Part shown: piece after piece, positions 1-64,000 of the stretch
Position numbering within the stretch: position 1 is the first letter of the stretch
Layout of the letters: the number at the start of each line of letters is the position of its first letter
From: a virus
Reading direction: 5' to 3' (one strand)
Length of the DNA: 64,000 nt
Virus record (IMG/VR): IMGVR_UViG_3300042291_001568
Span: 52,823-116,822 of that record
Position numbers and translations under genes: made by a program
Notes under the pieces: model-generated
Told to the model about the DNA's origin: nothing
What the model saw: only the letters and a program-made list of their open reading frames with translations
Databases searched by the model: none

Positions 1-14
1 GCTCAATACGCTCT

Positions 15-3000
15 TTGGTTATTAAAGCTCATGGATATGAAGAAAATTCAATGGAGCGAGCACATGCTTTTGCACGACTCGCTGCAATGGGACCAGGATT
101 CGTGCCAATCACTGCATCGATTGATCTCAATACTGCTACATCCGCGTACACCGAGTTCGTATTTGGCCTTGGCCTTGGCGGCAACTCAGATATGGCTAGA
201 AGGCTTAGGGCGAAAATGCAACGCCGTGACCGCCTTGGACGTTTTGCATTTATGGGCGGTGGATTCTCGTTTAGCTTCCGCAGCAAAGATGGCAGGTTTA
301 GCAAAGTATCTGGCCGTGTAGTTGGCGCATCTGGCGATCAAGATAGCATCGACATTGAAGTAAAGAATCATCCAAGACTCGCTGACGGTATTTATGCTAT
401 GCCGTCATCTAGAGGTACCGCAGTTAGAGCCATTCTTGATGATGAAATCATTAAAGATCTGCCACAGGCTGACATTGATATAGCAGCAGATGATGTATTT
501 GTCGACGAAGCAAGTCTTACGCGAATGATGGCTCCGACTGGCTGGACCACAGAAGAATCGTCAACTCAAGGTGGCAAAGCAGTCAGCTGGGTTCACAAGA
601 GTGAAGACGGTTACGAGGTCTATGACTCACCAGGCGATCCTTTCGGTCGCTTTCAATTGCGCAGAGAAAAAGGCAATGGCGCAAGACAACCTTTTCCAAA
701 AGTTAAGTCATGGGCAGACGTTCAAAAGCAAGCAATTTCAGACCAAGATCTTTACAAAGACTATCTTGAAAAAGAGCAAATCAATCAAGATAAAAACAAA
801 GCGTTTGATGAAGCAGCAAAGTCTGGTGAAGGCCCTCCTAGTAAGGCGCTTCCCGGCCGAGCTTGGGTCAAGCATGAAAACGGACAATGGTATGAGCGCG
901 AGCTTGGTAGAAACTATGACGTTGCAGACGAAGAACTTCAGAAAATAGCTAAAGAAGCTACTGGACCATACCTCCCACCGAAAGACAACGACTTCGGTAA
1001 AAAATACAAAACCTCAACAGGTAAGTGGAAAGAATGGGACGAAGGCAGTGATGAGTCTTGGCAGTACAAGCAGGATTATCAAAAGCGTCTGAACGGTGAA
1101 TACTCAAAACTTAAGCGTCTGCAAGAAGCGCAAAAGGCTGGACTGTTTGATCCAAAGTCAGACATCGCTACTGTGCGCGACATCAATGGCGACAGCTCAG
1201 TAGGCGAGCAACTCCGTAGCGCTATCACCGATACTGCGGCAGTGCGGTTTAACTATGATGGAAAATACGATGTTCAGTTCACTCCGAAAAGCTCGTATGT
1301 AAACAAAAAAACTGGCAAAACAAACTTTGTTGGTTTAGACACTAAAGGCGTACAACGCACGTATGCTGCTGACAAAATTGCTCCACCAAAGTCGGCTGCA
1401 AAAACAGAAGTAAAAGCAACAATTCCAGATGCACCAGAAGCTCCACCTGTAGACACAACACCAGATGTTGTTGATCTCAAAGCTGCAATTGAAGGAATGA
1501 AACTTGGCGAAACTAAAGAATACGTTGCAGGTCTCGCAGCTAAAAAACAAAAAGTACGATTCAACTACAGCGGCTCAGAGCGGGTCGTTGAGCCGATTGA
1601 AGTATGGGTCAATGGCCAGACAGGCCGAATCAACCTACGCGCCATTGACAAAGACGTAAAGAAGAACTTTAGCTTTGACAAGATTGAAGCACCTAAGCCT
1701 TCAGAGCGCGACATCGCACGTGACCAGCGCAACGCGGACCGCGTAGACGAAAACATCAACAACCCAGACAACTGGGAACTAAAGCCAGTGGGGTACCCCG
1801 CCACGCGAAGTGAGTGGAACTACATTGGCCCACGGCCACGGTCCGAGGACAGCGTTGGTCCTTACATTTCGCCACCACAGTCTGTTCTTGACAAGTATGC
1901 TAAAGACTTGTTTGGCCCTAAAGACGGCGGCCCTAACGTAGACGAAACTGACACAAGCACAGACTTCCCGATGAGTCCAGAAGAGCGTGCAGCAGCTAAG
2001 GCCCGACCTAGCGAGCGCGTGACAAATCTTGACGGACTAAAAGGCGATGAGCTTACAGCAGCCATTGATAAAGCAATAGCAGACAAAAAGCCACTTAAGT
2101 TTACATACCACGAAAAAGAGCGCCTGGTTCGCCCACTCGAAGTATGGACAAATCCAAAAACTGGAAAAGTCAACTTGCGTGCTGTTGAGGCCGATGCCGA
2201 TACTGATAAGAACTTTACACTTGAAAAAATTGGCAAACCAGTTGATGAGAAAATCAAACAAATTGATGCCGATGACATTATCAACATGCCACAAGAGCAG
2301 CTCGATGACGTTGTCGATGCGCTGTGGCCAGCAGCGGCTCCTTCACAGCAGGTAGCGCCAGAAGCAACAGGCCGTCGTATTGTTGATGCATCAAGCAGCA
2401 CTGCAGTTGAGCGCGTTGAATACGACCCAGCTACAAAAGAATTGTTCATTCAATTCAAGTCATCAAAAGATGGAAAGGGTGGTGGCGTTTACAAGTACAG
2501 CGACGTTGCTCCCGAGTTTGTAGACAGACTTGAAAGCGGATCAATTGGAAAAATGATTCCAGAACTCAAGAAGAATAACTCTTCTGAGAAACTAGATGAA
2601 TTCCCAGCAGGCGGAAGCGGAGGCCCAGGCGAGCCACCAGCAGGCGGCCCAGTCGTACCGGGGAACACCGGTGACGATGCTGTTGATAAACTGCGCCAAG
2701 CACAGGCGCTCATCGCCGAAATGGAAGACTCGGGCGCGTTTGATGCTGCAAAAGTAGATGACGCAATAAAGCTTGTCAATAGCGCATCAAGTGATTTTGA
2801 TTCTTTCGTAAAGTCAAAGGATGCTGTCAACCAAGGCAACGCTGAAGGTCAAATTAAGAATCTTTTAGAAGAACTCGACGATCTTAAGTCTAGAGAAGAT
2901 GTTGATCTTGCTCCTAATTTTGATGACTATATTCTTGACGTTGAACTCGACGTCATAAGATTCGGCGAGTCAGACGATGACGGCCCAGGCGAGCCACCAA

Positions 3001-6000
3001 CAGGAGGACCATCAGCAGGCACCCCAGGTGACGATGCTGTTGATAAACTGCGCCAAGCACAGGCGCTCATCGCCGACTTGGAAGACTCAGGCAAGTACGA
3101 TGCTAAAAAAGCAAATGCTGCAATAAAACTTGTCGAAGAAGCATCGAAAGATTTTGACTCGTTCTTGATGTCAAAGGATGCTGTCAACCAAGGTGATGCT
3201 GAAGGTCAAATTAAGAATCTTTTAGAAGAACTTAAGGACCTTAGGAACAGAAAAGATGTTGATCTTGCTCCTAACTTCGATGACTACCTTCTCGATGTTG
3301 AGGCTGACATCATACGATTTAGCGAACTAGACGATGACGGCACGGGAGGCCCAGGTGCCCCAAGCGAGCCACCAGCAGGCGGCCCAGTCAATCCTGACAA
3401 GTACGAAACAGAGTACGGCTTTGACTATCCTAAAAAAGTTACCGACGAAAACGGCAACCAAGTCAGCCGCGTGATTGTCGATGTTGTCACAGAAGACATG
3501 TCGCTAGAAGAGATTGAAAGAGACTTCAAGAAAAAGTTCCCTGGTGGCGCGATGAAAGTTATTCGTCAACGCGGAACTAACGGTTGGCCCGAAGTGCAAT
3601 ACGACGTTCGTCCAGGAGACGAAGACAAACTCGGTAAGTGGTACAGCGGCGACCTTGAGCCTTATGACTATGCCGGTGATGCCGACGCACTTGACGATGC
3701 CGATACTCGTAACTTGCCAACAGCTCAAGACTACATGGATGATCCAGCAGTTGCTGAAGATGCTGATGCCGGGTCGTTCTTTGATGAACCAATGTTTGAT
3801 TCGCTATTTGATACGCCAGATGGCGCGTACAAACTTAATGTTTTCGAAGCGTATCGCCCAGTCGGAAGAACAACAGAAGACAGTGAAGATTTTACTGATG
3901 ATCCAGACGTTCTTGCCACTAAGTTTGATGTAACAGAGCTTGGAAGAGCGCTGGCACAGGCAGTTCTTCCACTTACAAATGACCAAGCCACAGGTTACGG
4001 AAACCTTCCATTTGAAAGCGGCGACGAGCCAGTAAAAGCTGAGGCGTTGTACGAGGCGCTTGGTGCAGCGAGAATGACGCCAAACCTTGTTCTTGCTGGT
4101 CTATACGACTCGATGCTCGACCCAGAGCGTGGGCTAACTAATGTTGAGCGAATTACTGATGTTTCCCGCAATGACAGCTCGCTTGACAATGGCATTGATG
4201 ATCCATTCACTGCTGAAATTCTTCCCGTGGCTGACCGCAGCGCAGAAATTGATGCTGCCATCGCGCTAAACGAAAAGATTGGCTCGTATAGATACGCAAG
4301 CAACGGCGTTCAAAAAATGCGTGATCATTCTGAGAATAATCCTAAAATGCTGGATATTGCAAAGGACCTGACACAGCGAGAGGATGATGATGTTCAATTT
4401 GACACCATCAACCTTATTGACTTGTTAGATAAATATCTCCCGTGGGCTTCGAGTAGCGATGCCGATGAGCGCGACGCGTTTAGAGGCCTTTGGGGAATGA
4501 TGATGTCGCTTGATGGAGGAAGTTCCATTGAAAGCGACTCACGATTTGAAGGATTTAGGCGAGAAATTCTTAGTTCGTTTGAACGAAGGAGTGGAAACCC
4601 AACTCTTGCGCAAGACGACTATGACGAGTTCGTTCTACAGTATGGTGGTTTTCCAGAGTTCGTAGCTGGCAAGAAAGCTATCGCCGATGGACAAGACGAT
4701 CTGTCCGCTGAAACAAGCGCTGCAGCATTTTTTAGACTTGTCAAAGCAAGTTCCCGCCCGAATACTGCTCCATTGTGGAGGTCAATCGGCGTAGCGGAAG
4801 GCTCGAGCGAGTTTCAGAAGTACACAGTACCTGGATCACGATTTGACATGGACCCGCGTTCATTTACCGCGCAGTCGTTAGAAACTGGGACATTTGGCGA
4901 CATAGCGTATTCGCCTACTGACAAAAAAATTGAACGAGTAATCTTTAAACTAGATCCGGGCGACGGAGATACTATTTCAGCTGAGTCCGTTTCTTGGTTC
5001 CCAGACGAGCGCGAAAATATTGCATTTGGTTCATTTGAAGTTATTGAAGTAACGCGGCAACCGTCGCAGCTTGGCAAGACGCGTAATGACGATTACGTTG
5101 TCCGTATTCGTAAAGTTGATAGTGGCAATCAAACAGATGAGCAAAGCGCGCTGCCAGCGCCAGGGCAATTCTCCGAAGCAACGCAGCACGGAGACATTTC
5201 TGGTTGGACGCAGGTTGGCAATCAAGCAGGGTCTAACCCTGGAGGATTCTATGACGACCCAGCCGGGAACAGCTACTACATTAAACAAGCAAGGTCACAG
5301 TCTCATGCGGACAATGAAGCTCTTGCATCGGCCTTCTACAAAGAGCTTGGAGTGCCAGCCGCTGAAGTTGGTTTTGGCGAAAAAGACGGAGTGTTGCATT
5401 TAGTCACTCCGTTGATTGATGGTGCTACACCAAACTTTGAAGAAAAAGTGTATGGCGGAGACAATGAATACGTCAAGAAAGTCCAAGACAACTTCGCAGT
5501 TGACGCGTGGCTTGCTAACTACGACATTGTTGGAATGGTCTATGACAACGTTGTTTCAGATGCAAACGGCGAGCCAGTAAGAGTTGATCCAGGCGGCGCG
5601 CTGATGTGGCGAGCTCAAGGCAAGCCAAAGCCATGGTTTGGTGACACTGTTGACGAGCTCGACAGCATGCGCGATCCAGATGTTAACGAGCAAGCAGCTA
5701 ACGTATTTGGCACAATGAGCGATGATCAAATCAAAGCAAGCGCGCAAAAAGTTGCTAACCTTACGCCAGAAAGAATTGAAGAAATTATTGACTCGGTTGT
5801 CACAAGCCCAGACGATGCTGCACTTCTCAAGGAGCGGTTGCTAAACCGTCGTCAATACATTATGGATCGTTTTGGCTTTGAAGAGCCTACAGACGTTCTC
5901 GGTGAGCCACAATCAATTGCTTCAGAAATGGGCATTGCTTCTAAGGATCTTCAAGCAGGCGATGTCACAGTCGGCGATTCATTCGTTATTGAGCGCATAT

Positions 6001-9000
6001 TCACTGATGCAGATACTAAGAAAGGCAAGGTAAGCGTTCAAGGATACTTCCCTGGCCACGAGTCACAAGTTAAGCAGTGGAACGAAAACACAGTCATTAT
6101 GGCAACACGAGGCGGACAGCTTCCTGCTAAAGGCGACGCACCAGCGTTACACAGACCAGTCGCGCCTGCCAAGCCGCAGCCTGCCGCTTTCACTGGCTCA
6201 ATCGCAGATGAACTCTCTGGAGCTCAAAGCTGGGACGAAGTTCGCAGCATCCTACGTGGAAAAACAATCGTATTCTTTGACTACGAAACAACTGGATTCC
6301 CAGACAAGAAGACAGGCGACAAGAGCAGCAACCAACCAGCGCAACTTGGCGCAGTAAAAGTTGTTGATGGTCAGATAGTTGACCGTTTCAACTTGTTCAT
6401 GAATCCAGAAGAGCCTCTTGGCGGTTGGTCGCGCGATAACCTTAAGGGCGCAGACGGCACTCCACTAACCGATGAGCAACTTGCCACGGCACTGGACAAA
6501 GGCGAAGCGCATAGGCAGTTCATTGAATGGGCTGGCCAAGATGTGATTTTAGCAGCACACAACGCTCCATTTGACCTTGGCGTTATGAATGAAACGCTTG
6601 GCAAAAAAGGACTAGAGTACGCGCCAACCGGTGGAGTTATTGACACTCTCAAGCTTGCGCAAACAGTGATTGCATCAAAGAAAGCTGCAGCTCATCACGT
6701 AAACAAAGATCAAATTAAGACTGGAGACCCGAGTGGGCCAGATACCCACCGACTAGGCGACCTTGCATCTCACTTTGGCGTTGAACTTGGAGACGGGTGG
6801 CACACTGCAGATGCCGACTCTGAAGCAACGTCAAACGTCTTAAACTCTCTTATTGACTACGCAGCCGGAGCAGACGGTGGAGACACGTCGCTCCGCAGCG
6901 TTCTTGATGCGGGTGACAGCTACCAAAGCAACATGGCCGAGTTTGAGGCAAGAAGTGCACAGTTCAAAGATGAGCTAGCTAACTATGAAATACAAAAAGC
7001 AATTGCCGCAGCATGGAATTGTCGTGGTGGAACAGTTGCAAGTATCGCAGCTCTTATCGCAGCAATTGACGACCCAGACTGCAACGTCCCGTCAATTGAT
7101 GACCTTATCAAGGCAGCAACTCCTGGTGGTACAGACTTTGTAGATCCAGAAGGTCTTCATACAGGAGATTCTTCTACGGGAGACGCTTACACGCTAGAAG
7201 CAGAAGAAATCCCAGAGATGGACGGCGTTGAGCCTCCGTTTATTCCAGGAATTGAAGATCCAGACGATGAATTCCGTCCAAGCGATCAGCAGCAGGCAGT
7301 AGTTGAAGCTTTGTTTACTGGCGGCGACATTGTTATTCGCGCAGCCGCTGGCGCGGGCAAGACGAGCACACTAAAGATCCTCGCACGACGACTACAAAAG
7401 CACAAGCCAAAAGAGCGCGTGGCGTACATTGCCTTTAACGCTACAGTTGCCGCTGAAGCTCGTGAATCGATGCCATCAAATGTTGAAGTACGCACCGCTG
7501 ACTCTATTTCAGTCAACTGGACAAAACTGAACTTTCCAAAGTTGCATAAGAAAAAGGGCGCAAAAGATACGCTTTACAGCCCTAGTGACATAGCTACTCA
7601 TCTTAAAGTTCCAGCGATGACTGGAATGGACAATAAAGGCAAGCCAGCAAAACTGCCAGTGTCAGAGTCTGTCAAAGAATTGCGTAAGGCAATTTACCAA
7701 TTTACCATCAGTGCTGATAAAGAAATAGGACCACAGCATTTTGACTCCGATGCAGTAGAAGCTTCAGACATACCAAAGCTTGTTGAGGCCGCAGAAAGAT
7801 GGTGGGCAGACATCTTAAGCGAAAACGGAAAAATGCTGTTTAGCTTTCCGCACATGAAAAAGATGTGGGCGCTTTCAAACCCAGATCTATCAGATGACAG
7901 TGGCGGGCTTAAGACTCCAGCAAGCGTTATTTTTATGGATGAAGCGCAAGACATTAACCCGGTCTTAGGCCGTGTTATTGCAGCACAGACAGCCCAAAAA
8001 GTCTACGTTGGCGACGAAAACCAAGCTATCTACCAGTTCATGGGCGCAGAAGATGAGCTACAAAAAGTAACAGTTCAGCACGATCTTCCTCTTACTAAGT
8101 CATATCGTTTTGGCGAAGTAATCGCGAGAAACGCAAACAGGTATCTACGGTTTAAAGAACGGTTCCTCGGCGAAAAGAAGACTTTTGCTGTTGAGGGAGC
8201 AGGCAAGTTCCCTGGAGAAATAGTTGCGGCTGGGTCTATGAAAAACGCTCAAGCTGTGCTTGTTCGTTCAAACGCTGGCGCATTTAGAGAAGTGCGCACT
8301 GAACTTTTAAACGACAGAATAGTTGGAGTCACAAAAGGCTTCAAAGCAGACTTAGATAACTTCATCATAGCTGTTGACTGGCTTCAAGCACCAGAGGCCA
8401 CGCGGGGAAGTCGCCCAATGCGGGTTCCAGAGGAACTCCGCGGATACAAGAATTGGGCAGAAATTGTCGACGAAGCCGCTAAGGAAGGCGACAGCGACTT
8501 TAGCCGCAAGACACGAATCTTAGTTGACGACGTTGAACAACTTGGACTCGAAGAACTTAAGTCATTGGCCAGCCGCGTCAAAGTACTTAAAGGCAAAGTC
8601 AATACAAAAGTTGTCGATGACGGCTCTCTTCCTGATCTTCCAGACGACCTGTCACCAGGCGTTGAAGGAGATGTTGGCCGTGACATTACTTTCTCAGTTG
8701 AAGAAGATGCAATTGTTCTTAGAGGAAGCACATACGGTGTAAAAGATCAAATAAAAACAGCCAATGGTGGTCCAGCAAAATATGACGGTGACCGCAAAGC
8801 TTGGATTATTCCAGCCAAAACAGACAAAGCTCGCCAAGCAGGACTTGAAAAACTTCAAAAAGTTCTTGCACCAGAAACAGTCGCAGAGGCGTCATACGTA
8901 GACGTAGTTGTTTCATCAGTTCACCAAGCCAAAGGCGCCGAGTGGGACGAAGTTCGCATGGGCAACGACTTCTTTGGGCCACGAAAGCCGAAGAAGTCTG

Positions 9001-12000
9001 ACGGCGGCGAAGATGCCGATTGGATTATGCCAACCCCAGTTGAGCTCAACCTCGCGTACGTTGGCGTTACTCGAGCCAAGAAAACTCTTGACCCTGGCTC
9101 ACTCAATTGGATTGATAGTTGGGTAAAATCAGATGACCCAGAAATTATGGGACTTGTTGACGGCGTGGTTGTTGCACCAGAAGCACCAGAAGCACCAGAA
9201 GCACCTACAGCAGCAAGTGAAGATGATTCAAGTGCGCCAACAACTTCTCCTGATGTTGACGATGAAGTAGCTGAAACTGCTGAAACAATAGAAAGTGTTG
9301 GAGAAGCTGTTGAAGGAACTAACGATCCATTTGGGCCTGGCGGTGAAGCGCCGTCAGCAGAGCAGCAGGCAAAAGATTTAGAAGATTCATTTAACGAGTT
9401 AAGCGACTATGCGGATTCACTTACTGATCCAGAAGGCGAAAACAACCTTAAGACAGGCGCAAAGAATAAAGTAAAGAAAGCGCAAAAAGATCTAAAGCAA
9501 CTTCAAAAAGATCTTGAGGATGGAAGCATTACGCAAGCAGAGGCTACAACCAAGCTTCAGCAAATGATTGCTGAGTTCCCAGATAGCGACTCAAATACTG
9601 AAGAAGCTCTTGACATGTGGACTTACCGGCAGACAATGATAGATCTCGAATCTGTGCTTACGGGAGAGCGCTATATGCGCCCGACTGGGAAAGGACTTCC
9701 ACCTAGAGATGCAGTTGACAGCAAAGGCCGACCAGTTGGCTTTTCAAAGAATGGAAAGTTTATTCGCCTCGGAACTCGAGTCCGCGACAAGTGGGGATTC
9801 TCTGGAACAGTTGATTCGTACAACGAAAACGACTGGATTAACGTCAATGTTAGATATGACATTGATCCACGAGATCCTGCCAAGGTAAAGAAAGGCAAGT
9901 GGGGTCCAGGAGTTGCGCGAGTCTCTAAGAATAGCCGCACTCTTACCGTCATCGAGCCCGGCGACCGTGAACCATGGATTGACAACGGAAGCGTTCCTGA
10001 AAACAAAAAGCCAAAGCAAATAGAAGAGCAAACTAGAATTCATCTAGACATGCTCGAAAAACGTGGTGAAACCGCGTGGGACGGCTCCGAAAAAGATAGA
10101 CAAGAGCCAGGCGGCGACCTCCCAAAAGCTGAGGCCCCGCAAGGGGCTACCGAGGCTCCTGAAGAAAGCAAAGCATCAAAAGCAGAATTCATAAAAAATT
10201 CTGACTTTGTTGACGTACTCGCAGAGTACTACACCACGGCTAAACAAGCGTTCAATAAAGGCACACTTACTAAAAAAGATTGGGACAGAGTACAGTCTTA
10301 TTTTGGCTCGGATTCAATAGCCGTTAACAACTTTTTACGTAGTGGGAAGCGGCTGTGGCTTACCAATGACAAAGATACTATTGAAAACGTAATCAAATCT
10401 ATTGACGATATTTTCGATGTTGCTGGTGTTGAATTGCCAGGAAATGTAATCGTATTCCGAGGCATTTACGATGCAGATAAGCTCTTCCCAGATGGCGTAA
10501 AACCTGGCGACGTGTTTGACGATCTTGGGTACTCTTCTACAAGCATTAAATCTGATGTTGCACGGACCTTTACCAACACTGATGAAACAGCAACAGTCTT
10601 AGCAATAACTGTTCCGAGCGGAACAAAAATGCTAGCAAACAATACAGCTATTCAGGCTGGTCAACAGAAGAAGGAAAAAGAGATTTTGCTGCCAAGAGGA
10701 TTGACATTTAAGGTCACTTCTGTTACCGAGCGCACTAAGCCGAATAAAGCATATTCATTTTTGCCTGAAACGTACAGAGAAATAGCAGTTGAAATTGTCA
10801 GCACTCCTAACGCAAAAGCACCTAAAGCAGAAGAAATACCAGCACCTCCACCATGGAATCCTGACGTAGACGCACCGGAAGAAACAGCACCCACAGTTGC
10901 CAATGCAAAACCAAGCGTCGAGCTTGCAGCTGCTGCTGACGATGCGCGCGTATCATTAGATGCGTACTTTGATGAGAGCTTTGACAAGGACGATGTTGAG
11001 CAGGCAACTAATAGTTTTTCCTTAAAAAAGACTAGCCACGGACAAGCAGCAGACGCAGTCGTTTACCGCAAAGGCGCTGACGGTTTTGAAGTACTAATGA
11101 TTTCAAGAGAGTACGGTCCGTTCCGTGGAGCAATGGCTTTGCCTGGTGGATTTAGAGACGGCGAAGAGTCATTCGCTGACACAGCGGATAGGGAAATGGC
11201 CGAAGAAGTCGGCATAGTAGCCGCAGACGCGATCAAGCGCACTGACCTCGGCACAGTTCTTGACTCACCAGATTGGGACCCACGTTTTGTAAAAGGAATG
11301 AGCGTAGGAGCTGTGGCGTATGAAGTCGATGGCGACAAGGTAGAAGTGACAGCAGGCGACGACGCTACTGGTGCTGTCTGGATCCCGGTACTGGATCTTG
11401 CCAATGGAAAATACCCTATCGCATTCGGGCACGCTACGTGGCTTGCAGAAGCTTTTAGAGACAATCGAAAGTACAATCGTAAGTTTGAAATAATAAAGCA
11501 AGCATCTAAAGAACGCAATACGCGATTGATTGAAAAAATCAATGCTGTCCGTTCTGATCTTAACGAACCGGTGTTCGAGCAATACGGACCAAAAGCACCA
11601 GATTGGGTACCAGAAGGGCCAGGAAGATGGCGTGGCGCAGCCTTGACAGTAGACAGCGATGGTGTCACTATCGCCAATGGTACAGTGTTTGATGACGTTG
11701 AAAAACTCAAAAATGGATCATTGAAACCACCAGTGCTTCCATTCTTTGCCCCAATGGGGAGCGAAGATGCGAAGGACGGCGACGGATACTACTTTGCTAA
11801 ATCTGGCAAGCGCTATTGGGGTCGCTGGGGTGCTGAAGGAGTCTTATTGCGCAAGCAAGGTGCTGGCGGCGAGGTGCAGTACCTACTTGGAAAGCGCGCA
11901 GATTGGATTTCATCTGGAGGTGGTAAGTGGGCTTATCCAGGCGGTGCGCACGGGACACAGTTCAACGCCGAGCGCGGTGGGACTACGGGAAGAGCTGAAA

Positions 12001-15000
12001 TACTAGAAGAACTTGGTGTTGAATTGTCGCATCCACTAGTCAAAGGCAGAGAAACAACTGCGCTTACTTATGAAAATCCAATAGAACCTGATTGGACGTA
12101 CAGAACAGTTATTATTGATGCATCAGATGACAACGTTAAGCAAGTACAGATTAGCGATAATGAAACCTCAGAAGTTGGCTGGTTCACGGCTGACCAAATA
12201 AAGGAAATGAATAGCCAAGGAATGCTTCATCCGTCGCTTAATAACAACATTGAAGAAATCTTAAAGCTGTCAGAAAAAACACCAGTTGAAAAGCCAGTTA
12301 GAGACTGGAGTGGCCTAGACATAGAAAAAATGGAAACTCTACCTAGTGGCTTAGCTTCCAAAAAAGGCATATCAACATTAGATGAATACTTTGAAGCTGA
12401 AGAAGCCTTTTATAGCCTCATTGCATTAGACCGAGAGTTCGATGCGGGGCAACTTGCGGCGATGATTACGCAATCTCTAGAGTCAAGTAATGCTAAAAAA
12501 TCAATGCTTGATAGGTGGGAAAAAGATCACTCTATGTCGGCATCACTAGAAGATCAACTAACCGACTACATAGATAGCTCTGACAAAATCGGCAACTCAC
12601 CTATTGCCCGTTGGTTTGAAACAGTAGACTCTGACGCGATCGATCAAAGACAACTCCAAATAGAAGCTGGGTACGAAAAATACTCGGGACTTGGTAAGAT
12701 AATTGAAAGAACAGGCAGACCTAGAGTTATTCCAGACGTTGAACAAGACTTTACCAAGTCAAATTTTGCAGAAATTCCAAGTCTTATGGCTGCTGCTCAG
12801 GCTGTCGTAAACAAGAAGCGCGCAAGCGGAAGTCAAGAGGTTGCAATATCTGCGATGGTTGATAGCGGTGATATTGAAGATCTGGAAGTACGCGCATCAA
12901 CAGTTGTAGACGAAAATGGAGAAAGAAAACTGCGACTGCGGTACACGCTTACCTCGTGGGCTGGTGTCGCTTTTGGCAATCGTGTTGCTAAAGATCCTGA
13001 CTATAGAAGAGATGTAGTGAAAATGCCAAGTTCTTTTCTGAATAGCAATAAAGACATTGTTCTAGACAGCGGCACTGCTGTGTGGCAATTTGATGAAGGA
13101 GTTTCCTATGTGTGGGATTCAGAAGACCTAGGTACCGTAGAAGATCAAAAAAGACCATTTACAATTACTTTTGTCCAAGCGTCTGACGACCCAAATCAAG
13201 AAGAACTATATCTGAGCACCAGTGCTCGTGCACCAAACGCTCTTCATAACCAAGTTGTCATTGATCTTCCGTTGGATGCGACAAATGCTGAAATAACAGA
13301 TGCGCTAGGACTAGGCGGAGTGCGAGATCCGAGACCGACAACCCAAAAAGACCTAGAAATTGCGGTAGAAAATAGATTTCTTAGCCTTTTTGGAAAAATG
13401 ACAGATGCAACTCAAAACGCTGAGTCGCAGGGGAAAAGACAAAGAATGCTAGACACGATTAAAGCTGACTGGGGCGTGTCGCCTAGCGATGTAACTGTGT
13501 CAGTGAGCTCTACTGGCCATATTGAGTACCGTATTCCAGAGGATGTTGCAATAGAAATAGAAAAGTCAACAGGTGTCAAGTACATGAACCACAGCATATT
13601 CACTTCCGCGTATATAAAAGATTATGAAAAACAAAACGAAAAAAAGCCAGGCTACATTGACTACCATAGCATGACTCCACGTCAAAAAGCTGATGTAATT
13701 GCTGAAGGTCTTATGAAGTTGATAGAAGCCGGCGGACTTATGTCTACAGTCAGCCGTTATCAAGAAGGTCGGCAGTTTTTTGGAATGTCTTCTAACGAGG
13801 ATATGGGCACTGGCGGCGCCGACTATGTATTCCTTACACCAGCAGATGACTTCGTGGGCTCTATCGGAACTCCATTTAGAGAAGAAGACGCAGCCATAGC
13901 ATTTAATGCACGAAATCTGCTCCAAAGAATAGATATATACGCGAACAGGGACGATAAGTATGGCGAAAGAAGAGAGTCGCAAGACATTATTAGCAACATT
14001 GGAGTGTACACGCACGAATTCATGACAAAACACGGCGCGTCTCTTGATGATGCTAAGCACATGTCAGTGTCGCGGTTAGTGCGTGAGTCTTTGCTAAAAA
14101 AGCTAGCTCAAAAGAATATCAGCAAAATTGGCGGAAGAGACGTGGAAGAAGTTATTGTTGAAACTGGATCAAAAAGAACTCAGGACATCATACAAAGTAA
14201 TTCTGCTGGCAAAGATAACATTTTATTATTTAATAATTATTTGGAAAGTATTGACGCTGAGCCAGTTAACTTTAACGAGTATGTTGCTACAATAGAAGCG
14301 GCCTCAACATCTCTTGAGGGCCCAAGCTCGTCGTACAACAAAAAAACTATAACGTACTACCCGGCACCTGAAGGATCAGTTGTACTAGCTACTAGGCACG
14401 CTACTAGCCCTAACATGCTGCTAAAAGACGGTGACATGTTGATCGTTCGGCACCCAGATGGGACACTTTGGCAGTACCCGGCAATTTCTACAGGTGACTA
14501 TTCTTGGGGAAGTGAGCCGAACGTGATGACTGATAGCGGCCTGGCAGCAACTATAACGGAACTAAGACTGCCTGTTCCAGATGCACCAGACTGGACTAGC
14601 AAGCAGTACGTACCTCTTGGAGTTCAAAAATACCCGAAAGAAACACAGCAAATAGCAGCTATTGAAAGTATCAAAAAAGGATTAGCTGATAAAACGATAT
14701 CTAAAAGTTCTGCTATAGCAAAACTAATTGAACTTGCAGGAATGCCGATAACGCTTGCTTCACGAGCTGCTGTAGTTACAGCGTTGGATGGAATGAAAGA
14801 CGTAACAGACCCTATGACGTCTGCTGGTCAGCAATTAGAAAACATTCCAGCAAATCTATCGTCATTCATCGAGCGCATGGAAACTAATAACTACATCGCG
14901 TCTCCAGCAATTCTTGAAATGACTTCTGGAGAAGACATAGGATCAACTAGAGTAGTGTATTCTATAAGAAAAGAAGCAATAAGCAACGGGCAAGGCGGAA

Positions 15001-15170
15001 AGCAAATAGCAGTCATGGCAATGACAGCACTAGGCGGAATGTACTTTCCATTAGATCTAAAAACGGGACTAATTTTTGACACTGAAAAAAGTATTGGTAT
15101 ATTCTCAAGCCGTGGTATAGAGTATAAGATAAGAGGATTGAGCCCTTCCGAACAGCACAAGTTGCTGTGA
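15..15170 (+). CDS. Giant polyvalent protein (>=5051 aa), head-module associated; probably 5'-truncated by the window edge
   Basis: Uninterrupted ORF; the frame is also open from nt 3 to the TTG at 15. Motifs: WYL-like x3 (~1203-1380, 1516-1695, 2049-2235); KTSC (~2373-2575); R-S-ExE ART (~4750-5115); PI3K/HipA-like kinase YYIK..DAWLANYD..RVDPGG (~5193-5877); DEDDh exonuclease FDYETTG..AHNAPFD..HTADAD (~6243-6860); UvrD-like helicase AAAGAGKT..MDEAQD..SVHQAKG..YVGVTRA (~7273-9120); VIP2-like ART FRG..YSSTS..EKE (~10275-10800); Nudix x2 (~11040-11460, ~11805-12270); possible H-Y-E ART (~13570-14150). Confidence 0.9.
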   Translation: MVIKAHGYEENSMERAHAFARLAAMGPGFVPITASIDLNTATSAYTEFVFGLGLGGNSDMARRLRAKMQRRDRLGRFAFMGGGFSFSFRSKDGRFSKVSGRVVGASGDQDSIDIEVKNHPRLADGIYAMPSSRGTAVRAILDDEIIKDLPQADIDIAADDVFVDEASLTRMMAPTGWTTEESSTQGGKAVSWVHKSEDGYEVYDSPGDPFGRFQLRREKGNGARQPFPKVKSWADVQKQAISDQDLYKDYLEKEQINQDKNKAFDEAAKSGEGPPSKALPGRAWVKHENGQWYERELGRNYDVADEELQKIAKEATGPYLPPKDNDFGKKYKTSTGKWKEWDEGSDESWQYKQDYQKRLNGEYSKLKRLQEAQKAGLFDPKSDIATVRDINGDSSVGEQLRSAITDTAAVRFNYDGKYDVQFTPKSSYVNKKTGKTNFVGLDTKGVQRTYAADKIAPPKSAAKTEVKATIPDAPEAPPVDTTPDVVDLKAAIEGMKLGETKEYVAGLAAKKQKVRFNYSGSERVVEPIEVWVNGQTGRINLRAIDKDVKKNFSFDKIEAPKPSERDIARDQRNADRVDENINNPDNWELKPVGYPATRSEWNYIGPRPRSEDSVGPYISPPQSVLDKYAKDLFGPKDGGPNVDETDTSTDFPMSPEERAAAKARPSERVTNLDGLKGDELTAAIDKAIADKKPLKFTYHEKERLVRPLEVWTNPKTGKVNLRAVEADADTDKNFTLEKIGKPVDEKIKQIDADDIINMPQEQLDDVVDALWPAAAPSQQVAPEATGRRIVDASSSTAVERVEYDPATKELFIQFKSSKDGKGGGVYKYSDVAPEFVDRLESGSIGKMIPELKKNNSSEKLDEFPAGGSGGPGEPPAGGPVVPGNTGDDAVDKLRQAQALIAEMEDSGAFDAAKVDDAIKLVNSASSDFDSFVKSKDAVNQGNAEGQIKNLLEELDDLKSREDVDLAPNFDDYILDVELDVIRFGESDDDGPGEPPTGGPSAGTPGDDAVDKLRQAQALIADLEDSGKYDAKKANAAIKLVEEASKDFDSFLMSKDAVNQGDAEGQIKNLLEELKDLRNRKDVDLAPNFDDYLLDVEADIIRFSELDDDGTGGPGAPSEPPAGGPVNPDKYETEYGFDYPKKVTDENGNQVSRVIVDVVTEDMSLEEIERDFKKKFPGGAMKVIRQRGTNGWPEVQYDVRPGDEDKLGKWYSGDLEPYDYAGDADALDDADTRNLPTAQDYMDDPAVAEDADAGSFFDEPMFDSLFDTPDGAYKLNVFEAYRPVGRTTEDSEDFTDDPDVLATKFDVTELGRALAQAVLPLTNDQATGYGNLPFESGDEPVKAEALYEALGAARMTPNLVLAGLYDSMLDPERGLTNVERITDVSRNDSSLDNGIDDPFTAEILPVADRSAEIDAAIALNEKIGSYRYASNGVQKMRDHSENNPKMLDIAKDLTQREDDDVQFDTINLIDLLDKYLPWASSSDADERDAFRGLWGMMMSLDGGSSIESDSRFEGFRREILSSFERRSGNPTLAQDDYDEFVLQYGGFPEFVAGKKAIADGQDDLSAETSAAAFFRLVKASSRPNTAPLWRSIGVAEGSSEFQKYTVPGSRFDMDPRSFTAQSLETGTFGDIAYSPTDKKIERVIFKLDPGDGDTISAESVSWFPDERENIAFGSFEVIEVTRQPSQLGKTRNDDYVVRIRKVDSGNQTDEQSALPAPGQFSEATQHGDISGWTQVGNQAGSNPGGFYDDPAGNSYYIKQARSQSHADNEALASAFYKELGVPAAEVGFGEKDGVLHLVTPLIDGATPNFEEKVYGGDNEYVKKVQDNFAVDAWLANYDIVGMVYDNVVSDANGEPVRVDPGGALMWRAQGKPKPWFGDTVDELDSMRDPDVNEQAANVFGTMSDDQIKASAQKVANLTPERIEEIIDSVVTSPDDAALLKERLLNRRQYIMDRFGFEEPTDVLGEPQSIASEMGIASKDLQAGDVTVGDSFVIERIFTDADTKKGKVSVQGYFPGHESQVKQWNENTVIMATRGGQLPAKGDAPALHRPVAPAKPQPAAFTGSIADELSGAQSWDEVRSILRGKTIVFFDYETTGFPDKKTGDKSSNQPAQLGAVKVVDGQIVDRFNLFMNPEEPLGGWSRDNLKGADGTPLTDEQLATALDKGEAHRQFIEWAGQDVILAAHNAPFDLGVMNETLGKKGLEYAPTGGVIDTLKLAQTVIASKKAAAHHVNKDQIKTGDPSGPDTHRLGDLASHFGVELGDGWHTADADSEATSNVLNSLIDYAAGADGGDTSLRSVLDAGDSYQSNMAEFEARSAQFKDELANYEIQKAIAAAWNCRGGTVASIAALIAAIDDPDCNVPSIDDLIKAATPGGTDFVDPEGLHTGDSSTGDAYTLEAEEIPEMDGVEPPFIPGIEDPDDEFRPSDQQQAVVEALFTGGDIVIRAAAGAGKTSTLKILARRLQKHKPKERVAYIAFNATVAAEARESMPSNVEVRTADSISVNWTKLNFPKLHKKKGAKDTLYSPSDIATHLKVPAMTGMDNKGKPAKLPVSESVKELRKAIYQFTISADKEIGPQHFDSDAVEASDIPKLVEAAERWWADILSENGKMLFSFPHMKKMWALSNPDLSDDSGGLKTPASVIFMDEAQDINPVLGRVIAAQTAQKVYVGDENQAIYQFMGAEDELQKVTVQHDLPLTKSYRFGEVIARNANRYLRFKERFLGEKKTFAVEGAGKFPGEIVAAGSMKNAQAVLVRSNAGAFREVRTELLNDRIVGVTKGFKADLDNFIIAVDWLQAPEATRGSRPMRVPEELRGYKNWAEIVDEAAKEGDSDFSRKTRILVDDVEQLGLEELKSLASRVKVLKGKVNTKVVDDGSLPDLPDDLSPGVEGDVGRDITFSVEEDAIVLRGSTYGVKDQIKTANGGPAKYDGDRKAWIIPAKTDKARQAGLEKLQKVLAPETVAEASYVDVVVSSVHQAKGAEWDEVRMGNDFFGPRKPKKSDGGEDADWIMPTPVELNLAYVGVTRAKKTLDPGSLNWIDSWVKSDDPEIMGLVDGVVVAPEAPEAPEAPTAASEDDSSAPTTSPDVDDEVAETAETIESVGEAVEGTNDPFGPGGEAPSAEQQAKDLEDSFNELSDYADSLTDPEGENNLKTGAKNKVKKAQKDLKQLQKDLEDGSITQAEATTKLQQMIAEFPDSDSNTEEALDMWTYRQTMIDLESVLTGERYMRPTGKGLPPRDAVDSKGRPVGFSKNGKFIRLGTRVRDKWGFSGTVDSYNENDWINVNVRYDIDPRDPAKVKKGKWGPGVARVSKNSRTLTVIEPGDREPWIDNGSVPENKKPKQIEEQTRIHLDMLEKRGETAWDGSEKDRQEPGGDLPKAEAPQGATEAPEESKASKAEFIKNSDFVDVLAEYYTTAKQAFNKGTLTKKDWDRVQSYFGSDSIAVNNFLRSGKRLWLTNDKDTIENVIKSIDDIFDVAGVELPGNVIVFRGIYDADKLFPDGVKPGDVFDDLGYSSTSIKSDVARTFTNTDETATVLAITVPSGTKMLANNTAIQAGQQKKEKEILLPRGLTFKVTSVTERTKPNKAYSFLPETYREIAVEIVSTPNAKAPKAEEIPAPPPWNPDVDAPEETAPTVANAKPSVELAAAADDARVSLDAYFDESFDKDDVEQATNSFSLKKTSHGQAADAVVYRKGADGFEVLMISREYGPFRGAMALPGGFRDGEESFADTADREMAEEVGIVAADAIKRTDLGTVLDSPDWDPRFVKGMSVGAVAYEVDGDKVEVTAGDDATGAVWIPVLDLANGKYPIAFGHATWLAEAFRDNRKYNRKFEIIKQASKERNTRLIEKINAVRSDLNEPVFEQYGPKAPDWVPEGPGRWRGAALTVDSDGVTIANGTVFDDVEKLKNGSLKPPVLPFFAPMGSEDAKDGDGYYFAKSGKRYWGRWGAEGVLLRKQGAGGEVQYLLGKRADWISSGGGKWAYPGGAHGTQFNAERGGTTGRAEILEELGVELSHPLVKGRETTALTYENPIEPDWTYRTVIIDASDDNVKQVQISDNETSEVGWFTADQIKEMNSQGMLHPSLNNNIEEILKLSEKTPVEKPVRDWSGLDIEKMETLPSGLASKKGISTLDEYFEAEEAFYSLIALDREFDAGQLAAMITQSLESSNAKKSMLDRWEKDHSMSASLEDQLTDYIDSSDKIGNSPIARWFETVDSDAIDQRQLQIEAGYEKYSGLGKIIERTGRPRVIPDVEQDFTKSNFAEIPSLMAAAQAVVNKKRASGSQEVAISAMVDSGDIEDLEVRASTVVDENGERKLRLRYTLTSWAGVAFGNRVAKDPDYRRDVVKMPSSFLNSNKDIVLDSGTAVWQFDEGVSYVWDSEDLGTVEDQKRPFTITFVQASDDPNQEELYLSTSARAPNALHNQVVIDLPLDATNAEITDALGLGGVRDPRPTTQKDLEIAVENRFLSLFGKMTDATQNAESQGKRQRMLDTIKADWGVSPSDVTVSVSSTGHIEYRIPEDVAIEIEKSTGVKYMNHSIFTSAYIKDYEKQNEKKPGYIDYHSMTPRQKADVIAEGLMKLIEAGGLMSTVSRYQEGRQFFGMSSNEDMGTGGADYVFLTPADDFVGSIGTPFREEDAAIAFNARNLLQRIDIYANRDDKYGERRESQDIISNIGVYTHEFMTKHGASLDDAKHMSVSRLVRESLLKKLAQKNISKIGGRDVEEVIVETGSKRTQDIIQSNSAGKDNILLFNNYLESIDAEPVNFNEYVATIEAASTSLEGPSSSYNKKTITYYPAPEGSVVLATRHATSPNMLLKDGDMLIVRHPDGTLWQYPAISTGDYSWGSEPNVMTDSGLAATITELRLPVPDAPDWTSKQYVPLGVQKYPKETQQIAAIESIKKGLADKTISKSSAIAKLIELAGMPITLASRAAVVTALDGMKDVTDPMTSAGQQLENIPANLSSFIERMETNNYIASPAILEMTSGEDIGSTRVVYSIRKEAISNGQGGKQIAVMAMTALGGMYFPLDLKTGLIFDTEKSIGIFSSRGIEYKIRGLSPSEQHKLL
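2620..3390 (+). repeat. Tandem duplication, 357-nt (119-aa) unit, inside the giant gene
   Basis: ggtgacgatgctgttgataaactgcgccaagcacaggcgctcatcgccg occurs at 2670 and 3027. A GPGEPPAGGP-like linker occurs three times. Confidence 0.92.
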
Positions 15171-15201
15171 GTAAGACCAACGACAGACGAGGCACTATAG
15201 T

Positions 15202-15921
15202 ATGGTAGAGCAAAATAGTAAGCAAAAAACCAAGTGGCCTGAAGCGCTAAAAGAAGGCGACGTTTTGTACGCTATCATGGGAGATGACGCTGTCGTCGAG
15301 TACCTAGTCTTTTCAAGCGTTGATAAGAAAATGACATACATTCGCGATAACGGAAATTGGACGCGAATTAGAGAAACTTTTTTTGAAGAAGTTGACGACC
15401 CTAGCTTAGTAAATGAGCCAGTTGATATTTCATTTATAGAAGAATTTGACAAAAAAGAAGCAAACGGCGAGCAAGCCGTGTTGTACGAAAAAGAAAACGC
15501 TGTCACTGCTGCGGCGCCAGACGCTTGCCCACCAGCGACACAGGATATTGGAATAAATCTAAAAAATCGCAAAAGAGCGATCAATAGAGCGGGGTACGGG
15601 CCATTAAATCCTGAAGAGCCAAATGAAGCTTTCTGGCAAAACAAAGCGTCGCTTTGGTCAATTAAGCCAGAAGAAGCTAAGACAAGTCTATGCGGTAACT
15701 GTGTAATGTTCACAGTTACTACTAAAATGAAAGAATGCATCGCTACAGGTATTTCACAGGGTGGATCTAGTTCTTCCGACGCCTGGGACGCTATTGATGC
15801 TGCACAGCTTGGATATTGCGAAGCGTTTGACTTCAAATGCGCCGCCACGAGAACTTGTGATGCTTGGGTAACTGGCGGACCAATTGATGATGCGAAAGGT
15901 ACAAATAACAGCAATGATTAA
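15202..15921 (+). CDS. Hypothetical head-module protein with Cys-rich C-terminal domain
   Basis: 239-aa ORF between the giant gene and the protease gene. C-terminal CPPATQD..YGPLNP..CGNC..C..YC..FDFKC..RTCDAW. Confidence 0.75.
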   Translation: MVEQNSKQKTKWPEALKEGDVLYAIMGDDAVVEYLVFSSVDKKMTYIRDNGNWTRIRETFFEEVDDPSLVNEPVDISFIEEFDKKEANGEQAVLYEKENAVTAAAPDACPPATQDIGINLKNRKRAINRAGYGPLNPEEPNEAFWQNKASLWSIKPEEAKTSLCGNCVMFTVTTKMKECIATGISQGGSSSSDAWDAIDAAQLGYCEAFDFKCAATRTCDAWVTGGPIDDAKGTNNSND

Positions 15922-18900
15922 CCTTTTTGGAACTTCTGGGAATTACTTACTATTTACTGATGGAAGTAGTGGAGTAATCATCGACACCGCTACAAATACA
16001 GTCGATGCGACAGGATCTATTGAAAGTCTGTCATACGCTATGCCCTGGGCAAAAGAAGACATCTCAGCAGACAGCGTGGCACACGAATTAGCTCATGGCG
16101 CTCTTGCCGATCTACGAGTTCAGTCTCTTACTGCTTCAGCGCGATTGTACACAATACCTAAAGCTGCACAAGAAGAAGCAAAGCGCGGTCTTGCATGGAG
16201 AAAAGAGCACAAACGTGGCGGAACACCTGTCGGTGTAAACAGCGCGAGGACTCTTGCTGCAGGCGGACAAATCGGACTTGAGAAAGTAAGGCATATTGCA
16301 AAGTACTTTCCTCGTCACGAAGTTGACAAGAAAGGCGCAGGATACCGAGTAGACGAAAAAGGCTATCCTTCAGCAGGAAGAATTGCCTGGGCGCTTTGGG
16401 GTGGAGACGCTGCATGGCGCTGGGCTCAAGCGATCGTAGAACGTGAAAATAAAAATGCAGTTACGTCAGCAGGATACATAAACGTATCAACAGAGACAGA
16501 TTTGTACGCGCTTTCAATGTCGTACGATGCTGACCTCGCTGCGTTTAAGCAAGCAAGTCTTGCCAATGAGGGAGGACCAACGTTTGCGGTTCGTGTATCA
16601 CGAGCAGACGACACTATTGACAGACTGTATTTAGTCAGTGAAGAAGGAGATGTTTCTGTCTGGGACTCAAAAGGTTGGGACAACCTAGGCCAGACTGATA
16701 ACGACATTTTTTCCTGTGATAGGACACTAGATGAGCCAGAGTACTCTGATGCTTCGGCAGAGCACTATCTAATTGATCACCAATCTGCATTGTCTATTTC
16801 AGCACAACTGCAGCAGAATCCTTTTACAAAAATATCTGTGGCAAGTCTTGACCCAGAAGAATATGAAGTATACGCGTCAGGCAAAGAAGAAGTAGACTGG
16901 GATTTCATTGACGCGATTACAGCTGCCGGTGAAGAATCAATTGGCGGAACTACCGCTGGGCCAGACGATGGGTACACACCAGAGGAACGTTCAGCAAAAG
17001 CACGAAAGCAAGTCCGCGATAAAGGCGGCAAGTTTTCTAAAATGGGTGGCCGCGTTGTTGTCAACGGCGACTCAACAACTCGTGGAGCTATCACTGGCAT
17101 CGACGGTGCGAGCGGGAACGTTGTAGTAAAGCTAGACTCGGGCGTTTCGGTGCAAGTGCCTGCTACTCAGACTCAAGATGAATCTTCATTTGAAAACCCA
17201 GACGTTCAACAGGGTGGACCATCTACTGGCGCACCGTTAGACACTTCAGGAATTCTTGGTCAGCCTAGGACGCCAATTGATAGGCCTAACGCAAAGATAC
17301 CGGGAACTTTGCCAGCGTTGACTCCAAATGATCTTCAAAGTATTTTGTATAACTTCCCAGCGTGGGTAAAGCAACAGCGTGATGCCGCAGGCAGCGACAC
17401 TTCAGCAGAAACTGGGCGACCTGTTGCAAAAACTAAAGATGATTACGCTAAAGAAAGAGAAGATTACTACAAAAAGCGAGAAAAAGAAACTGGCACTAAG
17501 TACGAGTTCCGTGAAGCCGACTTACGTGATCATCCGCTTACAAAAAAACTTTTTGCTGGGTCAAACAAGAAAAACAATTTGTACTACAACCCAATTAGAG
17601 GGTCAGCACCGGCAGACGCAGTAGCGAAGCCTGAGCCTCAAGGTATTGGTGAGCCACTAACGCCAGAGACCAGCGATGTTCAGCCGTTGTACATGGCAAT
17701 CGTATCGCCAGAAGATCCTTCAGCGGTTTTTGATCTTATTTGCCTTATTCCAGCGAATAGCAAATCAGTAGTGCCAACAATTTTCAAGCGTGCTGACAGC
17801 AAATGGGTTCAAGACGACAAGATACTAGCGGACCTTACCTCAGCAACTCCTCCTCCAGTCGTGCCGCTAAGTGGAGATGCTCTTGACAGCACGTTGCAAC
17901 AGCTCGATGGGATAGTTGCGTCGGCGTTGCTCGCAGAAGGTGGACTAGATAGGAACAGAGGAAACGCAGAGAAGCTACGTCATTATTGGCTATACGGTCG
18001 TGGCGCTATAAAGATTCGTTGGAATACTCCTGGAGACTGGACTCGTTGCTATCGTCACTTAATGAAATACATGGGTCCTCGTGCTAAAGGCTATTGCGCA
18101 TTGCGCCATAAAGAAGCAACAGGCTTTTGGCCAGGCAGCAAATACAACATCGGTAAAAAGAACATCCGTGGCAGTGCTGCGCTAGAAGCTACGTTACTTA
18201 GTGAAGATGTCATCCTCGAGAAACTATTCCTACAAGCCACGGCCCAAAGCGCTCGAAACCGGGTTATCTTAGCTGCCGGTGCGTATGAAATCAATAGCAA
18301 CACTGTGCAACCAGCGTCAACAGGCGCTAAGTTTTCAATACCTCTTGTAATACCAGAAGGTGTTGAAACTGGCGATGGCCGTATATTTAATGATAAAGCT
18401 ATTACAATCAGAGAACTTCCACTGCCGCTTTTGTGGCAAATAGAAACAGCAGACGGTCATAACGGATCAGTAGTTGTCGGCAGGATTGACCACATGGAAC
18501 GAATTGATGGCGGAATTGGCCTAGGAACTGGTGTGTTTGACACGAGCCCTCACGGTAAAGAAGCCGAAAGAATGGTTCGTGAAGGATTTATCCGTGGAGT
18601 TTCAGCCGATCTTGACAAGTTTGAAGCTGAAGAAGAAGAAGAAGAAAAAGAAGAAAAAATAGCCGATATTGAACTTGCAAAAACAAAAAAGAAAGCAAAG
18701 AAAATTGGCGGAGACAAAATCAACATAACTCAAGCAAGAGTAATGGCGGTTACCATAGTACCTAAGCCCGCGTTTGAAGAGTGCGCAATATATATTGTCA
18801 ACTCAGAAGAATACGGCAATAACCAGGAGGAAATAATGGAAGCACTTCCAGACGGAATTTACATCGATGATGACATTGATCCAATCGATGCGCAGTCACT

Positions 18901-20563
18901 CGTAGCTTGTGGCATTTTAGCCGGGGCAATTCCAACTGTCCCACCAGCAGATTGGTTTGAAAACCCAAAGCTTAAAGGACCAACGCCGCTTAGTGTAGAC
19001 GATCTCGGCCGTGTGTTTGGCCACATCGCATCTTGGCAAACTGATCATATTGGGATGTCTCGCGGAACACGAGCACCAAAGAGCCGTAGTGGATACGCTT
19101 ACTTCCACACTGGCGTGATTAGGGCAGATGACGGCAAAGACTACCCAGTCGGCCAGCTCACACTCGCAGGTGGACATGCTTCTCTGGAAGCAAGTGCAGT
19201 TGACGCGGCTCGCCACTACGACGACACCGGTTCTGCTATTGCTGATGTTCACGCTGGTGAAGATCAGTTCGGTATTTGGGTTGCTGGCGGTTTGCGCCCA
19301 GGCGCATCTCCTGAGCAAATCCGAGCACTCCGTGCATCGGCACCGTCAGGCGACTGGCGACCAATCGGAGGCCAACTCGAGCTTGTTGCTGTTTGCCAAG
19401 TAAACGTTCCCGGTTTCCCAATTGCACGAGCTCGAGTAGCCTCTGGCCAAGTGTACGCACTTGTCGCAGCCGGTGCTGCTGTTCTTGCAAAGATGAAAAA
19501 CGATCCGCTTACTGAGCTCTCACAACGCATTGAGACTTTAGAAAGCAAAGAGCGTTTGTCTCTTAATGCAGAAGTTGACGCTCTTCGTTCGCGAATGGCT
19601 GATGCAAAAGTAGCTAAGCATGCGCAGCTAACTGCTAAGGCCAAAGAACTTGCCAATCGGATATACGCAGATGAGGTAACCGAAGAAGAGCTGGAGACAC
19701 TCGGATACATTTCACGAGAAAAGCGCCAGAAGCTTGCCGCAGAAAAGAAAGCTCTTCCAGACGGCTCGTACCCAATTGACAACGTTGATGATCTAAAGAA
19801 TGCAATACAAGCGTATGGACGTTCTAAGCCAAACAAACGCTCAGCAGTTCGTAGGCACATCGTGCGTAGAGCACGTGGACTTGACAAAGCAGACTTGATC
19901 CCAGATAAGTGGAAAGAAGCCTCAGTACTTCAGGAAGATGCCGCAGAGATTAGAGCACGAGTTGCCTCTGCCAAGGAGGGGCTTTTAGCGACCATGGCCG
20001 TAACTAGTGAAAATGCAGAAAAAACCACAAACGTAGAAGCAGTTTTTTCGCAGAAGTATGTCTCTGGAGTTAACCAACCAAGAGACTCAAAAGGCATGTT
20101 CCGTACGGTACTTGCTCGATTAAAGGACGACCTTGGCGCCTCTGGGCTTCAAGACGTAGTAGAAAAAGTAGAGAGTGCAGAAGGCCTAGATGATGCTGGA
20201 AACTACGACGCAGCTATTGCTGCTGCGCAAGACCTTTTAGGCGTAATTGACAGGCTTGACTCGGGCGCACTTGACGCTACAGCGCTAGAAAGCGTTAGAT
20301 CTACGGCCCGTTCCCTAGGTCAAGTGATTTCTAATCTTCCACTTGCATTTGGTGCAGACGCTCAAAAGGTCAGGTACAGCGATCTTCCCCCAGTTCTTAG
20401 AAACTTGATTGACGAAATGGTCAAAAGAGTTGAAAAGAAAATTGGGCAAAAAGATGCTGATGAAGTAACTAAGAAGCTAAAGAACTACCAGTCTGGCGGA
20501 GACATGTATTCACAGAGTGAGGTCTCTTCTGAGATGAGTACTCTATTAAGACTTTTAACATAA
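15914..20563 (+). CDS. Capsid maturation protease-containing multidomain head protein
   Basis: ATG at 15914 overlaps the upstream stop (ATGATTAA); the track start at 15884 is less likely. Protease-like PEGVETGDGRIF..LPLPLLWQ..GHNGSVVVGRID..RGVSADLD segment (~18340-18790). Further actinophage head-gene domains (RIAWALWGGD; LRHYW..RWNTPGDWTRC; GRVFGHIASW; ALPDGSYPI). Lies directly upstream of the major capsid gene. Confidence 0.82.
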   Translation: MINLFGTSGNYLLFTDGSSGVIIDTATNTVDATGSIESLSYAMPWAKEDISADSVAHELAHGALADLRVQSLTASARLYTIPKAAQEEAKRGLAWRKEHKRGGTPVGVNSARTLAAGGQIGLEKVRHIAKYFPRHEVDKKGAGYRVDEKGYPSAGRIAWALWGGDAAWRWAQAIVERENKNAVTSAGYINVSTETDLYALSMSYDADLAAFKQASLANEGGPTFAVRVSRADDTIDRLYLVSEEGDVSVWDSKGWDNLGQTDNDIFSCDRTLDEPEYSDASAEHYLIDHQSALSISAQLQQNPFTKISVASLDPEEYEVYASGKEEVDWDFIDAITAAGEESIGGTTAGPDDGYTPEERSAKARKQVRDKGGKFSKMGGRVVVNGDSTTRGAITGIDGASGNVVVKLDSGVSVQVPATQTQDESSFENPDVQQGGPSTGAPLDTSGILGQPRTPIDRPNAKIPGTLPALTPNDLQSILYNFPAWVKQQRDAAGSDTSAETGRPVAKTKDDYAKEREDYYKKREKETGTKYEFREADLRDHPLTKKLFAGSNKKNNLYYNPIRGSAPADAVAKPEPQGIGEPLTPETSDVQPLYMAIVSPEDPSAVFDLICLIPANSKSVVPTIFKRADSKWVQDDKILADLTSATPPPVVPLSGDALDSTLQQLDGIVASALLAEGGLDRNRGNAEKLRHYWLYGRGAIKIRWNTPGDWTRCYRHLMKYMGPRAKGYCALRHKEATGFWPGSKYNIGKKNIRGSAALEATLLSEDVILEKLFLQATAQSARNRVILAAGAYEINSNTVQPASTGAKFSIPLVIPEGVETGDGRIFNDKAITIRELPLPLLWQIETADGHNGSVVVGRIDHMERIDGGIGLGTGVFDTSPHGKEAERMVREGFIRGVSADLDKFEAEEEEEEKEEKIADIELAKTKKKAKKIGGDKINITQARVMAVTIVPKPAFEECAIYIVNSEEYGNNQEEIMEALPDGIYIDDDIDPIDAQSLVACGILAGAIPTVPPADWFENPKLKGPTPLSVDDLGRVFGHIASWQTDHIGMSRGTRAPKSRSGYAYFHTGVIRADDGKDYPVGQLTLAGGHASLEASAVDAARHYDDTGSAIADVHAGEDQFGIWVAGGLRPGASPEQIRALRASAPSGDWRPIGGQLELVAVCQVNVPGFPIARARVASGQVYALVAAGAAVLAKMKNDPLTELSQRIETLESKERLSLNAEVDALRSRMADAKVAKHAQLTAKAKELANRIYADEVTEEELETLGYISREKRQKLAAEKKALPDGSYPIDNVDDLKNAIQAYGRSKPNKRSAVRRHIVRRARGLDKADLIPDKWKEASVLQEDAAEIRARVASAKEGLLATMAVTSENAEKTTNVEAVFSQKYVSGVNQPRDSKGMFRTVLARLKDDLGASGLQDVVEKVESAEGLDDAGNYDAAIAAAQDLLGVIDRLDSGALDATALESVRSTARSLGQVISNLPLAFGADAQKVRYSDLPPVLRNLIDEMVKRVEKKIGQKDADEVTKKLKNYQSGGDMYSQSEVSSEMSTLLRLLT

Positions 20564-20578
20564 CTATACAGTTAGTTA

Positions 20579-20587
20579 TGTTACTAT
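20579..20587 (+). promoter_or_regulatory. Extended -10 promoter candidate (TGnTACTAT) upstream of the capsid leader
   Basis: TG-T-TACTAT in the intergenic gap, ~110 nt before the capsid GTG. Confidence 0.5.
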
Positions 20588-20594
20588 AAAACAT

Positions 20595-20699
20595 AGGTGA
20601 GTGCCTCTAACGCTTCGGCGAGTATGAGTCCCTCTCCTTGGACAGAAACCCGAGACGTTCCGATAAGCGGAATGTCATGACTGGCCCGAAGGAGGGACA
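20595..20699 (+). promoter_or_regulatory. Structured 5' leader of the major capsid gene (candidate cis-regulatory RNA)
   Basis: CGC-UUCG-GCG hairpin 20611-20620. GACGTTCCG-ATAAG-CGGAATGTC hairpin 20654-20676. GTCCCTCTCCTT (20628-20639) is complementary, with a 2-nt bulge, to the SD-containing AAGGAGGGAC (20689-20698). Confidence 0.6.
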
Positions 20700-22547
20700 G
20701 TGGACCGTATCAAGCAAATGCTCGACACAATTACAGAGCTGACCGATGAACAAGTCATCGAGCTGCAATCTGCTATTGTGTCAGAGTTCGAGACGGTCGA
20801 AGGCGAAGCTCCTACCACACAATCAGTAGATACCATGACTACACTTGCAGACATGCTTGACATCGTACGCGAAGAAGCGTCACGCCGGGAGGCTCTTGCA
20901 CAAGAGCTGACCGCACGTGCGTCTGAAGCCGCAATGCGAGTCAAGGGCGAAGCAGAAGAAATGGACCCTGCAATGGAAGAAGAAACAGAAGCTCCTGCAA
21001 TGGAAGAGGAAGAAATTCCAACTCCAGCAGAAGAAGAAGAAGAAGCTCCAATGGCAGAGGCATCAACTGCGACTGAGGAAGTAGCAGAACTTTCGACTAC
21101 AGAAGTAGAAACAGCAGAAGTCGCTGTTGAGGCACCAGCACAAGTAGAACTTGTTGCCGATGTTTCAGTAGAAGCCGAAGCAAGCACAACACAAGAAAAT
21201 TCAATTGCTCCAGAGGTGGAGCAGGAAGGCCAGGAGGCAGAAACAATGACCGCCGCCGTAGAAAACGAGAGCATGGAAGTAGAAATCCAAGCTCCAGCCG
21301 ACCGTCGACCTATCCAGGTTACAGAAGCAGCTCCGGTGACAATCACCGCAGGTGCAGACATTCCAGGATACACGGCCGGTGCAAGCATCAGTGACGCTAA
21401 CGAAGTTGCAGCAGCCATGTCTTCACGTTTGCACGGTCTTCGCCGTGTTAAGGGTGGCGACGGTGAGCAACACATCGTAGCATCATTCACAACACAGTAT
21501 CCAGAGTCACGTGTTCTTTCACAGGACACAGACAGCAACGTAGCAAAGATTAAGGCACTCACTTCACCAGCAGCACTCGTTGCTTCCGGTGGCCATTCCA
21601 CACCATTCGAGGTCAAGTATGACATCTTTGGTTTTGGAACAACTGAGCGCCCAATCCGCGACTCGCTTCCGCGCTTTTCGGCAGACCGTGGCGGTATCCG
21701 CTATATTCTTCCTCCAGTGCTCAGCGATTACGCAAACGCTGTTGACGTATGGACAGCTGCAAACGATGCAGCAGGTACACCAGACCCAGCAACAAAAGCA
21801 AGTTTGACAGTGTCAGCAGCAACAGAAACAACTGTTGCAACCGACGCAGTTACCTTGCAATTGAAGTTCGGTAACTTGATGACACGTGCATACCCAGAGT
21901 TGATTGCTCGACACAACGAACTTGCTCTTGTACAGCACGCTCGCGAAGCTGAGCAGTATCTTGCAAGCAAGCTAACCGCAGGATCCACAGCAGTCACAAG
22001 CACCAGCCTCATCGGTGTTGCTCGCGACTTCTTGGTTCAAGTTGGCCGTTCAGCAACAGCAATGCGTAGCCGTCATCGTCTCGACCCAGCACAACAATTG
22101 CGAGTAATTGCTCCATCATGGATCAAAGACGCAATGGTTGCCGACCTTACGTTGGCAGCTCCTGGCGACAGCACAATGAGTGCAGCTGGTGAAATTGATG
22201 GATACCTCGCATCACGCGGCGTAAACATTACTTTCAGCTCCGACCTCAACGTCTTCGGCTCACAAGGCGCCGCAGCAATGCTTGAGTTCCCAGACACATT
22301 CACATGGTACCTCTTCGCTGAAGGAACATTCTTGTTCCTTGACGGTGGAACATTGGACCTTGGAATCATCCGCGACTCTACTCTTGTAGGAACCAACGAT
22401 TACAAAATGTTCGTTGAAACCTTTGAAGGTATTGCGAAGATGGGTGTTGAGTCACTCGTTGTTACCTCCACAATCAGCGTCAACGGCGTGGCAGCAGCCC
22501 TCCGTGACACAACTGGTGGAGCAACAGCCGCAGCAGTTGAGTACTAA
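20700..22547 (+). CDS. Major capsid (hexamer) protein with acidic N-terminal scaffold-like region
   Basis: 615 aa, GTG start with AGGAGG SD. Glu-rich first ~190 aa, then ITAGADIPG..LVASGG..DRGGIRY..FLFLDGGTLDLGIIRDSTL..NDYKMFVETFEG, as in cluster-B-type actinophage capsids. Confidence 0.88.
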   Translation: MDRIKQMLDTITELTDEQVIELQSAIVSEFETVEGEAPTTQSVDTMTTLADMLDIVREEASRREALAQELTARASEAAMRVKGEAEEMDPAMEEETEAPAMEEEEIPTPAEEEEEAPMAEASTATEEVAELSTTEVETAEVAVEAPAQVELVADVSVEAEASTTQENSIAPEVEQEGQEAETMTAAVENESMEVEIQAPADRRPIQVTEAAPVTITAGADIPGYTAGASISDANEVAAAMSSRLHGLRRVKGGDGEQHIVASFTTQYPESRVLSQDTDSNVAKIKALTSPAALVASGGHSTPFEVKYDIFGFGTTERPIRDSLPRFSADRGGIRYILPPVLSDYANAVDVWTAANDAAGTPDPATKASLTVSAATETTVATDAVTLQLKFGNLMTRAYPELIARHNELALVQHAREAEQYLASKLTAGSTAVTSTSLIGVARDFLVQVGRSATAMRSRHRLDPAQQLRVIAPSWIKDAMVADLTLAAPGDSTMSAAGEIDGYLASRGVNITFSSDLNVFGSQGAAAMLEFPDTFTWYLFAEGTFLFLDGGTLDLGIIRDSTLVGTNDYKMFVETFEGIAKMGVESLVVTSTISVNGVAAALRDTTGGATAAAVEY

Positions 22548-22571
22548 ACCATACTGATAGCGTATCGCGAC

Positions 22572-22597
22572 GGGGGTGCCCAGCAATGGGCATCCCC
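22572..22597 (+). terminator. GC-rich hairpin after the major capsid gene (terminator or stabiliser)
   Basis: GGGGGTGCCCA-GCAA-TGGGCATCCCC with a GNRA loop; no U-tract. Confidence 0.6.
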
Positions 22598-22647
22598 AAT
22601 GCGAGCAATTAAGCATCGTGAAGATTTTAGGTTAGGAACCAAAATAT

Positions 22648-23748
22648 ATGGCTTTTAGAGGAATTTTTCCGGCACCAAACATTGAACCAACTGAATTTGG
22701 TCTATTTGCTGTAGCCAAACCTTCTGCACCTGCAGATGAAAAAATTGAAGACAAATGGACACGCGGATTTTCGCAAGAATACGACACGCAGCCGAGCTAT
22801 GTACGCACATGGGACGAAACATCGTCAACATCATATGTTGTAGCAGACAGGCATACGGCGCCTCTTTACAGAGAAATTAAGCCAATTTTTATTGAAGTAG
22901 AAGACTTCCACTCAACATTCAGTCTTACTGGTGAAGATCGCTTTGCGCGAGTTCTGTCGCAGCTCGAAGCTACTTCTCAAAAAGCGTTGGAATACGAACT
23001 TTGGGACGGTGAAATTGCTCTTGCCGAAGGTCTTCCAAATATGTTTTTGTCAAAGCCTGGCGTGACAGTGATTCACAATGAAGCAGCGCACGGCAGTGCA
23101 TACTCAGCTCGTAGAGCTCTTTCACTTCTTGAGCATTACGCAGGCGAGCAGTCGCCTGCCGGAGAGCACGGCGTGGTTCACTTGACACGCGATGCTTTTG
23201 TTTTGTTGACAAGTAACAATCAACTCTTTATGGACACTACAAACAAGCAGCATATGCAAACTGCTTCTGGTGCACCAGTCGTTATTGGCTCAGGCTACAG
23301 CGGCAACGGCCCACACGTTGCCATTAGCACTATTGCAGTTGCAACAAACGTTGCTACTATTGTTACTTCATCTGCTCATTACATGAAAGTTGGAGAATCT
23401 TTCAAGGTAACTACAAACGCAGGTGGTACTGCATTTGACGGTACGTGGACAGTAAAAGCTGTGACAAACACCACAACTTTTACTGCAGATATCACTGCAG
23501 GCAATCAGTCAGCAACTGCAACAGCTGGATACGTCCAAATGCAAGGTGACGACGATACTAAGTGGATTTACATGACTGGGACTGTCCAAGCACATCTTGG
23601 AAAGTCTGAAGTAGTAAATGAAACTTTGGCACAGGGATATGATGTCTCTGGTAATGATAACGACATGAGGATTAAAGCAACTCGGGCAGCCGTAGCGTAC
23701 TTTGATCCGTCAATTCACTTGACAATCAAAGTGGATTTGACAGCGTAG
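22648..23748 (+). CDS. Probable capsid pentamer protein with an inserted beta-domain
   Basis: Immediately follows the major capsid gene. FGLFAV..KPIFIEVED..SQKALEYELWDG..GVVH..VVIGSGY..KWIYMTG resembles the second capsid gene of cluster-B-type phages. Insert at ~23320-23535. Confidence 0.7.
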   Translation: MAFRGIFPAPNIEPTEFGLFAVAKPSAPADEKIEDKWTRGFSQEYDTQPSYVRTWDETSSTSYVVADRHTAPLYREIKPIFIEVEDFHSTFSLTGEDRFARVLSQLEATSQKALEYELWDGEIALAEGLPNMFLSKPGVTVIHNEAAHGSAYSARRALSLLEHYAGEQSPAGEHGVVHLTRDAFVLLTSNNQLFMDTTNKQHMQTASGAPVVIGSGYSGNGPHVAISTIAVATNVATIVTSSAHYMKVGESFKVTTNAGGTAFDGTWTVKAVTNTTTFTADITAGNQSATATAGYVQMQGDDDTKWIYMTGTVQAHLGKSEVVNETLAQGYDVSGNDNDMRIKATRAAVAYFDPSIHLTIKVDLTA

Positions 23749-23802
23749 AATGGACATTAACAAGTGACAAGCAACAAAATATCTAACAAGGAGAAAGCTT
23801 AA

Positions 23803-24852
23803 ATGTCAACTCAAGACTACGCCGCGAGTATCCAGGGTGTATCAATTCGTGTGACACGTCTTGATGCCGCTGGCAGCTTGCTTAACAACCCAGGTGACAG
23901 TTACACGACGTCGGCATTTATGCGGATGTCGTTCACACCAGAATACGAGGAAGGCGATGAAATCACAGAAAAGTCAGCAAATGGCGTTATCTGTGTTTCG
24001 TACAAAGCACCTGACACTTTAAAGAGAGTAACTCTTGAAGTAGCCATTTGCGAGCCAGACCCAGAACTTACTAACCTTATGTCCGGTGGTCTTTTGCTTC
24101 GCAAGAACCTTGGAACATTCGCGTCTGCTAACCGCCAATCAATCGGTTGGTCATCACCGGCAGTTGGAGATGATCCATCTGGTAACGGCGTCGCAATTGA
24201 ATGTTGGTCATTCGCAGTTAAGGATGGAAAGCGTGCAGCAACAATGCCGTACTTCCACTGGGTTTTCCCATACGTCAAGCTTCGTCAGTCAGGCGACCGC
24301 GTCATTGAAAACGGAATGCTTGCAACTACGTTTGAAGGATACGGCCTTGGCAATGAGGCATTCAACATGGGTCTCGACAATCGCTGGGAATTCCCAGTTG
24401 CTACAGAGCGTCCATACTCGTATGCACGAAGCGAATGGGCACCGACCGGCCGCAAGGGCTTTTACGAATGGCACGCAGATCTTACAAAAACGATCTCGAA
24501 CAGCGCCCGTACTGGTTCAACAGCAACAATCACGACTTCATCAGCACATGGTTTCCGTGTAGGAGACAGCGTGACAATTGCAGGTACAAACGGCAACACA
24601 CCTCTTCATGGTACATACACCATTGCGACTGTACCAACAACAACAACATTCACCTACGCCACAACAACAACCGGAACAATTACGTCCGCTGCTGATACTG
24701 GTACGGCACTTGTTCCTGCAAACAGTTGGGCAGTCACTGACTTCCTTTCGCAGGGTTCAACAACTACTTACAACACACCTGGAAACGTGGACTACAACGC
24801 CGATGCCGCGATTGACTTTATCATCGCATCGTCAGACGATCCAACATCATAA
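23803..24852 (+). CDS. Major tail (tube) protein with C-terminal appended beta-domain
   Basis: SIQGVSIRVTRLD..FTPEYEEGDEITEKSANG..ICEPDPEL..YFHWVFP; SD AAGGAG; position after the capsid genes. Confidence 0.82.
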   Translation: MSTQDYAASIQGVSIRVTRLDAAGSLLNNPGDSYTTSAFMRMSFTPEYEEGDEITEKSANGVICVSYKAPDTLKRVTLEVAICEPDPELTNLMSGGLLLRKNLGTFASANRQSIGWSSPAVGDDPSGNGVAIECWSFAVKDGKRAATMPYFHWVFPYVKLRQSGDRVIENGMLATTFEGYGLGNEAFNMGLDNRWEFPVATERPYSYARSEWAPTGRKGFYEWHADLTKTISNSARTGSTATITTSSAHGFRVGDSVTIAGTNGNTPLHGTYTIATVPTTTTFTYATTTTGTITSAADTGTALVPANSWAVTDFLSQGSTTTYNTPGNVDYNADAAIDFIIASSDDPTS

Positions 24853-24868
24853 GGAAAAAGCACGTAGA

Positions 24869-24921
24869 CAACGGACTGCGAGTTGCCTGTATAGAATTAC
24901 AGTGTAACGCGCAGTCCGTTG
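24869..24921. repeat. Long intergenic inverted repeat/hairpin
   Basis: CAACGGACTGCG (24869-24880) and CGCAGTCCGTTG (24910-24921) are perfect complements. Inner GTTGC/GTAAC and CTGTA/TACAG stems; loop TAGAAT. Confidence 0.8.
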
Positions 24922-24949
24922 AGCGTTCAGACAAAGACGAAAGGCCGCG

Positions 24950-26326
24950 ATGTCAAATCTGTGGATAACTCCAGAAGAACTCGGCGACTACGCAGAATCA
25001 GAATACGCCTATGAAGCTGCAAAATCTGCTTCTAATCTTCTTTGGGCGTTGTCTGGTAGAAAGTACAGTGGAACTACTACAGTAACTGAGCGCTATGTAT
25101 GCGTCAACAGGTTGTATCGCTATGGCGCTTCGCTGCGAAATTCTTCTCCACAGCTTCTAAACGGTGAAGTGTACAACATTCCAACAAATGATTTTGACTA
25201 CATGTACGACACAACTTCTGACGGAAGCTCGGCCTCTCGGCGAGTAAAACTTAGAGGCAGGCCAGTTCAGACAATTCATACTATTAGAAATGTTGCAGGC
25301 GACATTGTTGACCCATCTACTTATTATTTAGTAGACCACTCGACACTGCAAGCTACGGCAGGCCAAGCGTGGGTTCCTTGCGACATTGAAGTAACGTACT
25401 CGTATGGTATTGATCCTCCAACGCTTGGCAGAATGGCTGCAAGAACACTTGCACTCGAGTTTGCTAAATTGTGGAATGGCGCCGATGACTGCATTCTTCC
25501 ACAAAGAGTGACGTCTATTTCTCGTCAAGGCGTGTCATACACCTTACTTGACAATCAAGACTTCATTGACGAAATGCGCACCGGACTGTATCCTGTTGAC
25601 ATTTTTTTAAAGTCTGTTAACCCCGACAATGCACGAGCCAAGGCACGTGTGTTTTCGCCAGACATTGCAAAAGCAAGACGGTACACTCCTAAGGCTCTTA
25701 GAGAAGGCGTAAGTGAGTTAGACATTGCAGTGCCGGCAGCAACAACTGGAACTGCTTCATCTAGCGTTTCTTTAGCATCGTTGAACGCTCAGTTTTTAGT
25801 AACTGAGGGAGGGTGGACGCCTTACGCGATTTTGCGAAGCTACTCAGAAAATAAGTCGGTAACACTAACTGGAGCAGTGACTACAGTTGACCCGACTCCT
25901 ACAGCAATCAACTTAGCAACACGGTCAATAGTCTCTAACGTAGCAATAATGACTACATCCGCTGCTCATAATTTGTACGTCGGAACATCAATAACAATTG
26001 CCAACGCACACGCTACTTTTAATGGAACGTACACCGTACTGAGCGTACTTAACTCTACAACATTTACCTACACAAAAACTAACGCAAATATAGCGGAAGT
26101 AGCGTCGGCAGGAACAGTATCCGCAGCTAGTGACACTAGACTGGTGACTACTGTAGGATACGCCGACGCATATAGCGCTATCGGGAAAGTAGACCCAGGC
26201 ACGTACGACGTGTATGCCGACAAGGGAACTGCGCCAAATATAGAAACCGTTCATATTGGGACTGGCAACCTCACAATAGCCTTGGCACCCACTGCGGTAA
26301 CTGCTATCGTTATTGGAGGAAGTTAA
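24950..26326 (+). CDS. Head-to-tail adaptor with C-terminal extension
   Basis: ASNLLWALSGRKYSG..VTYSYG..PPTLGRMAA..LPQRVTSISRQGVSYT..RTGLYPVD, typical of actinophage adaptors. Beta-domain insert at ~25900-26125. Confidence 0.75.
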   Translation: MSNLWITPEELGDYAESEYAYEAAKSASNLLWALSGRKYSGTTTVTERYVCVNRLYRYGASLRNSSPQLLNGEVYNIPTNDFDYMYDTTSDGSSASRRVKLRGRPVQTIHTIRNVAGDIVDPSTYYLVDHSTLQATAGQAWVPCDIEVTYSYGIDPPTLGRMAARTLALEFAKLWNGADDCILPQRVTSISRQGVSYTLLDNQDFIDEMRTGLYPVDIFLKSVNPDNARAKARVFSPDIAKARRYTPKALREGVSELDIAVPAATTGTASSSVSLASLNAQFLVTEGGWTPYAILRSYSENKSVTLTGAVTTVDPTPTAINLATRSIVSNVAIMTTSAAHNLYVGTSITIANAHATFNGTYTVLSVLNSTTFTYTKTNANIAEVASAGTVSAASDTRLVTTVGYADAYSAIGKVDPGTYDVYADKGTAPNIETVHIGTGNLTIALAPTAVTAIVIGGS

Positions 26327-26829
26327 TGCCAATAGTTGACACGACTACAATACCGAGCGAAGCAAAAAATGCAAAAGACTTGCTTGATGGCGTTCTTGAC
26401 ACAATTGTTTCAGTGTTTAGCTCGTATAGCGTGCCCCTGCCGTCTCGTCAGTATTGGACAGTAGGCGAGCAAGCAATAGATTGCGAGCAGCTGACAGTTA
26501 CTTTGATTCAGATATACTTAGGAGCGCCTGGCGACCAAGCATCAAGTCCTCAAAAATGTAACGTTCCTAGAAGCGCAGTAATGACTGTTTCTCTTGCTAG
26601 AGAAATACCGACTGTAGGGCAGAACGGAAGGCCACCGTCTTACGATAAAATAGCCCAGGCTGCAGAAATATCGGCAATAGATGCGTGGGTCCTTATGGAG
26701 TCAATTAACGTATTAGATCAATGGGAGCCGGGATCTTTTGGCGTAGGAGTCATAGCCACCGTAGATATTCCACCCCCAGAAGGTGGATTCCAACTTGTAA
26801 ACATGCAATTGACAATGGCGATTCCGTAA
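26326..26829 (+). CDS. Head-tail connector / tail terminator-like protein
   Basis: 167 aa, translationally coupled (TAATG), in the neck-gene position; no diagnostic motif recognised. Confidence 0.55.
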   Translation: MPIVDTTTIPSEAKNAKDLLDGVLDTIVSVFSSYSVPLPSRQYWTVGEQAIDCEQLTVTLIQIYLGAPGDQASSPQKCNVPRSAVMTVSLAREIPTVGQNGRPPSYDKIAQAAEISAIDAWVLMESINVLDQWEPGSFGVGVIATVDIPPPEGGFQLVNMQLTMAIP

Positions 26830-27227
26830 TGGCTGAATACACTAAAATCTATTACGTGTCAAATAAGCTGGGAACGTACCAGTTGCTGAAGTCTCCTGTA
26901 GGTGATGTCGGAATCCATCTAATGAAGATTGGCGAAAAAATCAAATTTGCTGCAAAACGCCAAGTTGGAAAAAATACTGGACTTTTAGCAGCAAGTATCG
27001 GTATGTCGCAGTCGCTCACACCTACTGGGCAGCAAGTAAAAATTGGCTCTCCAGTGAGCTACGCTCTCGTCCACCACGAAGGATCTCGTCCGCATATGAT
27101 TCGTGCAAATGGTGGAATGCTTAGATTTACTTCAAAAGGACGAGTGGTGTACCGCAGGGCAGTGATGCACCCAGGCACTCGGCCAAACAGGTACTTGTCG
27201 GACCACCTGTGGTATGTGTACAGGTAA
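26829..27227 (+). CDS. HK97 gp10-like tail completion protein
   Basis: ATG 26829 overlaps the upstream TAA. SYALVHHEGSRPH..VMHPGTRPNRYL motif. Confidence 0.65.
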   Translation: MAEYTKIYYVSNKLGTYQLLKSPVGDVGIHLMKIGEKIKFAAKRQVGKNTGLLAASIGMSQSLTPTGQQVKIGSPVSYALVHHEGSRPHMIRANGGMLRFTSKGRVVYRRAVMHPGTRPNRYLSDHLWYVYR

Positions 27228-27295
27228 CTACCGCACATGTAGTATGATATATAAGTAATAGTCATAAAGACATTAACCAGATACGGAGAAAAAAC

Positions 27296-27649
27296 ATGGC
27301 AAGATACAAAGACTTTGGAAGCGGCAGCGACACACCGGCGCCACCGCTGACATTTAAGATCTATGATGAAGAGTTTTCTTGTAGAACAGAAATGCAAGGA
27401 AAAGCGCTTCTTGATTTGGTCGCCAAATCAACAGGAGCCTCGGACAATCCAGGCGAGTCAGCAAAAGTAATTTCAGAGTTTTTTGCTCTTGTTCTTTTGC
27501 CCGAAAGCAATGATCGTTTTAACGCGCTTACTAAAGACCCAGACCGCATTGTCACCGTAGAAACACTTGGTGAAATTGTTGGTTGGCTCGTGGAGCAGTA
27601 TTCTGACCGCCCTACGCAACGGCCAGAGGTTTTGCCGAGTGGGCAATAG
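27296..27649 (+). CDS. Tail assembly chaperone (short form)
   Basis: 117 aa just upstream of the tape measure gene; RIVTVETLGEIVGWLVEQYSDRPT. Confidence 0.75.
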   Translation: MARYKDFGSGSDTPAPPLTFKIYDEEFSCRTEMQGKALLDLVAKSTGASDNPGESAKVISEFFALVLLPESNDRFNALTKDPDRIVTVETLGEIVGWLVEQYSDRPTQRPEVLPSGQ

Positions 27650-28035
27650 ATCTTTGGCCGTACATCAATGGTAAAGCCTTAGTATCTGGCATTAGTCTAG
27701 GAAATCTAGACATGTCAGATATGGTCGATGTTCTCCACTATTTCTTTGAAACGGACTCGACTAGCCTAGTCTCTGGCGAACAGCAAGAAGCGCAGGACTC
27801 TGTGCGTACTGCAATCTACCGCACCTTTTACAATACTGAGTACAAGTACGGGACAAACAAAAATAAAAATAACAATCTATTGCCGCCAGAGTATGACGAA
27901 TTTGAAGACAAAGAATCTCTACCTAACGCATTTGATCCGTTAAAAGGCACAACTAAGAGCTATACCCCAAGTACGTCATTTGATCCCGAGCTGGCTAAGC
28001 CTTTCGGCAGCATACTTGACGAGCCATTAAAATAG
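27607..28035 (+). CDS. Tail assembly chaperone second frame, probably reached by -1 frameshift
   Basis: The -1 frame is stop-free from 27607 and reads ..GFAEWAIDLWPYINGKALVSGISLGNLDMSDMVDVLHYFFE.., protein-like well upstream of the ATG at 27712. No ATG/GTG/TTG in that stretch. Confidence 0.65.
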   Translation, partial: PPYATARGFAEWAIDLWPYINGKALVSGISLGNLDMSDMVDVLHYFFETDSTSLVSGEQQEAQDSVRTAIYRTFYNTEYKYGTNKNKNNNLLPPEYDEFEDKESLPNAFDPLKGTTKSYTPSTSFDPELAKPFGSILDEPLK

Positions 28036-28096
28036 GCATTCTTCTTTTGATTTAGAATAGCTATGAAGCATGACGCTGTGAAAGGAGGAAAATGAC

Positions 28097-31000
28097 GTGG
28101 CCGTTGTCGGTACCGCATATGTAGTTGTTCAAGCAATAACTACAGGCTTTACACAGCAAGTTCAGAACGCACTGCAAGGGCTTAATCAGCAGGGGTCAAC
28201 ATCTGGCAACTCTGTAGGCAAGTCATTTTCTAGAGGCGCAGCATCAGGGCTAAGTAGCGCTGATGATGCAGCGCTTGAACTTTATAAACGTCTCAATTTA
28301 CTAATTGAGAAAAGTTATGTTATGTCAGCGGCTGGCGTTGCATTAGCCCAGGTGTTATCTACAGTAGCCTCGGGTTTAGTAGTTTTAGTAGCGCAGGTTG
28401 GAGCAGCAGCGCCTGCGTTAATAGTTCTCCCAAGCATGTTTACAGCAATAGCGCAGGCTGCTATAACGATGAAAATGGCCTTTAAAGGCATAGGCGCCGC
28501 TGTCGGCAGTATAAATAAAGGCAGTAAAGGCGTAAGTCAAATGCCAGCGCTGCTCGAGGCAGCATCGGCTGCTAAGGACAGGCTCACTAGGGCTAAACGA
28601 TCCGTCATAAAAGCAGGCGAAAGGATAATTGAAGTCTACGACGACGAGCTTGAAAGAATCGAGCAGCTCAAGTTCAGTAGCGAAGGCGCAGCGCTTAGTC
28701 AAAAGAAAGCAGCGATAGAACTAGAAAAAGCAAGAGAGACTCTTGCTCGTGTTCAAGACCTTCCGCCGAACTCTCGCGCGCGCAGGTCTGCTGAACTTGC
28801 ATTTGCTGAAGCTGACTTAAACTATAGACAAGCAGTAGACAGAAACAAAGATCTCTCCAAAGAAGTAGACAAAGTAACGCAAAACGGGACCTTAAACAAA
28901 GACCAGCAAGTCAAAAACAGTAAAGCGTATAAAGACGCAGTAGAGGCTGAAACAGACGCAGTATACGAGAGAGAAAAAGCCCAAGAGGCAAAAAATAAAG
29001 CCGATGCGAAAGTTGCCAGTGGCGGAAGTGGCGGTGGAGCCGACCCGATGGCAGACCTCGGGGAATCAGCAAAAGAATTTGCAAAATATCTTGCAAGTCT
29101 AAAACCACTAATTGACGATCTTAGAGTAAAAATACAAGATACTCTTTTTCCAAAGCTAAAAGATGCAATAGAGATTTTGGTTAAAAGCGGACTATTTGAG
29201 ATACTCAATGAAAAATTAGCAGACACTGGTACTGCTATTGGCAACGCTGCCATAGACTTTGCAAAGCTTTTTAGCAATCCTACAAACCTTAAAAACTTTA
29301 GCGATGTCCTAGACACTAACAACAGATCCATAGGAAAAATGGGAACTGTTATGGGCAACTTGGTGACTAGCTTTATTACGCTTCTAGACGCTGCATCTCC
29401 TTTAATTGACAGATTTACTGACTGGGTAGTCGTTCTTACGGATGGCTGGAAAAAAACGTTAGACGCAAAGAATGCCTCCGGCGACTTGACCACTATGTTC
29501 AACAATGCCGGTGACGTTGCGGCACAGCTTGGCGACATATTTGGAAATCTTTTTGGCGCCATCATGAACATCGGTAAAGCAGCGACTGGTCCCGGCAGCG
29601 GCGGGCAATTGCTCTTCGACTTTTTAGAAGAGGCAACGGCAAAGTTTAAAGAATGGACTGGAGGAGCACTAAAAGACGGAAGTCTTGAGGCGTTCTTTAA
29701 GACTACAACTGAAAACTTTATAAAATTACTAGAAATTATTGGCATAGTAGTTGGCGCAATTTTAAAGACAGGCGATGACCCAGGAGTTAGCAAATTCTTT
29801 GACAGCCTCAAGATAGCAGTTCAAACTCTTGCCGATGCTTTAGGCAAATTGTCAGAAGGCGGTATTGCTGAAGGATTCGGTAAGTTCATCGAAAATATGG
29901 CAGGATTTTTCGCAGCTACAGCAGAGTCCGGCAGCATTAAAACGTATTTTAGCGTACTTAACACCGCGCTTGGTTTGCTTGTTACCATTATGTCTACTCC
30001 AGCCTTCCAAACCTTATTTGGAGTACTCGCGACAGTGCATGGCGCGCGACTAGCTTTTAACAGGTTAGGCAAATCAGTAGACTTTGTCACTGGGTACATG
30101 AAAGGCGCTAAACTTAGCGCTCAGTTGTTTACCGGCAACTTTACCCAGGGCTTCAAGAATGCCTACAACGTCACTGGAAAGTTTTCTACAGCATTAAAGG
30201 CTGGAATTACACAGACTAAGGCGTATGAGAAAGCGCAAAAAATCTTGTGGGACGCCCAAAAGTACGGAAAAATGGCATTTGATGGCGTCAAAGGCGCGTT
30301 GACCAAAATGGGCACTGCTATTAAAACCAGTACAATCTACACAAAACTTGCTGGAGCAGCTACTAAAGTGTGGGCCGGTATCCAAGCCGCGTTTAATGCA
30401 ATCATGGCAGGAAACCCAATAGCTTTGATAATCATAGGAATTATTGCATTGATTGCAATTGTCATAATCATGTATAAAAAGTTTGAATGGTTCCGCGACT
30501 TTGTACACACAGTCTTTGACGCTCTCAAAACTGGGTTTAACGCTGTGTGGGAATTCATTAAAGTAATCGGCGAAAAAATAGGTTCATTTTTTGCAGCAAT
30601 CTGGGGCGGCATTAAAGACGCGTGGGACGCTGTGTGGCCTGTTCTTGTGATTGCGTTTAAGGTAGCCGTAGGCTTATTAATGCTTCCGTTTGTGCTTATG
30701 GGAATAGCTATAGCCGCAATATGGACTGCAATTAAAGTCGCGTTTGATTTAGTATGGCCGCTGATCTGGGGTGCAATTAAGTTTGCTTGGGAAAGCATCA
30801 TTAAGCCAATCTTTGATCTAATGCTATCGCTCTTCACTACAGTATGGAATGGCATTAAGGCAGCATTTAATCTTGTATGGGACGGCATTAAGTTTGCGAT
30901 AGATCTTTACTGGAACTACTACATAAAGCCTATTTTTGACTTGATGCTTACCGTCTTTAAGCTCGCATGGGATGGAATTAAAGCCGCATTTACTTTAGTA

Positions 31001-31576
31001 TGGGACATAATTAAAGCAGCAATCAGCACAGGCTGGGGAATAATTAAGCCAATCTTTGAAGCCTTTGGTAAAATCTTTGGCGCTGTTTGGGACGGTATTA
31101 AGAAAGCATTCCAAACAGCATGGGACTTTATTACAAAAGCCGTTGACGGCGCTAAAACAATATTTAGCGGAATTGGCGATGTAATTATTAAAGCTTTTAA
31201 GTCGGCGATTAACTTTATTATTAGAGCATGGAATGCTATCGAGTTTAAGGTTCCGTCTGTGACATTGTTCGGAAAGACAATTGGCGGATTCACTCTTGGC
31301 CTTCCAGACATTCCAGAACTTGCCGAAGGTGGAGTTATTAGGCCGTCGCAAGGTGGGACACTCGCTCGTATCGGTGAGGCCGGCAGGGCAGAAAGAATTG
31401 AGCCACTCGACGCAAATGGTCTTTCAAAAAGAGACAAAGCTCTCATCACGATGTTGTCTGGTGGCGCTGGTGGAATAAACATCACAGTTAATCCATCACC
31501 AGGCATGGATGAAGTAGAATTAGCATCGTTGGTGTCAAGGCAGCTTGCGTTCCAACTTCGCAGAGGAGCTGCATAG
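28097..31576 (+). CDS. Tape measure protein
   Basis: 1159 aa, GTG 8 nt after AGGAGG. N-terminal AVVGTAYVVV, coiled-coil segment, periodic W/F helical repeats (LVWDGIKAAF-like), C-terminal IPELAEGGVI..GEAG..E.IEPL. Confidence 0.92.
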   Translation: MAVVGTAYVVVQAITTGFTQQVQNALQGLNQQGSTSGNSVGKSFSRGAASGLSSADDAALELYKRLNLLIEKSYVMSAAGVALAQVLSTVASGLVVLVAQVGAAAPALIVLPSMFTAIAQAAITMKMAFKGIGAAVGSINKGSKGVSQMPALLEAASAAKDRLTRAKRSVIKAGERIIEVYDDELERIEQLKFSSEGAALSQKKAAIELEKARETLARVQDLPPNSRARRSAELAFAEADLNYRQAVDRNKDLSKEVDKVTQNGTLNKDQQVKNSKAYKDAVEAETDAVYEREKAQEAKNKADAKVASGGSGGGADPMADLGESAKEFAKYLASLKPLIDDLRVKIQDTLFPKLKDAIEILVKSGLFEILNEKLADTGTAIGNAAIDFAKLFSNPTNLKNFSDVLDTNNRSIGKMGTVMGNLVTSFITLLDAASPLIDRFTDWVVVLTDGWKKTLDAKNASGDLTTMFNNAGDVAAQLGDIFGNLFGAIMNIGKAATGPGSGGQLLFDFLEEATAKFKEWTGGALKDGSLEAFFKTTTENFIKLLEIIGIVVGAILKTGDDPGVSKFFDSLKIAVQTLADALGKLSEGGIAEGFGKFIENMAGFFAATAESGSIKTYFSVLNTALGLLVTIMSTPAFQTLFGVLATVHGARLAFNRLGKSVDFVTGYMKGAKLSAQLFTGNFTQGFKNAYNVTGKFSTALKAGITQTKAYEKAQKILWDAQKYGKMAFDGVKGALTKMGTAIKTSTIYTKLAGAATKVWAGIQAAFNAIMAGNPIALIIIGIIALIAIVIIMYKKFEWFRDFVHTVFDALKTGFNAVWEFIKVIGEKIGSFFAAIWGGIKDAWDAVWPVLVIAFKVAVGLLMLPFVLMGIAIAAIWTAIKVAFDLVWPLIWGAIKFAWESIIKPIFDLMLSLFTTVWNGIKAAFNLVWDGIKFAIDLYWNYYIKPIFDLMLTVFKLAWDGIKAAFTLVWDIIKAAISTGWGIIKPIFEAFGKIFGAVWDGIKKAFQTAWDFITKAVDGAKTIFSGIGDVIIKAFKSAINFIIRAWNAIEFKVPSVTLFGKTIGGFTLGLPDIPELAEGGVIRPSQGGTLARIGEAGRAERIEPLDANGLSKRDKALITMLSGGAGGINITVNPSPGMDEVELASLVSRQLAFQLRRGAA

Positions 31577-31617
31577 ATTATGATTATTTATAACCACACG
31601 GTTGAATGGAGACTACG

Positions 31618-33930
31618 GTGACAACATATTTGATAGACGGCGTGACACAGCTGCCGGAGACTGGGGCCACAGGCTGGGGTACGACGCTTAATGCTGCAAT
31701 TGCTGCCATTGACAGTCGTTTTACATGGGTCAATAATGCCGCAACGATTACTTCAGTCCCTGCAGGCAACCTCACCGGGACTACTCTTCCGGCCACAATT
31801 GTAACATCGAGCCTTACAAGCGTCGGCTCTCTTGCGTCGCTGACCGTGTCTGGAAACGCAACTATAGCAGGACTACTAACTGGCGCTACAACTTTTGCTC
31901 TTGTCAATACGACAGCAACAACTGTCAACTTTGCTGGCGCAGCGACAACGCTCAACATTGGCGCTGGTACCGGAACTACGACTGTGAATAACGCACTTGT
32001 TGTCGCTGGAAACCTTACTGTAAACGGCACTACAACAACAGTCAATAGCACAACGCTTACTGTAGATGATAAAAACATTGTCCTAGCAGATACAGCTTCT
32101 CCCACAGACGTTGGCGCCGACGGCGGTGGCATTACGCTCAAAGGCACAACCGACAAAACACTTAACTGGGTAGATGCAACAGACGCTTGGACTTCATCTG
32201 AGCACTTGAATCTCGCCGCTGGAAAAGCTTTCTATATTAGCGGCTCTGGCGTTCTTAGCTCAACCACACTTGGATCTGGAGTCACTGGTTCTTCACTTAC
32301 CAGCGTCGGAACAATTTCGTCTGGCACGTGGAACGGCACTGTAGTCACTGGTCAATACGGCGGCACAGGTGTTGCAAACACGGGCAAGACAATTACTCTT
32401 GGTGGGAACTTAGTAACGTCAGGTGCGTTTGCTACAACTATCACAGCAACTGCTACAACTAACGTAACTCTTCCAACTACTGGAACTCTTGCTACAACAG
32501 CAGATACGACTTATGTCGGAACAACCGCAGTTACTCTTAGCAGAGCATCTGCTGACCTCGCGCTTACTGGAATTTCGAGTGTCACGCTTCCAGGTTCATC
32601 ATCTGGTACGGCACAAATCGTAGCATCAGCCGCTGCTGGAACTGGCACAGTGATTACTTTGCCTTCTGCATCTGGAACAGTTGTAACGACTGGAGATACT
32701 GGGTCAGTCACAGGCACAATGTTGGCTGGATCTATTGCAGATACGAAGCTTAGCACAATTGCAACGGTTGGAAAAGTAAGTAACTCTGCTACAACAGCAA
32801 CCGACGCGAACACCACCAGCGCAATCGTTGCACGCGATGCGTCAGGTAACTTCGCCGCTGGAACAATTACTGCGGCGCTAACTGGCAATGCATCGACAGC
32901 GACAACCCTTGCCACTGCAAGAACGATCAACGGTGTTTCATTCAACGGTTCCGCTGACATAACAATTGCAGTGGCGAGTATTGATGACATTGGCGACGTA
33001 ACAATTACCAGTGCTACGGCCGGCCAATTCCTTAAGTGGAACGGCACTGCATGGATTAACGACGCAGTTAGCGGTGCTACTGTTGCTACCCTTGACGACA
33101 TCACAGATGTAACAATTACGTCAGTTGCCTCTGGCCAATTCCTCAAGTGGAACGGCACCGTATGGGTAAACGACGCGATTGATTTAGGTACAGACACTAC
33201 AGGTTCATATGTAGCATCATTGGTTGCTGGGACAGGTGTAACGCTCACCAATAACTCAGGTGAAGGCGCTACCCCGACTGTAGCCGTTGATACTACGACA
33301 ATTGCACCTCTGGCTTCACCAACATTCACTGGCACGCCATTAGCGCCAACTGCTGCTGCTGGAACAAATAATACTCAAATTGCAACAACTGCTTATGCAG
33401 ATGCGGCAGTAGCAGCACTTGTGGACTCTGCTCCAGCAACATTGAACACACTTGACGAACTAGCAGCAGCGCTTGGAGATGACACAAACTTTGCTACTAC
33501 AACGGCAACTGCAATTGGATTAAAAGCACCTCTTGCTTCACCGACATTCACTGGCACCGTAACTGGAAGCCCTACCGCTGGAACAACAACAACTGGTGCC
33601 AGCGGTATTGGGTATATGGGACTGCCACAAAACTCCGCAACTACAGGTGCTTATGGAATAGTTGCTGCTGATGCTGGGCTACATATTTATTCAACTGCAA
33701 CTCGCACGGTAACTATTCCTGCCAATGCAACGATTGCAATGCCTATTGGTTCAACTGTTGTGTTTGTTGCTGGAACAGGAGCAACAGTAACAATCGCAAT
33801 TACATCAGACACTATGTATTTGGCTGGTACTGGAGCGACTGGTTCTAGAACTCTTGCGGCATTCGGAGTAGCAACTGCCGTAAAGATAACATCAACATCA
33901 TGGATAATCAGTGGAAATGGATTGACCTAA
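31618..33930 (+). CDS. Tail fibre / Thr-Ala-Gly-rich virion protein
   Basis: GTG 31618 has a GGAG SD (track start 31606). TTTVNSTTLTVDDKNIVL..DGGGITLKG, two DDI.DVTITS..GQFLKWNG repeats (~32980-33180), APLASPTFTG x2. Confidence 0.75.
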   Translation: MTTYLIDGVTQLPETGATGWGTTLNAAIAAIDSRFTWVNNAATITSVPAGNLTGTTLPATIVTSSLTSVGSLASLTVSGNATIAGLLTGATTFALVNTTATTVNFAGAATTLNIGAGTGTTTVNNALVVAGNLTVNGTTTTVNSTTLTVDDKNIVLADTASPTDVGADGGGITLKGTTDKTLNWVDATDAWTSSEHLNLAAGKAFYISGSGVLSSTTLGSGVTGSSLTSVGTISSGTWNGTVVTGQYGGTGVANTGKTITLGGNLVTSGAFATTITATATTNVTLPTTGTLATTADTTYVGTTAVTLSRASADLALTGISSVTLPGSSSGTAQIVASAAAGTGTVITLPSASGTVVTTGDTGSVTGTMLAGSIADTKLSTIATVGKVSNSATTATDANTTSAIVARDASGNFAAGTITAALTGNASTATTLATARTINGVSFNGSADITIAVASIDDIGDVTITSATAGQFLKWNGTAWINDAVSGATVATLDDITDVTITSVASGQFLKWNGTVWVNDAIDLGTDTTGSYVASLVAGTGVTLTNNSGEGATPTVAVDTTTIAPLASPTFTGTPLAPTAAAGTNNTQIATTAYADAAVAALVDSAPATLNTLDELAAALGDDTNFATTTATAIGLKAPLASPTFTGTVTGSPTAGTTTTGASGIGYMGLPQNSATTGAYGIVAADAGLHIYSTATRTVTIPANATIAMPIGSTVVFVAGTGATVTIAITSDTMYLAGTGATGSRTLAAFGVATAVKITSTSWIISGNGLT

Positions 33931-34580
33931 TGGCTGGCGTACTAGGTGGTCTAATTGGAAGCACGAAAGGCAGGACTGTACCAACTGCTCCAACTTCATT
34001 AAGTGCTGCTCCTGGAGTCAATGTTGCTACGATTTCTTTTACTGCACCTTCAAGTGACGGTGGTTCTGCTATCACGAACTACCAATACTCGTTTAACAAC
34101 TCAACTTTTACTGCGCTAAGTCCTGTTGATACAACAAGTCCAGTAAGTATTACTGGTTTAGGTGAAAATACTGCTTACACTCTTTATTTAAGGGCTGTTA
34201 ATGCTAATGGGGTAGGGGATTCTTCAGCAGGAGTATCGTTTACGCAATACAGTAAACCTCAGGCAACCAACCCATTCAGCATGGATGGGTTCATTGTTTA
34301 TGACAACCCTACAATTTTTTATGTTGATATAACCCCTCAAAATTCGGGTGTTACTGTATCAAGTCCTACTATTCAGCGAAGCACGACAGAAAATTTTGCA
34401 TCTGTCACATCTTTTGCCGCAACACCATCTTCTTTTTCAAGCGGATTTTCAAGCACTAGGGTTTCTGCATCAATAACCTTTCCTACCAATTCCATCTATT
34501 ATTGGCTAAGACCAACATTTACTATTGCTGGTGAGACTTTCATTGGCAACAGCAATATCCGAGTTACCGCCGACTACTAA
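33930..34580 (+). CDS. Fibronectin type III domain virion protein
   Basis: ATG overlaps the upstream TAA. PTAPTSL..ISFTAPSSDGGSAITNYQYS..ITGL..TAYTLYLRAVNANGVG is an FN3 pattern. Confidence 0.75.
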   Translation: MAGVLGGLIGSTKGRTVPTAPTSLSAAPGVNVATISFTAPSSDGGSAITNYQYSFNNSTFTALSPVDTTSPVSITGLGENTAYTLYLRAVNANGVGDSSAGVSFTQYSKPQATNPFSMDGFIVYDNPTIFYVDITPQNSGVTVSSPTIQRSTTENFASVTSFAATPSSFSSGFSSTRVSASITFPTNSIYYWLRPTFTIAGETFIGNSNIRVTADY

Positions 34581-34603
34581 TGAAGCAGCAAGGATACTAA
34601 ACA

Positions 34604-34699
34604 ATGACAATTTTAAAGCAATACGATAGCGGTACTTCACAGTGTGCTATCTATTTTGCTATGGTCTACGTAAAGAAAGCTAGACTATGCCTACTTTAG
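34604..34699 (+). pseudogene. Possible 5' remnant of a tail-fibre-like gene (MTILKQYDSGTSQ...)
   Basis: AAGGA SD then ATG. The first 13 codons resemble, from recollection, starts of small phage fibre genes; the rest is non-descript and stops inside the next gene. Confidence 0.3.
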
Positions 34700-35892
34700 C
34701 AACTCCGTACTACGGCACCTCAACATACGGCACTGGTGAGTACCTTGAGGCTGCATCGCTAGGAGTAGAAACCACCGCTGTAGACAACACGCTAAGAGTA
34801 GTTCCAGCGCCACTATTTACCGGGCTAAAGCTACAGGCAGATGTCAAGCTTGGTACTCTGGTGCTAAATACAATTGATGCCAACAACGTAGTGTGGGTAT
34901 GCACTGACATTGAAGGCTGGTGGGTGCATCCAGACCCAGAAGTTCCTGACATTGCTCGTGGTTGGGGAGATGGTTCTTACGATGTTAAAGGCCGATGGCA
35001 AGCTAGGCAACTGACGCTTTCAGGTGTTTTTCTTACACCAGACGGTGACAGTGTTGCTGCTGCTCGTAATACACTAATTTCAGCAACAAGCCTTGTACAC
35101 ACTGGCGCATGGCTAGTTGTGAACGAAGATCCACCACGTGCTTCATACGTTCGTCTTAGCGGACGGCCAGACATTACTACGGTTAATCCGCGTGGGCGTA
35201 CTGAATTCTCAATAGGCTTGCGAGCTGCTGACCCAATCAAGTACGAATGGATTGATGCAAATGAAGAAGGATACTCGCTGACTACTGTCTTGTGCAAAAG
35301 CGCATCGCCCGCCAGAACAGGTACTACTACAATTACTAATGTCGGCAACACTGCGGTATCGGCAGTCTTTGAAGTTACAGGGCCAATTACTGGCCCGGCT
35401 ACTATTTACAATCAAACTACTGATGAGTTGCTTATTATTGCTGATAGCCTTCGTGCTGGTGTAAGCAAGGCAACTACGTTTAGATCGCTTACAAGCAACG
35501 TCGCGACACTTACTACTTCAACAACTCACGGCTTATCTGCTGGCGACATTGTTACTGTAGCTGGGATAGATAGCACATTCAATGGCGAGCACGAAGTATT
35601 GAGTGTTCCGACGACAACAACCTTTACGTATGCTAAGACCGCTACAAACGTTGCAAACACATCAACCACGAGCGGAACAGTGGTCCGCGATACAGACGTT
35701 CTAGAAGTAGATACGTACGATCACGAGGTGGCTCTTAACGGAATAGTAGCTGGCAACCGTTCAATGGTTGACACTCTTGTTGACTGGATACGCTTGGACC
35801 CAGGCGCTAACGTTTTACAATTTACAGATGAGGGTAACGCAAATAGCACAGCATCATTGTCTGTATACTATCGCTCTGGCTGGATAGGTTAA
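34687..35892 (+). CDS. Distal tail (Dit)-like minor tail protein with inserted beta-domain
   Basis: TDIEGWW..ARGWGDGSY..ARQLTLSG..FSIGLRAADPIKY..ITNVGN..ITGP..LDPGANVLQF; insert ~35464-35692. Confidence 0.75.
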   Translation: MPTLATPYYGTSTYGTGEYLEAASLGVETTAVDNTLRVVPAPLFTGLKLQADVKLGTLVLNTIDANNVVWVCTDIEGWWVHPDPEVPDIARGWGDGSYDVKGRWQARQLTLSGVFLTPDGDSVAAARNTLISATSLVHTGAWLVVNEDPPRASYVRLSGRPDITTVNPRGRTEFSIGLRAADPIKYEWIDANEEGYSLTTVLCKSASPARTGTTTITNVGNTAVSAVFEVTGPITGPATIYNQTTDELLIIADSLRAGVSKATTFRSLTSNVATLTTSTTHGLSAGDIVTVAGIDSTFNGEHEVLSVPTTTTFTYAKTATNVANTSTTSGTVVRDTDVLEVDTYDHEVALNGIVAGNRSMVDTLVDWIRLDPGANVLQFTDEGNANSTASLSVYYRSGWIG

Positions 35893-35931
35893 GTTTATGC
35901 CAGAGCACGACGCAAAACGGAGAAGACACAA

Positions 35932-38304
35932 ATGCCATCATCAGTTACCATAGCGCCAAATTATAGGTACTTTACAGTAGACCTGTTAAGCAACGCGCTA
36001 ATTGCTGAAATACCGTTTAAGGGTGTTAAGTACGAAAGAGCGCTAAAGTCTGCTGGCTCTTTTAGTGGATCAATACCTATCATAGATGACACTAGCTCTA
36101 TGGATTTGTATGAAAGCACAATGCCAGGTAAAACAGCACTGTATGTAGTTCGTGACAGTGTCTGCGTTTGGGGCGGAATCATTTGGAGTCGCGCATACGA
36201 TGTCGGTCAAAAGATGCTGAGCGTAAACGCATCTGAGTTTACTAGCTATTTGTACCATAGGAATATCTGGAAAACGTATAGTCACGAATTTGAAGCCACG
36301 CTTGTTGCTAGCAGTGGAGTTGTGCAGGTAACTATTGACGATGGTGAGTATGAACCACCAGCGCTTTCGTCTGTGCGAGTGTTTTTCTATGAAGTAAGTG
36401 ATATGTCGCATAACGGGTACTACGAAGTAAAAAGCAGTCCTGCCCCAACTGCAAACGTTTTCTACGTAGACATGCCAAGTCTGCCAAACGGAACTTACAC
36501 ACTATGTACTGTTGTTATCCGCTCGGATACATACGATTACGTTCGGCAGCTAATGGACAACACGTTTACAGATTTTGTATCTATCATGTTTGACAATACA
36601 GAAATAGAGCCCGCACTTGCTGAAGAGTACTCAGTCACCAATATAGTAAGAACTTCTAACGTTGCGACAATCACTGTTGACACTACGCATGACGCTATTA
36701 TTGGGCAGGTAGTTCAAATCCAAGACGTAGACAGCGCACTAAACGGTTTTCACGAAGTCACCGCAGTACCTGACGACTACCGAGTATCGTTTGCGTCGTC
36801 TGGCTCTAACATTGCATCAACTGCAAAATCAGCAGTATCGCGAAGCGTAACGCATAAGCAATTAACAACGTATGTTGCAACCTTAACTACGTCTGTAGCG
36901 CATGGATTCACAGTCGGGGCTAAAGTAGTTGTCACTGCGGTCGATGCATCTGACGCGACACAAGCTGTTTTTGATGGTGAGTATCCAATTACAGCAGTAA
37001 CTTCTACTACGTTTAGCTACATCAGCTCAGGCGTTGACGATATCGCACTAACTGCAACTAGCAATTGGTCTGCTACAGAAACGCCAACAGCGACAGTCGC
37101 TCCGTATATGTATGTACCGACGTACGGGCCATTTCCATACAGCGCAGACATTGGCTTAGGGTTGATTGCCGAAAACATGGCGCCACAGTATCCGACTACT
37201 GCGCAAATAACTGCTGCTGGTCTTCCAGCTACGCTGTACCCAACTTCGCCAACACCTGTTGTTGCTGGCAATATCGTTTTGACTGCACGACCGTTATATA
37301 CAAACACAGATGGAACAATAAGCACGCTATATAGTGAGTCTTCGCTTATCGGCGGATATGAAGTTGTATACCCAAGAATAATAAATGGGCGACTGTGGAC
37401 TAGCGCAGATGCTTCAGCATACGCCACGACTACAGGCCAACACCTTGGAAAATTTGCCAGCGGAAATACTGTAGACGCTTCGGCGTACGCTGAGGCATTG
37501 CACACTCTTCAAGAGCAGTGGATGGACTTGATTACATATGAAAAGTCAACTACTACGTATAGTGGAAAAAACGTAGAAAACAAAACGTATAGAGGATACG
37601 AGCTGCTTTCTGTAGGCGAAGAGCTTGACAATTACTCTGACACTGTTGATGGTTTTGAGTTTAGAGTTGATTGCGACTATGATTATGAAACTGGGTCTTT
37701 TTCTAAGACGCTAGTTCTTATGCCTATTGACTACCCGAATCCGCCAGACCCAGGCGAGGCATCACCGCCAAGTCGCTTTGGAGCAGACAAACTTGTGTTT
37801 GAGTATCCTGGTAACATTTCTAACGTAAAAATGGACGAGTCGGCAGAAAATGCAGCAACTAGATTTTTTGTTGTTGGCAACATTGGTGATCTTGGCGAAG
37901 ACGCAAGTCAACCGTACGCCGCTGCTTCAGCAAAAGACATGTTGAATGCTGGCTGGCCAATTCTCGATGCAGAAGAAAGTGTAGACTACGAAAGCGAAGA
38001 AAAACTATATAAGTACGCAGCCAGGTACCTTGCAGAGCATCGGCCACCAATTTCAGATTTTAACGTAAGCGTGAATGGATCATTAGACCCAGTAATCGGA
38101 ACGTACGCTCCCGGTGACTGGTGCTCAATAATTGTTGACGACACGTTTGTTCGTCAGCGCCTAGCTAGTGATCTTGAGCCGCGCGACACAGTCATTGTTA
38201 GAAAAATAAATTCGTTTTCGGTTAGCGTACCAGACACTCCAACATTTCCAGAGCAGGTAGAGCTCGACCTAATATCAGAACCAGAGGTGGACAAACGTGG
38301 CTAG
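35932..38304 (+). CDS. Baseplate hub (Tal)-like minor tail protein with several inserts
   Basis: AEIPFKGVKYERALKSAGSFSG..TALYVVRD..VWGGIIWSR; C-terminal FEYPGNI..GWPILD..GTYAPGDWC; follows the Dit-like gene. Confidence 0.75.
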   Translation: MPSSVTIAPNYRYFTVDLLSNALIAEIPFKGVKYERALKSAGSFSGSIPIIDDTSSMDLYESTMPGKTALYVVRDSVCVWGGIIWSRAYDVGQKMLSVNASEFTSYLYHRNIWKTYSHEFEATLVASSGVVQVTIDDGEYEPPALSSVRVFFYEVSDMSHNGYYEVKSSPAPTANVFYVDMPSLPNGTYTLCTVVIRSDTYDYVRQLMDNTFTDFVSIMFDNTEIEPALAEEYSVTNIVRTSNVATITVDTTHDAIIGQVVQIQDVDSALNGFHEVTAVPDDYRVSFASSGSNIASTAKSAVSRSVTHKQLTTYVATLTTSVAHGFTVGAKVVVTAVDASDATQAVFDGEYPITAVTSTTFSYISSGVDDIALTATSNWSATETPTATVAPYMYVPTYGPFPYSADIGLGLIAENMAPQYPTTAQITAAGLPATLYPTSPTPVVAGNIVLTARPLYTNTDGTISTLYSESSLIGGYEVVYPRIINGRLWTSADASAYATTTGQHLGKFASGNTVDASAYAEALHTLQEQWMDLITYEKSTTTYSGKNVENKTYRGYELLSVGEELDNYSDTVDGFEFRVDCDYDYETGSFSKTLVLMPIDYPNPPDPGEASPPSRFGADKLVFEYPGNISNVKMDESAENAATRFFVVGNIGDLGEDASQPYAAASAKDMLNAGWPILDAEESVDYESEEKLYKYAARYLAEHRPPISDFNVSVNGSLDPVIGTYAPGDWCSIIVDDTFVRQRLASDLEPRDTVIVRKINSFSVSVPDTPTFPEQVELDLISEPEVDKRG

Positions 38305-39985
38305 TAACAGACGACGCAGCACTAAATCGCTTGGAAAAGTAGTAACGAACATGCAGTCTAGACTTAGGTTCGTGCAAAAACGACCGGTGCCTAGGCGAGT
38401 TGGAAAGCGTGTAGTTTCTTCAGCGAATATTAAAAAAGACGCAGTCACACCTGTAGAACTCGCGCCCGACTCTGTAACACCAGAAGCTCTGGCACCCGAC
38501 TCTGTAACGCAAGACGCAATTGCACCTGGAGCTGTCTCAGACACTGAATTAGCATTAGGCGCAGGCGGTGCAGACACTACATTTAGTGGCTCTCAGCCTG
38601 TGAACCCTGCAGTCGGCGACGTGTGGTTTGACTCGTCGGACAGTCTCAAACTAAAACGCTACGACGGAACCAACTGGGTTTCGATGCGAGACCTTGGCAT
38701 TGCTGCTGCTCAAGCTGGTGCAGACGCTGCTTCCACTGCAGCTGCTGCAGCGCAGACTACAGCAGACGGCAAGAATAAAGTATACAGGCAAACGGCAGAG
38801 CCTACAGGAGGAACGTACGCCGAAGGCGACTTGTGGTTTGACACCGATGACAACAACAAGATCTACCGACGCACTAGCTCTGCGTGGACAGCAGTTCAAC
38901 TTGGCGGAGAAGCTCTCGCAAACATCAATGCAAACAAGATTACAGCAGGAACTATTGATGCAAGTGTTATTACAGTTTCTAATCTAAATGCCGGAAATCT
39001 TACTGCTGGCACAATTGCGGCAGCAAGAATTACGTCAACAAGCATTTCAGCTGCTGACATTAATGCTGACAGACTTACTGCTGGAACAATTGCATCAGCA
39101 AGAATTACGTCGACAAGTATCTCCGCTGCTGACATCAACGCTGACAGAATCACTGCTGGAACTCTTACTGGACGCGCTATCAACAATGGAAGCGGAACTT
39201 TTAGTGTTGACACTGCTGGAAATCTCACCGCGACTTCGGCAAGTATCACTGGCACGATAAACTCATCTGGAGGAACTATTGCCGGCTGGAACATTTCAGG
39301 CGGCGGATTCACGACCGGAGGGACTTATGCTTCTGGCGGCGTCACCTATCCAATCGCAGCGTTGCTTTCCAACGGATCATTCGTTGCTTATCAATTTAAC
39401 GATGCCAAGCCAGGATCTTTCGTCGTAGATGTTGACAACGGAGTGCTGCTGAACGCAGTATCTCTTAGGTCAACAAGTACAGGTGGATCAAAGTCCGCAT
39501 GGTATCCGTATTATGACAATAACGCGAACCTTGGAACGTCAGGTTTTAGATGGAAGAATGTCTTCGCAGTCAACACCGCAATCAGCGCGTCAGATGCTCG
39601 TCTTAAAACAGAAATCAAAACTACTGATCTTGGTCTTAATTTTATTGAAAAGCTGCGACCAGTGTCGTATAAGTGGGTGTCGGAAGGAAATAGGCCAGTT
39701 CTTGACGAAGATGGCAAAGAAGTTAGAGACCCTATTACGAATATCACTCCTGTTGAATCAATTGGTCCTGGCCTTAGAACTCTTTATGGACTAATAGCTC
39801 AAGAAGTTCGCCAAGCTGTAGCAGATCTTGGAATAGATCCTTCTGATTTTGGCCCGTGGACTCTTAGTAATGTAGATGATCCAGACTCTTCTCAAGGCTT
39901 AAAATACGATCAATTCATACCAATGCTAATTAAGGCAGTTCAAGAACTTTCTGCAAAAGTCAAAGAATTAGAAAGTAACCAGTAA
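38297..39985 (+). CDS. Tail fibre/spike with C-terminal intramolecular chaperone (peptidase S74-like)
   Basis: GDVWFD/GDLWFDTDD repeats; SDARLKTEI..LGLNFIEKLRPVSYKW..YGLIAQEV..LKYDQFIPMLIKAVQELS. Confidence 0.82.
   Translation: MASNRRRSTKSLGKVVTNMQSRLRFVQKRPVPRRVGKRVVSSANIKKDAVTPVELAPDSVTPEALAPDSVTQDAIAPGAVSDTELALGAGGADTTFSGSQPVNPAVGDVWFDSSDSLKLKRYDGTNWVSMRDLGIAAAQAGADAASTAAAAAQTTADGKNKVYRQTAEPTGGTYAEGDLWFDTDDNNKIYRRTSSAWTAVQLGGEALANINANKITAGTIDASVITVSNLNAGNLTAGTIAAARITSTSISAADINADRLTAGTIASARITSTSISAADINADRITAGTLTGRAINNGSGTFSVDTAGNLTATSASITGTINSSGGTIAGWNISGGGFTTGGTYASGGVTYPIAALLSNGSFVAYQFNDAKPGSFVVDVDNGVLLNAVSLRSTSTGGSKSAWYPYYDNNANLGTSGFRWKNVFAVNTAISASDARLKTEIKTTDLGLNFIEKLRPVSYKWVSEGNRPVLDEDGKEVRDPITNITPVESIGPGLRTLYGLIAQEVRQAVADLGIDPSDFGPWTLSNVDDPDSSQGLKYDQFIPMLIKAVQELSAKVKELESNQ
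38441..38555 (+). repeat. 30-nt (10-aa) coding repeat DAVTPVELAP/DSVTPEALAP/DSVTQDAIAP
   Basis: cccgactctgtaac recurs at 30-nt spacing. Confidence 0.8.
39002..39165 (+). repeat. 75-nt (25-aa) coding tandem repeat TAGTIA.ARITSTSISAADINADR.
   Basis: actgctgg starts units at 39002, 39077 and 39152. Confidence 0.85.
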
Positions 39986-40043
39986 CTATGCTAAACATGG
40001 TTAGAATTTCAATAACAAGCACGACACGAGAAACGACAACAAA

Positions 40044-40526
40044 ATGATTCAAGTTAAAGACGGCGCACGCACACTACAGTTCAACGGGACATTACTCGGC
40101 AAGTCCTCGTCATATCGTAAGGACTCGCTGCGGTGGATTGAGTTTGAACTCTATAAAACAGAAAACGGGTCATACGTACTTTCACGTATTGGCGTTTCAG
40201 TTATTTACCATTGCGCAGCATGTCACTTAGTAAAGCGCTACAGCCTTCAGGACATTCCAGTAAATGATGTACCAAAAGATCGGGTGCAACTGCTTGTCCC
40301 GTGCGATGTGTGCACTCCATCATTCGCTGCAGAATTGATCTTCCCAGAAAAAAATAGGTACTGGGCCCAAGTAAGTGACGACCCAAGCGCCGTGCTAGAT
40401 GCTCTATATAAATACGACAATGGCGGGGCTCGCTATTTGACGAATGTAGCGCAAAGGCTACTTGAACAAGCCGCCTCGCTCGACAAAGGAATTGAGTCTG
40501 TCTACAAAATTGAGATGATCCCGTAG
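40044..40526 (+). CDS. Hypothetical protein with CxxC pairs
   Basis: 160 aa; HCAAC and PCDVC suggest Zn binding; first gene after the tail block. Confidence 0.7.
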   Translation: MIQVKDGARTLQFNGTLLGKSSSYRKDSLRWIEFELYKTENGSYVLSRIGVSVIYHCAACHLVKRYSLQDIPVNDVPKDRVQLLVPCDVCTPSFAAELIFPEKNRYWAQVSDDPSAVLDALYKYDNGGARYLTNVAQRLLEQAASLDKGIESVYKIEMIP

Positions 40527-40540
40527 CCAGCGCTTTTTGT

Positions 40541-40549
40541 TGTTATATT
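40541..40549 (+). promoter_or_regulatory. Extended -10 candidate TGTTATATT
   Basis: Intergenic, 30 nt before the kinase ATG. Confidence 0.4.
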
Positions 40550-40578
40550 AGAAACAGCAAAGACGAAAGACGGTTTCA

Positions 40579-41400
40579 ATGTTCATAGTTATAGAAGGCT
40601 CAGACGGCTCTGGCAAAAGCTCTCTTACAGACGAGGTTTCCCGCCAGTTAGCGGACAGATACCCCGACTTTCATATCACGCGTTTCCACAAAGGGCGCCC
40701 AGAAGAAGAGTCTCGCAGGTGGGTTCTTAACGATTGGGTAATGTCGATTGAAAACATTAACTGGTTTGAGGCCGTCGCTGTAGCGGACAGATGGCATTGG
40801 GGCGAAGCAACATACGCACCGGTAAAGCGGCCTCACACGTGTAAAGACGCCTTCGGTCTTCTTGGCGTAGCTGGTTGGCGCTGGACAGAGTGGTTTATGG
40901 CGTCACGGGGTATTGCGCAATTCTGGCTTTATCAACCTTTAGATGTAATCAAAACTAGGGTGGCTATTCGTGGAGATGATTTTGTAAAACTAGATGAACT
41001 CGAGAAAATCGTAGATCTATATGAACAGACTTCTCAGGAAGTTTTCAGTCTTGCTGGCAAACTGACTCCTCGCGCTGACAGCGTTGCCTCCATTGACTTG
41101 CTTGCTCAATATGTCATACACCGCGCAGAAGAAGTACACGATGAGGCCAAAAAGTTAGCGCAATTTGGCGAGTACATCGGGTCTCCAAACCCTAAAATTC
41201 TTTACATCGGTAGCTGGGACACTAATGGCAGCATTCTTCCATGCTTCCCAGCAGAAGGAAGCTCAGAAGAAGCGCTTATTGAGTCATTGCCAGATACTGT
41301 GTGGCGAAGCGCTGGTGTAGTCAATCAGAACAATATGTCTGTTGGAAGGCTAACCAGCCTTATCACAATTCTTGGCAATCCCGAGATTGAAAGGATATAG
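40579..41400 (+). CDS. tmk: Thymidylate/dNMP kinase with short C-terminal extension
   Basis: P-loop IEGSDGSGKS and the ADRWHWGE (DR) motif. Confidence 0.8.
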   Translation: MFIVIEGSDGSGKSSLTDEVSRQLADRYPDFHITRFHKGRPEEESRRWVLNDWVMSIENINWFEAVAVADRWHWGEATYAPVKRPHTCKDAFGLLGVAGWRWTEWFMASRGIAQFWLYQPLDVIKTRVAIRGDDFVKLDELEKIVDLYEQTSQEVFSLAGKLTPRADSVASIDLLAQYVIHRAEEVHDEAKKLAQFGEYIGSPNPKILYIGSWDTNGSILPCFPAEGSSEEALIESLPDTVWRSAGVVNQNNMSVGRLTSLITILGNPEIERI

Positions 41401-41405
41401 CAATA

Positions 41406-42260
41406 ATGGATGTAAAGGTAAAAACGATTGAGATTGAAGACGGCGTAAACGGCTACGTTGATCTTGTTCAACACGTGTTAAAGCACGGCGAGCATGTCGC
41501 GCCTAGAGGAATGAATACTAGAGAAATAGAAGATGCTACTATTTATATTTCAGACGTCAGAGCCGCGCTTCCTTTAGGTGTAAACCGAGGCACTGTTCCA
41601 GGTATCGGTGCTGTTGAAGCATGCCAATTGATGTCAGGGCTAAGCATTCCGCAATTGGTGATTGACATTGGTCCGCAGTTTGCCAATTACACGGAGGACG
41701 ACGGGCTATTTCACGGCTCGTACGGAACAAGAACAAAAGGTCAATACGATGTGATGATTGAAAGACTACGCAAAGACCCAGATACGAGACAAGCAGTAGT
41801 CACTATTTGGAATCCTGAGCGTGACATGCTTGAAAAGAAGCGCGACTACCCTTGCACAATTTTGCATCAGTTCCGTATCCGCAATAACAAGCTTAACATG
41901 AGCGTATATATGCGATCAAATGACGTGTGGCTTGGCGCCGCATACGATTTCTTTCAATTCACACGAGTGCAATTGGCTATGTGCTCCGTTCTTGGTATTG
42001 AGCCAGGTGCCTATGCCCACCACGTCGGTTCTCTTCACATTTACGAAAACAACTATGAAGCAGCGGACGCTCTTAGAAAAACAAGCAATGTTGAAGTACC
42101 GCCAGAAATAACAGGAAGATCGTGGCGTGAAGTCGAAGCTTCTGCATCTTTAGCGTTGTACGCAACTACGCACCCAGACACACTTGAACGTTTATCACCA
42201 GCCGAGCGGTGGTACGCAGACGCAATGATCAAAGCAATAGACAAGAACAAAGGAAAATAA
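41406..42260 (+). CDS. Thymidylate-synthase-superfamily enzyme with cytosine-type Asp (dCMP hydroxymethylase/methylase-like)
   Basis: DTRQAV..DYPCT..YMRSNDVWLGAAYDFFQF..HHVGSLHIY; catalytic Cys codon at 41853; Asp codon at 41946. Confidence 0.85.
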   Translation: MDVKVKTIEIEDGVNGYVDLVQHVLKHGEHVAPRGMNTREIEDATIYISDVRAALPLGVNRGTVPGIGAVEACQLMSGLSIPQLVIDIGPQFANYTEDDGLFHGSYGTRTKGQYDVMIERLRKDPDTRQAVVTIWNPERDMLEKKRDYPCTILHQFRIRNNKLNMSVYMRSNDVWLGAAYDFFQFTRVQLAMCSVLGIEPGAYAHHVGSLHIYENNYEAADALRKTSNVEVPPEITGRSWREVEASASLALYATTHPDTLERLSPAERWYADAMIKAIDKNKGK

Positions 42261-42262
42261 AT

Positions 42263-42436
42263 ATGGACGACAAGTTCAACTCAACACCGATGAAAGATGC
42301 TGCGGTAAGCATGCATGAGTTGTATGAAACACTTAAAGAAGCAGGATTCTCTAGACGAGAAGCTCTCGAGCTGGTTTCTAAAATAATGACATCCGCAGTT
42401 AGTGACGCAATTAGACACAGTCAGGACGACCAATAG
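42263..42436 (+). CDS. Small hypothetical protein
   Basis: ATG 42263 after AAGGA; HELYETLKEAGFSRREALELV helix; coupled to the next gene. Confidence 0.6.
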   Translation: MDDKFNSTPMKDAAVSMHELYETLKEAGFSRREALELVSKIMTSAVSDAIRHSQDDQ

Positions 42437-42909
42437 TGACGGACACACGTCCTTCGTGGGACGAGACATGGCTCGCTGTAGCCGAAACTATAAGCAAACG
42501 CTCTAGATGCTCTCGCGCTCAGATGGGCGCTGTCATTGTTTCTCACGATCAGCACATTGTGTCAACTGGATACAACGGGCCGGCGGCTACTTGGCCAGAA
42601 GCTGGTGACTGTATGAACTGGTGCGAACGAGCTCAGGGCAAAACTCCACTAGACAATATGTACGACGGCTGTCCAGCAATTCACGCCGAAGCAAACGCTC
42701 TTTTGTACGTAGACCGCTCTGTAAGTGAGTTTGGAACTATATACATAACAAGCGCACCGTGCACGCAATGCGCTAAACTTATTTCTAACTCTGGCATATA
42801 CCGAGTTGTATGCCGACTTCGCCAGGCAGATATGCATCGGCGTCCGTACGACGTTATTGACTACCTGATAAAGTGCGGCATTGAAGTATTAGCTATCGAG
42901 GACAAATGA
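42436..42909 (+). CDS. dCMP deaminase
   Basis: RSRCSRAQMGAVIV..STGYNG..IHAEANAL..APCTQCAKLI Zn-deaminase motifs. Confidence 0.9.
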   Translation: MTDTRPSWDETWLAVAETISKRSRCSRAQMGAVIVSHDQHIVSTGYNGPAATWPEAGDCMNWCERAQGKTPLDNMYDGCPAIHAEANALLYVDRSVSEFGTIYITSAPCTQCAKLISNSGIYRVVCRLRQADMHRRPYDVIDYLIKCGIEVLAIEDK

Positions 42910-44729
42910 CAACAACAGACTTATCAAACGTACAACTACACTTAGTAGACTCGGCCGAAAAAGCTACTCAGTTTCTTGAGTGGTTGAGCCAGCGGCGTCC
43001 GCACAACGCGCTTGCCGTTGACACTGAAACTGGCGAGCTTCCAGGCAATCCTCGGGACCACGCATTTTCTCCATGGCATGGTCGTCTTCGTTTAGTCCAG
43101 GTTGGCGACGGTGAGCAAGGTTGGTCTATTCCGTGGGACGAATGGAAAGGTGTCTTCTACGAAGGCATGGATAAGTTTGACGGTCCTATCATCTGCCACA
43201 ACATTGCGTTTGAAGCGCGATGGTTTGCTGTTCAGTCTCGTTGGGAACTACCTTGGCACCGTGCGCATGACACGATGATTATGGCTCATATTATTGACCC
43301 ACTTGGATCTGGCGCTCTCAAGCGTCTTGCAGCATTGCACATTGATAGCCGTGCAGTTGCTCTTCAGGACACGCTAGACACTGAACTAGCAAAGAATGGT
43401 TGGACATGGGGAACTGTGCCTATTAACTTCCAACCATATTGGTCGTATGGCGCGCTTGACTGCGTATTGACTACTCGTCTCTGGGAACAGTTTTACGAAA
43501 AGTGCGGCCCTGGTGCTGCGTACTCAAAACCGTATGAACTTGAAATGCAGACACGACGAATTGTCACACGCATGGAACTAAACGGCGCACGAATTGACTT
43601 AGACTACTCAAAGAAGAAATACGAAGAGCTGACAGCGTACGCAGACTCGGTCAAAGTCTGGGCTAAGCAGCAATATGGTGGAGTGTCAATTACAAGCAAC
43701 CAGCAGTTAGTTCGTTTGTTTGAGAGTCTTGGCGCAGAAATTAGTGAGTACACTCCTACTGGCCAGAAGTCTTGCACTAAAGATCAGCTCAGAATGCTGA
43801 TGATTGACACTACGCCAGAAATAACCAATTTAGCCGACACGTGCTTGAAGCAACGAAAAGCCGACAAACTGGCCAATACTTATTTTTCTAATTTCATTAC
43901 TGACAACGTCAACGGCTTCGTTCATCCATCTGTTAGAACACTTGGTGCTAGGACAAGTCGTATGTCTATTACGAGTCCTGCCCTACAGACTCTTCCAAAA
44001 GGCGACAATGTAGTCCGTAGCGCGTTTATTCCAAAAGATGATGACCATGTGATTGTCACAAGCGACCTTGACCAGGTTGAGTTTAGAATGTTTGCAAGTC
44101 TGTCTCAAGATGAGAACTTAGTTAATCTTTTCCATCTGGCAGACGCCACTGGATCAGATCCTTTTACTGAAATCGGTCGTGAGGTTTACGCAGATCCTGA
44201 AATGCAGAAGTCAGACAAACGACGTGGGCTTATTAAGAGCATGGTGTACGGGCGACTATATGGAGCAGGCGTCGCAAAGCAGGCGCTAACTGCTGGAGTG
44301 CACGAGGCGCAGATGAAGCATACTTCAGACGCTTTTGATAGCAGGTTCCCCGGCATGTCGCATTTCCAAAAACAAATTGAAGATGTCGGTATGCGGAGGA
44401 CTAGAGCTGAAGGCCAAGGCTACGTGTACACATGGACTGGGCGTAGACTTCCATGCGACGATAACCGCGTATACACCTTAGTCAACTACCTAATTCAAGG
44501 TGGAGCAGCAGAGGTGTTCAAGAGCAACCTCATTAAGTTGGATCAAGCGGATCTTACAGAGCTGCTTATCGTTCCTGTTCACGACGAAATAGTGCTCAAT
44601 GCACCACGCAAAGATGCTGAAGAAATCAAACGTATTGTAAAAGAATGCATGACAACAACCGAAGGCTGGGCTGTTCCTTTAACAGCAGACGTTGACGGTC
44701 CACTTGAAAATTGGGGGGATAAGTACTGA
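42906..44729 (+). CDS. polA: Family A DNA polymerase with 3'-5' exonuclease, no 5'-3' exonuclease
   Basis: AVDTETG / CHNIAFE / YGALDC exonuclease motifs; SDLDQVEFR (A), KSMVYGRLYG (B), VHDEIV (C). Confidence 0.93.
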   Translation: MTTTDLSNVQLHLVDSAEKATQFLEWLSQRRPHNALAVDTETGELPGNPRDHAFSPWHGRLRLVQVGDGEQGWSIPWDEWKGVFYEGMDKFDGPIICHNIAFEARWFAVQSRWELPWHRAHDTMIMAHIIDPLGSGALKRLAALHIDSRAVALQDTLDTELAKNGWTWGTVPINFQPYWSYGALDCVLTTRLWEQFYEKCGPGAAYSKPYELEMQTRRIVTRMELNGARIDLDYSKKKYEELTAYADSVKVWAKQQYGGVSITSNQQLVRLFESLGAEISEYTPTGQKSCTKDQLRMLMIDTTPEITNLADTCLKQRKADKLANTYFSNFITDNVNGFVHPSVRTLGARTSRMSITSPALQTLPKGDNVVRSAFIPKDDDHVIVTSDLDQVEFRMFASLSQDENLVNLFHLADATGSDPFTEIGREVYADPEMQKSDKRRGLIKSMVYGRLYGAGVAKQALTAGVHEAQMKHTSDAFDSRFPGMSHFQKQIEDVGMRRTRAEGQGYVYTWTGRRLPCDDNRVYTLVNYLIQGGAAEVFKSNLIKLDQADLTELLIVPVHDEIVLNAPRKDAEEIKRIVKECMTTTEGWAVPLTADVDGPLENWGDKY

Positions 44730-45196
44730 TGAAAAGAGTAGTAATAGCTGTAGACCCAGGGAAGGCAAGTGGAATGTGCGCATTTAGCATTGCGCAAGGA
44801 GAAGAGCCAGTACTGCTGTGGTCAGGCGAGTATCAGCCAGAGGAATACGCGCAGCCTCTTAGACAGGCCATTGCTGAGTACGCAGCAGGCAACTGCAATA
44901 TAGAAATAGTATGCGAGCGGTTTACAATAAACGCTCAAACAGTGAGAAACTCGCAGGCACCCTACTCTCTAGAACAAATTGGAGTTCTTAAGCAGATAAT
45001 GCGCGACTGTGGAATGAAAGATATAGATCTGAAGTATCAAAACCCGTCAGATGCCAAAAGAATGTTTCCAAATGAAGCGTTAAAGAAACTAGGGTACTGG
45101 CATGTTGGTGGTGGAGGACACGCTTTAGACGCCATACGCCACGGTCTGCTATTCCTAGCAAAAAACGGTTGGACACCTCTTAGACTACTTCAATAG
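44729..45196 (+). CDS. RuvC-like Holliday junction resolvase
   Basis: IAVDPGKASG..VCERF..HALDAIRHG. Confidence 0.75.
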   Translation: MKRVVIAVDPGKASGMCAFSIAQGEEPVLLWSGEYQPEEYAQPLRQAIAEYAAGNCNIEIVCERFTINAQTVRNSQAPYSLEQIGVLKQIMRDCGMKDIDLKYQNPSDAKRMFPNEALKKLGYWHVGGGGHALDAIRHGLLFLAKNGWTPLRLLQ

Positions 45197-45244
45197 ATAC
45201 TAAGAAAATAAATTGCAAAACTATGACATATTTGTCTTAGTATA

Positions 45245-45253
45245 TGATACAGT
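45245..45253 (+). promoter_or_regulatory. Extended -10 candidate TGATACAGT
   Basis: In the AT-rich gap before the helicase operon. Confidence 0.4.
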
Positions 45254-45283
45254 GACACATATCAAAATGACGAGAGGAAACAG

Positions 45284-47077
45284 GTGCCAGTAGCAGTCGA
45301 GCTCAACGAGTCGGGCGAGCACATCCGAATTGAGACAGAATGGCGCTATAAGGAACTCTGCAAGAGTATTCCTGGCGCGACATGGAATGCTGGAGATCAA
45401 GCGTGGCGAGCTCCTTTAGGTTGGACAACATGCTTGGCTCTTAGGTCAGTGTTTAAGTCTGATTTAGAAATTGGCCCACGGTTAGCTGCGTGGGCAGGCA
45501 ACGAGCTTGCTATACGAGTCACGCCAGCAAACGAACTACGAGACTTAGATACGTACGAAGGCGACGAAGATTTGTATCCTCACCAGCGCGCTGGAGTTGC
45601 ATTTCTTTCGCAAGCACGCCGTGCGTTACTGGCCGATGAGCCTGGCCTTGGTAAAACAGCACAGGCAATCCGTGCTTTAAAAAAGCTTAAAGAAACTGAG
45701 CAAGTATTTCCTGCTCTTATCGTTTGCCCAAACACGCTAAAGAAAAACTGGAAGCGTGAGTTTGCGATGTGGTGGCCAGACGTAAAGGTTCAAGTGATCT
45801 CTGGATCTGCATCGCAGCGCCGAGCGCAGCTTGAGACAGAAGCTGATGTATTCGTTATTAACTGGGAATCCCTCCGCGGCCACTCTCGCCTAGCACCGTA
45901 CGGTTCAGTCGCTCTGGCGCGATGCCCAGAGTGTGGCGGTCACGATGAAAAAGTAACTGAAAACCGCTGTGAAGTCCACTTACGCGAGCTGAATAAAATT
46001 GATTTCAAAGCCGTAGTAGCTGACGAAATTCACAGGTCTAAAGAACCTAAGTCAAAACAAACTCGTGCTCTGTGGGCAGCCACTGGCAACGCAGACATTC
46101 GGTATGCGATGACTGGTACACCAATTGCAAACAACGTACTTGACCTTTGGGCAATTCTTCACTGGCTATCGCCAACTGAATGGCCTAGCAAGACGCGATG
46201 GATTGATCGTATGGTTGACACAATGCTTAACGCTTTTGGGGGAATGATTGTCATCGGCGTAAAGCCGCACATGAACGATGAGTTCTACGCTGGAGTGCAT
46301 CCTCGCATGCGCAGAATGCTTAAAGCACGAGTGCTTCCATGGCTTCCGCCGGTCCTACGCGAACGCCGTGACGTTGAGATGTCAACTAAGCAAAAGAAAG
46401 CATATCAGCAAATGCGCGATACAATGATTGCTGAGCTCGAGGTTGGCGAAGCAGTAGTTGCGCCAAGTCCGCTTACGCAGACAACACGCTTGCTTCAATT
46501 TGCTAGCTCTTTCGCTTCTATAGATATAGACGAATTGACAGGCCAAATGAAAGTACTGCTATCTGAGCCTTCATGCAAAGTTGATGCGCTTATGGATGAC
46601 ATTTCAAGTGGCGACTTCGGCGATGACTCTGTAGCAGTTTGCGCAGTATCGCGGCAGCTCATTGAGCTTCTCAGCACAGCAATGACAAAAGCTAAAATCC
46701 CGCACGGATTGATCACAGGTGCGCAGAATGAAGACGAACGTCAACAAGCGGTTGATGATTTTCAGTCTGGAAAGATTAAGTGGATCCTATTTACAGCCCA
46801 GGCTGGTGGTGTCGGCATCACGCTTACAGCAGCTCGCAGGCTCGTAATGCTTCAGCGTCCTTGGTCACTGGTTGACTACAAGCAAGCTCTTGACCGTGTA
46901 CACCGCATCGGTAGCGAAATACACGACAGCATCGTCATTATGGACTATGTTACCGAAGGAACTATTGAAGAACGAGTTATTCAAGTGCTTGACAGCAAAG
47001 CTGACAACTTCGAGAATATCGTAAGAGACAAGGCACAGCTAATGAAAATGCTACGAGACGAAAAGGCAGGGATTTAA
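45284..47077 (+). CDS. SNF2-family (SF2) helicase with Zn-finger-like insert
   Basis: LLADEPGLGKT, VADEIH, MTGTPIAN, AGGVGITL..QALDRVHRIG; insert RCPECGG..RCEVH. Confidence 0.9.
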   Translation: MPVAVELNESGEHIRIETEWRYKELCKSIPGATWNAGDQAWRAPLGWTTCLALRSVFKSDLEIGPRLAAWAGNELAIRVTPANELRDLDTYEGDEDLYPHQRAGVAFLSQARRALLADEPGLGKTAQAIRALKKLKETEQVFPALIVCPNTLKKNWKREFAMWWPDVKVQVISGSASQRRAQLETEADVFVINWESLRGHSRLAPYGSVALARCPECGGHDEKVTENRCEVHLRELNKIDFKAVVADEIHRSKEPKSKQTRALWAATGNADIRYAMTGTPIANNVLDLWAILHWLSPTEWPSKTRWIDRMVDTMLNAFGGMIVIGVKPHMNDEFYAGVHPRMRRMLKARVLPWLPPVLRERRDVEMSTKQKKAYQQMRDTMIAELEVGEAVVAPSPLTQTTRLLQFASSFASIDIDELTGQMKVLLSEPSCKVDALMDDISSGDFGDDSVAVCAVSRQLIELLSTAMTKAKIPHGLITGAQNEDERQQAVDDFQSGKIKWILFTAQAGGVGITLTAARRLVMLQRPWSLVDYKQALDRVHRIGSEIHDSIVIMDYVTEGTIEERVIQVLDSKADNFENIVRDKAQLMKMLRDEKAGI

Positions 47078-48060
47078 TGACAGAGTTTAACGTCACTGAT
47101 GGTGTTATGGGTGTTCCAGTAGAAATTGGAATAAAGAAACCACTAAAGATTTCTAACTCAGAAATCCAGACATTTAAAGATTGCCGTCGTAAGTGGTGGC
47201 TTAACTACTATCGTAGGCTTCAACCACAAAGCACTAACTTCACTGGTGCTCTTGCACTTGGCTCTAGAATTCACGGCGCTCTTGATATGTACTACTCAAC
47301 AGACACTCCTCTTCTTGACGCGCACGCAACGCTTGTTGCTCGTGACAAGCAGTTGTTGATTGATAGCTTCCGTGACACTATGGATCTAGACACTGAAGCC
47401 GAGCTTGGCCGCATTATGCTCGAAGGATACCTTCAATGGGTAGACGAGAACGGCATTGACGCAGAACTCGAGATGATTTCTACTGAAGAGATTATTGCGA
47501 TGCCGATGTTTGATGGTGAAGTGATACTTCAAGGAAAGCTCGATATGCGAGTCCGTCGCAAAGGCGATGGAGTACGCATGTTTAGAGACTTCAAGACAGT
47601 TGGCGGATCGTTCACTGAGTTCGCATCTCTTGCGCACATGAACGAACAAATCTTGACGTACATGCTTCTTGAAGCTGCACAAAACGCTGAAGGAGAGCGC
47701 AGCGAAGGCGGTATATTTACAATGCTCAAGAAAGTGAAGCGTACTGCTAACGCAAAGCCTCCTTTCTACGAGCAAATTGAAGTTCGGCATAACACATTCG
47801 CTCTCAGATCATTCTGGTCGCGAATACATGGCACGGTTCGTGACATGCTTATAGTGCGCAAAGCGCTTGATGATGGCCAAGACCATCACAACGTAGCGTA
47901 TCCTCGGCCTAGCCGAGACTGTAAGTGGAAATGCCAATTCTTCGCCATTTGCCCACTGTTTGACGACGGAAGCGCCGCCGAACAAGCAATTGCCGAATTG
48001 TATGTGGTCGATGACCCGTACGGTTACTACAAACCAACAGAGCTAAAAGGAAACGAGTGA
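47077..48060 (+). CDS. RecB/Cas4-like PD-(D/E)XK exonuclease
   Basis: SNSEIQTFKDCRRKW..QGKLD..RDFKT..CKWKCQFFAIC (1+3 Cys pattern). Confidence 0.85.
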   Translation: MTEFNVTDGVMGVPVEIGIKKPLKISNSEIQTFKDCRRKWWLNYYRRLQPQSTNFTGALALGSRIHGALDMYYSTDTPLLDAHATLVARDKQLLIDSFRDTMDLDTEAELGRIMLEGYLQWVDENGIDAELEMISTEEIIAMPMFDGEVILQGKLDMRVRRKGDGVRMFRDFKTVGGSFTEFASLAHMNEQILTYMLLEAAQNAEGERSEGGIFTMLKKVKRTANAKPPFYEQIEVRHNTFALRSFWSRIHGTVRDMLIVRKALDDGQDHHNVAYPRPSRDCKWKCQFFAICPLFDDGSAAEQAIAELYVVDDPYGYYKPTELKGNE

Positions 48061-48818
48061 CAATGTCAAGAGTACAACGTTCATTGACCATGATGGTCTA
48101 CGGAGAATCTAAGGTAGGTAAGTCTACATTTGCGGTGACAGCACCGTACCCAAGACTGATGCTTGACGTAGAGGGTGGACACAGGTTCCTTCCCATCAAT
48201 GTCAAGTATTGGGACCCACTACGAGAAGAGCCGCCTGTCGCAGACGGAACATGGGACACATGCGTCGTAAACGTAATTGAATACGACACTGTTATCAAAG
48301 CGTACCAGTGGTTGCAACTTGGCAAGCATCAGTTTAAGTCGTTGATTATTGACTCAGTATCTGAGCTTCAAGTAAAGTGCGTTGATAACATTGCTGGAAA
48401 GAATCAAATGCAAATGCAACAGTGGGGCGAGCTTCTTCGTCACATGGGCGCGTTGCTTCGAGATCTCCGTGACCTTACAATGCACGCTACTAATCCTCTC
48501 GAAGCCGTCGTATTGACAGCGATGGCACGACAAGGGCAAGACGGCAGATACCGTCCATACTTGCAAGGACAACTTGCAATTCAAGCCCCGTATTTCTACG
48601 ACATCCTTGGCGCTATCACCGTTGAGGAATTTCCAAACCCAGATCCTACGCAGCTTCCAATAAAAGCACGTAGGATGCACGTTGAGCGCACCAACCAGTA
48701 CGAAGCTGGTGAGCGAGTTCAGGGTAGGCTTGGAAAAGTAGTAGAACAACAGAACTTAGGCATAGAGGCGATGCTTGACATCGTCTTTGGGCCTCGTCCT
48801 GCTTCAGAAACCAAATAA
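48057..48818 (+). CDS. AAA/RecA-like ATPase (Sak4-type recombinase)
   Basis: VYGESKVGKST..LDVEGG..IIDSVSELQ; lies between the exonuclease and SSB genes. Confidence 0.8.
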   Translation: MTMSRVQRSLTMMVYGESKVGKSTFAVTAPYPRLMLDVEGGHRFLPINVKYWDPLREEPPVADGTWDTCVVNVIEYDTVIKAYQWLQLGKHQFKSLIIDSVSELQVKCVDNIAGKNQMQMQQWGELLRHMGALLRDLRDLTMHATNPLEAVVLTAMARQGQDGRYRPYLQGQLAIQAPYFYDILGAITVEEFPNPDPTQLPIKARRMHVERTNQYEAGERVQGRLGKVVEQQNLGIEAMLDIVFGPRPASETK

Positions 48819-48848
48819 CAACAAACACAGAAAGACACGGTAAATACC

Positions 48849-49430
48849 ATGAGTACACTCAATTGGGGAGACCTAGTTAAAGAAGCTGGCGATGTCGGCA
48901 GCTATGATCCACTTCCAGACGGTGACTACGATCTTGCAATCGTAGAAGGCGTCGCAAAGACAACGCAATCAGGAAAAACAATGTTCGCAGTTAAAGCACA
49001 GGTTCAGACAGGCGCCCACATGAAGCGTCTCGTCTGGGACAACTTGGTTGTCTCAACCGACAACCCAACTGCGCTTGGAATCTTTTTCCGCAAAATGAAT
49101 GCGCTTGGTCTTAACCGCGATTTCTTCGCAACAAGCCCAACCAACGCTCAAATTGAGCAAGCACTCAAGGGACGCACATTCCGTGCGCAAATTGGGTCAC
49201 GCACTTGGCAGGGTCAAAAGAAGAATGAAATCAAGTCATACTACAGTGCAGTTGCGTCAGCACCTGTTATTGCAGCGGCGGCAGCTCCTGCTCCAGCCCC
49301 TGCACCGGCTCCTGCTCCAGCACCGGCCCCAGCGCCTGCTCCTGCAGTTGCACCGGCACCAGTTGCAGCAGCTCCTGCTCCAGCAGCAGCACCAGTAGAC
49401 ATCAACACACCGCCAGTCGCTCCTTTCTGA
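48849..49430 (+). CDS. ssDNA-binding protein (DUF669-like) with Ala-Pro tail
   Basis: YDPLPDGDY..SGKTMF..VWDNLV..KKNEIKSY; (AP)n tail ending PF. Confidence 0.75.
   Translation: MSTLNWGDLVKEAGDVGSYDPLPDGDYDLAIVEGVAKTTQSGKTMFAVKAQVQTGAHMKRLVWDNLVVSTDNPTALGIFFRKMNALGLNRDFFATSPTNAQIEQALKGRTFRAQIGSRTWQGQKKNEIKSYYSAVASAPVIAAAAAPAPAPAPAPAPAPAPAPAPAVAPAPVAAAPAPAAAPVDINTPPVAPF
49280..49400 (+). repeat. Ala-Pro dipeptide repeat
   Basis: gctcctgctccagcccctgcaccggctcctgctcca... Confidence 0.85.
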
Positions 49431-49457
49431 TCACTAGATCATAGGAGTTTGTCGTGT

Positions 49458-49528
49458 GATGCGGCATAGACGGAACGTGTTTACTACACTTATATTTATT
49501 TGTGTAGGCACACCGTTTATGCCGCATC
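49458..49528. repeat. Long intergenic inverted repeat/hairpin
   Basis: GATGCGGCATA (49458-49468) / TATGCCGCATC (49518-49528), extended inward by GACGG/CCGTT and TACAC/GTGTA; AT-rich loop. Confidence 0.8.
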
Positions 49529-49530
49529 CG

Positions 49531-49539
49531 TGATATCAT
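49531..49539 (+). promoter_or_regulatory. Extended -10 candidate TGATATCAT for the glycosylation operon
   Basis: Immediately after the hairpin, 33 nt before the ATG; AAGGAG SD. Confidence 0.45.
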
Positions 49540-49572
49540 TTCTAATACGACACAGCGAAACAAGGAGAGTGT

Positions 49573-50820
49573 ATGCGGGTAGCGATACTTGAACCAGAGC
49601 CAGGAGTAAAAGGCCCAACGGCTTGGGCTTTCAGAATGAGATATGGATTTAGAGAACTAGGTCACGAGTGCGACGTAGTTTCTTTTACAAAGAGTGGAAA
49701 AGTCAGATCATCGTGGGGAAAGCCTCAACCAGGCGGCCGATGGTGGAATGAAGCGCCAGACGTAGTTGTCAAGAGCGCTAACCTTGTCGAGTTGCTAGAT
49801 AAATACGACATGGTTGTTCTTCCAGAAATCAAAGTCCCTTTGCACGACAAAATGGCAATCAAAGCAGGCGAAGATGTCATACCTGAGTACGTTGATGCGC
49901 TTCTTCGCACAAAAGCTAGGTGGACAACTTCATTACACGGATCTTTTTACCCAGCGAGCACAATTCCGTTTGTTCCACGTTTGCTCGAGGCTGAAAATAG
50001 AGGCAGCATGCTCGTCACAATGAGCGACGACTCAGCTACGGATAGCAATGATCTATTCAAAGGAATGAAATGGATCAAAGGATGTATGCCGTTTCTTCCA
50101 AGCTTTGCGATTGATGACCCAATTCCGCAGGAAAACATTGTAGGAACATCTGGAAGATTTATCTACAATAAAGGACAGCCGTTAATTGCTCTTGCAGGCG
50201 CACAATTGCCAGAAGACATTGTGGTTGAGATATGGGGATCGTGTTCAGTAGGGCTAGGTCCTTCACCGACGTACATTACGTATGAACAACTTCGCGACAA
50301 TTTTGGCGCTAAAGTTATCCGCTATGCTAAGCAAGCAGATATGGATAGGCCAGATGGACGTAAGGATGGAAACATAATTACTCCGTACGCTTGGGACGCA
50401 CGGATTCCAGGAAAAGCCTTAGTTCGCTATCTTGGCAACTACACTGATTCTGCTGCAATCGCATCGCGCTTTAAGGTTCATATGAACTTGACTGCGTATA
50501 ACTTTGCTCGAGGACTTGTGGAGTACTCCACGCTTGAAGCAGCCGATGCTGGCGCCATGTGTATTGTTCCGCAGCATCTATCTGACCCGCAGTTTCGTAT
50601 GATGGTGCTTGATTGGTATAAGGGATCTCCAACACAAGGGAGGCTCGTGAAGCCTGAAGGCCGAGAAATCATTGACCAAGTCACTGCAGCTTTTGTCAAG
50701 TGTCTAGAGATTTCTGACAGCGACAGACTTGAAATTGCTCGTCACAACAGAGAAGTCTTGCGTACACGAAATGATCCACGCAAGAGCGCTGAAATTATGA
50801 TTGAAAGCGCGTTCTCGTGA
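49573..50820 (+). CDS. GT-B glycosyltransferase, probably DNA-base type
   Basis: MRVAILEP..GHECDVV N-terminal Rossmann strand; C-terminal GLVEYSTLEAADAG nucleotide-sugar-binding motif. Confidence 0.65.
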   Translation: MRVAILEPEPGVKGPTAWAFRMRYGFRELGHECDVVSFTKSGKVRSSWGKPQPGGRWWNEAPDVVVKSANLVELLDKYDMVVLPEIKVPLHDKMAIKAGEDVIPEYVDALLRTKARWTTSLHGSFYPASTIPFVPRLLEAENRGSMLVTMSDDSATDSNDLFKGMKWIKGCMPFLPSFAIDDPIPQENIVGTSGRFIYNKGQPLIALAGAQLPEDIVVEIWGSCSVGLGPSPTYITYEQLRDNFGAKVIRYAKQADMDRPDGRKDGNIITPYAWDARIPGKALVRYLGNYTDSAAIASRFKVHMNLTAYNFARGLVEYSTLEAADAGAMCIVPQHLSDPQFRMMVLDWYKGSPTQGRLVKPEGREIIDQVTAAFVKCLEISDSDRLEIARHNREVLRTRNDPRKSAEIMIESAFS

Positions 50821-51578
50821 GGGGTTTGTCAGGGGCTGTTGTCGAGATACTTCCTAATGGAATAGTAAAAAAGTCTGGTGGCATAGTCGAGCGCACTCGA
50901 GAACAAGGCGAGTGGATTATGAAGCATGGTGGAGTCATATTTCCGCAGGTGCTTTCAATCACAGACGACGGGTACACAATGGAAGAACTTGAGTACGTCG
51001 AGTACTGGGAAAGTACTCCGTCATTTATTGTTCCCGCGCTTGCTAATCATGTGTGGACTCAGCCAGCCGTAGTTCCGCCTACAGCTAACACACAAGAGCT
51101 ACTTGAAGCCAAAATGAAACACACGATTGACAAGTACTTAGCAGAGCATATTGATGAAGCAACTAAGAAAGAAATAATTAACTCTGCTAAAATAGCAGGC
51201 GATGGCGCTTTTAGAATGAAGCACTGTCTCTCACATGGAGACCCGACGGCTGAAAACGTAATGAACCGTGCTGGGTACGGAAGAGTATTCATTGACCCAA
51301 TTCGGGCGACAGAAACTGTTCCCGACTCACCAGCAGTTGACATTGGAAAGATCCTGCAGAGTGCATGCGGCTGGGAAGATGCTAAGTACAATAACGGAGT
51401 GATTGCGTACCGCAGAGCAGACGTAAAAGATCTTATTGATGATGATAGGCTATTTGTTGTAGGTGAGGCATGGGCTGTTGTTCACGTGATGCGCGCTGTG
51501 CCTTACGTTTTAAGAAACATTCCTGACTCACTACCAAGAGTACTTACAGTGCTAGAGAGAGCGATAGAACGATGGTAA
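50817..51578 (+). CDS. APH/choline-kinase-like small-molecule kinase
   Basis: RGLSGA..IVKK..YTMEEL..LSHGDPTAENVM..FIDP..DIGKILQS. Confidence 0.75.
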   Translation: MRGLSGAVVEILPNGIVKKSGGIVERTREQGEWIMKHGGVIFPQVLSITDDGYTMEELEYVEYWESTPSFIVPALANHVWTQPAVVPPTANTQELLEAKMKHTIDKYLAEHIDEATKKEIINSAKIAGDGAFRMKHCLSHGDPTAENVMNRAGYGRVFIDPIRATETVPDSPAVDIGKILQSACGWEDAKYNNGVIAYRRADVKDLIDDDRLFVVGEAWAVVHVMRAVPYVLRNIPDSLPRVLTVLERAIERW

Positions 51579-52102
51579 AACAGATGACAATATGGTGCTC
51601 TGACATTGACGGCGTGCTTGTTGATTCTCGTGAACTTGTTCGCGAATCATACGCTGCTGTTGGTGTTGAAATGCCTGTGCAAGCCTGGGGTCACCCGTGG
51701 CAGACATGGTTGCCGAACGCCTTAGGTTCGCTGGAAAAAGCAAGAGAACTTCATGCGGAAAAAACTAAAAAATATGTAGAAACACTAAAAAATGGCGCAG
51801 CGATAAAACACAAGCTTCCATTTGCTGACATTGCTAGAGCGTTGGAGCGTGACCCAGCGTGCTTGGTGTACTACGTCACCGGCGCAGCCAATGACACGGC
51901 ACTCACAATTCTTACAGAACTTGGTCTCAACCACAAAAACTTAGTTGGCCACGGAGTTTCAACTACTGAAAGAGAAGCAGTCTTCCGCAAGCTTGGAAGT
52001 CGCGGTGTGTACATTGACGATCGCATTGAAGGACAAGCGCCTGCGCATGCAGCGGGTTGGGATTTTATTTGGGCCAAGCAGGACTGGCCTTGGAAGCAGT
52101 AG
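51572..52102 (+). CDS. HAD-superfamily phosphatase
   Basis: SDIDGVLVD motif I, YVTG motif II, YIDD motif IV. Confidence 0.8.
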   Translation: MVKQMTIWCSDIDGVLVDSRELVRESYAAVGVEMPVQAWGHPWQTWLPNALGSLEKARELHAEKTKKYVETLKNGAAIKHKLPFADIARALERDPACLVYYVTGAANDTALTILTELGLNHKNLVGHGVSTTEREAVFRKLGSRGVYIDDRIEGQAPAHAAGWDFIWAKQDWPWKQ

Positions 52103-52830
52103 TACTTGCAGCAGGCCGAGGCCAACGCATGGCTGGAGTTGCTAAGCCATTCTTTAAGCCTTTACTAGAGCTAAACGGGATCCCACTACTTGCATACGCT
52201 GTAGAGTACGCATCGGCATCTGGCGCCACTGCGTGTCATGTAGTAGTGTCGCCGCACAATAAAGAAGAAGTTTCTAGTGTTCTTTCGGCCTACTCTCAAT
52301 GGGTACAAATTGTAGTTCAAGAAGAACCGCTTGGTCCCGGGCATGCCACGTTGCTTGCACTTAAATGTATCCAATCGGATACAGTTATGCTGTTAATGAG
52401 CGACAACATTATGGACCAAGACACTGTTGTCAAAATGGCGCTAGACAGCGCTATGACTGGCGATAACGCCATAGGCGTAAGAACTGTTTCAATGCAGCAA
52501 GCGCACAGATTCACGCGTATCCGCAGCACCGGTAACGAATCATACGACTATGTTGAAGGGTCTAGCGTGTCACTAGATGACGCCTGGGAGGGATCTACAA
52601 TGGTTAAAGTCTGGTGCGGGCCTGTCATATTCAATACAAGTAGAGCACTTCAAGTTTTTTCAGAAGCATGGGAAAGTGCTGAATCTTTTAGTCCTGAATT
52701 GAAGCAAAGCGAGCTCAAGATTGGGCCGTATCTGTCTCAAATACTAAGCACTCGTACGACGCTTGTTGATGTAAAAGCAATTGACGTTGGAATTCCGTCA
52801 GCGTACACTGAGTCAGGTGGCGTAGTTTAA
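52090..52830 (+). CDS. Sugar-phosphate nucleotidyltransferase
   Basis: TTG start 52090 preferred over track 52057; VVLAAGRGQRM..KPLL..QEEPLGPGHA..LMSDN. Confidence 0.85.
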   Translation: MEAVVLAAGRGQRMAGVAKPFFKPLLELNGIPLLAYAVEYASASGATACHVVVSPHNKEEVSSVLSAYSQWVQIVVQEEPLGPGHATLLALKCIQSDTVMLLMSDNIMDQDTVVKMALDSAMTGDNAIGVRTVSMQQAHRFTRIRSTGNESYDYVEGSSVSLDDAWEGSTMVKVWCGPVIFNTSRALQVFSEAWESAESFSPELKQSELKIGPYLSQILSTRTTLVDVKAIDVGIPSAYTESGGVV

Positions 52831-53852
52831 TGACAAAAGTACTTATATCTGGAATGACTGCACCGCAGTCTTCTAAATTGCTAAACGAAAAGAACATTTC
52901 TTTTGCGGGTGCGATTTGTAAAATTCTTGAGTACAGCGGAGTTGAAGTTGTCTGGCAAGATCCGCAGGTTGGGTGGACGATTGACAGTGTTGCAGAATAT
53001 GACGCTGTGCTGCTTGGAATTGCTCCAGTTTTAAGTCTTACAGCGAATAAGTCTTACGGCATCTTGTCACTGATTGACACGATGAAAAATGACAAAAGAC
53101 TTTGCTTATTTATCGATGCTCCCGAGCCGTCTAAAGTACACGCAAGTCTTCGGTCAGCAAGCAAGGACTATAGCTCACGACTATTCAAAGAGTTCTATTC
53201 AAAAAGAAAAGATTTTAAGATAGCGGTAGATCTTCCGAAGATAGTAGACGCTGCCGACTACTTGCTAAACGAGAAGTGGCCAACAACGCTGTACCCAACT
53301 CTTCCGTGGAACGCTAAACACTTTTCAGCTACAGGACTTCCAGAAAACGTCACTAGTTCATTTGTTGGAATCAACGTTGATTCTTTTTATATAGAAAATT
53401 CTTCTAAAGTAAAAGAGCGTAGCAATCGGTGGGCTGTTGAATCTTTGCGGTCTTCTTGGGCAGTAAAAACCTCAGAAAATCTTATGTTCCCAAGCATAGC
53501 AACTAAGCAGGTTAAGACTGACGGAGATGCTGAAGCAATGGAAGTTATATCTAAAAGCGTCGGTTTGCTAATTGGACCGCACGACGATAAGATCACTTGG
53601 TGGTCTCCTAGATTTTTTCAAGCTATGAACACACTTACGCCTGTTGCTACCGAATGGCGAACGGCGGGTACAATAGGTAGCTCGTGGAGTCATTTAGCCG
53701 CGGGTATTGAACAAATGTCTTCAATTGATAGGTACGAGCTCGCGGCGGCTCAGCGAGAAGAGTATGCTGAAGCTATTCCAACACCACACGAAACACTTAC
53801 ACAACTACACAAGGAAATGAGAATTGACAACCATGTCAGTATTATTCAATAG
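52830..53852 (+). CDS. Second glycosyltransferase-like protein (T4 BGT-like GT-B pattern)
   Basis: MTKVLISG..YDAVLLG..LCLFIDAP pattern reminiscent of T4 beta-glucosyltransferase (YDRLIVV..YYLFTD); C-terminal WWSPRFFQAM..PV. Weak recognition. Confidence 0.5.
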   Translation: MTKVLISGMTAPQSSKLLNEKNISFAGAICKILEYSGVEVVWQDPQVGWTIDSVAEYDAVLLGIAPVLSLTANKSYGILSLIDTMKNDKRLCLFIDAPEPSKVHASLRSASKDYSSRLFKEFYSKRKDFKIAVDLPKIVDAADYLLNEKWPTTLYPTLPWNAKHFSATGLPENVTSSFVGINVDSFYIENSSKVKERSNRWAVESLRSSWAVKTSENLMFPSIATKQVKTDGDAEAMEVISKSVGLLIGPHDDKITWWSPRFFQAMNTLTPVATEWRTAGTIGSSWSHLAAGIEQMSSIDRYELAAAQREEYAEAIPTPHETLTQLHKEMRIDNHVSIIQ

Positions 53853-54300
53853 ATGGCTTGAAATGACCACAAAGCTGCAAACAGATGTGTACAACGCGAA
53901 CTACGACAAGTTTCACAGTAACGAGCCAAGCGACCTTAATGAGTTGATTGAGTACATCCGTTGGAATATGCTCGCCATTGACGATGAGCTTGCCGAAGTT
54001 CGTCAAGCCATTTCTTGGAAGCCGTGGCAGCACGATGAGCCGTACGCAGATCGCAAGGAGATTGTCAAAGAGTGCGTTGATGTCTTGCACTTTGTTGCGA
54101 ACATTCTTTGCGCAGCAGGGGCCACTGACGAAGAACTCGACATGGAATATCTTAAGAAAATGCAAAAAAATGCTGACCGCCAAAAGAATGGCTACCGAGT
54201 ACTTGACGATGGAATGAAATGTACAAGGTGCAATAGAGCCTTAGATGACTACGACGTAAGCAATTGTAATGACGCACTTTGCCCCGCAAAGGGAGCTTAA
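53833..54300 (+). CDS. All-alpha dimeric dUTPase / dCTPase-like NTP pyrophosphatase
   Basis: AIDDELAEV..WKPW..KECVDVLHF..YLKKMQKNADRQ; ATG 53833 (track 53824). Confidence 0.8.
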   Translation: MSVLFNRWLEMTTKLQTDVYNANYDKFHSNEPSDLNELIEYIRWNMLAIDDELAEVRQAISWKPWQHDEPYADRKEIVKECVDVLHFVANILCAAGATDEELDMEYLKKMQKNADRQKNGYRVLDDGMKCTRCNRALDDYDVSNCNDALCPAKGA

Positions 54301-54301
54301 C

Positions 54302-54532
54302 ATGGACTACTGGCTGGCAGTTCATTCAAAAAATGTTGTAGCCGGTGACGTTGTCAGAGTACGGTCTAGCGCATACCGCGGAGAGCTTGGAAAAATACAC
54401 AATGGAAGATTGTGCAAAGTGCTTGAGGCACGAGACGGTGACATTATCGTATGCTCTATAGACGAAATGTTGCCTTATCTCAGCAGAACGCATCATGCTC
54501 CGCACACACTAGAAAAGAGAGTAGTTGAATGA
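54302..54532 (+). CDS. Small SH3/KOW-like hypothetical protein
   Basis: VAGDVVRV..HNGRLCKVL..GDIIV; GGAG SD. Confidence 0.6.
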   Translation: MDYWLAVHSKNVVAGDVVRVRSSAYRGELGKIHNGRLCKVLEARDGDIIVCSIDEMLPYLSRTHHAPHTLEKRVVE

Positions 54533-54729
54533 GAGCAGCAATTGAGTTTGAAGTACTAGGGTCAACACTTCCACTAATGCTTAATGAAGCTAGAAAATCT
54601 TGGAAAGACCTTATGGAAGATATAGATGCTGAAATACCTAGTGATGCTGAAATACATATTGTCCCGCACGCCGGGAGCGACTACAGTGCTAAGGTGTTTG
54701 TACGAATGAAAATAGACAATGCCGAGTAA
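54529..54729 (+). CDS. Small hypothetical protein
   Basis: 66 aa, overlapped with genes on both sides. Confidence 0.55.
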   Translation: MRAAIEFEVLGSTLPLMLNEARKSWKDLMEDIDAEIPSDAEIHIVPHAGSDYSAKVFVRMKIDNAE

Positions 54730-55009
54730 CAAGCAACCACGGCAGGTATGCCTCGAAGAAGCAGCGCGCATCGTCTCGGGCGAGCGTGATGTTCAGTACG
54801 GCGGCCCGGAAAGTAACTTTAACCGCATTGCGCAAATCTGGTCTGTGATCTTTGGTATTCCAGTCACTAACGAAGATGTTGCCATGGCTATGGTTGCAGT
54901 AAAAGTTGCTAGGTACGCCTCAAAATCTGGATTTCAGCCAGACACTTGGACTGACATTGCTGGATACGCAGCTTGCGGCTTTGAAGTAGGGTCAATACAC
55001 AAAGACTAG
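54719..55009 (+). CDS. DUF6378-like protein
   Basis: AARIVSGERDVQYG..NFNRIAQIWS..DVAMAMVAVKVAR..DIAGYAA. Confidence 0.75.
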   Translation: MPSNKQPRQVCLEEAARIVSGERDVQYGGPESNFNRIAQIWSVIFGIPVTNEDVAMAMVAVKVARYASKSGFQPDTWTDIAGYAACGFEVGSIHKD

Positions 55010-55076
55010 TGTCACGTACATCGGCCCTCACTTGATACGGTTGTACTAACGAATTAGACACACGGAGAACTACATC

Positions 55077-56327
55077 ATGGCAAAATACACATTCGCAGAC
55101 TGCAATGGACTTGCAGCTTTCATGAGTCTTGGGTTTGTAAACTCTGGAATGGAAATGAATATCAGAACAGGGACGCTTAATTTTGGCAACCCTGTTGCAG
55201 AGTTGAACAGGCACCATCTTGGAGACAATTGGAGTTCATTCTTTTCTGACGACCCAAATGAATGGCCTGATGTAAAAGCTGATGTAGTGCTGGGTTGTCC
55301 ACCGTGTTCGGGCTGGTCCGTATGGTCAGGCCCAGCAAACCGAGGTGCCGACGCAAAAGCACACGAGCACACAGTCGCGTTCATGAAGTACGCGGCACGG
55401 ATCAAACCAAAAATGATCATCTTTGAGTGTGTTCAGCAGGCGTACACGCAAGGCCGTGACACGATGGTTAAGTACCGCGACATGGTTGAAGAACTGTCTG
55501 GCAAAGAGTATGACCTGTATCATGTAAAAATGAATAACCTTCAGGTCGGTGGATTCTCGTACCGAGCGCGGTACTTCTGGACTGCTGTTGAAAAAGGAAT
55601 GCCGTTTGGCGCTCAAGCAATTGCTCCCGCTGAAATGCCAACAATGATGGATGTAATCGGTGACTTAGCTGATCTTGAGATCACATGGGACGCACAGCGA
55701 TACGTTTCGGAGCCATCCAAGTACGTAAAACACTTGCGCAACGCAAGCGGCGTTGTTGATGGCCACATGAATAAGAACAACTTGGATTCCCAGAGAATTC
55801 AAGAAATCTTTGACATCCTCGGCAACGACGGATGGAAGCCAATGATGCCGATCAACAAAGCGCTTCGTGAAGCTGTTGACCGCAACGGCGATAGGTTCCC
55901 ACAAGCCTGGCTTGGTCAAGAAGAAAAGATCCGTGCTAAAGATTTTTACATGGGATTTTCTATGCCTTGCCGCTGGAACGGCGACTCGTGGTGCCACGTG
56001 ATGACAGGCGGCGCGCTTGATCACATCGTACATCCAACGCTTCAACGAAGAATTACACACAGAGAAGCCGCCCGCATTCAAGGTCTTCCAGACAACTGGG
56101 AATTTTCTAAGGCAAAAACGTATTCCGCACTGGGAGCAACATGGGGCAAAGCCGTTGCAGTACAGGCCGCTAATTGGATTGGTCAAGCAGCAGTTGCTGC
56201 TTTAGACGGTCAGCCAAGCGGACCGCAGGGCGAACTCATTGGTAACAGAGAGTGGCTGATTGATACTGACAAAGGATTTAGCCGCCAGACTGTTAAGAAA
56301 ACCTGGTATGCGAATAAGCAAGGCTAA
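55077..56327 (+). CDS. Divergent DNA cytosine-C5 methyltransferase homologue
   Basis: GCPPCSGWS (motif IV), FECV (VI), SYRARYF (VIII), THREAARIQGLP (IX), GKAV (X); motif I is atypical (DCNGLAAF). Confidence 0.8.
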   Translation: MAKYTFADCNGLAAFMSLGFVNSGMEMNIRTGTLNFGNPVAELNRHHLGDNWSSFFSDDPNEWPDVKADVVLGCPPCSGWSVWSGPANRGADAKAHEHTVAFMKYAARIKPKMIIFECVQQAYTQGRDTMVKYRDMVEELSGKEYDLYHVKMNNLQVGGFSYRARYFWTAVEKGMPFGAQAIAPAEMPTMMDVIGDLADLEITWDAQRYVSEPSKYVKHLRNASGVVDGHMNKNNLDSQRIQEIFDILGNDGWKPMMPINKALREAVDRNGDRFPQAWLGQEEKIRAKDFYMGFSMPCRWNGDSWCHVMTGGALDHIVHPTLQRRITHREAARIQGLPDNWEFSKAKTYSALGATWGKAVAVQAANWIGQAAVAALDGQPSGPQGELIGNREWLIDTDKGFSRQTVKKTWYANKQG

Positions 56328-56348
56328 TAGCATATTTTAAAGTAAGTG

Positions 56349-56357
56349 TGGTATAAT
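56349..56357 (+). promoter_or_regulatory. Extended -10 promoter TGGTATAAT
   Basis: Consensus TGnTATAAT in an intergenic gap, 27 nt before the ATG. Confidence 0.6.
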
Positions 56358-56384
56358 GGCTAAAACGACAAAGGGACACCACAC

Positions 56385-56891
56385 ATGCAATCATTTCTTA
56401 CGGACACTTCTTCATTCGCTTTAGTTGCTAGCCATCTCGACAACAAACGGCTGCACAAACAAACTCTTGAAGCGTGGCAATGCTTAATGACTATGTGCGA
56501 GCTTGATCCTGACGGAAATCATCGTACGCCAAAAGGCTGGTCAAACCATCCAGTAGTAAAAATGTGGCGAGGCCATGAAACGTTATTCGTTTCTTATATC
56601 TCGGCCACATACTTTGAATGGAAGTCTCGTGGATTTAAGTCTACGTTGCTTGATAAAACGTACCGCACGTACGATAAAGCAATAGCGCTCAATCGCATTT
56701 CTAGTGATCTTGTTCTCCCAAGGTGGATGGAAAATACTGAGTACTTTGAGTCGCTCTGCTCTACCCATAGGACAGCGCTACTGTGCAAAAACTACGAATG
56801 GTACTCGCAATTTGACTGGGCCGAAAACACTGGAAAAGCACCAAGTACGTACGACTATATTTGGCCGCATCAGGACGGTTACGTAGCTTGA
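56385..56891 (+). CDS. Pyrimidine-dimer DNA glycosylase (DenV/MSMEG_6728-like)
   Basis: MQSFL..LDNKRLHKQTLEAWQ..GWSNHPVVKMWRGHE..HRTALLCK..Y.WP. Confidence 0.8.
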   Translation: MQSFLTDTSSFALVASHLDNKRLHKQTLEAWQCLMTMCELDPDGNHRTPKGWSNHPVVKMWRGHETLFVSYISATYFEWKSRGFKSTLLDKTYRTYDKAIALNRISSDLVLPRWMENTEYFESLCSTHRTALLCKNYEWYSQFDWAENTGKAPSTYDYIWPHQDGYVA

Positions 56892-57007
56892 CGCCATTGC
56901 GGCCTAGATCATCATAGAAGCTCTTAAAGGTTGCTTGTAAATCGTGTATGCATCTTGCTAGGCCACGTGCTTAGAATTCACTAGAATGCAGGATATTATT
57001 TCTAGTA

Positions 57008-57346
57008 ATGAAGGATTCAAGAAAAGGCGAGTGTCTCTGGTCTGAGTGGACTGGCATCGGCGCAGAAGCGCTTTTACCTGTCTCAAGTTTAGTGTTCTTC
57101 ACTGAAGACCATGTAGGACTTGAAAATGAAATAGTGCTAAGAGCTCTTGCATCTGCTCTTCAACACGACGGGTCTGCAGTATCACTTGGCGATGGATACA
57201 AAATGGCAGAAAAAGGAAATGTGTTTCACGTGTCTGCTGGAGAAGTTGACAATGACACAGAACTTACAATATGCAATAGCAACGGTGAAACAAGAGACGG
57301 TGACAAAGTTGACAGAATAGTTGAAATAACTCTAGTAGCTTTATGA
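57008..57346 (+). CDS. Hypothetical protein
   Basis: 112 aa, coupled to whiB. Confidence 0.6.
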   Translation: MKDSRKGECLWSEWTGIGAEALLPVSSLVFFTEDHVGLENEIVLRALASALQHDGSAVSLGDGYKMAEKGNVFHVSAGEVDNDTELTICNSNGETRDGDKVDRIVEITLVAL

Positions 57347-57870
57347 ACAAAAAAGGGTTAAGCAACGTCGGCTGGCAAGACAACGCTGAGTGCGTAAAGC
57401 CTGTCAATAAGCATATACGAAAGTTCTTTTTTTCTAGCATTCCAAATGAAAAGTACACCGCACGCAATTTGTGCTTCACCTGCGATGTGCGCCTAGACTG
57501 CCTAAAGTACGCTCTTGAAAACAAACAAATTCACGGCGTGTGGGGTGGAAAAGATGAAGGAGAAATTCGCCGAGCATTGTCCGTGTCGCACACTGGGCAA
57601 GAGATTCGTAGGCAACGGTTTCCAAATTGTCCAGCATGCGGTGGACGGCCTTCTAAGCTTAGCGTTATTGTGGCAGACTCACCGGAAGGTGGCCGCTGGA
57701 AAACAATGAAGCTTGTTGTATGCGGTGAGTGCGAATTTACATGGAGAAGTCGCACAAGCGCAAATGCAGTAGACGCGTACCACGCAAGTAAGACTTCAAA
57801 GAAGTCTAAGACGTCTAAAGGAGCTAGTCCTTTTCAGTCTGACTCTGACTCTGACTCTGCAACTGAGTAA
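57343..57870 (+). CDS. whiB: WhiB-family regulator fused to a Zn-ribbon-like domain
   Basis: WQDNAEC..FF..ARNLCFTCDVRLDCL..GVWGG; C-terminal CPACG..CGEC. Confidence 0.88.
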   Translation: MNKKGLSNVGWQDNAECVKPVNKHIRKFFFSSIPNEKYTARNLCFTCDVRLDCLKYALENKQIHGVWGGKDEGEIRRALSVSHTGQEIRRQRFPNCPACGGRPSKLSVIVADSPEGGRWKTMKLVVCGECEFTWRSRTSANAVDAYHASKTSKKSKTSKGASPFQSDSDSDSATE

Positions 57871-57958
57871 TTGTTGCTCTTGCAACTGCAAGTTGAAATG
57901 TCAGTTGCTTAATCTGCTCTAAAAGATCGTTTACTATTGTCTGTGCATCAATATCCAT
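57824..57958 (-). CDS. Small coiled-coil protein overlapping the whiB 3' end
   Basis: MDIDAQTIVNDLLEQIKQLTFQLAVARATITQLQSQSQSQTEKD; AAGGA-like SD; last gene of the minus operon. Confidence 0.55.
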   Translation of the reverse strand: MDIDAQTIVNDLLEQIKQLTFQLAVARATITQLQSQSQSQTEKD

Positions 57959-57986
57959 TGCGTATGTTTTCCTTTTGTTGTGTTCG

Positions 57987-59045
57987 TTATGTAAGTTCAT
58001 ACCAGCCTTTACCCCATAGAGTTTGCAGCCGAGTAAAGTACTCTTCATACATTATACCTACTGTATTCAAACCATAGCGATCTTTTGAGTATTGGCTGAT
58101 TGCTTTGCGGTCTAGGTACGGTGCTGCTTTCGCAGCATTAATAAATTCTTGCAGAGTATGACATCTAAACCCAGTAACTCCGTCAATGACGGTTTCGGTA
58201 AACGCGCCCCAGTCGGTTGAAATTACAGGTGAACCGCACGCCATTGCTTCTACTGCAACAGTTCCAAATGGCTCAACATAGATAGTTGGAGTAAAAGTTG
58301 CAATGGCTCCGCCCATCAGTTTTGCTCGTTCCTCGGTGCCGACCACCCCAACGTATTCACCGTACTCTGGCGGTACACCTTGACCAGCAATAACAAGACG
58401 CTTGCCTAAGGCTTTGCAAATGTCAACTGCAATCTGATAGCCTTTACGCTCTATAAGCCGTCCTATGTACAGATAGTAGTCATTAGGCTTTTCCTGTAGA
58501 GGGAAATCGTCAACGTCTATGTAACTTGGAATTACAGCGTCATAGAACTTGCCGTCAAGAGTGTGGGGGTCGGTTACTTTTGACCCGTAACAAGAGTGCA
58601 TCCATGCGTATGACTCAAAAACCTTAAATGGAGCAAACGAGCCACCATAACCAATACCGAACTCCACGCTTAGCTCATCAGGGAAAGCATCGGCGATTGG
58701 CTTAGATGCAAATCCTGTTATAAGACAAATAAAGTCCTTGTGTTCTAGGCGTTCTTTGATTCCTTTAATCGCATTGTTATTAAACTCAATCCAGTGTGGG
58801 AGGTTCCAGTCAAAAGATGCTGCCGAATAGTGATTGTTGCCTACGGCTTTTAGTCGCTGTTCTTCTGTAATACAAGTAATATGTTCGTCGCAGGGTGCTT
58901 CATTGAATTCTCCGCCGTAGAGAAACACGGTATGCCCGAGGTTCTTCATCATGATTGCGAATTTGCGGACTTTCTCCGTATAGGCACAGGCGGTGAAGGC
59001 TTCGGTCGTATTTGTGTGCGGCAGGGAAACTAAATGAAAGCGCAT
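57987..59045 (-). CDS. GT4-family glycosyltransferase
   Basis: YLYIGRLIERKG..VEPFGTVAVEAMACGSPVISTDWG. Confidence 0.88.
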   Translation of the reverse strand: MRFHLVSLPHTNTTEAFTACAYTEKVRKFAIMMKNLGHTVFLYGGEFNEAPCDEHITCITEEQRLKAVGNNHYSAASFDWNLPHWIEFNNNAIKGIKERLEHKDFICLITGFASKPIADAFPDELSVEFGIGYGGSFAPFKVFESYAWMHSCYGSKVTDPHTLDGKFYDAVIPSYIDVDDFPLQEKPNDYYLYIGRLIERKGYQIAVDICKALGKRLVIAGQGVPPEYGEYVGVVGTEERAKLMGGAIATFTPTIYVEPFGTVAVEAMACGSPVISTDWGAFTETVIDGVTGFRCHTLQEFINAAKAAPYLDRKAISQYSKDRYGLNTVGIMYEEYFTRLQTLWGKGWYELT

Positions 59046-59080
59046 AGTGAGATACTAACAAGGTTTCCTTCTCTTAGTGG

Positions 59081-59197
59081 CTATTCTGCCAGTGTTTTTG
59101 TACCTGAGCCTGTGGCTGTGCGTTCGATTGCAGCCTGGTTGTAGATTGCACCTATTTGGTTGTAGGTGTATCCTGTTTGGTTATAGAGGGTAGCCAT
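59081..59197 (-). pseudogene. 38-aa ORF, possible truncated virion-gene 5' end
   Basis: MATLYNQTGYTYNQIGAIYNQAAIERTATGSG followed by an abrupt TKTLAE*. Confidence 0.35.
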
Positions 59198-59207
59198 TTG
59201 CTACCTG

Positions 59208-59912
59208 TTACGAGTTCCTGTATCCGTAGACACGAATAGTCCCACCAGTCATGGTTGCGCCACCACTCTGATTGACAATCAAATCTGTGTACGCTGTTGA
59301 AGTATTCATTATCCCTGAATATGTAGTTCGGTATGCAGCGTTTGCGTGGGTTCCAGTAACTACTGTTGATGACGCAAGGTTCGGGCGTTGAACATCAAAT
59401 GAGCAACTGAAGTTTCCTGATGTTTCCGATGCGCCTACTGCAATTCCGTTACTTGTATTTGCTGCACCTGTTCCAGTAATGGTTGTTGGTCCTGAATATG
59501 TTTGATATGTTCCAGCCCAGTTGTATGTAGAAAGGGAAGTTTCAAATTTCACACGAATATCGTTGTTTGCTGTTGAGCAAGTAACACCTGAAATCACAAC
59601 TCTGTAATCTGAGTAGGTCGCATTGAAAGCATTGGTAACAGTGACGGTTGCTTGTGTTGTGCCGATAGTGACCACACCACCTGATGCTGTGCCACCCGAT
59701 GTGCAGGTAGCCGTAGTAACAAGTTCCAAACCCATTGGATTTTGTGCGGGGCTGTTGGGGATAACCCAAGCCGTACCGTTGTAAACATAAAGACGGTCTG
59801 TGTCTGTCTCAAAAATCATTTGACCTTCAAACGGCACAGCAGGGCGAGTAGACGACGTACACACACCAGGTTTAATAATCGATTGCGCACCAACAACAGA
59901 ACTAAGAGGCAT
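59208..59912 (-). CDS. Small tail-fibre-like virion protein (paralogue A)
   Basis: ATG 59912; GVCTSSTRPAVPFEGQMIFETDT..TFN..Y..YRVVI..GGTIRVYGYRN. Confidence 0.72.
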   Translation of the reverse strand: MPLSSVVGAQSIIKPGVCTSSTRPAVPFEGQMIFETDTDRLYVYNGTAWVIPNSPAQNPMGLELVTTATCTSGGTASGGVVTIGTTQATVTVTNAFNATYSDYRVVISGVTCSTANNDIRVKFETSLSTYNWAGTYQTYSGPTTITGTGAANTSNGIAVGASETSGNFSCSFDVQRPNLASSTVVTGTHANAAYRTTYSGIMNTSTAYTDLIVNQSGGATMTGGTIRVYGYRNS

Positions 59913-60009
59913 CAGCAACCTCAGTCCAACCCGAAGCCAACAGGTCAGCGTATTCTTCTTCGGTCATTTCACGAACTTCATCATCTATTTGGATATTTGG
60001 TCGTGTCAT
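59902..60009 (-). CDS. 35-aa fibre-associated small protein (not in the ORF track)
   Basis: MTRPNIQIDDEVREMTEEEYADLLASGWTEVADAS*; fills the gap between the paralogues. Confidence 0.55.
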   Translation of the reverse strand: MTRPNIQIDDEVREMTEEEYADLLASGWTEVADAS

Positions 60010-60012
60010 CGT

Positions 60013-60663
60013 TTATGGCTTCCTGTATCCGTACACGGTGATAGTTCCACCGCTAAGGGTTCCTGATTCGTTTAACAAAGTTAAATCAGTGTAACTGGTT
60101 GTATTTTCAATAGACCCAGAGAAGCCGCCTGAATAACCTCGCCCGTAATAGTTGCCATTGTATTGAGTTCTAGCCGCCAAAAATGGGGCAACTAAATCAA
60201 AACTACTAGATGATGATGGGGCAGTGCTATCCGACAAGGCTACATACCAAAAGGTTGCGTTGTTCATAGGGACAAATGTCCAAGACGTTGCAGAATATAA
60301 AACATACCAAAAATTGCCATAGTACCCAGTAGCCGCAGAACCCATCCTAATGACTAACCCTTGTGAAGAAGTTGTTTGCACTCCATCGATTATCACTCGA
60401 TAATTGTCATAGGTGGTTGAGAACACATTGGTTAGAACCGTTGTTGCCGAACCCGCAGTAATCGCTTGCGATTTTACATATACCAGCCCTGAGTTGCCGA
60501 CAGCGGTACCACCCGACACCTGTTGCCAAGCCGACCCACCATAAATGAAAGTCAAATCGGTATCAGTCTCATAAATCATTTGACCTTCAAACGGTGTTGC
60601 AGGTCTGTTAGACGAAGTACAAACGCCTGGTCGAAGCCCTTGTGTAGTAGCAGAAATAGTCAT
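60013..60663 (-). CDS. Small tail-fibre-like virion protein (paralogue B)
   Basis: ATG 60663; GVCTSSNRPATPFEGQMIYETDT..VFSTTYDNYRV..GGTITVYGYRK. Confidence 0.72.
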   Translation of the reverse strand: MTISATTQGLRPGVCTSSNRPATPFEGQMIYETDTDLTFIYGGSAWQQVSGGTAVGNSGLVYVKSQAITAGSATTVLTNVFSTTYDNYRVIIDGVQTTSSQGLVIRMGSAATGYYGNFWYVLYSATSWTFVPMNNATFWYVALSDSTAPSSSSSFDLVAPFLAARTQYNGNYYGRGYSGGFSGSIENTTSYTDLTLLNESGTLSGGTITVYGYRKP

Positions 60664-60818
60664 TGTAAATTCCATTCTTCTGCCGTGTTACCTTCTGCAA
60701 CCCACGCAAGATACGCCTCATGTAGAGGGCTTTGTTCTGTGAAATAGGTAACGGTTTCACCATCATGCAAAGCCAGCGTTGTTGAATTGTCCAACAAATC
60801 AGTGTGTGTGTAATACAT
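60660..60818 (-). CDS. 52-aa fibre-associated small protein (not in the ORF track)
   Basis: MYYTHTDLLDN..HEAYLAWVAEGNTAEEWNLQ*; ATG follows the upstream TAA. Confidence 0.6.
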   Translation of the reverse strand: MYYTHTDLLDNSTTLALHDGETVTYFTEQSPLHEAYLAWVAEGNTAEEWNLQ

Positions 60819-61757
60819 TTATAACTCCGCACTTATTTCAATAGAAGTTGAACCGTCTGCATAATACCAGCCACCAGTTGTTGACCAGTTGGTTGAAAGA
60901 ACATTGGCTGCACCTAAAGACGGAGTAGTCCCACCCTGCCATGTAGAAGTAGTAACTGTATGAGGGTTAATGCGCATCTGTACTGGATTGGGGATTGTCA
61001 ATCTATACTGTGTTCCTGCGTACTGAAATGATAGATAAGAAATACCAGCAGAGGAACTGTGTTTCCAGTAATACCTTTGGCATAATGCTAGTTCTACACC
61101 GATAGGGCGTTGCTCAAACGGGGTTGAAGAATAATTCTGTTCCAACTGCACACCCGTAACATCAAAATAATCATTAGCACCAGCAGTACCAACGGGAGTG
61201 TAAAAAAATACGGGTTGCACTTGATTCACCCCCGAAGGAACAAATACAGAATATGTAAAACGCTGGAAAGATGTAGTAAGCGTTGCTGTTGTATCCAACG
61301 GTATAGCCTGACCAGTAAGGGTTGCGGCAAGATAGTTGCCATCCGTTCCAGTCCCCGTGACAAGACGAACATTCAAAGCAGAACTTGCAGCAGAAAAGTT
61401 TGCTCCAGCCCTAGCATAAAAAGAAAAAGAAACTTGTTTATTTGCTAAAGGAATCGAAGTTACCGTTTCAACAGGTTGGCTCAAATAAAGTGCCGAAGTG
61501 TTTGTATTGGATGCCGTACGTTGAAGTCTCAAACAATATTGAAAACCATCAAGGCTTGCTGTTTGACGGGATGCAGAAAAGTTGGCAGTTCCCCCTGGCG
61601 TGACACACCACCTATCGGCTGTATAAGGTGAACCAGTAGTTACCGTGATTGAAGTACCACGTTGCCAAACCCTAAAATCACCGTTAATTAGAACGTTACG
61701 AAACCCCAAGCCAGCAGGCAACAACGCCGACGAACCGAGAGCAAAATCCAAACCCAT
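60819..61757 (-). CDS. Tail-fibre-like protein with carbohydrate-binding-type beta-sandwich
   Basis: FRNVLINGDFRVWQRGTS..YTADRW..VTLSF..GVQLE..TPFEQRPIGVELALCQRYY. Confidence 0.75.
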   Translation of the reverse strand: MGLDFALGSSALLPAGLGFRNVLINGDFRVWQRGTSITVTTGSPYTADRWCVTPGGTANFSASRQTASLDGFQYCLRLQRTASNTNTSALYLSQPVETVTSIPLANKQVSFSFYARAGANFSAASSALNVRLVTGTGTDGNYLAATLTGQAIPLDTTATLTTSFQRFTYSVFVPSGVNQVQPVFFYTPVGTAGANDYFDVTGVQLEQNYSSTPFEQRPIGVELALCQRYYWKHSSSAGISYLSFQYAGTQYRLTIPNPVQMRINPHTVTTSTWQGGTTPSLGAANVLSTNWSTTGGWYYADGSTSIEISAEL

Positions 61758-61759
61758 AA

Positions 61760-62095
61760 CTAGTTAGTCTTTTCCCAACCGACAACAGTAACCGTCACCT
61801 TAGAAGCCGTATCAGACAAACCCTGCAACGTCTCACCAGTCAACAACACCAAAGCCGTATCCCAAACCATCACATCATTCGCACCAATCGGCAACGAAGA
61901 CATCAAACGATTCGCAGCAGTAGCCGCAGAACCAATAGCCAACGTCACAGTACGGTCAACCGTATCCGTGTTACAAATAACAATCTGCTTAATAACCTCA
62001 GTGACACCCGAAGCTGCAGTACAAATAGTTGTAGTCGAAGTACCCAACTGTGTTGGACCACCCAACCTAGATTCAACTCTGTCACCCGATGCCAT
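61760..62095 (-). CDS. Small virion accessory protein
   Basis: 111 aa; IKQIVICNTD..TLAIG..DTALVL..GETLQG. Confidence 0.65.
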   Translation of the reverse strand: MASGDRVESRLGGPTQLGTSTTTICTAASGVTEVIKQIVICNTDTVDRTVTLAIGSAATAANRLMSSLPIGANDVMVWDTALVLLTGETLQGLSDTASKVTVTVVGWEKTN

Positions 62096-62096
62096 A

Positions 62097-63087
<991 letters not shown>

Positions 63088-63113
63088 TAGAGACATAAAT
63101 TAGGCGGGAAGAG

Positions 63114-63272
63114 CTAGTTCCACCCGTTCCTTTTCATCCATTCGCTCAATGTGTTTGTTATTTCCGTCTCGGGCTCCGACTTATCTCTATCTACGTCTAA
63201 GTGGTCGTTGTCGGACGCCCTGATGACCCGCGATGCCATGCTGTTTTCGCTAATTTTAGCAAAATTTGCCAT
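63114..63272 (-). CDS. 52-aa hypothetical ORF, possibly degenerate
   Basis: MANFAKISENSMASRV.. after a GGGA SD; the N-terminus resembles small phage fibre-associated proteins. Confidence 0.3.
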   Translation of the reverse strand: MANFAKISENSMASRVIRASDNDHLDVDRDKSEPETEITNTLSEWMKRNGWN

Positions 63273-63614
63273 AATTTCCCATTTTCTGTTGCTGATACAT
63301 TCTATACCATTTTGCTTTTTTATCATTTATACTTATTCGAAAATCCACACCCACATTCGATGGCTGCTGCGGTCACAGAGGGTCTGAGTGGCAAATCGTA
63401 ACAATCCTTGAATTAGTGCTGCCGCGATATGTTTGGCCGCGACCGGCTAGCCCCCTTGACTTTGGGTATTAGTGTCGCCAGCACCGTCTGGTCTTTCTTC
63501 TAACGTGCTACGGCTTGAACTGTCGTCAGAACCACCAGAAATGCTTGAGTATTGAAAGGGATGCCAGAACAACCCATAGGACATTAAAAAGAATGATTGT
63601 TGGCATGGTCTTGA

Positions 63615-64000
63615 TTAGAGAAATTTCAGTCTTCTTGTGACTATTGGCGTCGTAGCAATGGTGCTGAATATAGCCATAAACAGAAGCGCAGTAAACATTT
63701 GTGCGCTGATAATACCTTTGTCAAGCATTACTGTGCAAAATATAATTTCAATAAGCGCTTTGGTTTGAAGAAGCCATCCAATTGTCGTGGCATCTTTTCT
63801 GTTCCAACCATTGATTATTGCCGAGAGTCTAATGCCAAGCATTTTTCCAAAAGCCTGAACAACAAATAAAACAATCGCAAGACCAATAACTATAGGATTT
63901 TTTAACTCCCAAGCCGTGCGCAATCCTGTGCTCAAAAAGAAAATCGGCATCATCAGCAAAAGAACATATTTTCTAAATTGGGTAACCACTTCTTCGCCTA
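63615..64000 (-). CDS. Cation/H+ antiporter (CPA2-like), C-terminal part, 5' end outside the window
   Basis: Frame open to the edge; MPIFFLSTGL..GKMLG..IGWLLQTKALIEIIF..GIIS..FTALLFMAIFSTIATTP hydrophobic helices. Confidence 0.8.
   Translation of the reverse strand, partial: GEEVVTQFRKYVLLLMMPIFFLSTGLRTAWELKNPIVIGLAIVLFVVQAFGKMLGIRLSAIINGWNRKDATTIGWLLQTKALIEIIFCTVMLDKGIISAQMFTALLFMAIFSTIATTPIVTRRLKFL

Follow-up and report, generated by a model that had tools for sequence, protein, structure and literature searches.

The window, the whole stretch of 64,000 nucleotides of viral DNA analysed here, carries two clusters of nucleotide-metabolism and glycosyltransferase genes, raising the question of whether they act together on a DNA base, and on which one. 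A sequence-only reading had proposed an undescribed hypermodification pathway leading to glycosylated hydroxymethylcytosine or hydroxymethyluracil, and had named profile and structure searches and neighbourhood conservation as checks. All genes listed in that reading are present as plus-strand ORFs of the stated families. The first cluster starts with the kinase, not with the thymidylate synthase (TS) homologue as the earlier order had it:

40579..41400, + strand: dTMP-kinase-like P-loop nucleotide kinase, 273 aa (phrog_761 'thymidylate kinase', 3.3e-14)
41406..42260, + strand: ThyA-fold TS homologue (Thymidylat_synt PF00303, 1.3e-25)
42209..42436, + strand: small ORF between TS homologue and deaminase, 75 aa (family search without match)
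42436..42909, + strand: dCMP deaminase (PF00383, 7.6e-20; phrog_174, 1.5e-41)
42906..44729, + strand: family A DNA polymerase (PF00476, 3.4e-56)

The polymerase is context, as the enzyme that would have to accept a modified dNTP. The 75-aa ORF is found in one clade-A genome (G006) and is missing in three TS-less genomes. ThyX is also encoded in the genome of this phage. The second cluster contains the following genes:

49573..50820, + strand: GT-B glycosyltransferase of GT4/AGT type, 415 aa (AlphaFold2 model, pLDDT 93.7)
50817..51578, + strand: APH-fold kinase, 253 aa (PF01636, 2.4e-4, below the Pfam cut-off)
51572..52102, + strand: HAD-superfamily phosphatase, 176 aa (PF00702, 4.8e-4, below the Pfam cut-off)
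52057..52830, + strand: sugar-1-phosphate nucleotidyltransferase, 257 aa (PF12804, 3.8e-14; PF00483, 1.8e-12)
52830..53852, + strand: small GT-B glycosyltransferase of BGT type, 340 aa (AlphaFold2 model, pLDDT 94.6)
53824..54300, + strand: all-alpha MazG/dimeric-dUTPase-type NTP pyrophosphatase (dUTPase_2 PF08761, 2.4e-11; phrog_18650, 2.9e-21)
54269..54729, + strand: two small ORFs, 87 aa and 66 aa (no family match)
54719..55009, + strand: DUF6378 protein, 96 aa (PF19905, 3.9e-27)
55077..56327, + strand: C5-cytosine-methyltransferase-like enzyme, 416 aa (DNA_methylase PF00145, 2.8e-23)

Genes with a family match were assigned through Pfam, PHROG and NCBIfam; the proteins of 49573-50820 and 52830-53852 match nothing in these three collections and are both modelled as GT-B folds. 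Starts and stops overlap in the second run (50817/50820, 51572/51578, 52830/52830, and 53824/53852), confirming the tight coupling described earlier. The module genes sit within a replication and nucleotide-metabolism operon, away from structural and lysis genes. More than 100 independent viral contigs show identical gene order, so the arrangement is not due to chance.

Co-variation was followed across some 140 loci of related phages and in four relatives with complete genomes. The TS homologue, dCMP deaminase and MazG genes are all present at 16 loci and all absent from 16, with the TS gene lying past the cut end of one more locus. The second glycosyltransferase (here the 415-aa protein) and MazG occur together at 70 loci and are jointly absent from 45, with no discordant case. 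MazG, the C5-methylase-like gene and DUF6378 are found together at 55 loci and jointly missing at 27, DUF6378 alone being missing at one. Whole-genome searches found the TS homologue in five of five clade-A records and in none of five clade-B records, including three complete ones. In the phyletic profile of the four complete genomes, seven genes occur only together with TS (kinase, TS homologue, 75-aa ORF, deaminase, MazG, DUF6378, and C5-methylase-like). The 66-aa product is likewise found only at TS-bearing loci, and the 87-aa product is kept in both clades. The kinase, TS homologue, deaminase, MazG, DUF6378, C5-methylase-like gene and the second, swappable glycosyltransferase thus form an all-or-none set, save for the locus without DUF6378. 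The functional link between the two clusters, proposed earlier as one pathway, is supported, because they are jointly gained and lost across relatives without a discordant locus.

Our reading, which we consider evenly balanced between right and wrong, is that this actinobacterial phage from lake water carries a two-part cytosine-replacement module placing glycosylated hydroxymethylcytosine in its DNA. From gene families, active-site signatures, folds and co-variation we infer all chemical steps, the incorporation into DNA and, further below, the identity of the sugar. The ThyA-fold enzyme would convert dCMP to 5-hydroxymethyl-dCMP, and the dTMP-kinase-like enzyme, its predicted phosphorylator, would carry out the first phosphorylation toward the triphosphate. 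The deaminase would turn leftover dCMP into dUMP, which ThyX would convert to dTMP. In the second part, 7 kb downstream, the MazG-type enzyme, a predicted dCTPase (and dUTPase), would clear dCTP, so that the polymerase would insert hydroxymethylcytosine. The 415-aa transferase would glycosylate the hydroxymethyl group after replication, using an NDP-sugar supplied by the next three genes. The kinase among them would phosphorylate a sugar phosphate at C1, the HAD phosphatase would take off the distal phosphate, and the nucleotidyltransferase would form the NDP-sugar. In addition, the 340-aa transferase may attach a further or different sugar, and the C5-methylase-like enzyme is a further member of the module.

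Catalytic motifs are intact in the whole sugar-donor trio. The APH-fold kinase has HGDPTAEN (HGDPxxxN) and IDP motifs that do not vary within its family, and the ESM atlas gives viral APH clusters at 0.99. It aligns with the kinase domain of RB69 gp52, an AfhE homologue (hhalign E 1.3e-4, probability 54%), of which it is apparently a distant relative, and it is predicted to be a sugar-phosphate or anomeric sugar kinase. The HAD protein has invariant motifs I (DIDGV, DxDG) and IV (DD) and weakly matches the profile of the sugar phosphatase TM_1254 (0.039). The nucleotidyltransferase matches the GlmU N-domain, AglF and RmlA in NCBIfam (1e-14 to 1e-17) and GalU/YngB and HddC-like enzymes in the PDB. 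The claim that the phage makes its own sugar is in agreement with these data, and a phage-encoded NDP-sugar route is supported.

The acceptors of the two transferases are less clear. T4 alpha-glucosyltransferase (AGT) is the top Foldseek match of the 415-aa protein (1.1e-11) and aligns over 331-335 residues in VIA-align (Z 24.5), tying with GT4 enzymes (Z ~25), BshA, PimA, TarM and HepE scoring equally. The acceptors of these GT4 enzymes are lipids, thiols and polysaccharides, and the fold of the model alone does not determine the acceptor. Confined to TS-bearing relatives, the 415-aa protein is the best candidate transferase for a hydroxymethylcytosine-linked sugar. T4 beta-glucosyltransferase (BGT) ranks first for the 340-aa protein by both Foldseek (1.3e-5) and VIA-align (Z 17.1, 297 residues aligned), and a sequence comparison of the two found no similarity. 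The 340-aa gene occupies the same position in three complete related genomes without any ThyA-fold gene or C5 methylase; its acceptor therefore need not be hydroxymethylcytosine and is uncertain, and this base is dispensable for at least one of the transferases. The earlier placement of both transferases in the pathway thus holds for the 415-aa enzyme, which together with its cassette tracks the hydroxymethylase, and is in doubt for the 340-aa one. The two proteins have pI values of 6.0 and 6.6 (mildly acidic), against 9.05 for T4 BGT. A third glycosyltransferase gene, a canonical GT4, lies nearby at 57987-59045 on the opposite strand, so these phages also have glyco-genes outside the module.

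An unlikely yet serious rival is that hydroxymethylcytosine DNA is made, with the transferases and sugar cassette acting on a target other than DNA, such as a small molecule, a protein of phage or host, or a glycan of the cell envelope. In that case the DNA would contain plain hydroxymethylcytosine or a derivative produced by the C5-methylase-like enzyme. The 340-aa enzyme of TS-less genomes, the equal GT4 scores, the acidic to neutral pI of both proteins and the separate GT4 gene are consistent with such targets. This rival is at odds with the second transferase never occurring without the TS homologue and MazG, with both transferases lying in a replication operon, flanked by an SSB-like gene and the NTPase gene, and with the two T4 DNA glucosyltransferases being the top single Foldseek matches. 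Moreover, in relatives the slot from the SSB-like gene to MazG is filled by exchangeable sugar cassettes: a paralogous transferase, a transferase with UDP-galactopyranose mutase, or a transferase with kinase, HAD and nucleotidyltransferase. Such swapping is the pattern expected for glycan diversification on DNA.

The C5-methylase-like enzyme and the palindrome counts bear on a second rival. This enzyme keeps its catalytic residues (motif IV GCPPC, motif VI Glu (ECV), and RxR), but its cofactor motifs are rebuilt, with F-A-D-C-N-G instead of FxGxG in motif I and GKAV in motif X; 49 unique homologues show the same states. Its gene is missing from the three complete TS-less genomes, and DUF6378 is missing from TS-less genomes too. 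Because its SAM motifs are rebuilt, the enzyme is judged from its sequence unlikely to be a plain methylase, and it is hard to place in a pathway substituting all C5 positions. The genome mildly avoids 4-bp palindromes (median observed/expected 0.83, and 0.78 for C-containing ones), with ratios of 0.93 in T4, 0.97 in RB69 and 1.00 in GodonK stretches; this avoidance is not expected of fully protected DNA. It is improbable, however, that the nucleotide enzymes merely reshape dNTP pools, by supplying dTTP or by depleting dCTP and starving the host or a defence system, with the modified nucleotide incorporated partly or not at all. Avoidance of restriction-type palindromes unlike that in T4 and RB69 would fit this idea, as would a true methylase, which requires unsubstituted cytosine. 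The rebuilt SAM motifs weaken the latter point, an Asp-type, deoxy-specific hydroxymethylase accompanied by its own kinase is known only as a DNA precursor enzyme, and the strict co-variation of the transferase favours a DNA product.

The preferred product, 5-hydroxymethyl-dCMP, is read from the TS homologue, whose best PDB match is MilA (1e-19). In alignment A1, Cys146, S167, R126 and D169 are kept, and L143D and N177D are changed, the latter being the cytosine-type Asp reported earlier, at the ThyA Asn177 column. The protein has RSND where RB69 has RSQN, and 13 unique homologues share its motifs without variation. The D169N change of recently described 5-hydroxy-dCMP synthases is missing. 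According to published work on signature residues of the ThyA fold (PMC13326640, PMC5175136), Asp instead of a hydrophobic residue at 143 marks non-methyl products, and Asn is found at 169 in every 5-hydroxy-dCMP synthase tested (PMC13326640). By the full marker-residue set, the protein is predicted to be a T4 gp42-type 5-hydroxymethyl-dCMP synthase. That it yields another C5-substituted dCMP carried in DNA, 5-methyl-dCMP as in XP12 or 5-hydroxy-dCMP as in RB69, is very improbable: the product is read from few positions, calibrated mostly on Gram-negative-host phages (PMC13326640), but Asp at both 143 and 169 opposes it, and a methyl group would offer the co-varying transferase no hydroxyl. 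The proposed conversion of 5hm-dCMP to 5hm-dUMP by the translationally close, co-varying deaminase, giving base-J-like glycosyl-hydroxymethyluracil in place of thymine, is without support and can be considered remote, as the Asp is of cytosine type, T4 has the same trio with its deaminase supplying dTMP synthesis, ThyX can use dUMP, the co-varying dCTPase-type NTPase indicates exclusion of cytosine rather than thymine, and no dTTP-excluding function was seen.

The term undescribed proved too strong, since the scheme is that of T4 (gp42, gp1, gp56, Cd, and glucosyltransferases), a type of pathway that the sequence-only reading had itself cited from T-even phages, and since the sugar-donor logic corresponds to the Afh route described below. 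T4 likewise combines a ThyA-fold dCMP hydroxymethylase of the same signature (RSND...D, Asp at 143) with a nucleotide kinase, dCMP deaminase and all-alpha NTP pyrophosphatase, and its AGT and BGT are the nearest solved structures to the two transferases (tied for the 415-aa one). In contrast to T4, the window phage has an actinobacterial host, a family A polymerase, a siphovirus-like layout, a kinase of dTMP-kinase rather than gp1 type, and transferases without detectable sequence similarity to those of T4. It adds its own NDP-sugar genes, the C5-methylase-like enzyme and DUF6378, and its BGT-like enzyme also exists without any hydroxymethylase. If true, our reading describes a new, still hypothetical variation on an established anti-restriction strategy, in which a T4-like gene set is probably combined with a self-activated sugar.

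The sugar logic resembles that of the Afh system, which makes arabinosyl-5-hydroxycytosine in RB69, DLP3 and HY126, with AfhE/AfhF forming UDP-arabinose by kinase, phosphatase and nucleotidyltransferase (PMC13326640, 2026). Both systems have a TS homologue adjoining a dTMP-kinase-like kinase (the window enzyme being weakly homologous to that of RB69), GT-B transferases, an APH-fold kinase, HAD phosphatase and nucleotidyltransferase for the NDP-sugar, and a MazG-type dCTPase. Afh TS homologues have Asn at 169 and a flavin (PMC13326640), whereas the window enzyme has Asp. The window kinase and nucleotidyltransferase are separate genes and AfhE is a fusion, the HAD protein has no detectable similarity to RB69 gp51, and a search of the phage genome found no arabinose-5-phosphate isomerase; the sugar is therefore probably other than arabinofuranose. 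In Rhizobium phage RL38JI (Pootjesviridae), which makes hexosyl-5-hydroxycytosine, a phage UDP-galactopyranose mutase makes the furanose donor (PMC13326640). DSL-LC01 and three further relatives (L069, L070, and L076) have such a mutase between two transferases in the same slot, whereas the window lacks it and the RL38JI precursor is 5-hydroxycytosine, not hydroxymethylcytosine.

The modules of Actinomycetia phage DSL-LC01 (OQ999401) and Gordonia phage GodonK (NC_048176) are syntenic with that of the window and share the MazG gene, BGT-like transferases and WhiB with it, although their sugar cassettes are unlike the window's. Identity to the window protein is 68% and 37% for their TS homologues, which have the same Asp signature, 71% and 37% for their C5-methylase-like proteins, and 50% (DSL-LC01 'thymidylate kinase') and 27% (GodonK gp194) for their kinases. 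In the published annotations these genes appear as thymidylate synthase, hypothetical protein and methyltransferase, and the mutase and methylase are regarded as auxiliary metabolic genes in the DSL-LC01 paper. As most of the module is encoded in GodonK, a cultured phage, our prediction is open to bench testing.

The genes of a candidate cytosine hypermodification pathway lie in a 64-kb window that forms the right-hand end of an IMG/VR phage record of 116.8 kb (completeness estimate 87%). Assembled contigs from 24 lake-water metagenome runs contain this stretch, with no RNA run listed among them. An actinobacterial host is indicated both by the WhiB gene and by Actinomycetia phage DSL-LC01, the closest relative with a name, which comes from Dishui Lake. 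The module genes are all on the plus strand, several of them with stop-to-start overlap, and follow one another in this order:

40579-41400, plus strand, dTMP-kinase-like kinase, first gene of the set
41406-42260, plus strand, thymidylate synthase (TS) homologue with the ThyA fold (PF00303, 1.3e-25)
between the TS homologue and the dCMP deaminase, plus strand, 75-aa ORF
42436-42909 and downstream, plus strand, dCMP deaminase, then family A polymerase
between the polymerase and the 415-aa protein, plus strand, RuvC-like, SNF2, PD-(D/E)XK, AAA_24 and SSB-like genes
49573-50820, plus strand, 415-aa protein without any family, GT-B by model (415-aa GT)
50817-52830, plus strand, APH kinase (weak match), HAD (weak match) and sugar-1-phosphate nucleotidyltransferase (clear match)
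52830-53852, plus strand, 340-aa protein without any family, GT-B by model (340-aa GT)
53824-54300 and downstream, plus strand, MazG-type pyrophosphatase, two small ORFs and DUF6378
after DUF6378, plus strand, C5 DNA-methylase match, pyrimidine-dimer glycosylase and WhiB

The gene families listed in an earlier, sequence-only reading of this DNA were all found where it had placed them. Its order of the first cluster needs correction, as the kinase, and not the TS homologue, stands first. Beyond WhiB, a third, canonical GT4 glycosyltransferase gene (57987-59045, minus strand; Glycos_transf_1, 2.2e-16) heads a divergent and highly variable minus-strand block. The same place in relatives is occupied by other glyco-genes, methyltransferases, 2OG-Fe(II) oxygenases or a tryptophan halogenase; in the close relative L008, it harbors three tandem 2OG-Fe(II) oxygenase genes, an Asp/Arg hydroxylase-like gene and a glutathione peroxidase (15762-18255 and 18323-18994 of that locus). 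At the record end, part of a Na+/H+ exchanger membrane domain (63615-63989, minus strand; PF00999, 6.2e-13) is cut off by the contig edge; it could stem from host sequence flanking an integrated phage, from an auxiliary gene or from a join made in assembly.

The TS homologue was aligned with E. coli ThyA, T4 gp42 (the T4 dCMP hydroxymethylase), RB69 gp48 and the homologues from DSL-LC01 and the Gordonia phage GodonK, using E. coli numbering. The nucleophile Cys146 is retained, and its PC motif aligns with those of ThyA, gp42 and RB69 gp48. Asp occupies the position of ThyA Asn177 (AAYD versus PFN in ThyA and RND in gp42) as well as that of Leu143 (RDYPC versus ALAPC in ThyA and SDFMC in gp42), and both Ser167 and Arg126 are kept, within the motifs MRSND and DPDTR. 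The motifs, including the Asp at 177, are invariant among 13 unique homologues from related contigs. In the ThyA superfamily, N177D selects dCMP, that is, cytosine over uracil, and an acidic residue at 143 provides water access and accompanies non-methyl products (PMC13326640). The Ser and Arg residues choose deoxyribo- over ribonucleotides, and are replaced by Ala176 and Lys133 in MilA (PMC5175136). On these signatures, the TS homologue agrees with T4 gp42 at every tested position and qualifies as a gp42-type hydroxymethylase, which is predicted to form 5hm-dCMP from dCMP and methylene-tetrahydrofolate.

Two other routes were considered. The change D169N marks the 5-hydroxy-dCMP synthases that depend on flavin, as in RB69, DLP3 and RL38JI (PMC13326640), whereas the TS homologue keeps Asp169 (RSND versus RSQN in RB69); on this single test, an identity of the RB69 gp48/DLP3 gp80 type is not supported. 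TET/JBP dioxygenases, which could offer another hydroxymethyl route, gave no match above cut-off in the phage's own genome and its relatives, a result of little weight as the control genomes gave no match either. Taken alone, the production of hydroxymethylcytosine is a likely feature of this phage.

IMG/VR contains 408 relatives of the 340-aa GT family, and clustering at 50% identity gives 595 clusters. About 140 related loci were tiled with the window proteins, and two clades emerge. Clade A, which includes the window, contains the kinase, TS and deaminase genes upstream of the polymerase. Downstream of it come the SSB-like gene and a second GT, which sugar genes accompany in some loci but not in others, and then the 340-aa GT, MazG and small ORFs, with DUF6378 and the C5-methylase-like gene last. 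Clade B possesses the same replication genes and a 340-aa GT at the same place, without the kinase, TS, deaminase, second GT, MazG, DUF6378 and C5-methylase-like genes.

Table. Co-occurrence of module genes and content of the second-GT slot. Counts are loci, not independent phages; a few loci share one contig.
TS, dCMP deaminase and MazG: all present at 16 loci, all absent at 16, other at 1 (TS past the cut end)
Second GT and MazG: both present at 70 loci, both absent at 45, discordant at 0
MazG, C5-methylase-like gene and DUF6378: all present at 55 loci, all absent at 27, lacking DUF6378 only at 1
Clade A slot, paralogue of the 340-aa GT: 47 loci
Clade A slot, 415-aa GT with kinase, HAD and nucleotidyltransferase (window type): 9 loci
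Clade A slot, 415-aa GT alone: 3 loci
Clade A slot, 340-aa paralogue with UDP-galactopyranose mutase: 3 loci, plus DSL-LC01
Clade A slot, 415-aa GT with a 318-aa protein, a 121-aa HAD and nucleotidyltransferase: 1 locus

Whole-record searches agree with the tiling. PF00303 is found in five of five clade-A records and in none of five clade-B records, three of which are complete with terminal repeats, and PF00145 is absent from these three complete genomes. When the genes of this phage were profiled one by one against four complete genomes (one of clade A, three of clade B), a fixed clade-A-only set emerged within the module region, composed of the kinase, TS homologue, 75-aa ORF, deaminase, MazG, DUF6378 and C5-methylase-like gene. 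The 415-aa GT is likewise absent from the TS-less genomes in this phyletic profile. ThyX was rejected as a part of the module, as it is missing from the complete clade-A genome and present in one TS-less genome.

The sequence-only reading had joined two clusters into one pathway and proposed neighbourhood conservation across relatives as a check. With this check run, the module genes co-occur with no discordant locus, and the two clusters, 7 kb apart, are always gained or lost as one. This linkage ties MazG, DUF6378, the C5-methylase-like gene and the swappable GT with its sugar genes to the hydroxymethylase. MazG is a member of the dimeric dUTPase/MazG superfamily (PF08761, 2.4e-11; phrog_18650, 2.9e-21), and its predicted role as a dCTPase derives solely from co-variation with the TS homologue.

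Several further features were observed in these genomes. Clade-B loci (for example L091, L104 and L119) encode a conserved, family-less protein of 156-158 aa immediately upstream of the polymerase, in the place of clade A's kinase, TS homologue and deaminase. In the contig of locus L140, the replication module is present twice in inverted orientation, its genes running outward on both strands, which is probably an assembly artefact. In addition, a staphylococcal-nuclease-like endonuclease (PF00565, 8e-14) is encoded outside the window, at 9491-9895 on the minus strand of contig C1 of the phage's own genome (locus L184). It is shared with the complete TS-bearing genome and absent from the three complete TS-less genomes, a comparison of one genome with three, and may be a host-DNA nuclease feeding the pathway.

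AlphaFold2 models of the two transferases, built from alignments of 59 homologues per protein, are confident (pLDDT 93.7 for the 415-aa and 94.6 for the 340-aa protein), and both adopt GT-B folds. The first Foldseek match of the 415-aa GT is the T4 alpha-glucosyltransferase AGT (1.1e-11). With VIA-align, AGT gives the longest alignment at Z 24.5, tied with BshA, PimA, HepE and TarM at Z of about 25. For the 340-aa GT, the T4 beta-glucosyltransferase BGT ranks first by both Foldseek (1.3e-5) and VIA-align (Z 17.1, rmsd 3.9, 297 residues aligned), the runner-up being SenB at Z 16.5. At the sequence and profile level, the 340-aa GT has no likeness to BGT (no Pfam match; hhalign probability 0.9%). 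Searches of PDB chains with both transferases, the kinase and the HAD, as single sequences and as profiles, returned nothing significant, and no relatives of the 340-aa protein were found in species genomes. The two transferases cannot be counted among the T4 families. Neither of them is basic; the isoelectric point proved uninformative as a proxy for DNA binding, and the modelled GT-B fold by itself leaves the acceptor unfixed.

The gene content of relatives separates the two transferases. The 415-aa GT is found only where a hydroxymethylated base is predicted to be made. The 340-aa GT is not confined to makers of a hydroxymethylated base, as it occupies the same position in three complete genomes without a ThyA-fold gene. 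Co-variation therefore does not tie it to the hydroxymethylase, since it occurs in phages unable to make a hydroxymethyl pyrimidine through a ThyA-fold enzyme, in which no convincing TET/JBP enzyme was found either. Its role in the window may be to lengthen the glycan or to modify a different acceptor, or it may not act on DNA. The interpretation offered by the sequence-only reading is supported in part, for the linkage of the clusters and the hydroxymethylcytosine route, but not for the 340-aa GT as a partner of the hydroxymethylase.

The sugar cassette next to the 415-aa GT retains its functional motifs. In the kinase family, neither the APH catalytic loop HGDPxxxN nor the metal-binding IDP varies, and the HAD family retains DxDG and DD; both the APH and HAD matches fall under the Pfam cut-offs. 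The nucleotidyltransferase is akin to GalU, GlmU-N, RmlA and HddC-type enzymes. By sequence comparison, the kinase is a distant relative of the kinase domain of RB69 gp52 (blastp 4e-4; hhalign 1.3e-4, probability 54%), whereas the HAD has no similarity to RB69 gp51, although its motifs are intact. In the arabinosyl-5-hydroxycytosine (Afh) system of RB69, DLP3 and HY126, arabinose-5-phosphate is converted to UDP-arabinofuranose by AfhE, which combines a nucleotidyltransferase and an APH-like kinase in one protein, and by the HAD phosphatase AfhF (PMC13326640). The trio of the window follows the same logic, but its genes are separate, in the order kinase, HAD, nucleotidyltransferase, in contrast to the AfhE fusion. 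Moreover, no match to the SIS-domain arabinose-5-phosphate isomerase (PF01380) is found in the 116.8-kb record, which is estimated to be 87% complete. Lacking both the fusion and the isomerase, the sugar route of the window is not a member of the Afh system, and for the same reasons it probably starts from a sugar phosphate that is common in host metabolism. In the relative L008, the window's HAD is replaced by one of 121 aa, a size like that of AfhF.

The C5-methylase-like enzyme keeps its catalytic motifs (IV, GCPPC; VI, FECV with the Glu; VIII, RAR), which are conserved in 49 homologues. Its cofactor motifs differ, with F-A-D-C-N-G instead of FxGxG in motif I and GKAVAV instead of GNAVP in motif X, and the Pfam match begins only at model position 54. 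These altered states are kept in the 49 unique homologues and in GodonK gp110 (37% identity). A plain C5 methylase would have no substrate in fully substituted DNA. As this enzyme co-varies strictly with the hydroxymethylase, its reaction may require the modified base. In the literature search, DUF6378 came up as no more than a passing mention in unrelated phage papers.

Palindrome counts hint weakly at continued exposure of the DNA to restriction enzymes. Four-bp palindromes are mildly avoided in the genome (median observed/expected 0.83; 0.78 for those containing C), compared with 0.93 in T4, 0.97 in RB69 and 1.00 in GodonK stretches. Among 6-bp palindromes, CACGTG is the most strongly over-represented (38 versus about 18 expected), and TCCGGA does not occur at all. 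In a 26-kb stretch of DSL-LC01 (78000-104000), ATAT and TTAA have observed/expected values of 0.00 and AATT of 0.49.

These data are best explained by replacement of cytosine with hydroxymethylcytosine, which the cassette-linked 415-aa GT would then glycosylate, a reading we hold with moderate confidence. The mild avoidance of palindromes, the non-basic transferases and the APH and HAD matches under the cut-offs count against it. A further reading is speculative and rather unlikely: a widespread actinophage lineage with an undescribed cytosine hypermodification, in which hydroxymethylcytosine would carry a self-made sugar and undergo a SAM-independent reaction. The sugar would be the product of the stand-alone kinase, HAD and nucleotidyltransferase from a common sugar phosphate, and would be neither glucose from host UDP-glucose nor arabinose. 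The C5-methylase-like enzyme, with its rebuilt cofactor pocket and its occurrence solely alongside the hydroxymethylase, would act without SAM on hydroxymethylcytosine in DNA, possibly by substitution or removal of the hydroxymethyl oxygen through a Cys-C6 adduct.

If the main explanation is confirmed, hydroxymethylcytosine hypermodification would no longer be limited to T-even-type phages with Gram-negative hosts, but would also occur in actinobacterial phages of an abundant lineage. The 340-aa GT marks this lineage; part of its 408 viral-contig relatives carry the module, and cultured soil relatives grow on Gordonia. It would also imply new families of DNA glycosyltransferases without sequence similarity to the T4 enzymes, and a modular slot exchanging sugar cassettes, presumably under the pressure of modification-dependent restriction. 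DUF6378, the C5-methylase-like enzyme and the 75-aa ORF would then constitute a defined set strictly linked to the hydroxymethylase, with testable functions. DNA glycosyltransferases of such a kind are useful in 5hmC labelling and sequencing, and hypermodified DNA alters the appearance of phages in metagenomes and nanopore data.

GodonK, a cultured Gordonia phage, makes the prediction directly testable. It encodes the kinase, the Asp-type TS, the deaminase, a MazG-type dUTPase and the methylase-like gene, together with two GTs of the 340-aa family (gp116 and gp118) and two further annotated GTs (gp114 and gp115). The Gordonia phage Phendrix, likewise cultured, also has the TS homologue, MazG, the C5-methylase-like gene and GT homologues. 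Searches of the literature yielded no report of DNA modification for GodonK or for actinophages of this type, and the DSL-LC01 paper classed mutase and methylase among auxiliary metabolic genes. Compared with known systems, the overall scheme predicted for the window would operate in the same way as that of T4, and its NDP-sugar branch in the manner of the Afh branch.
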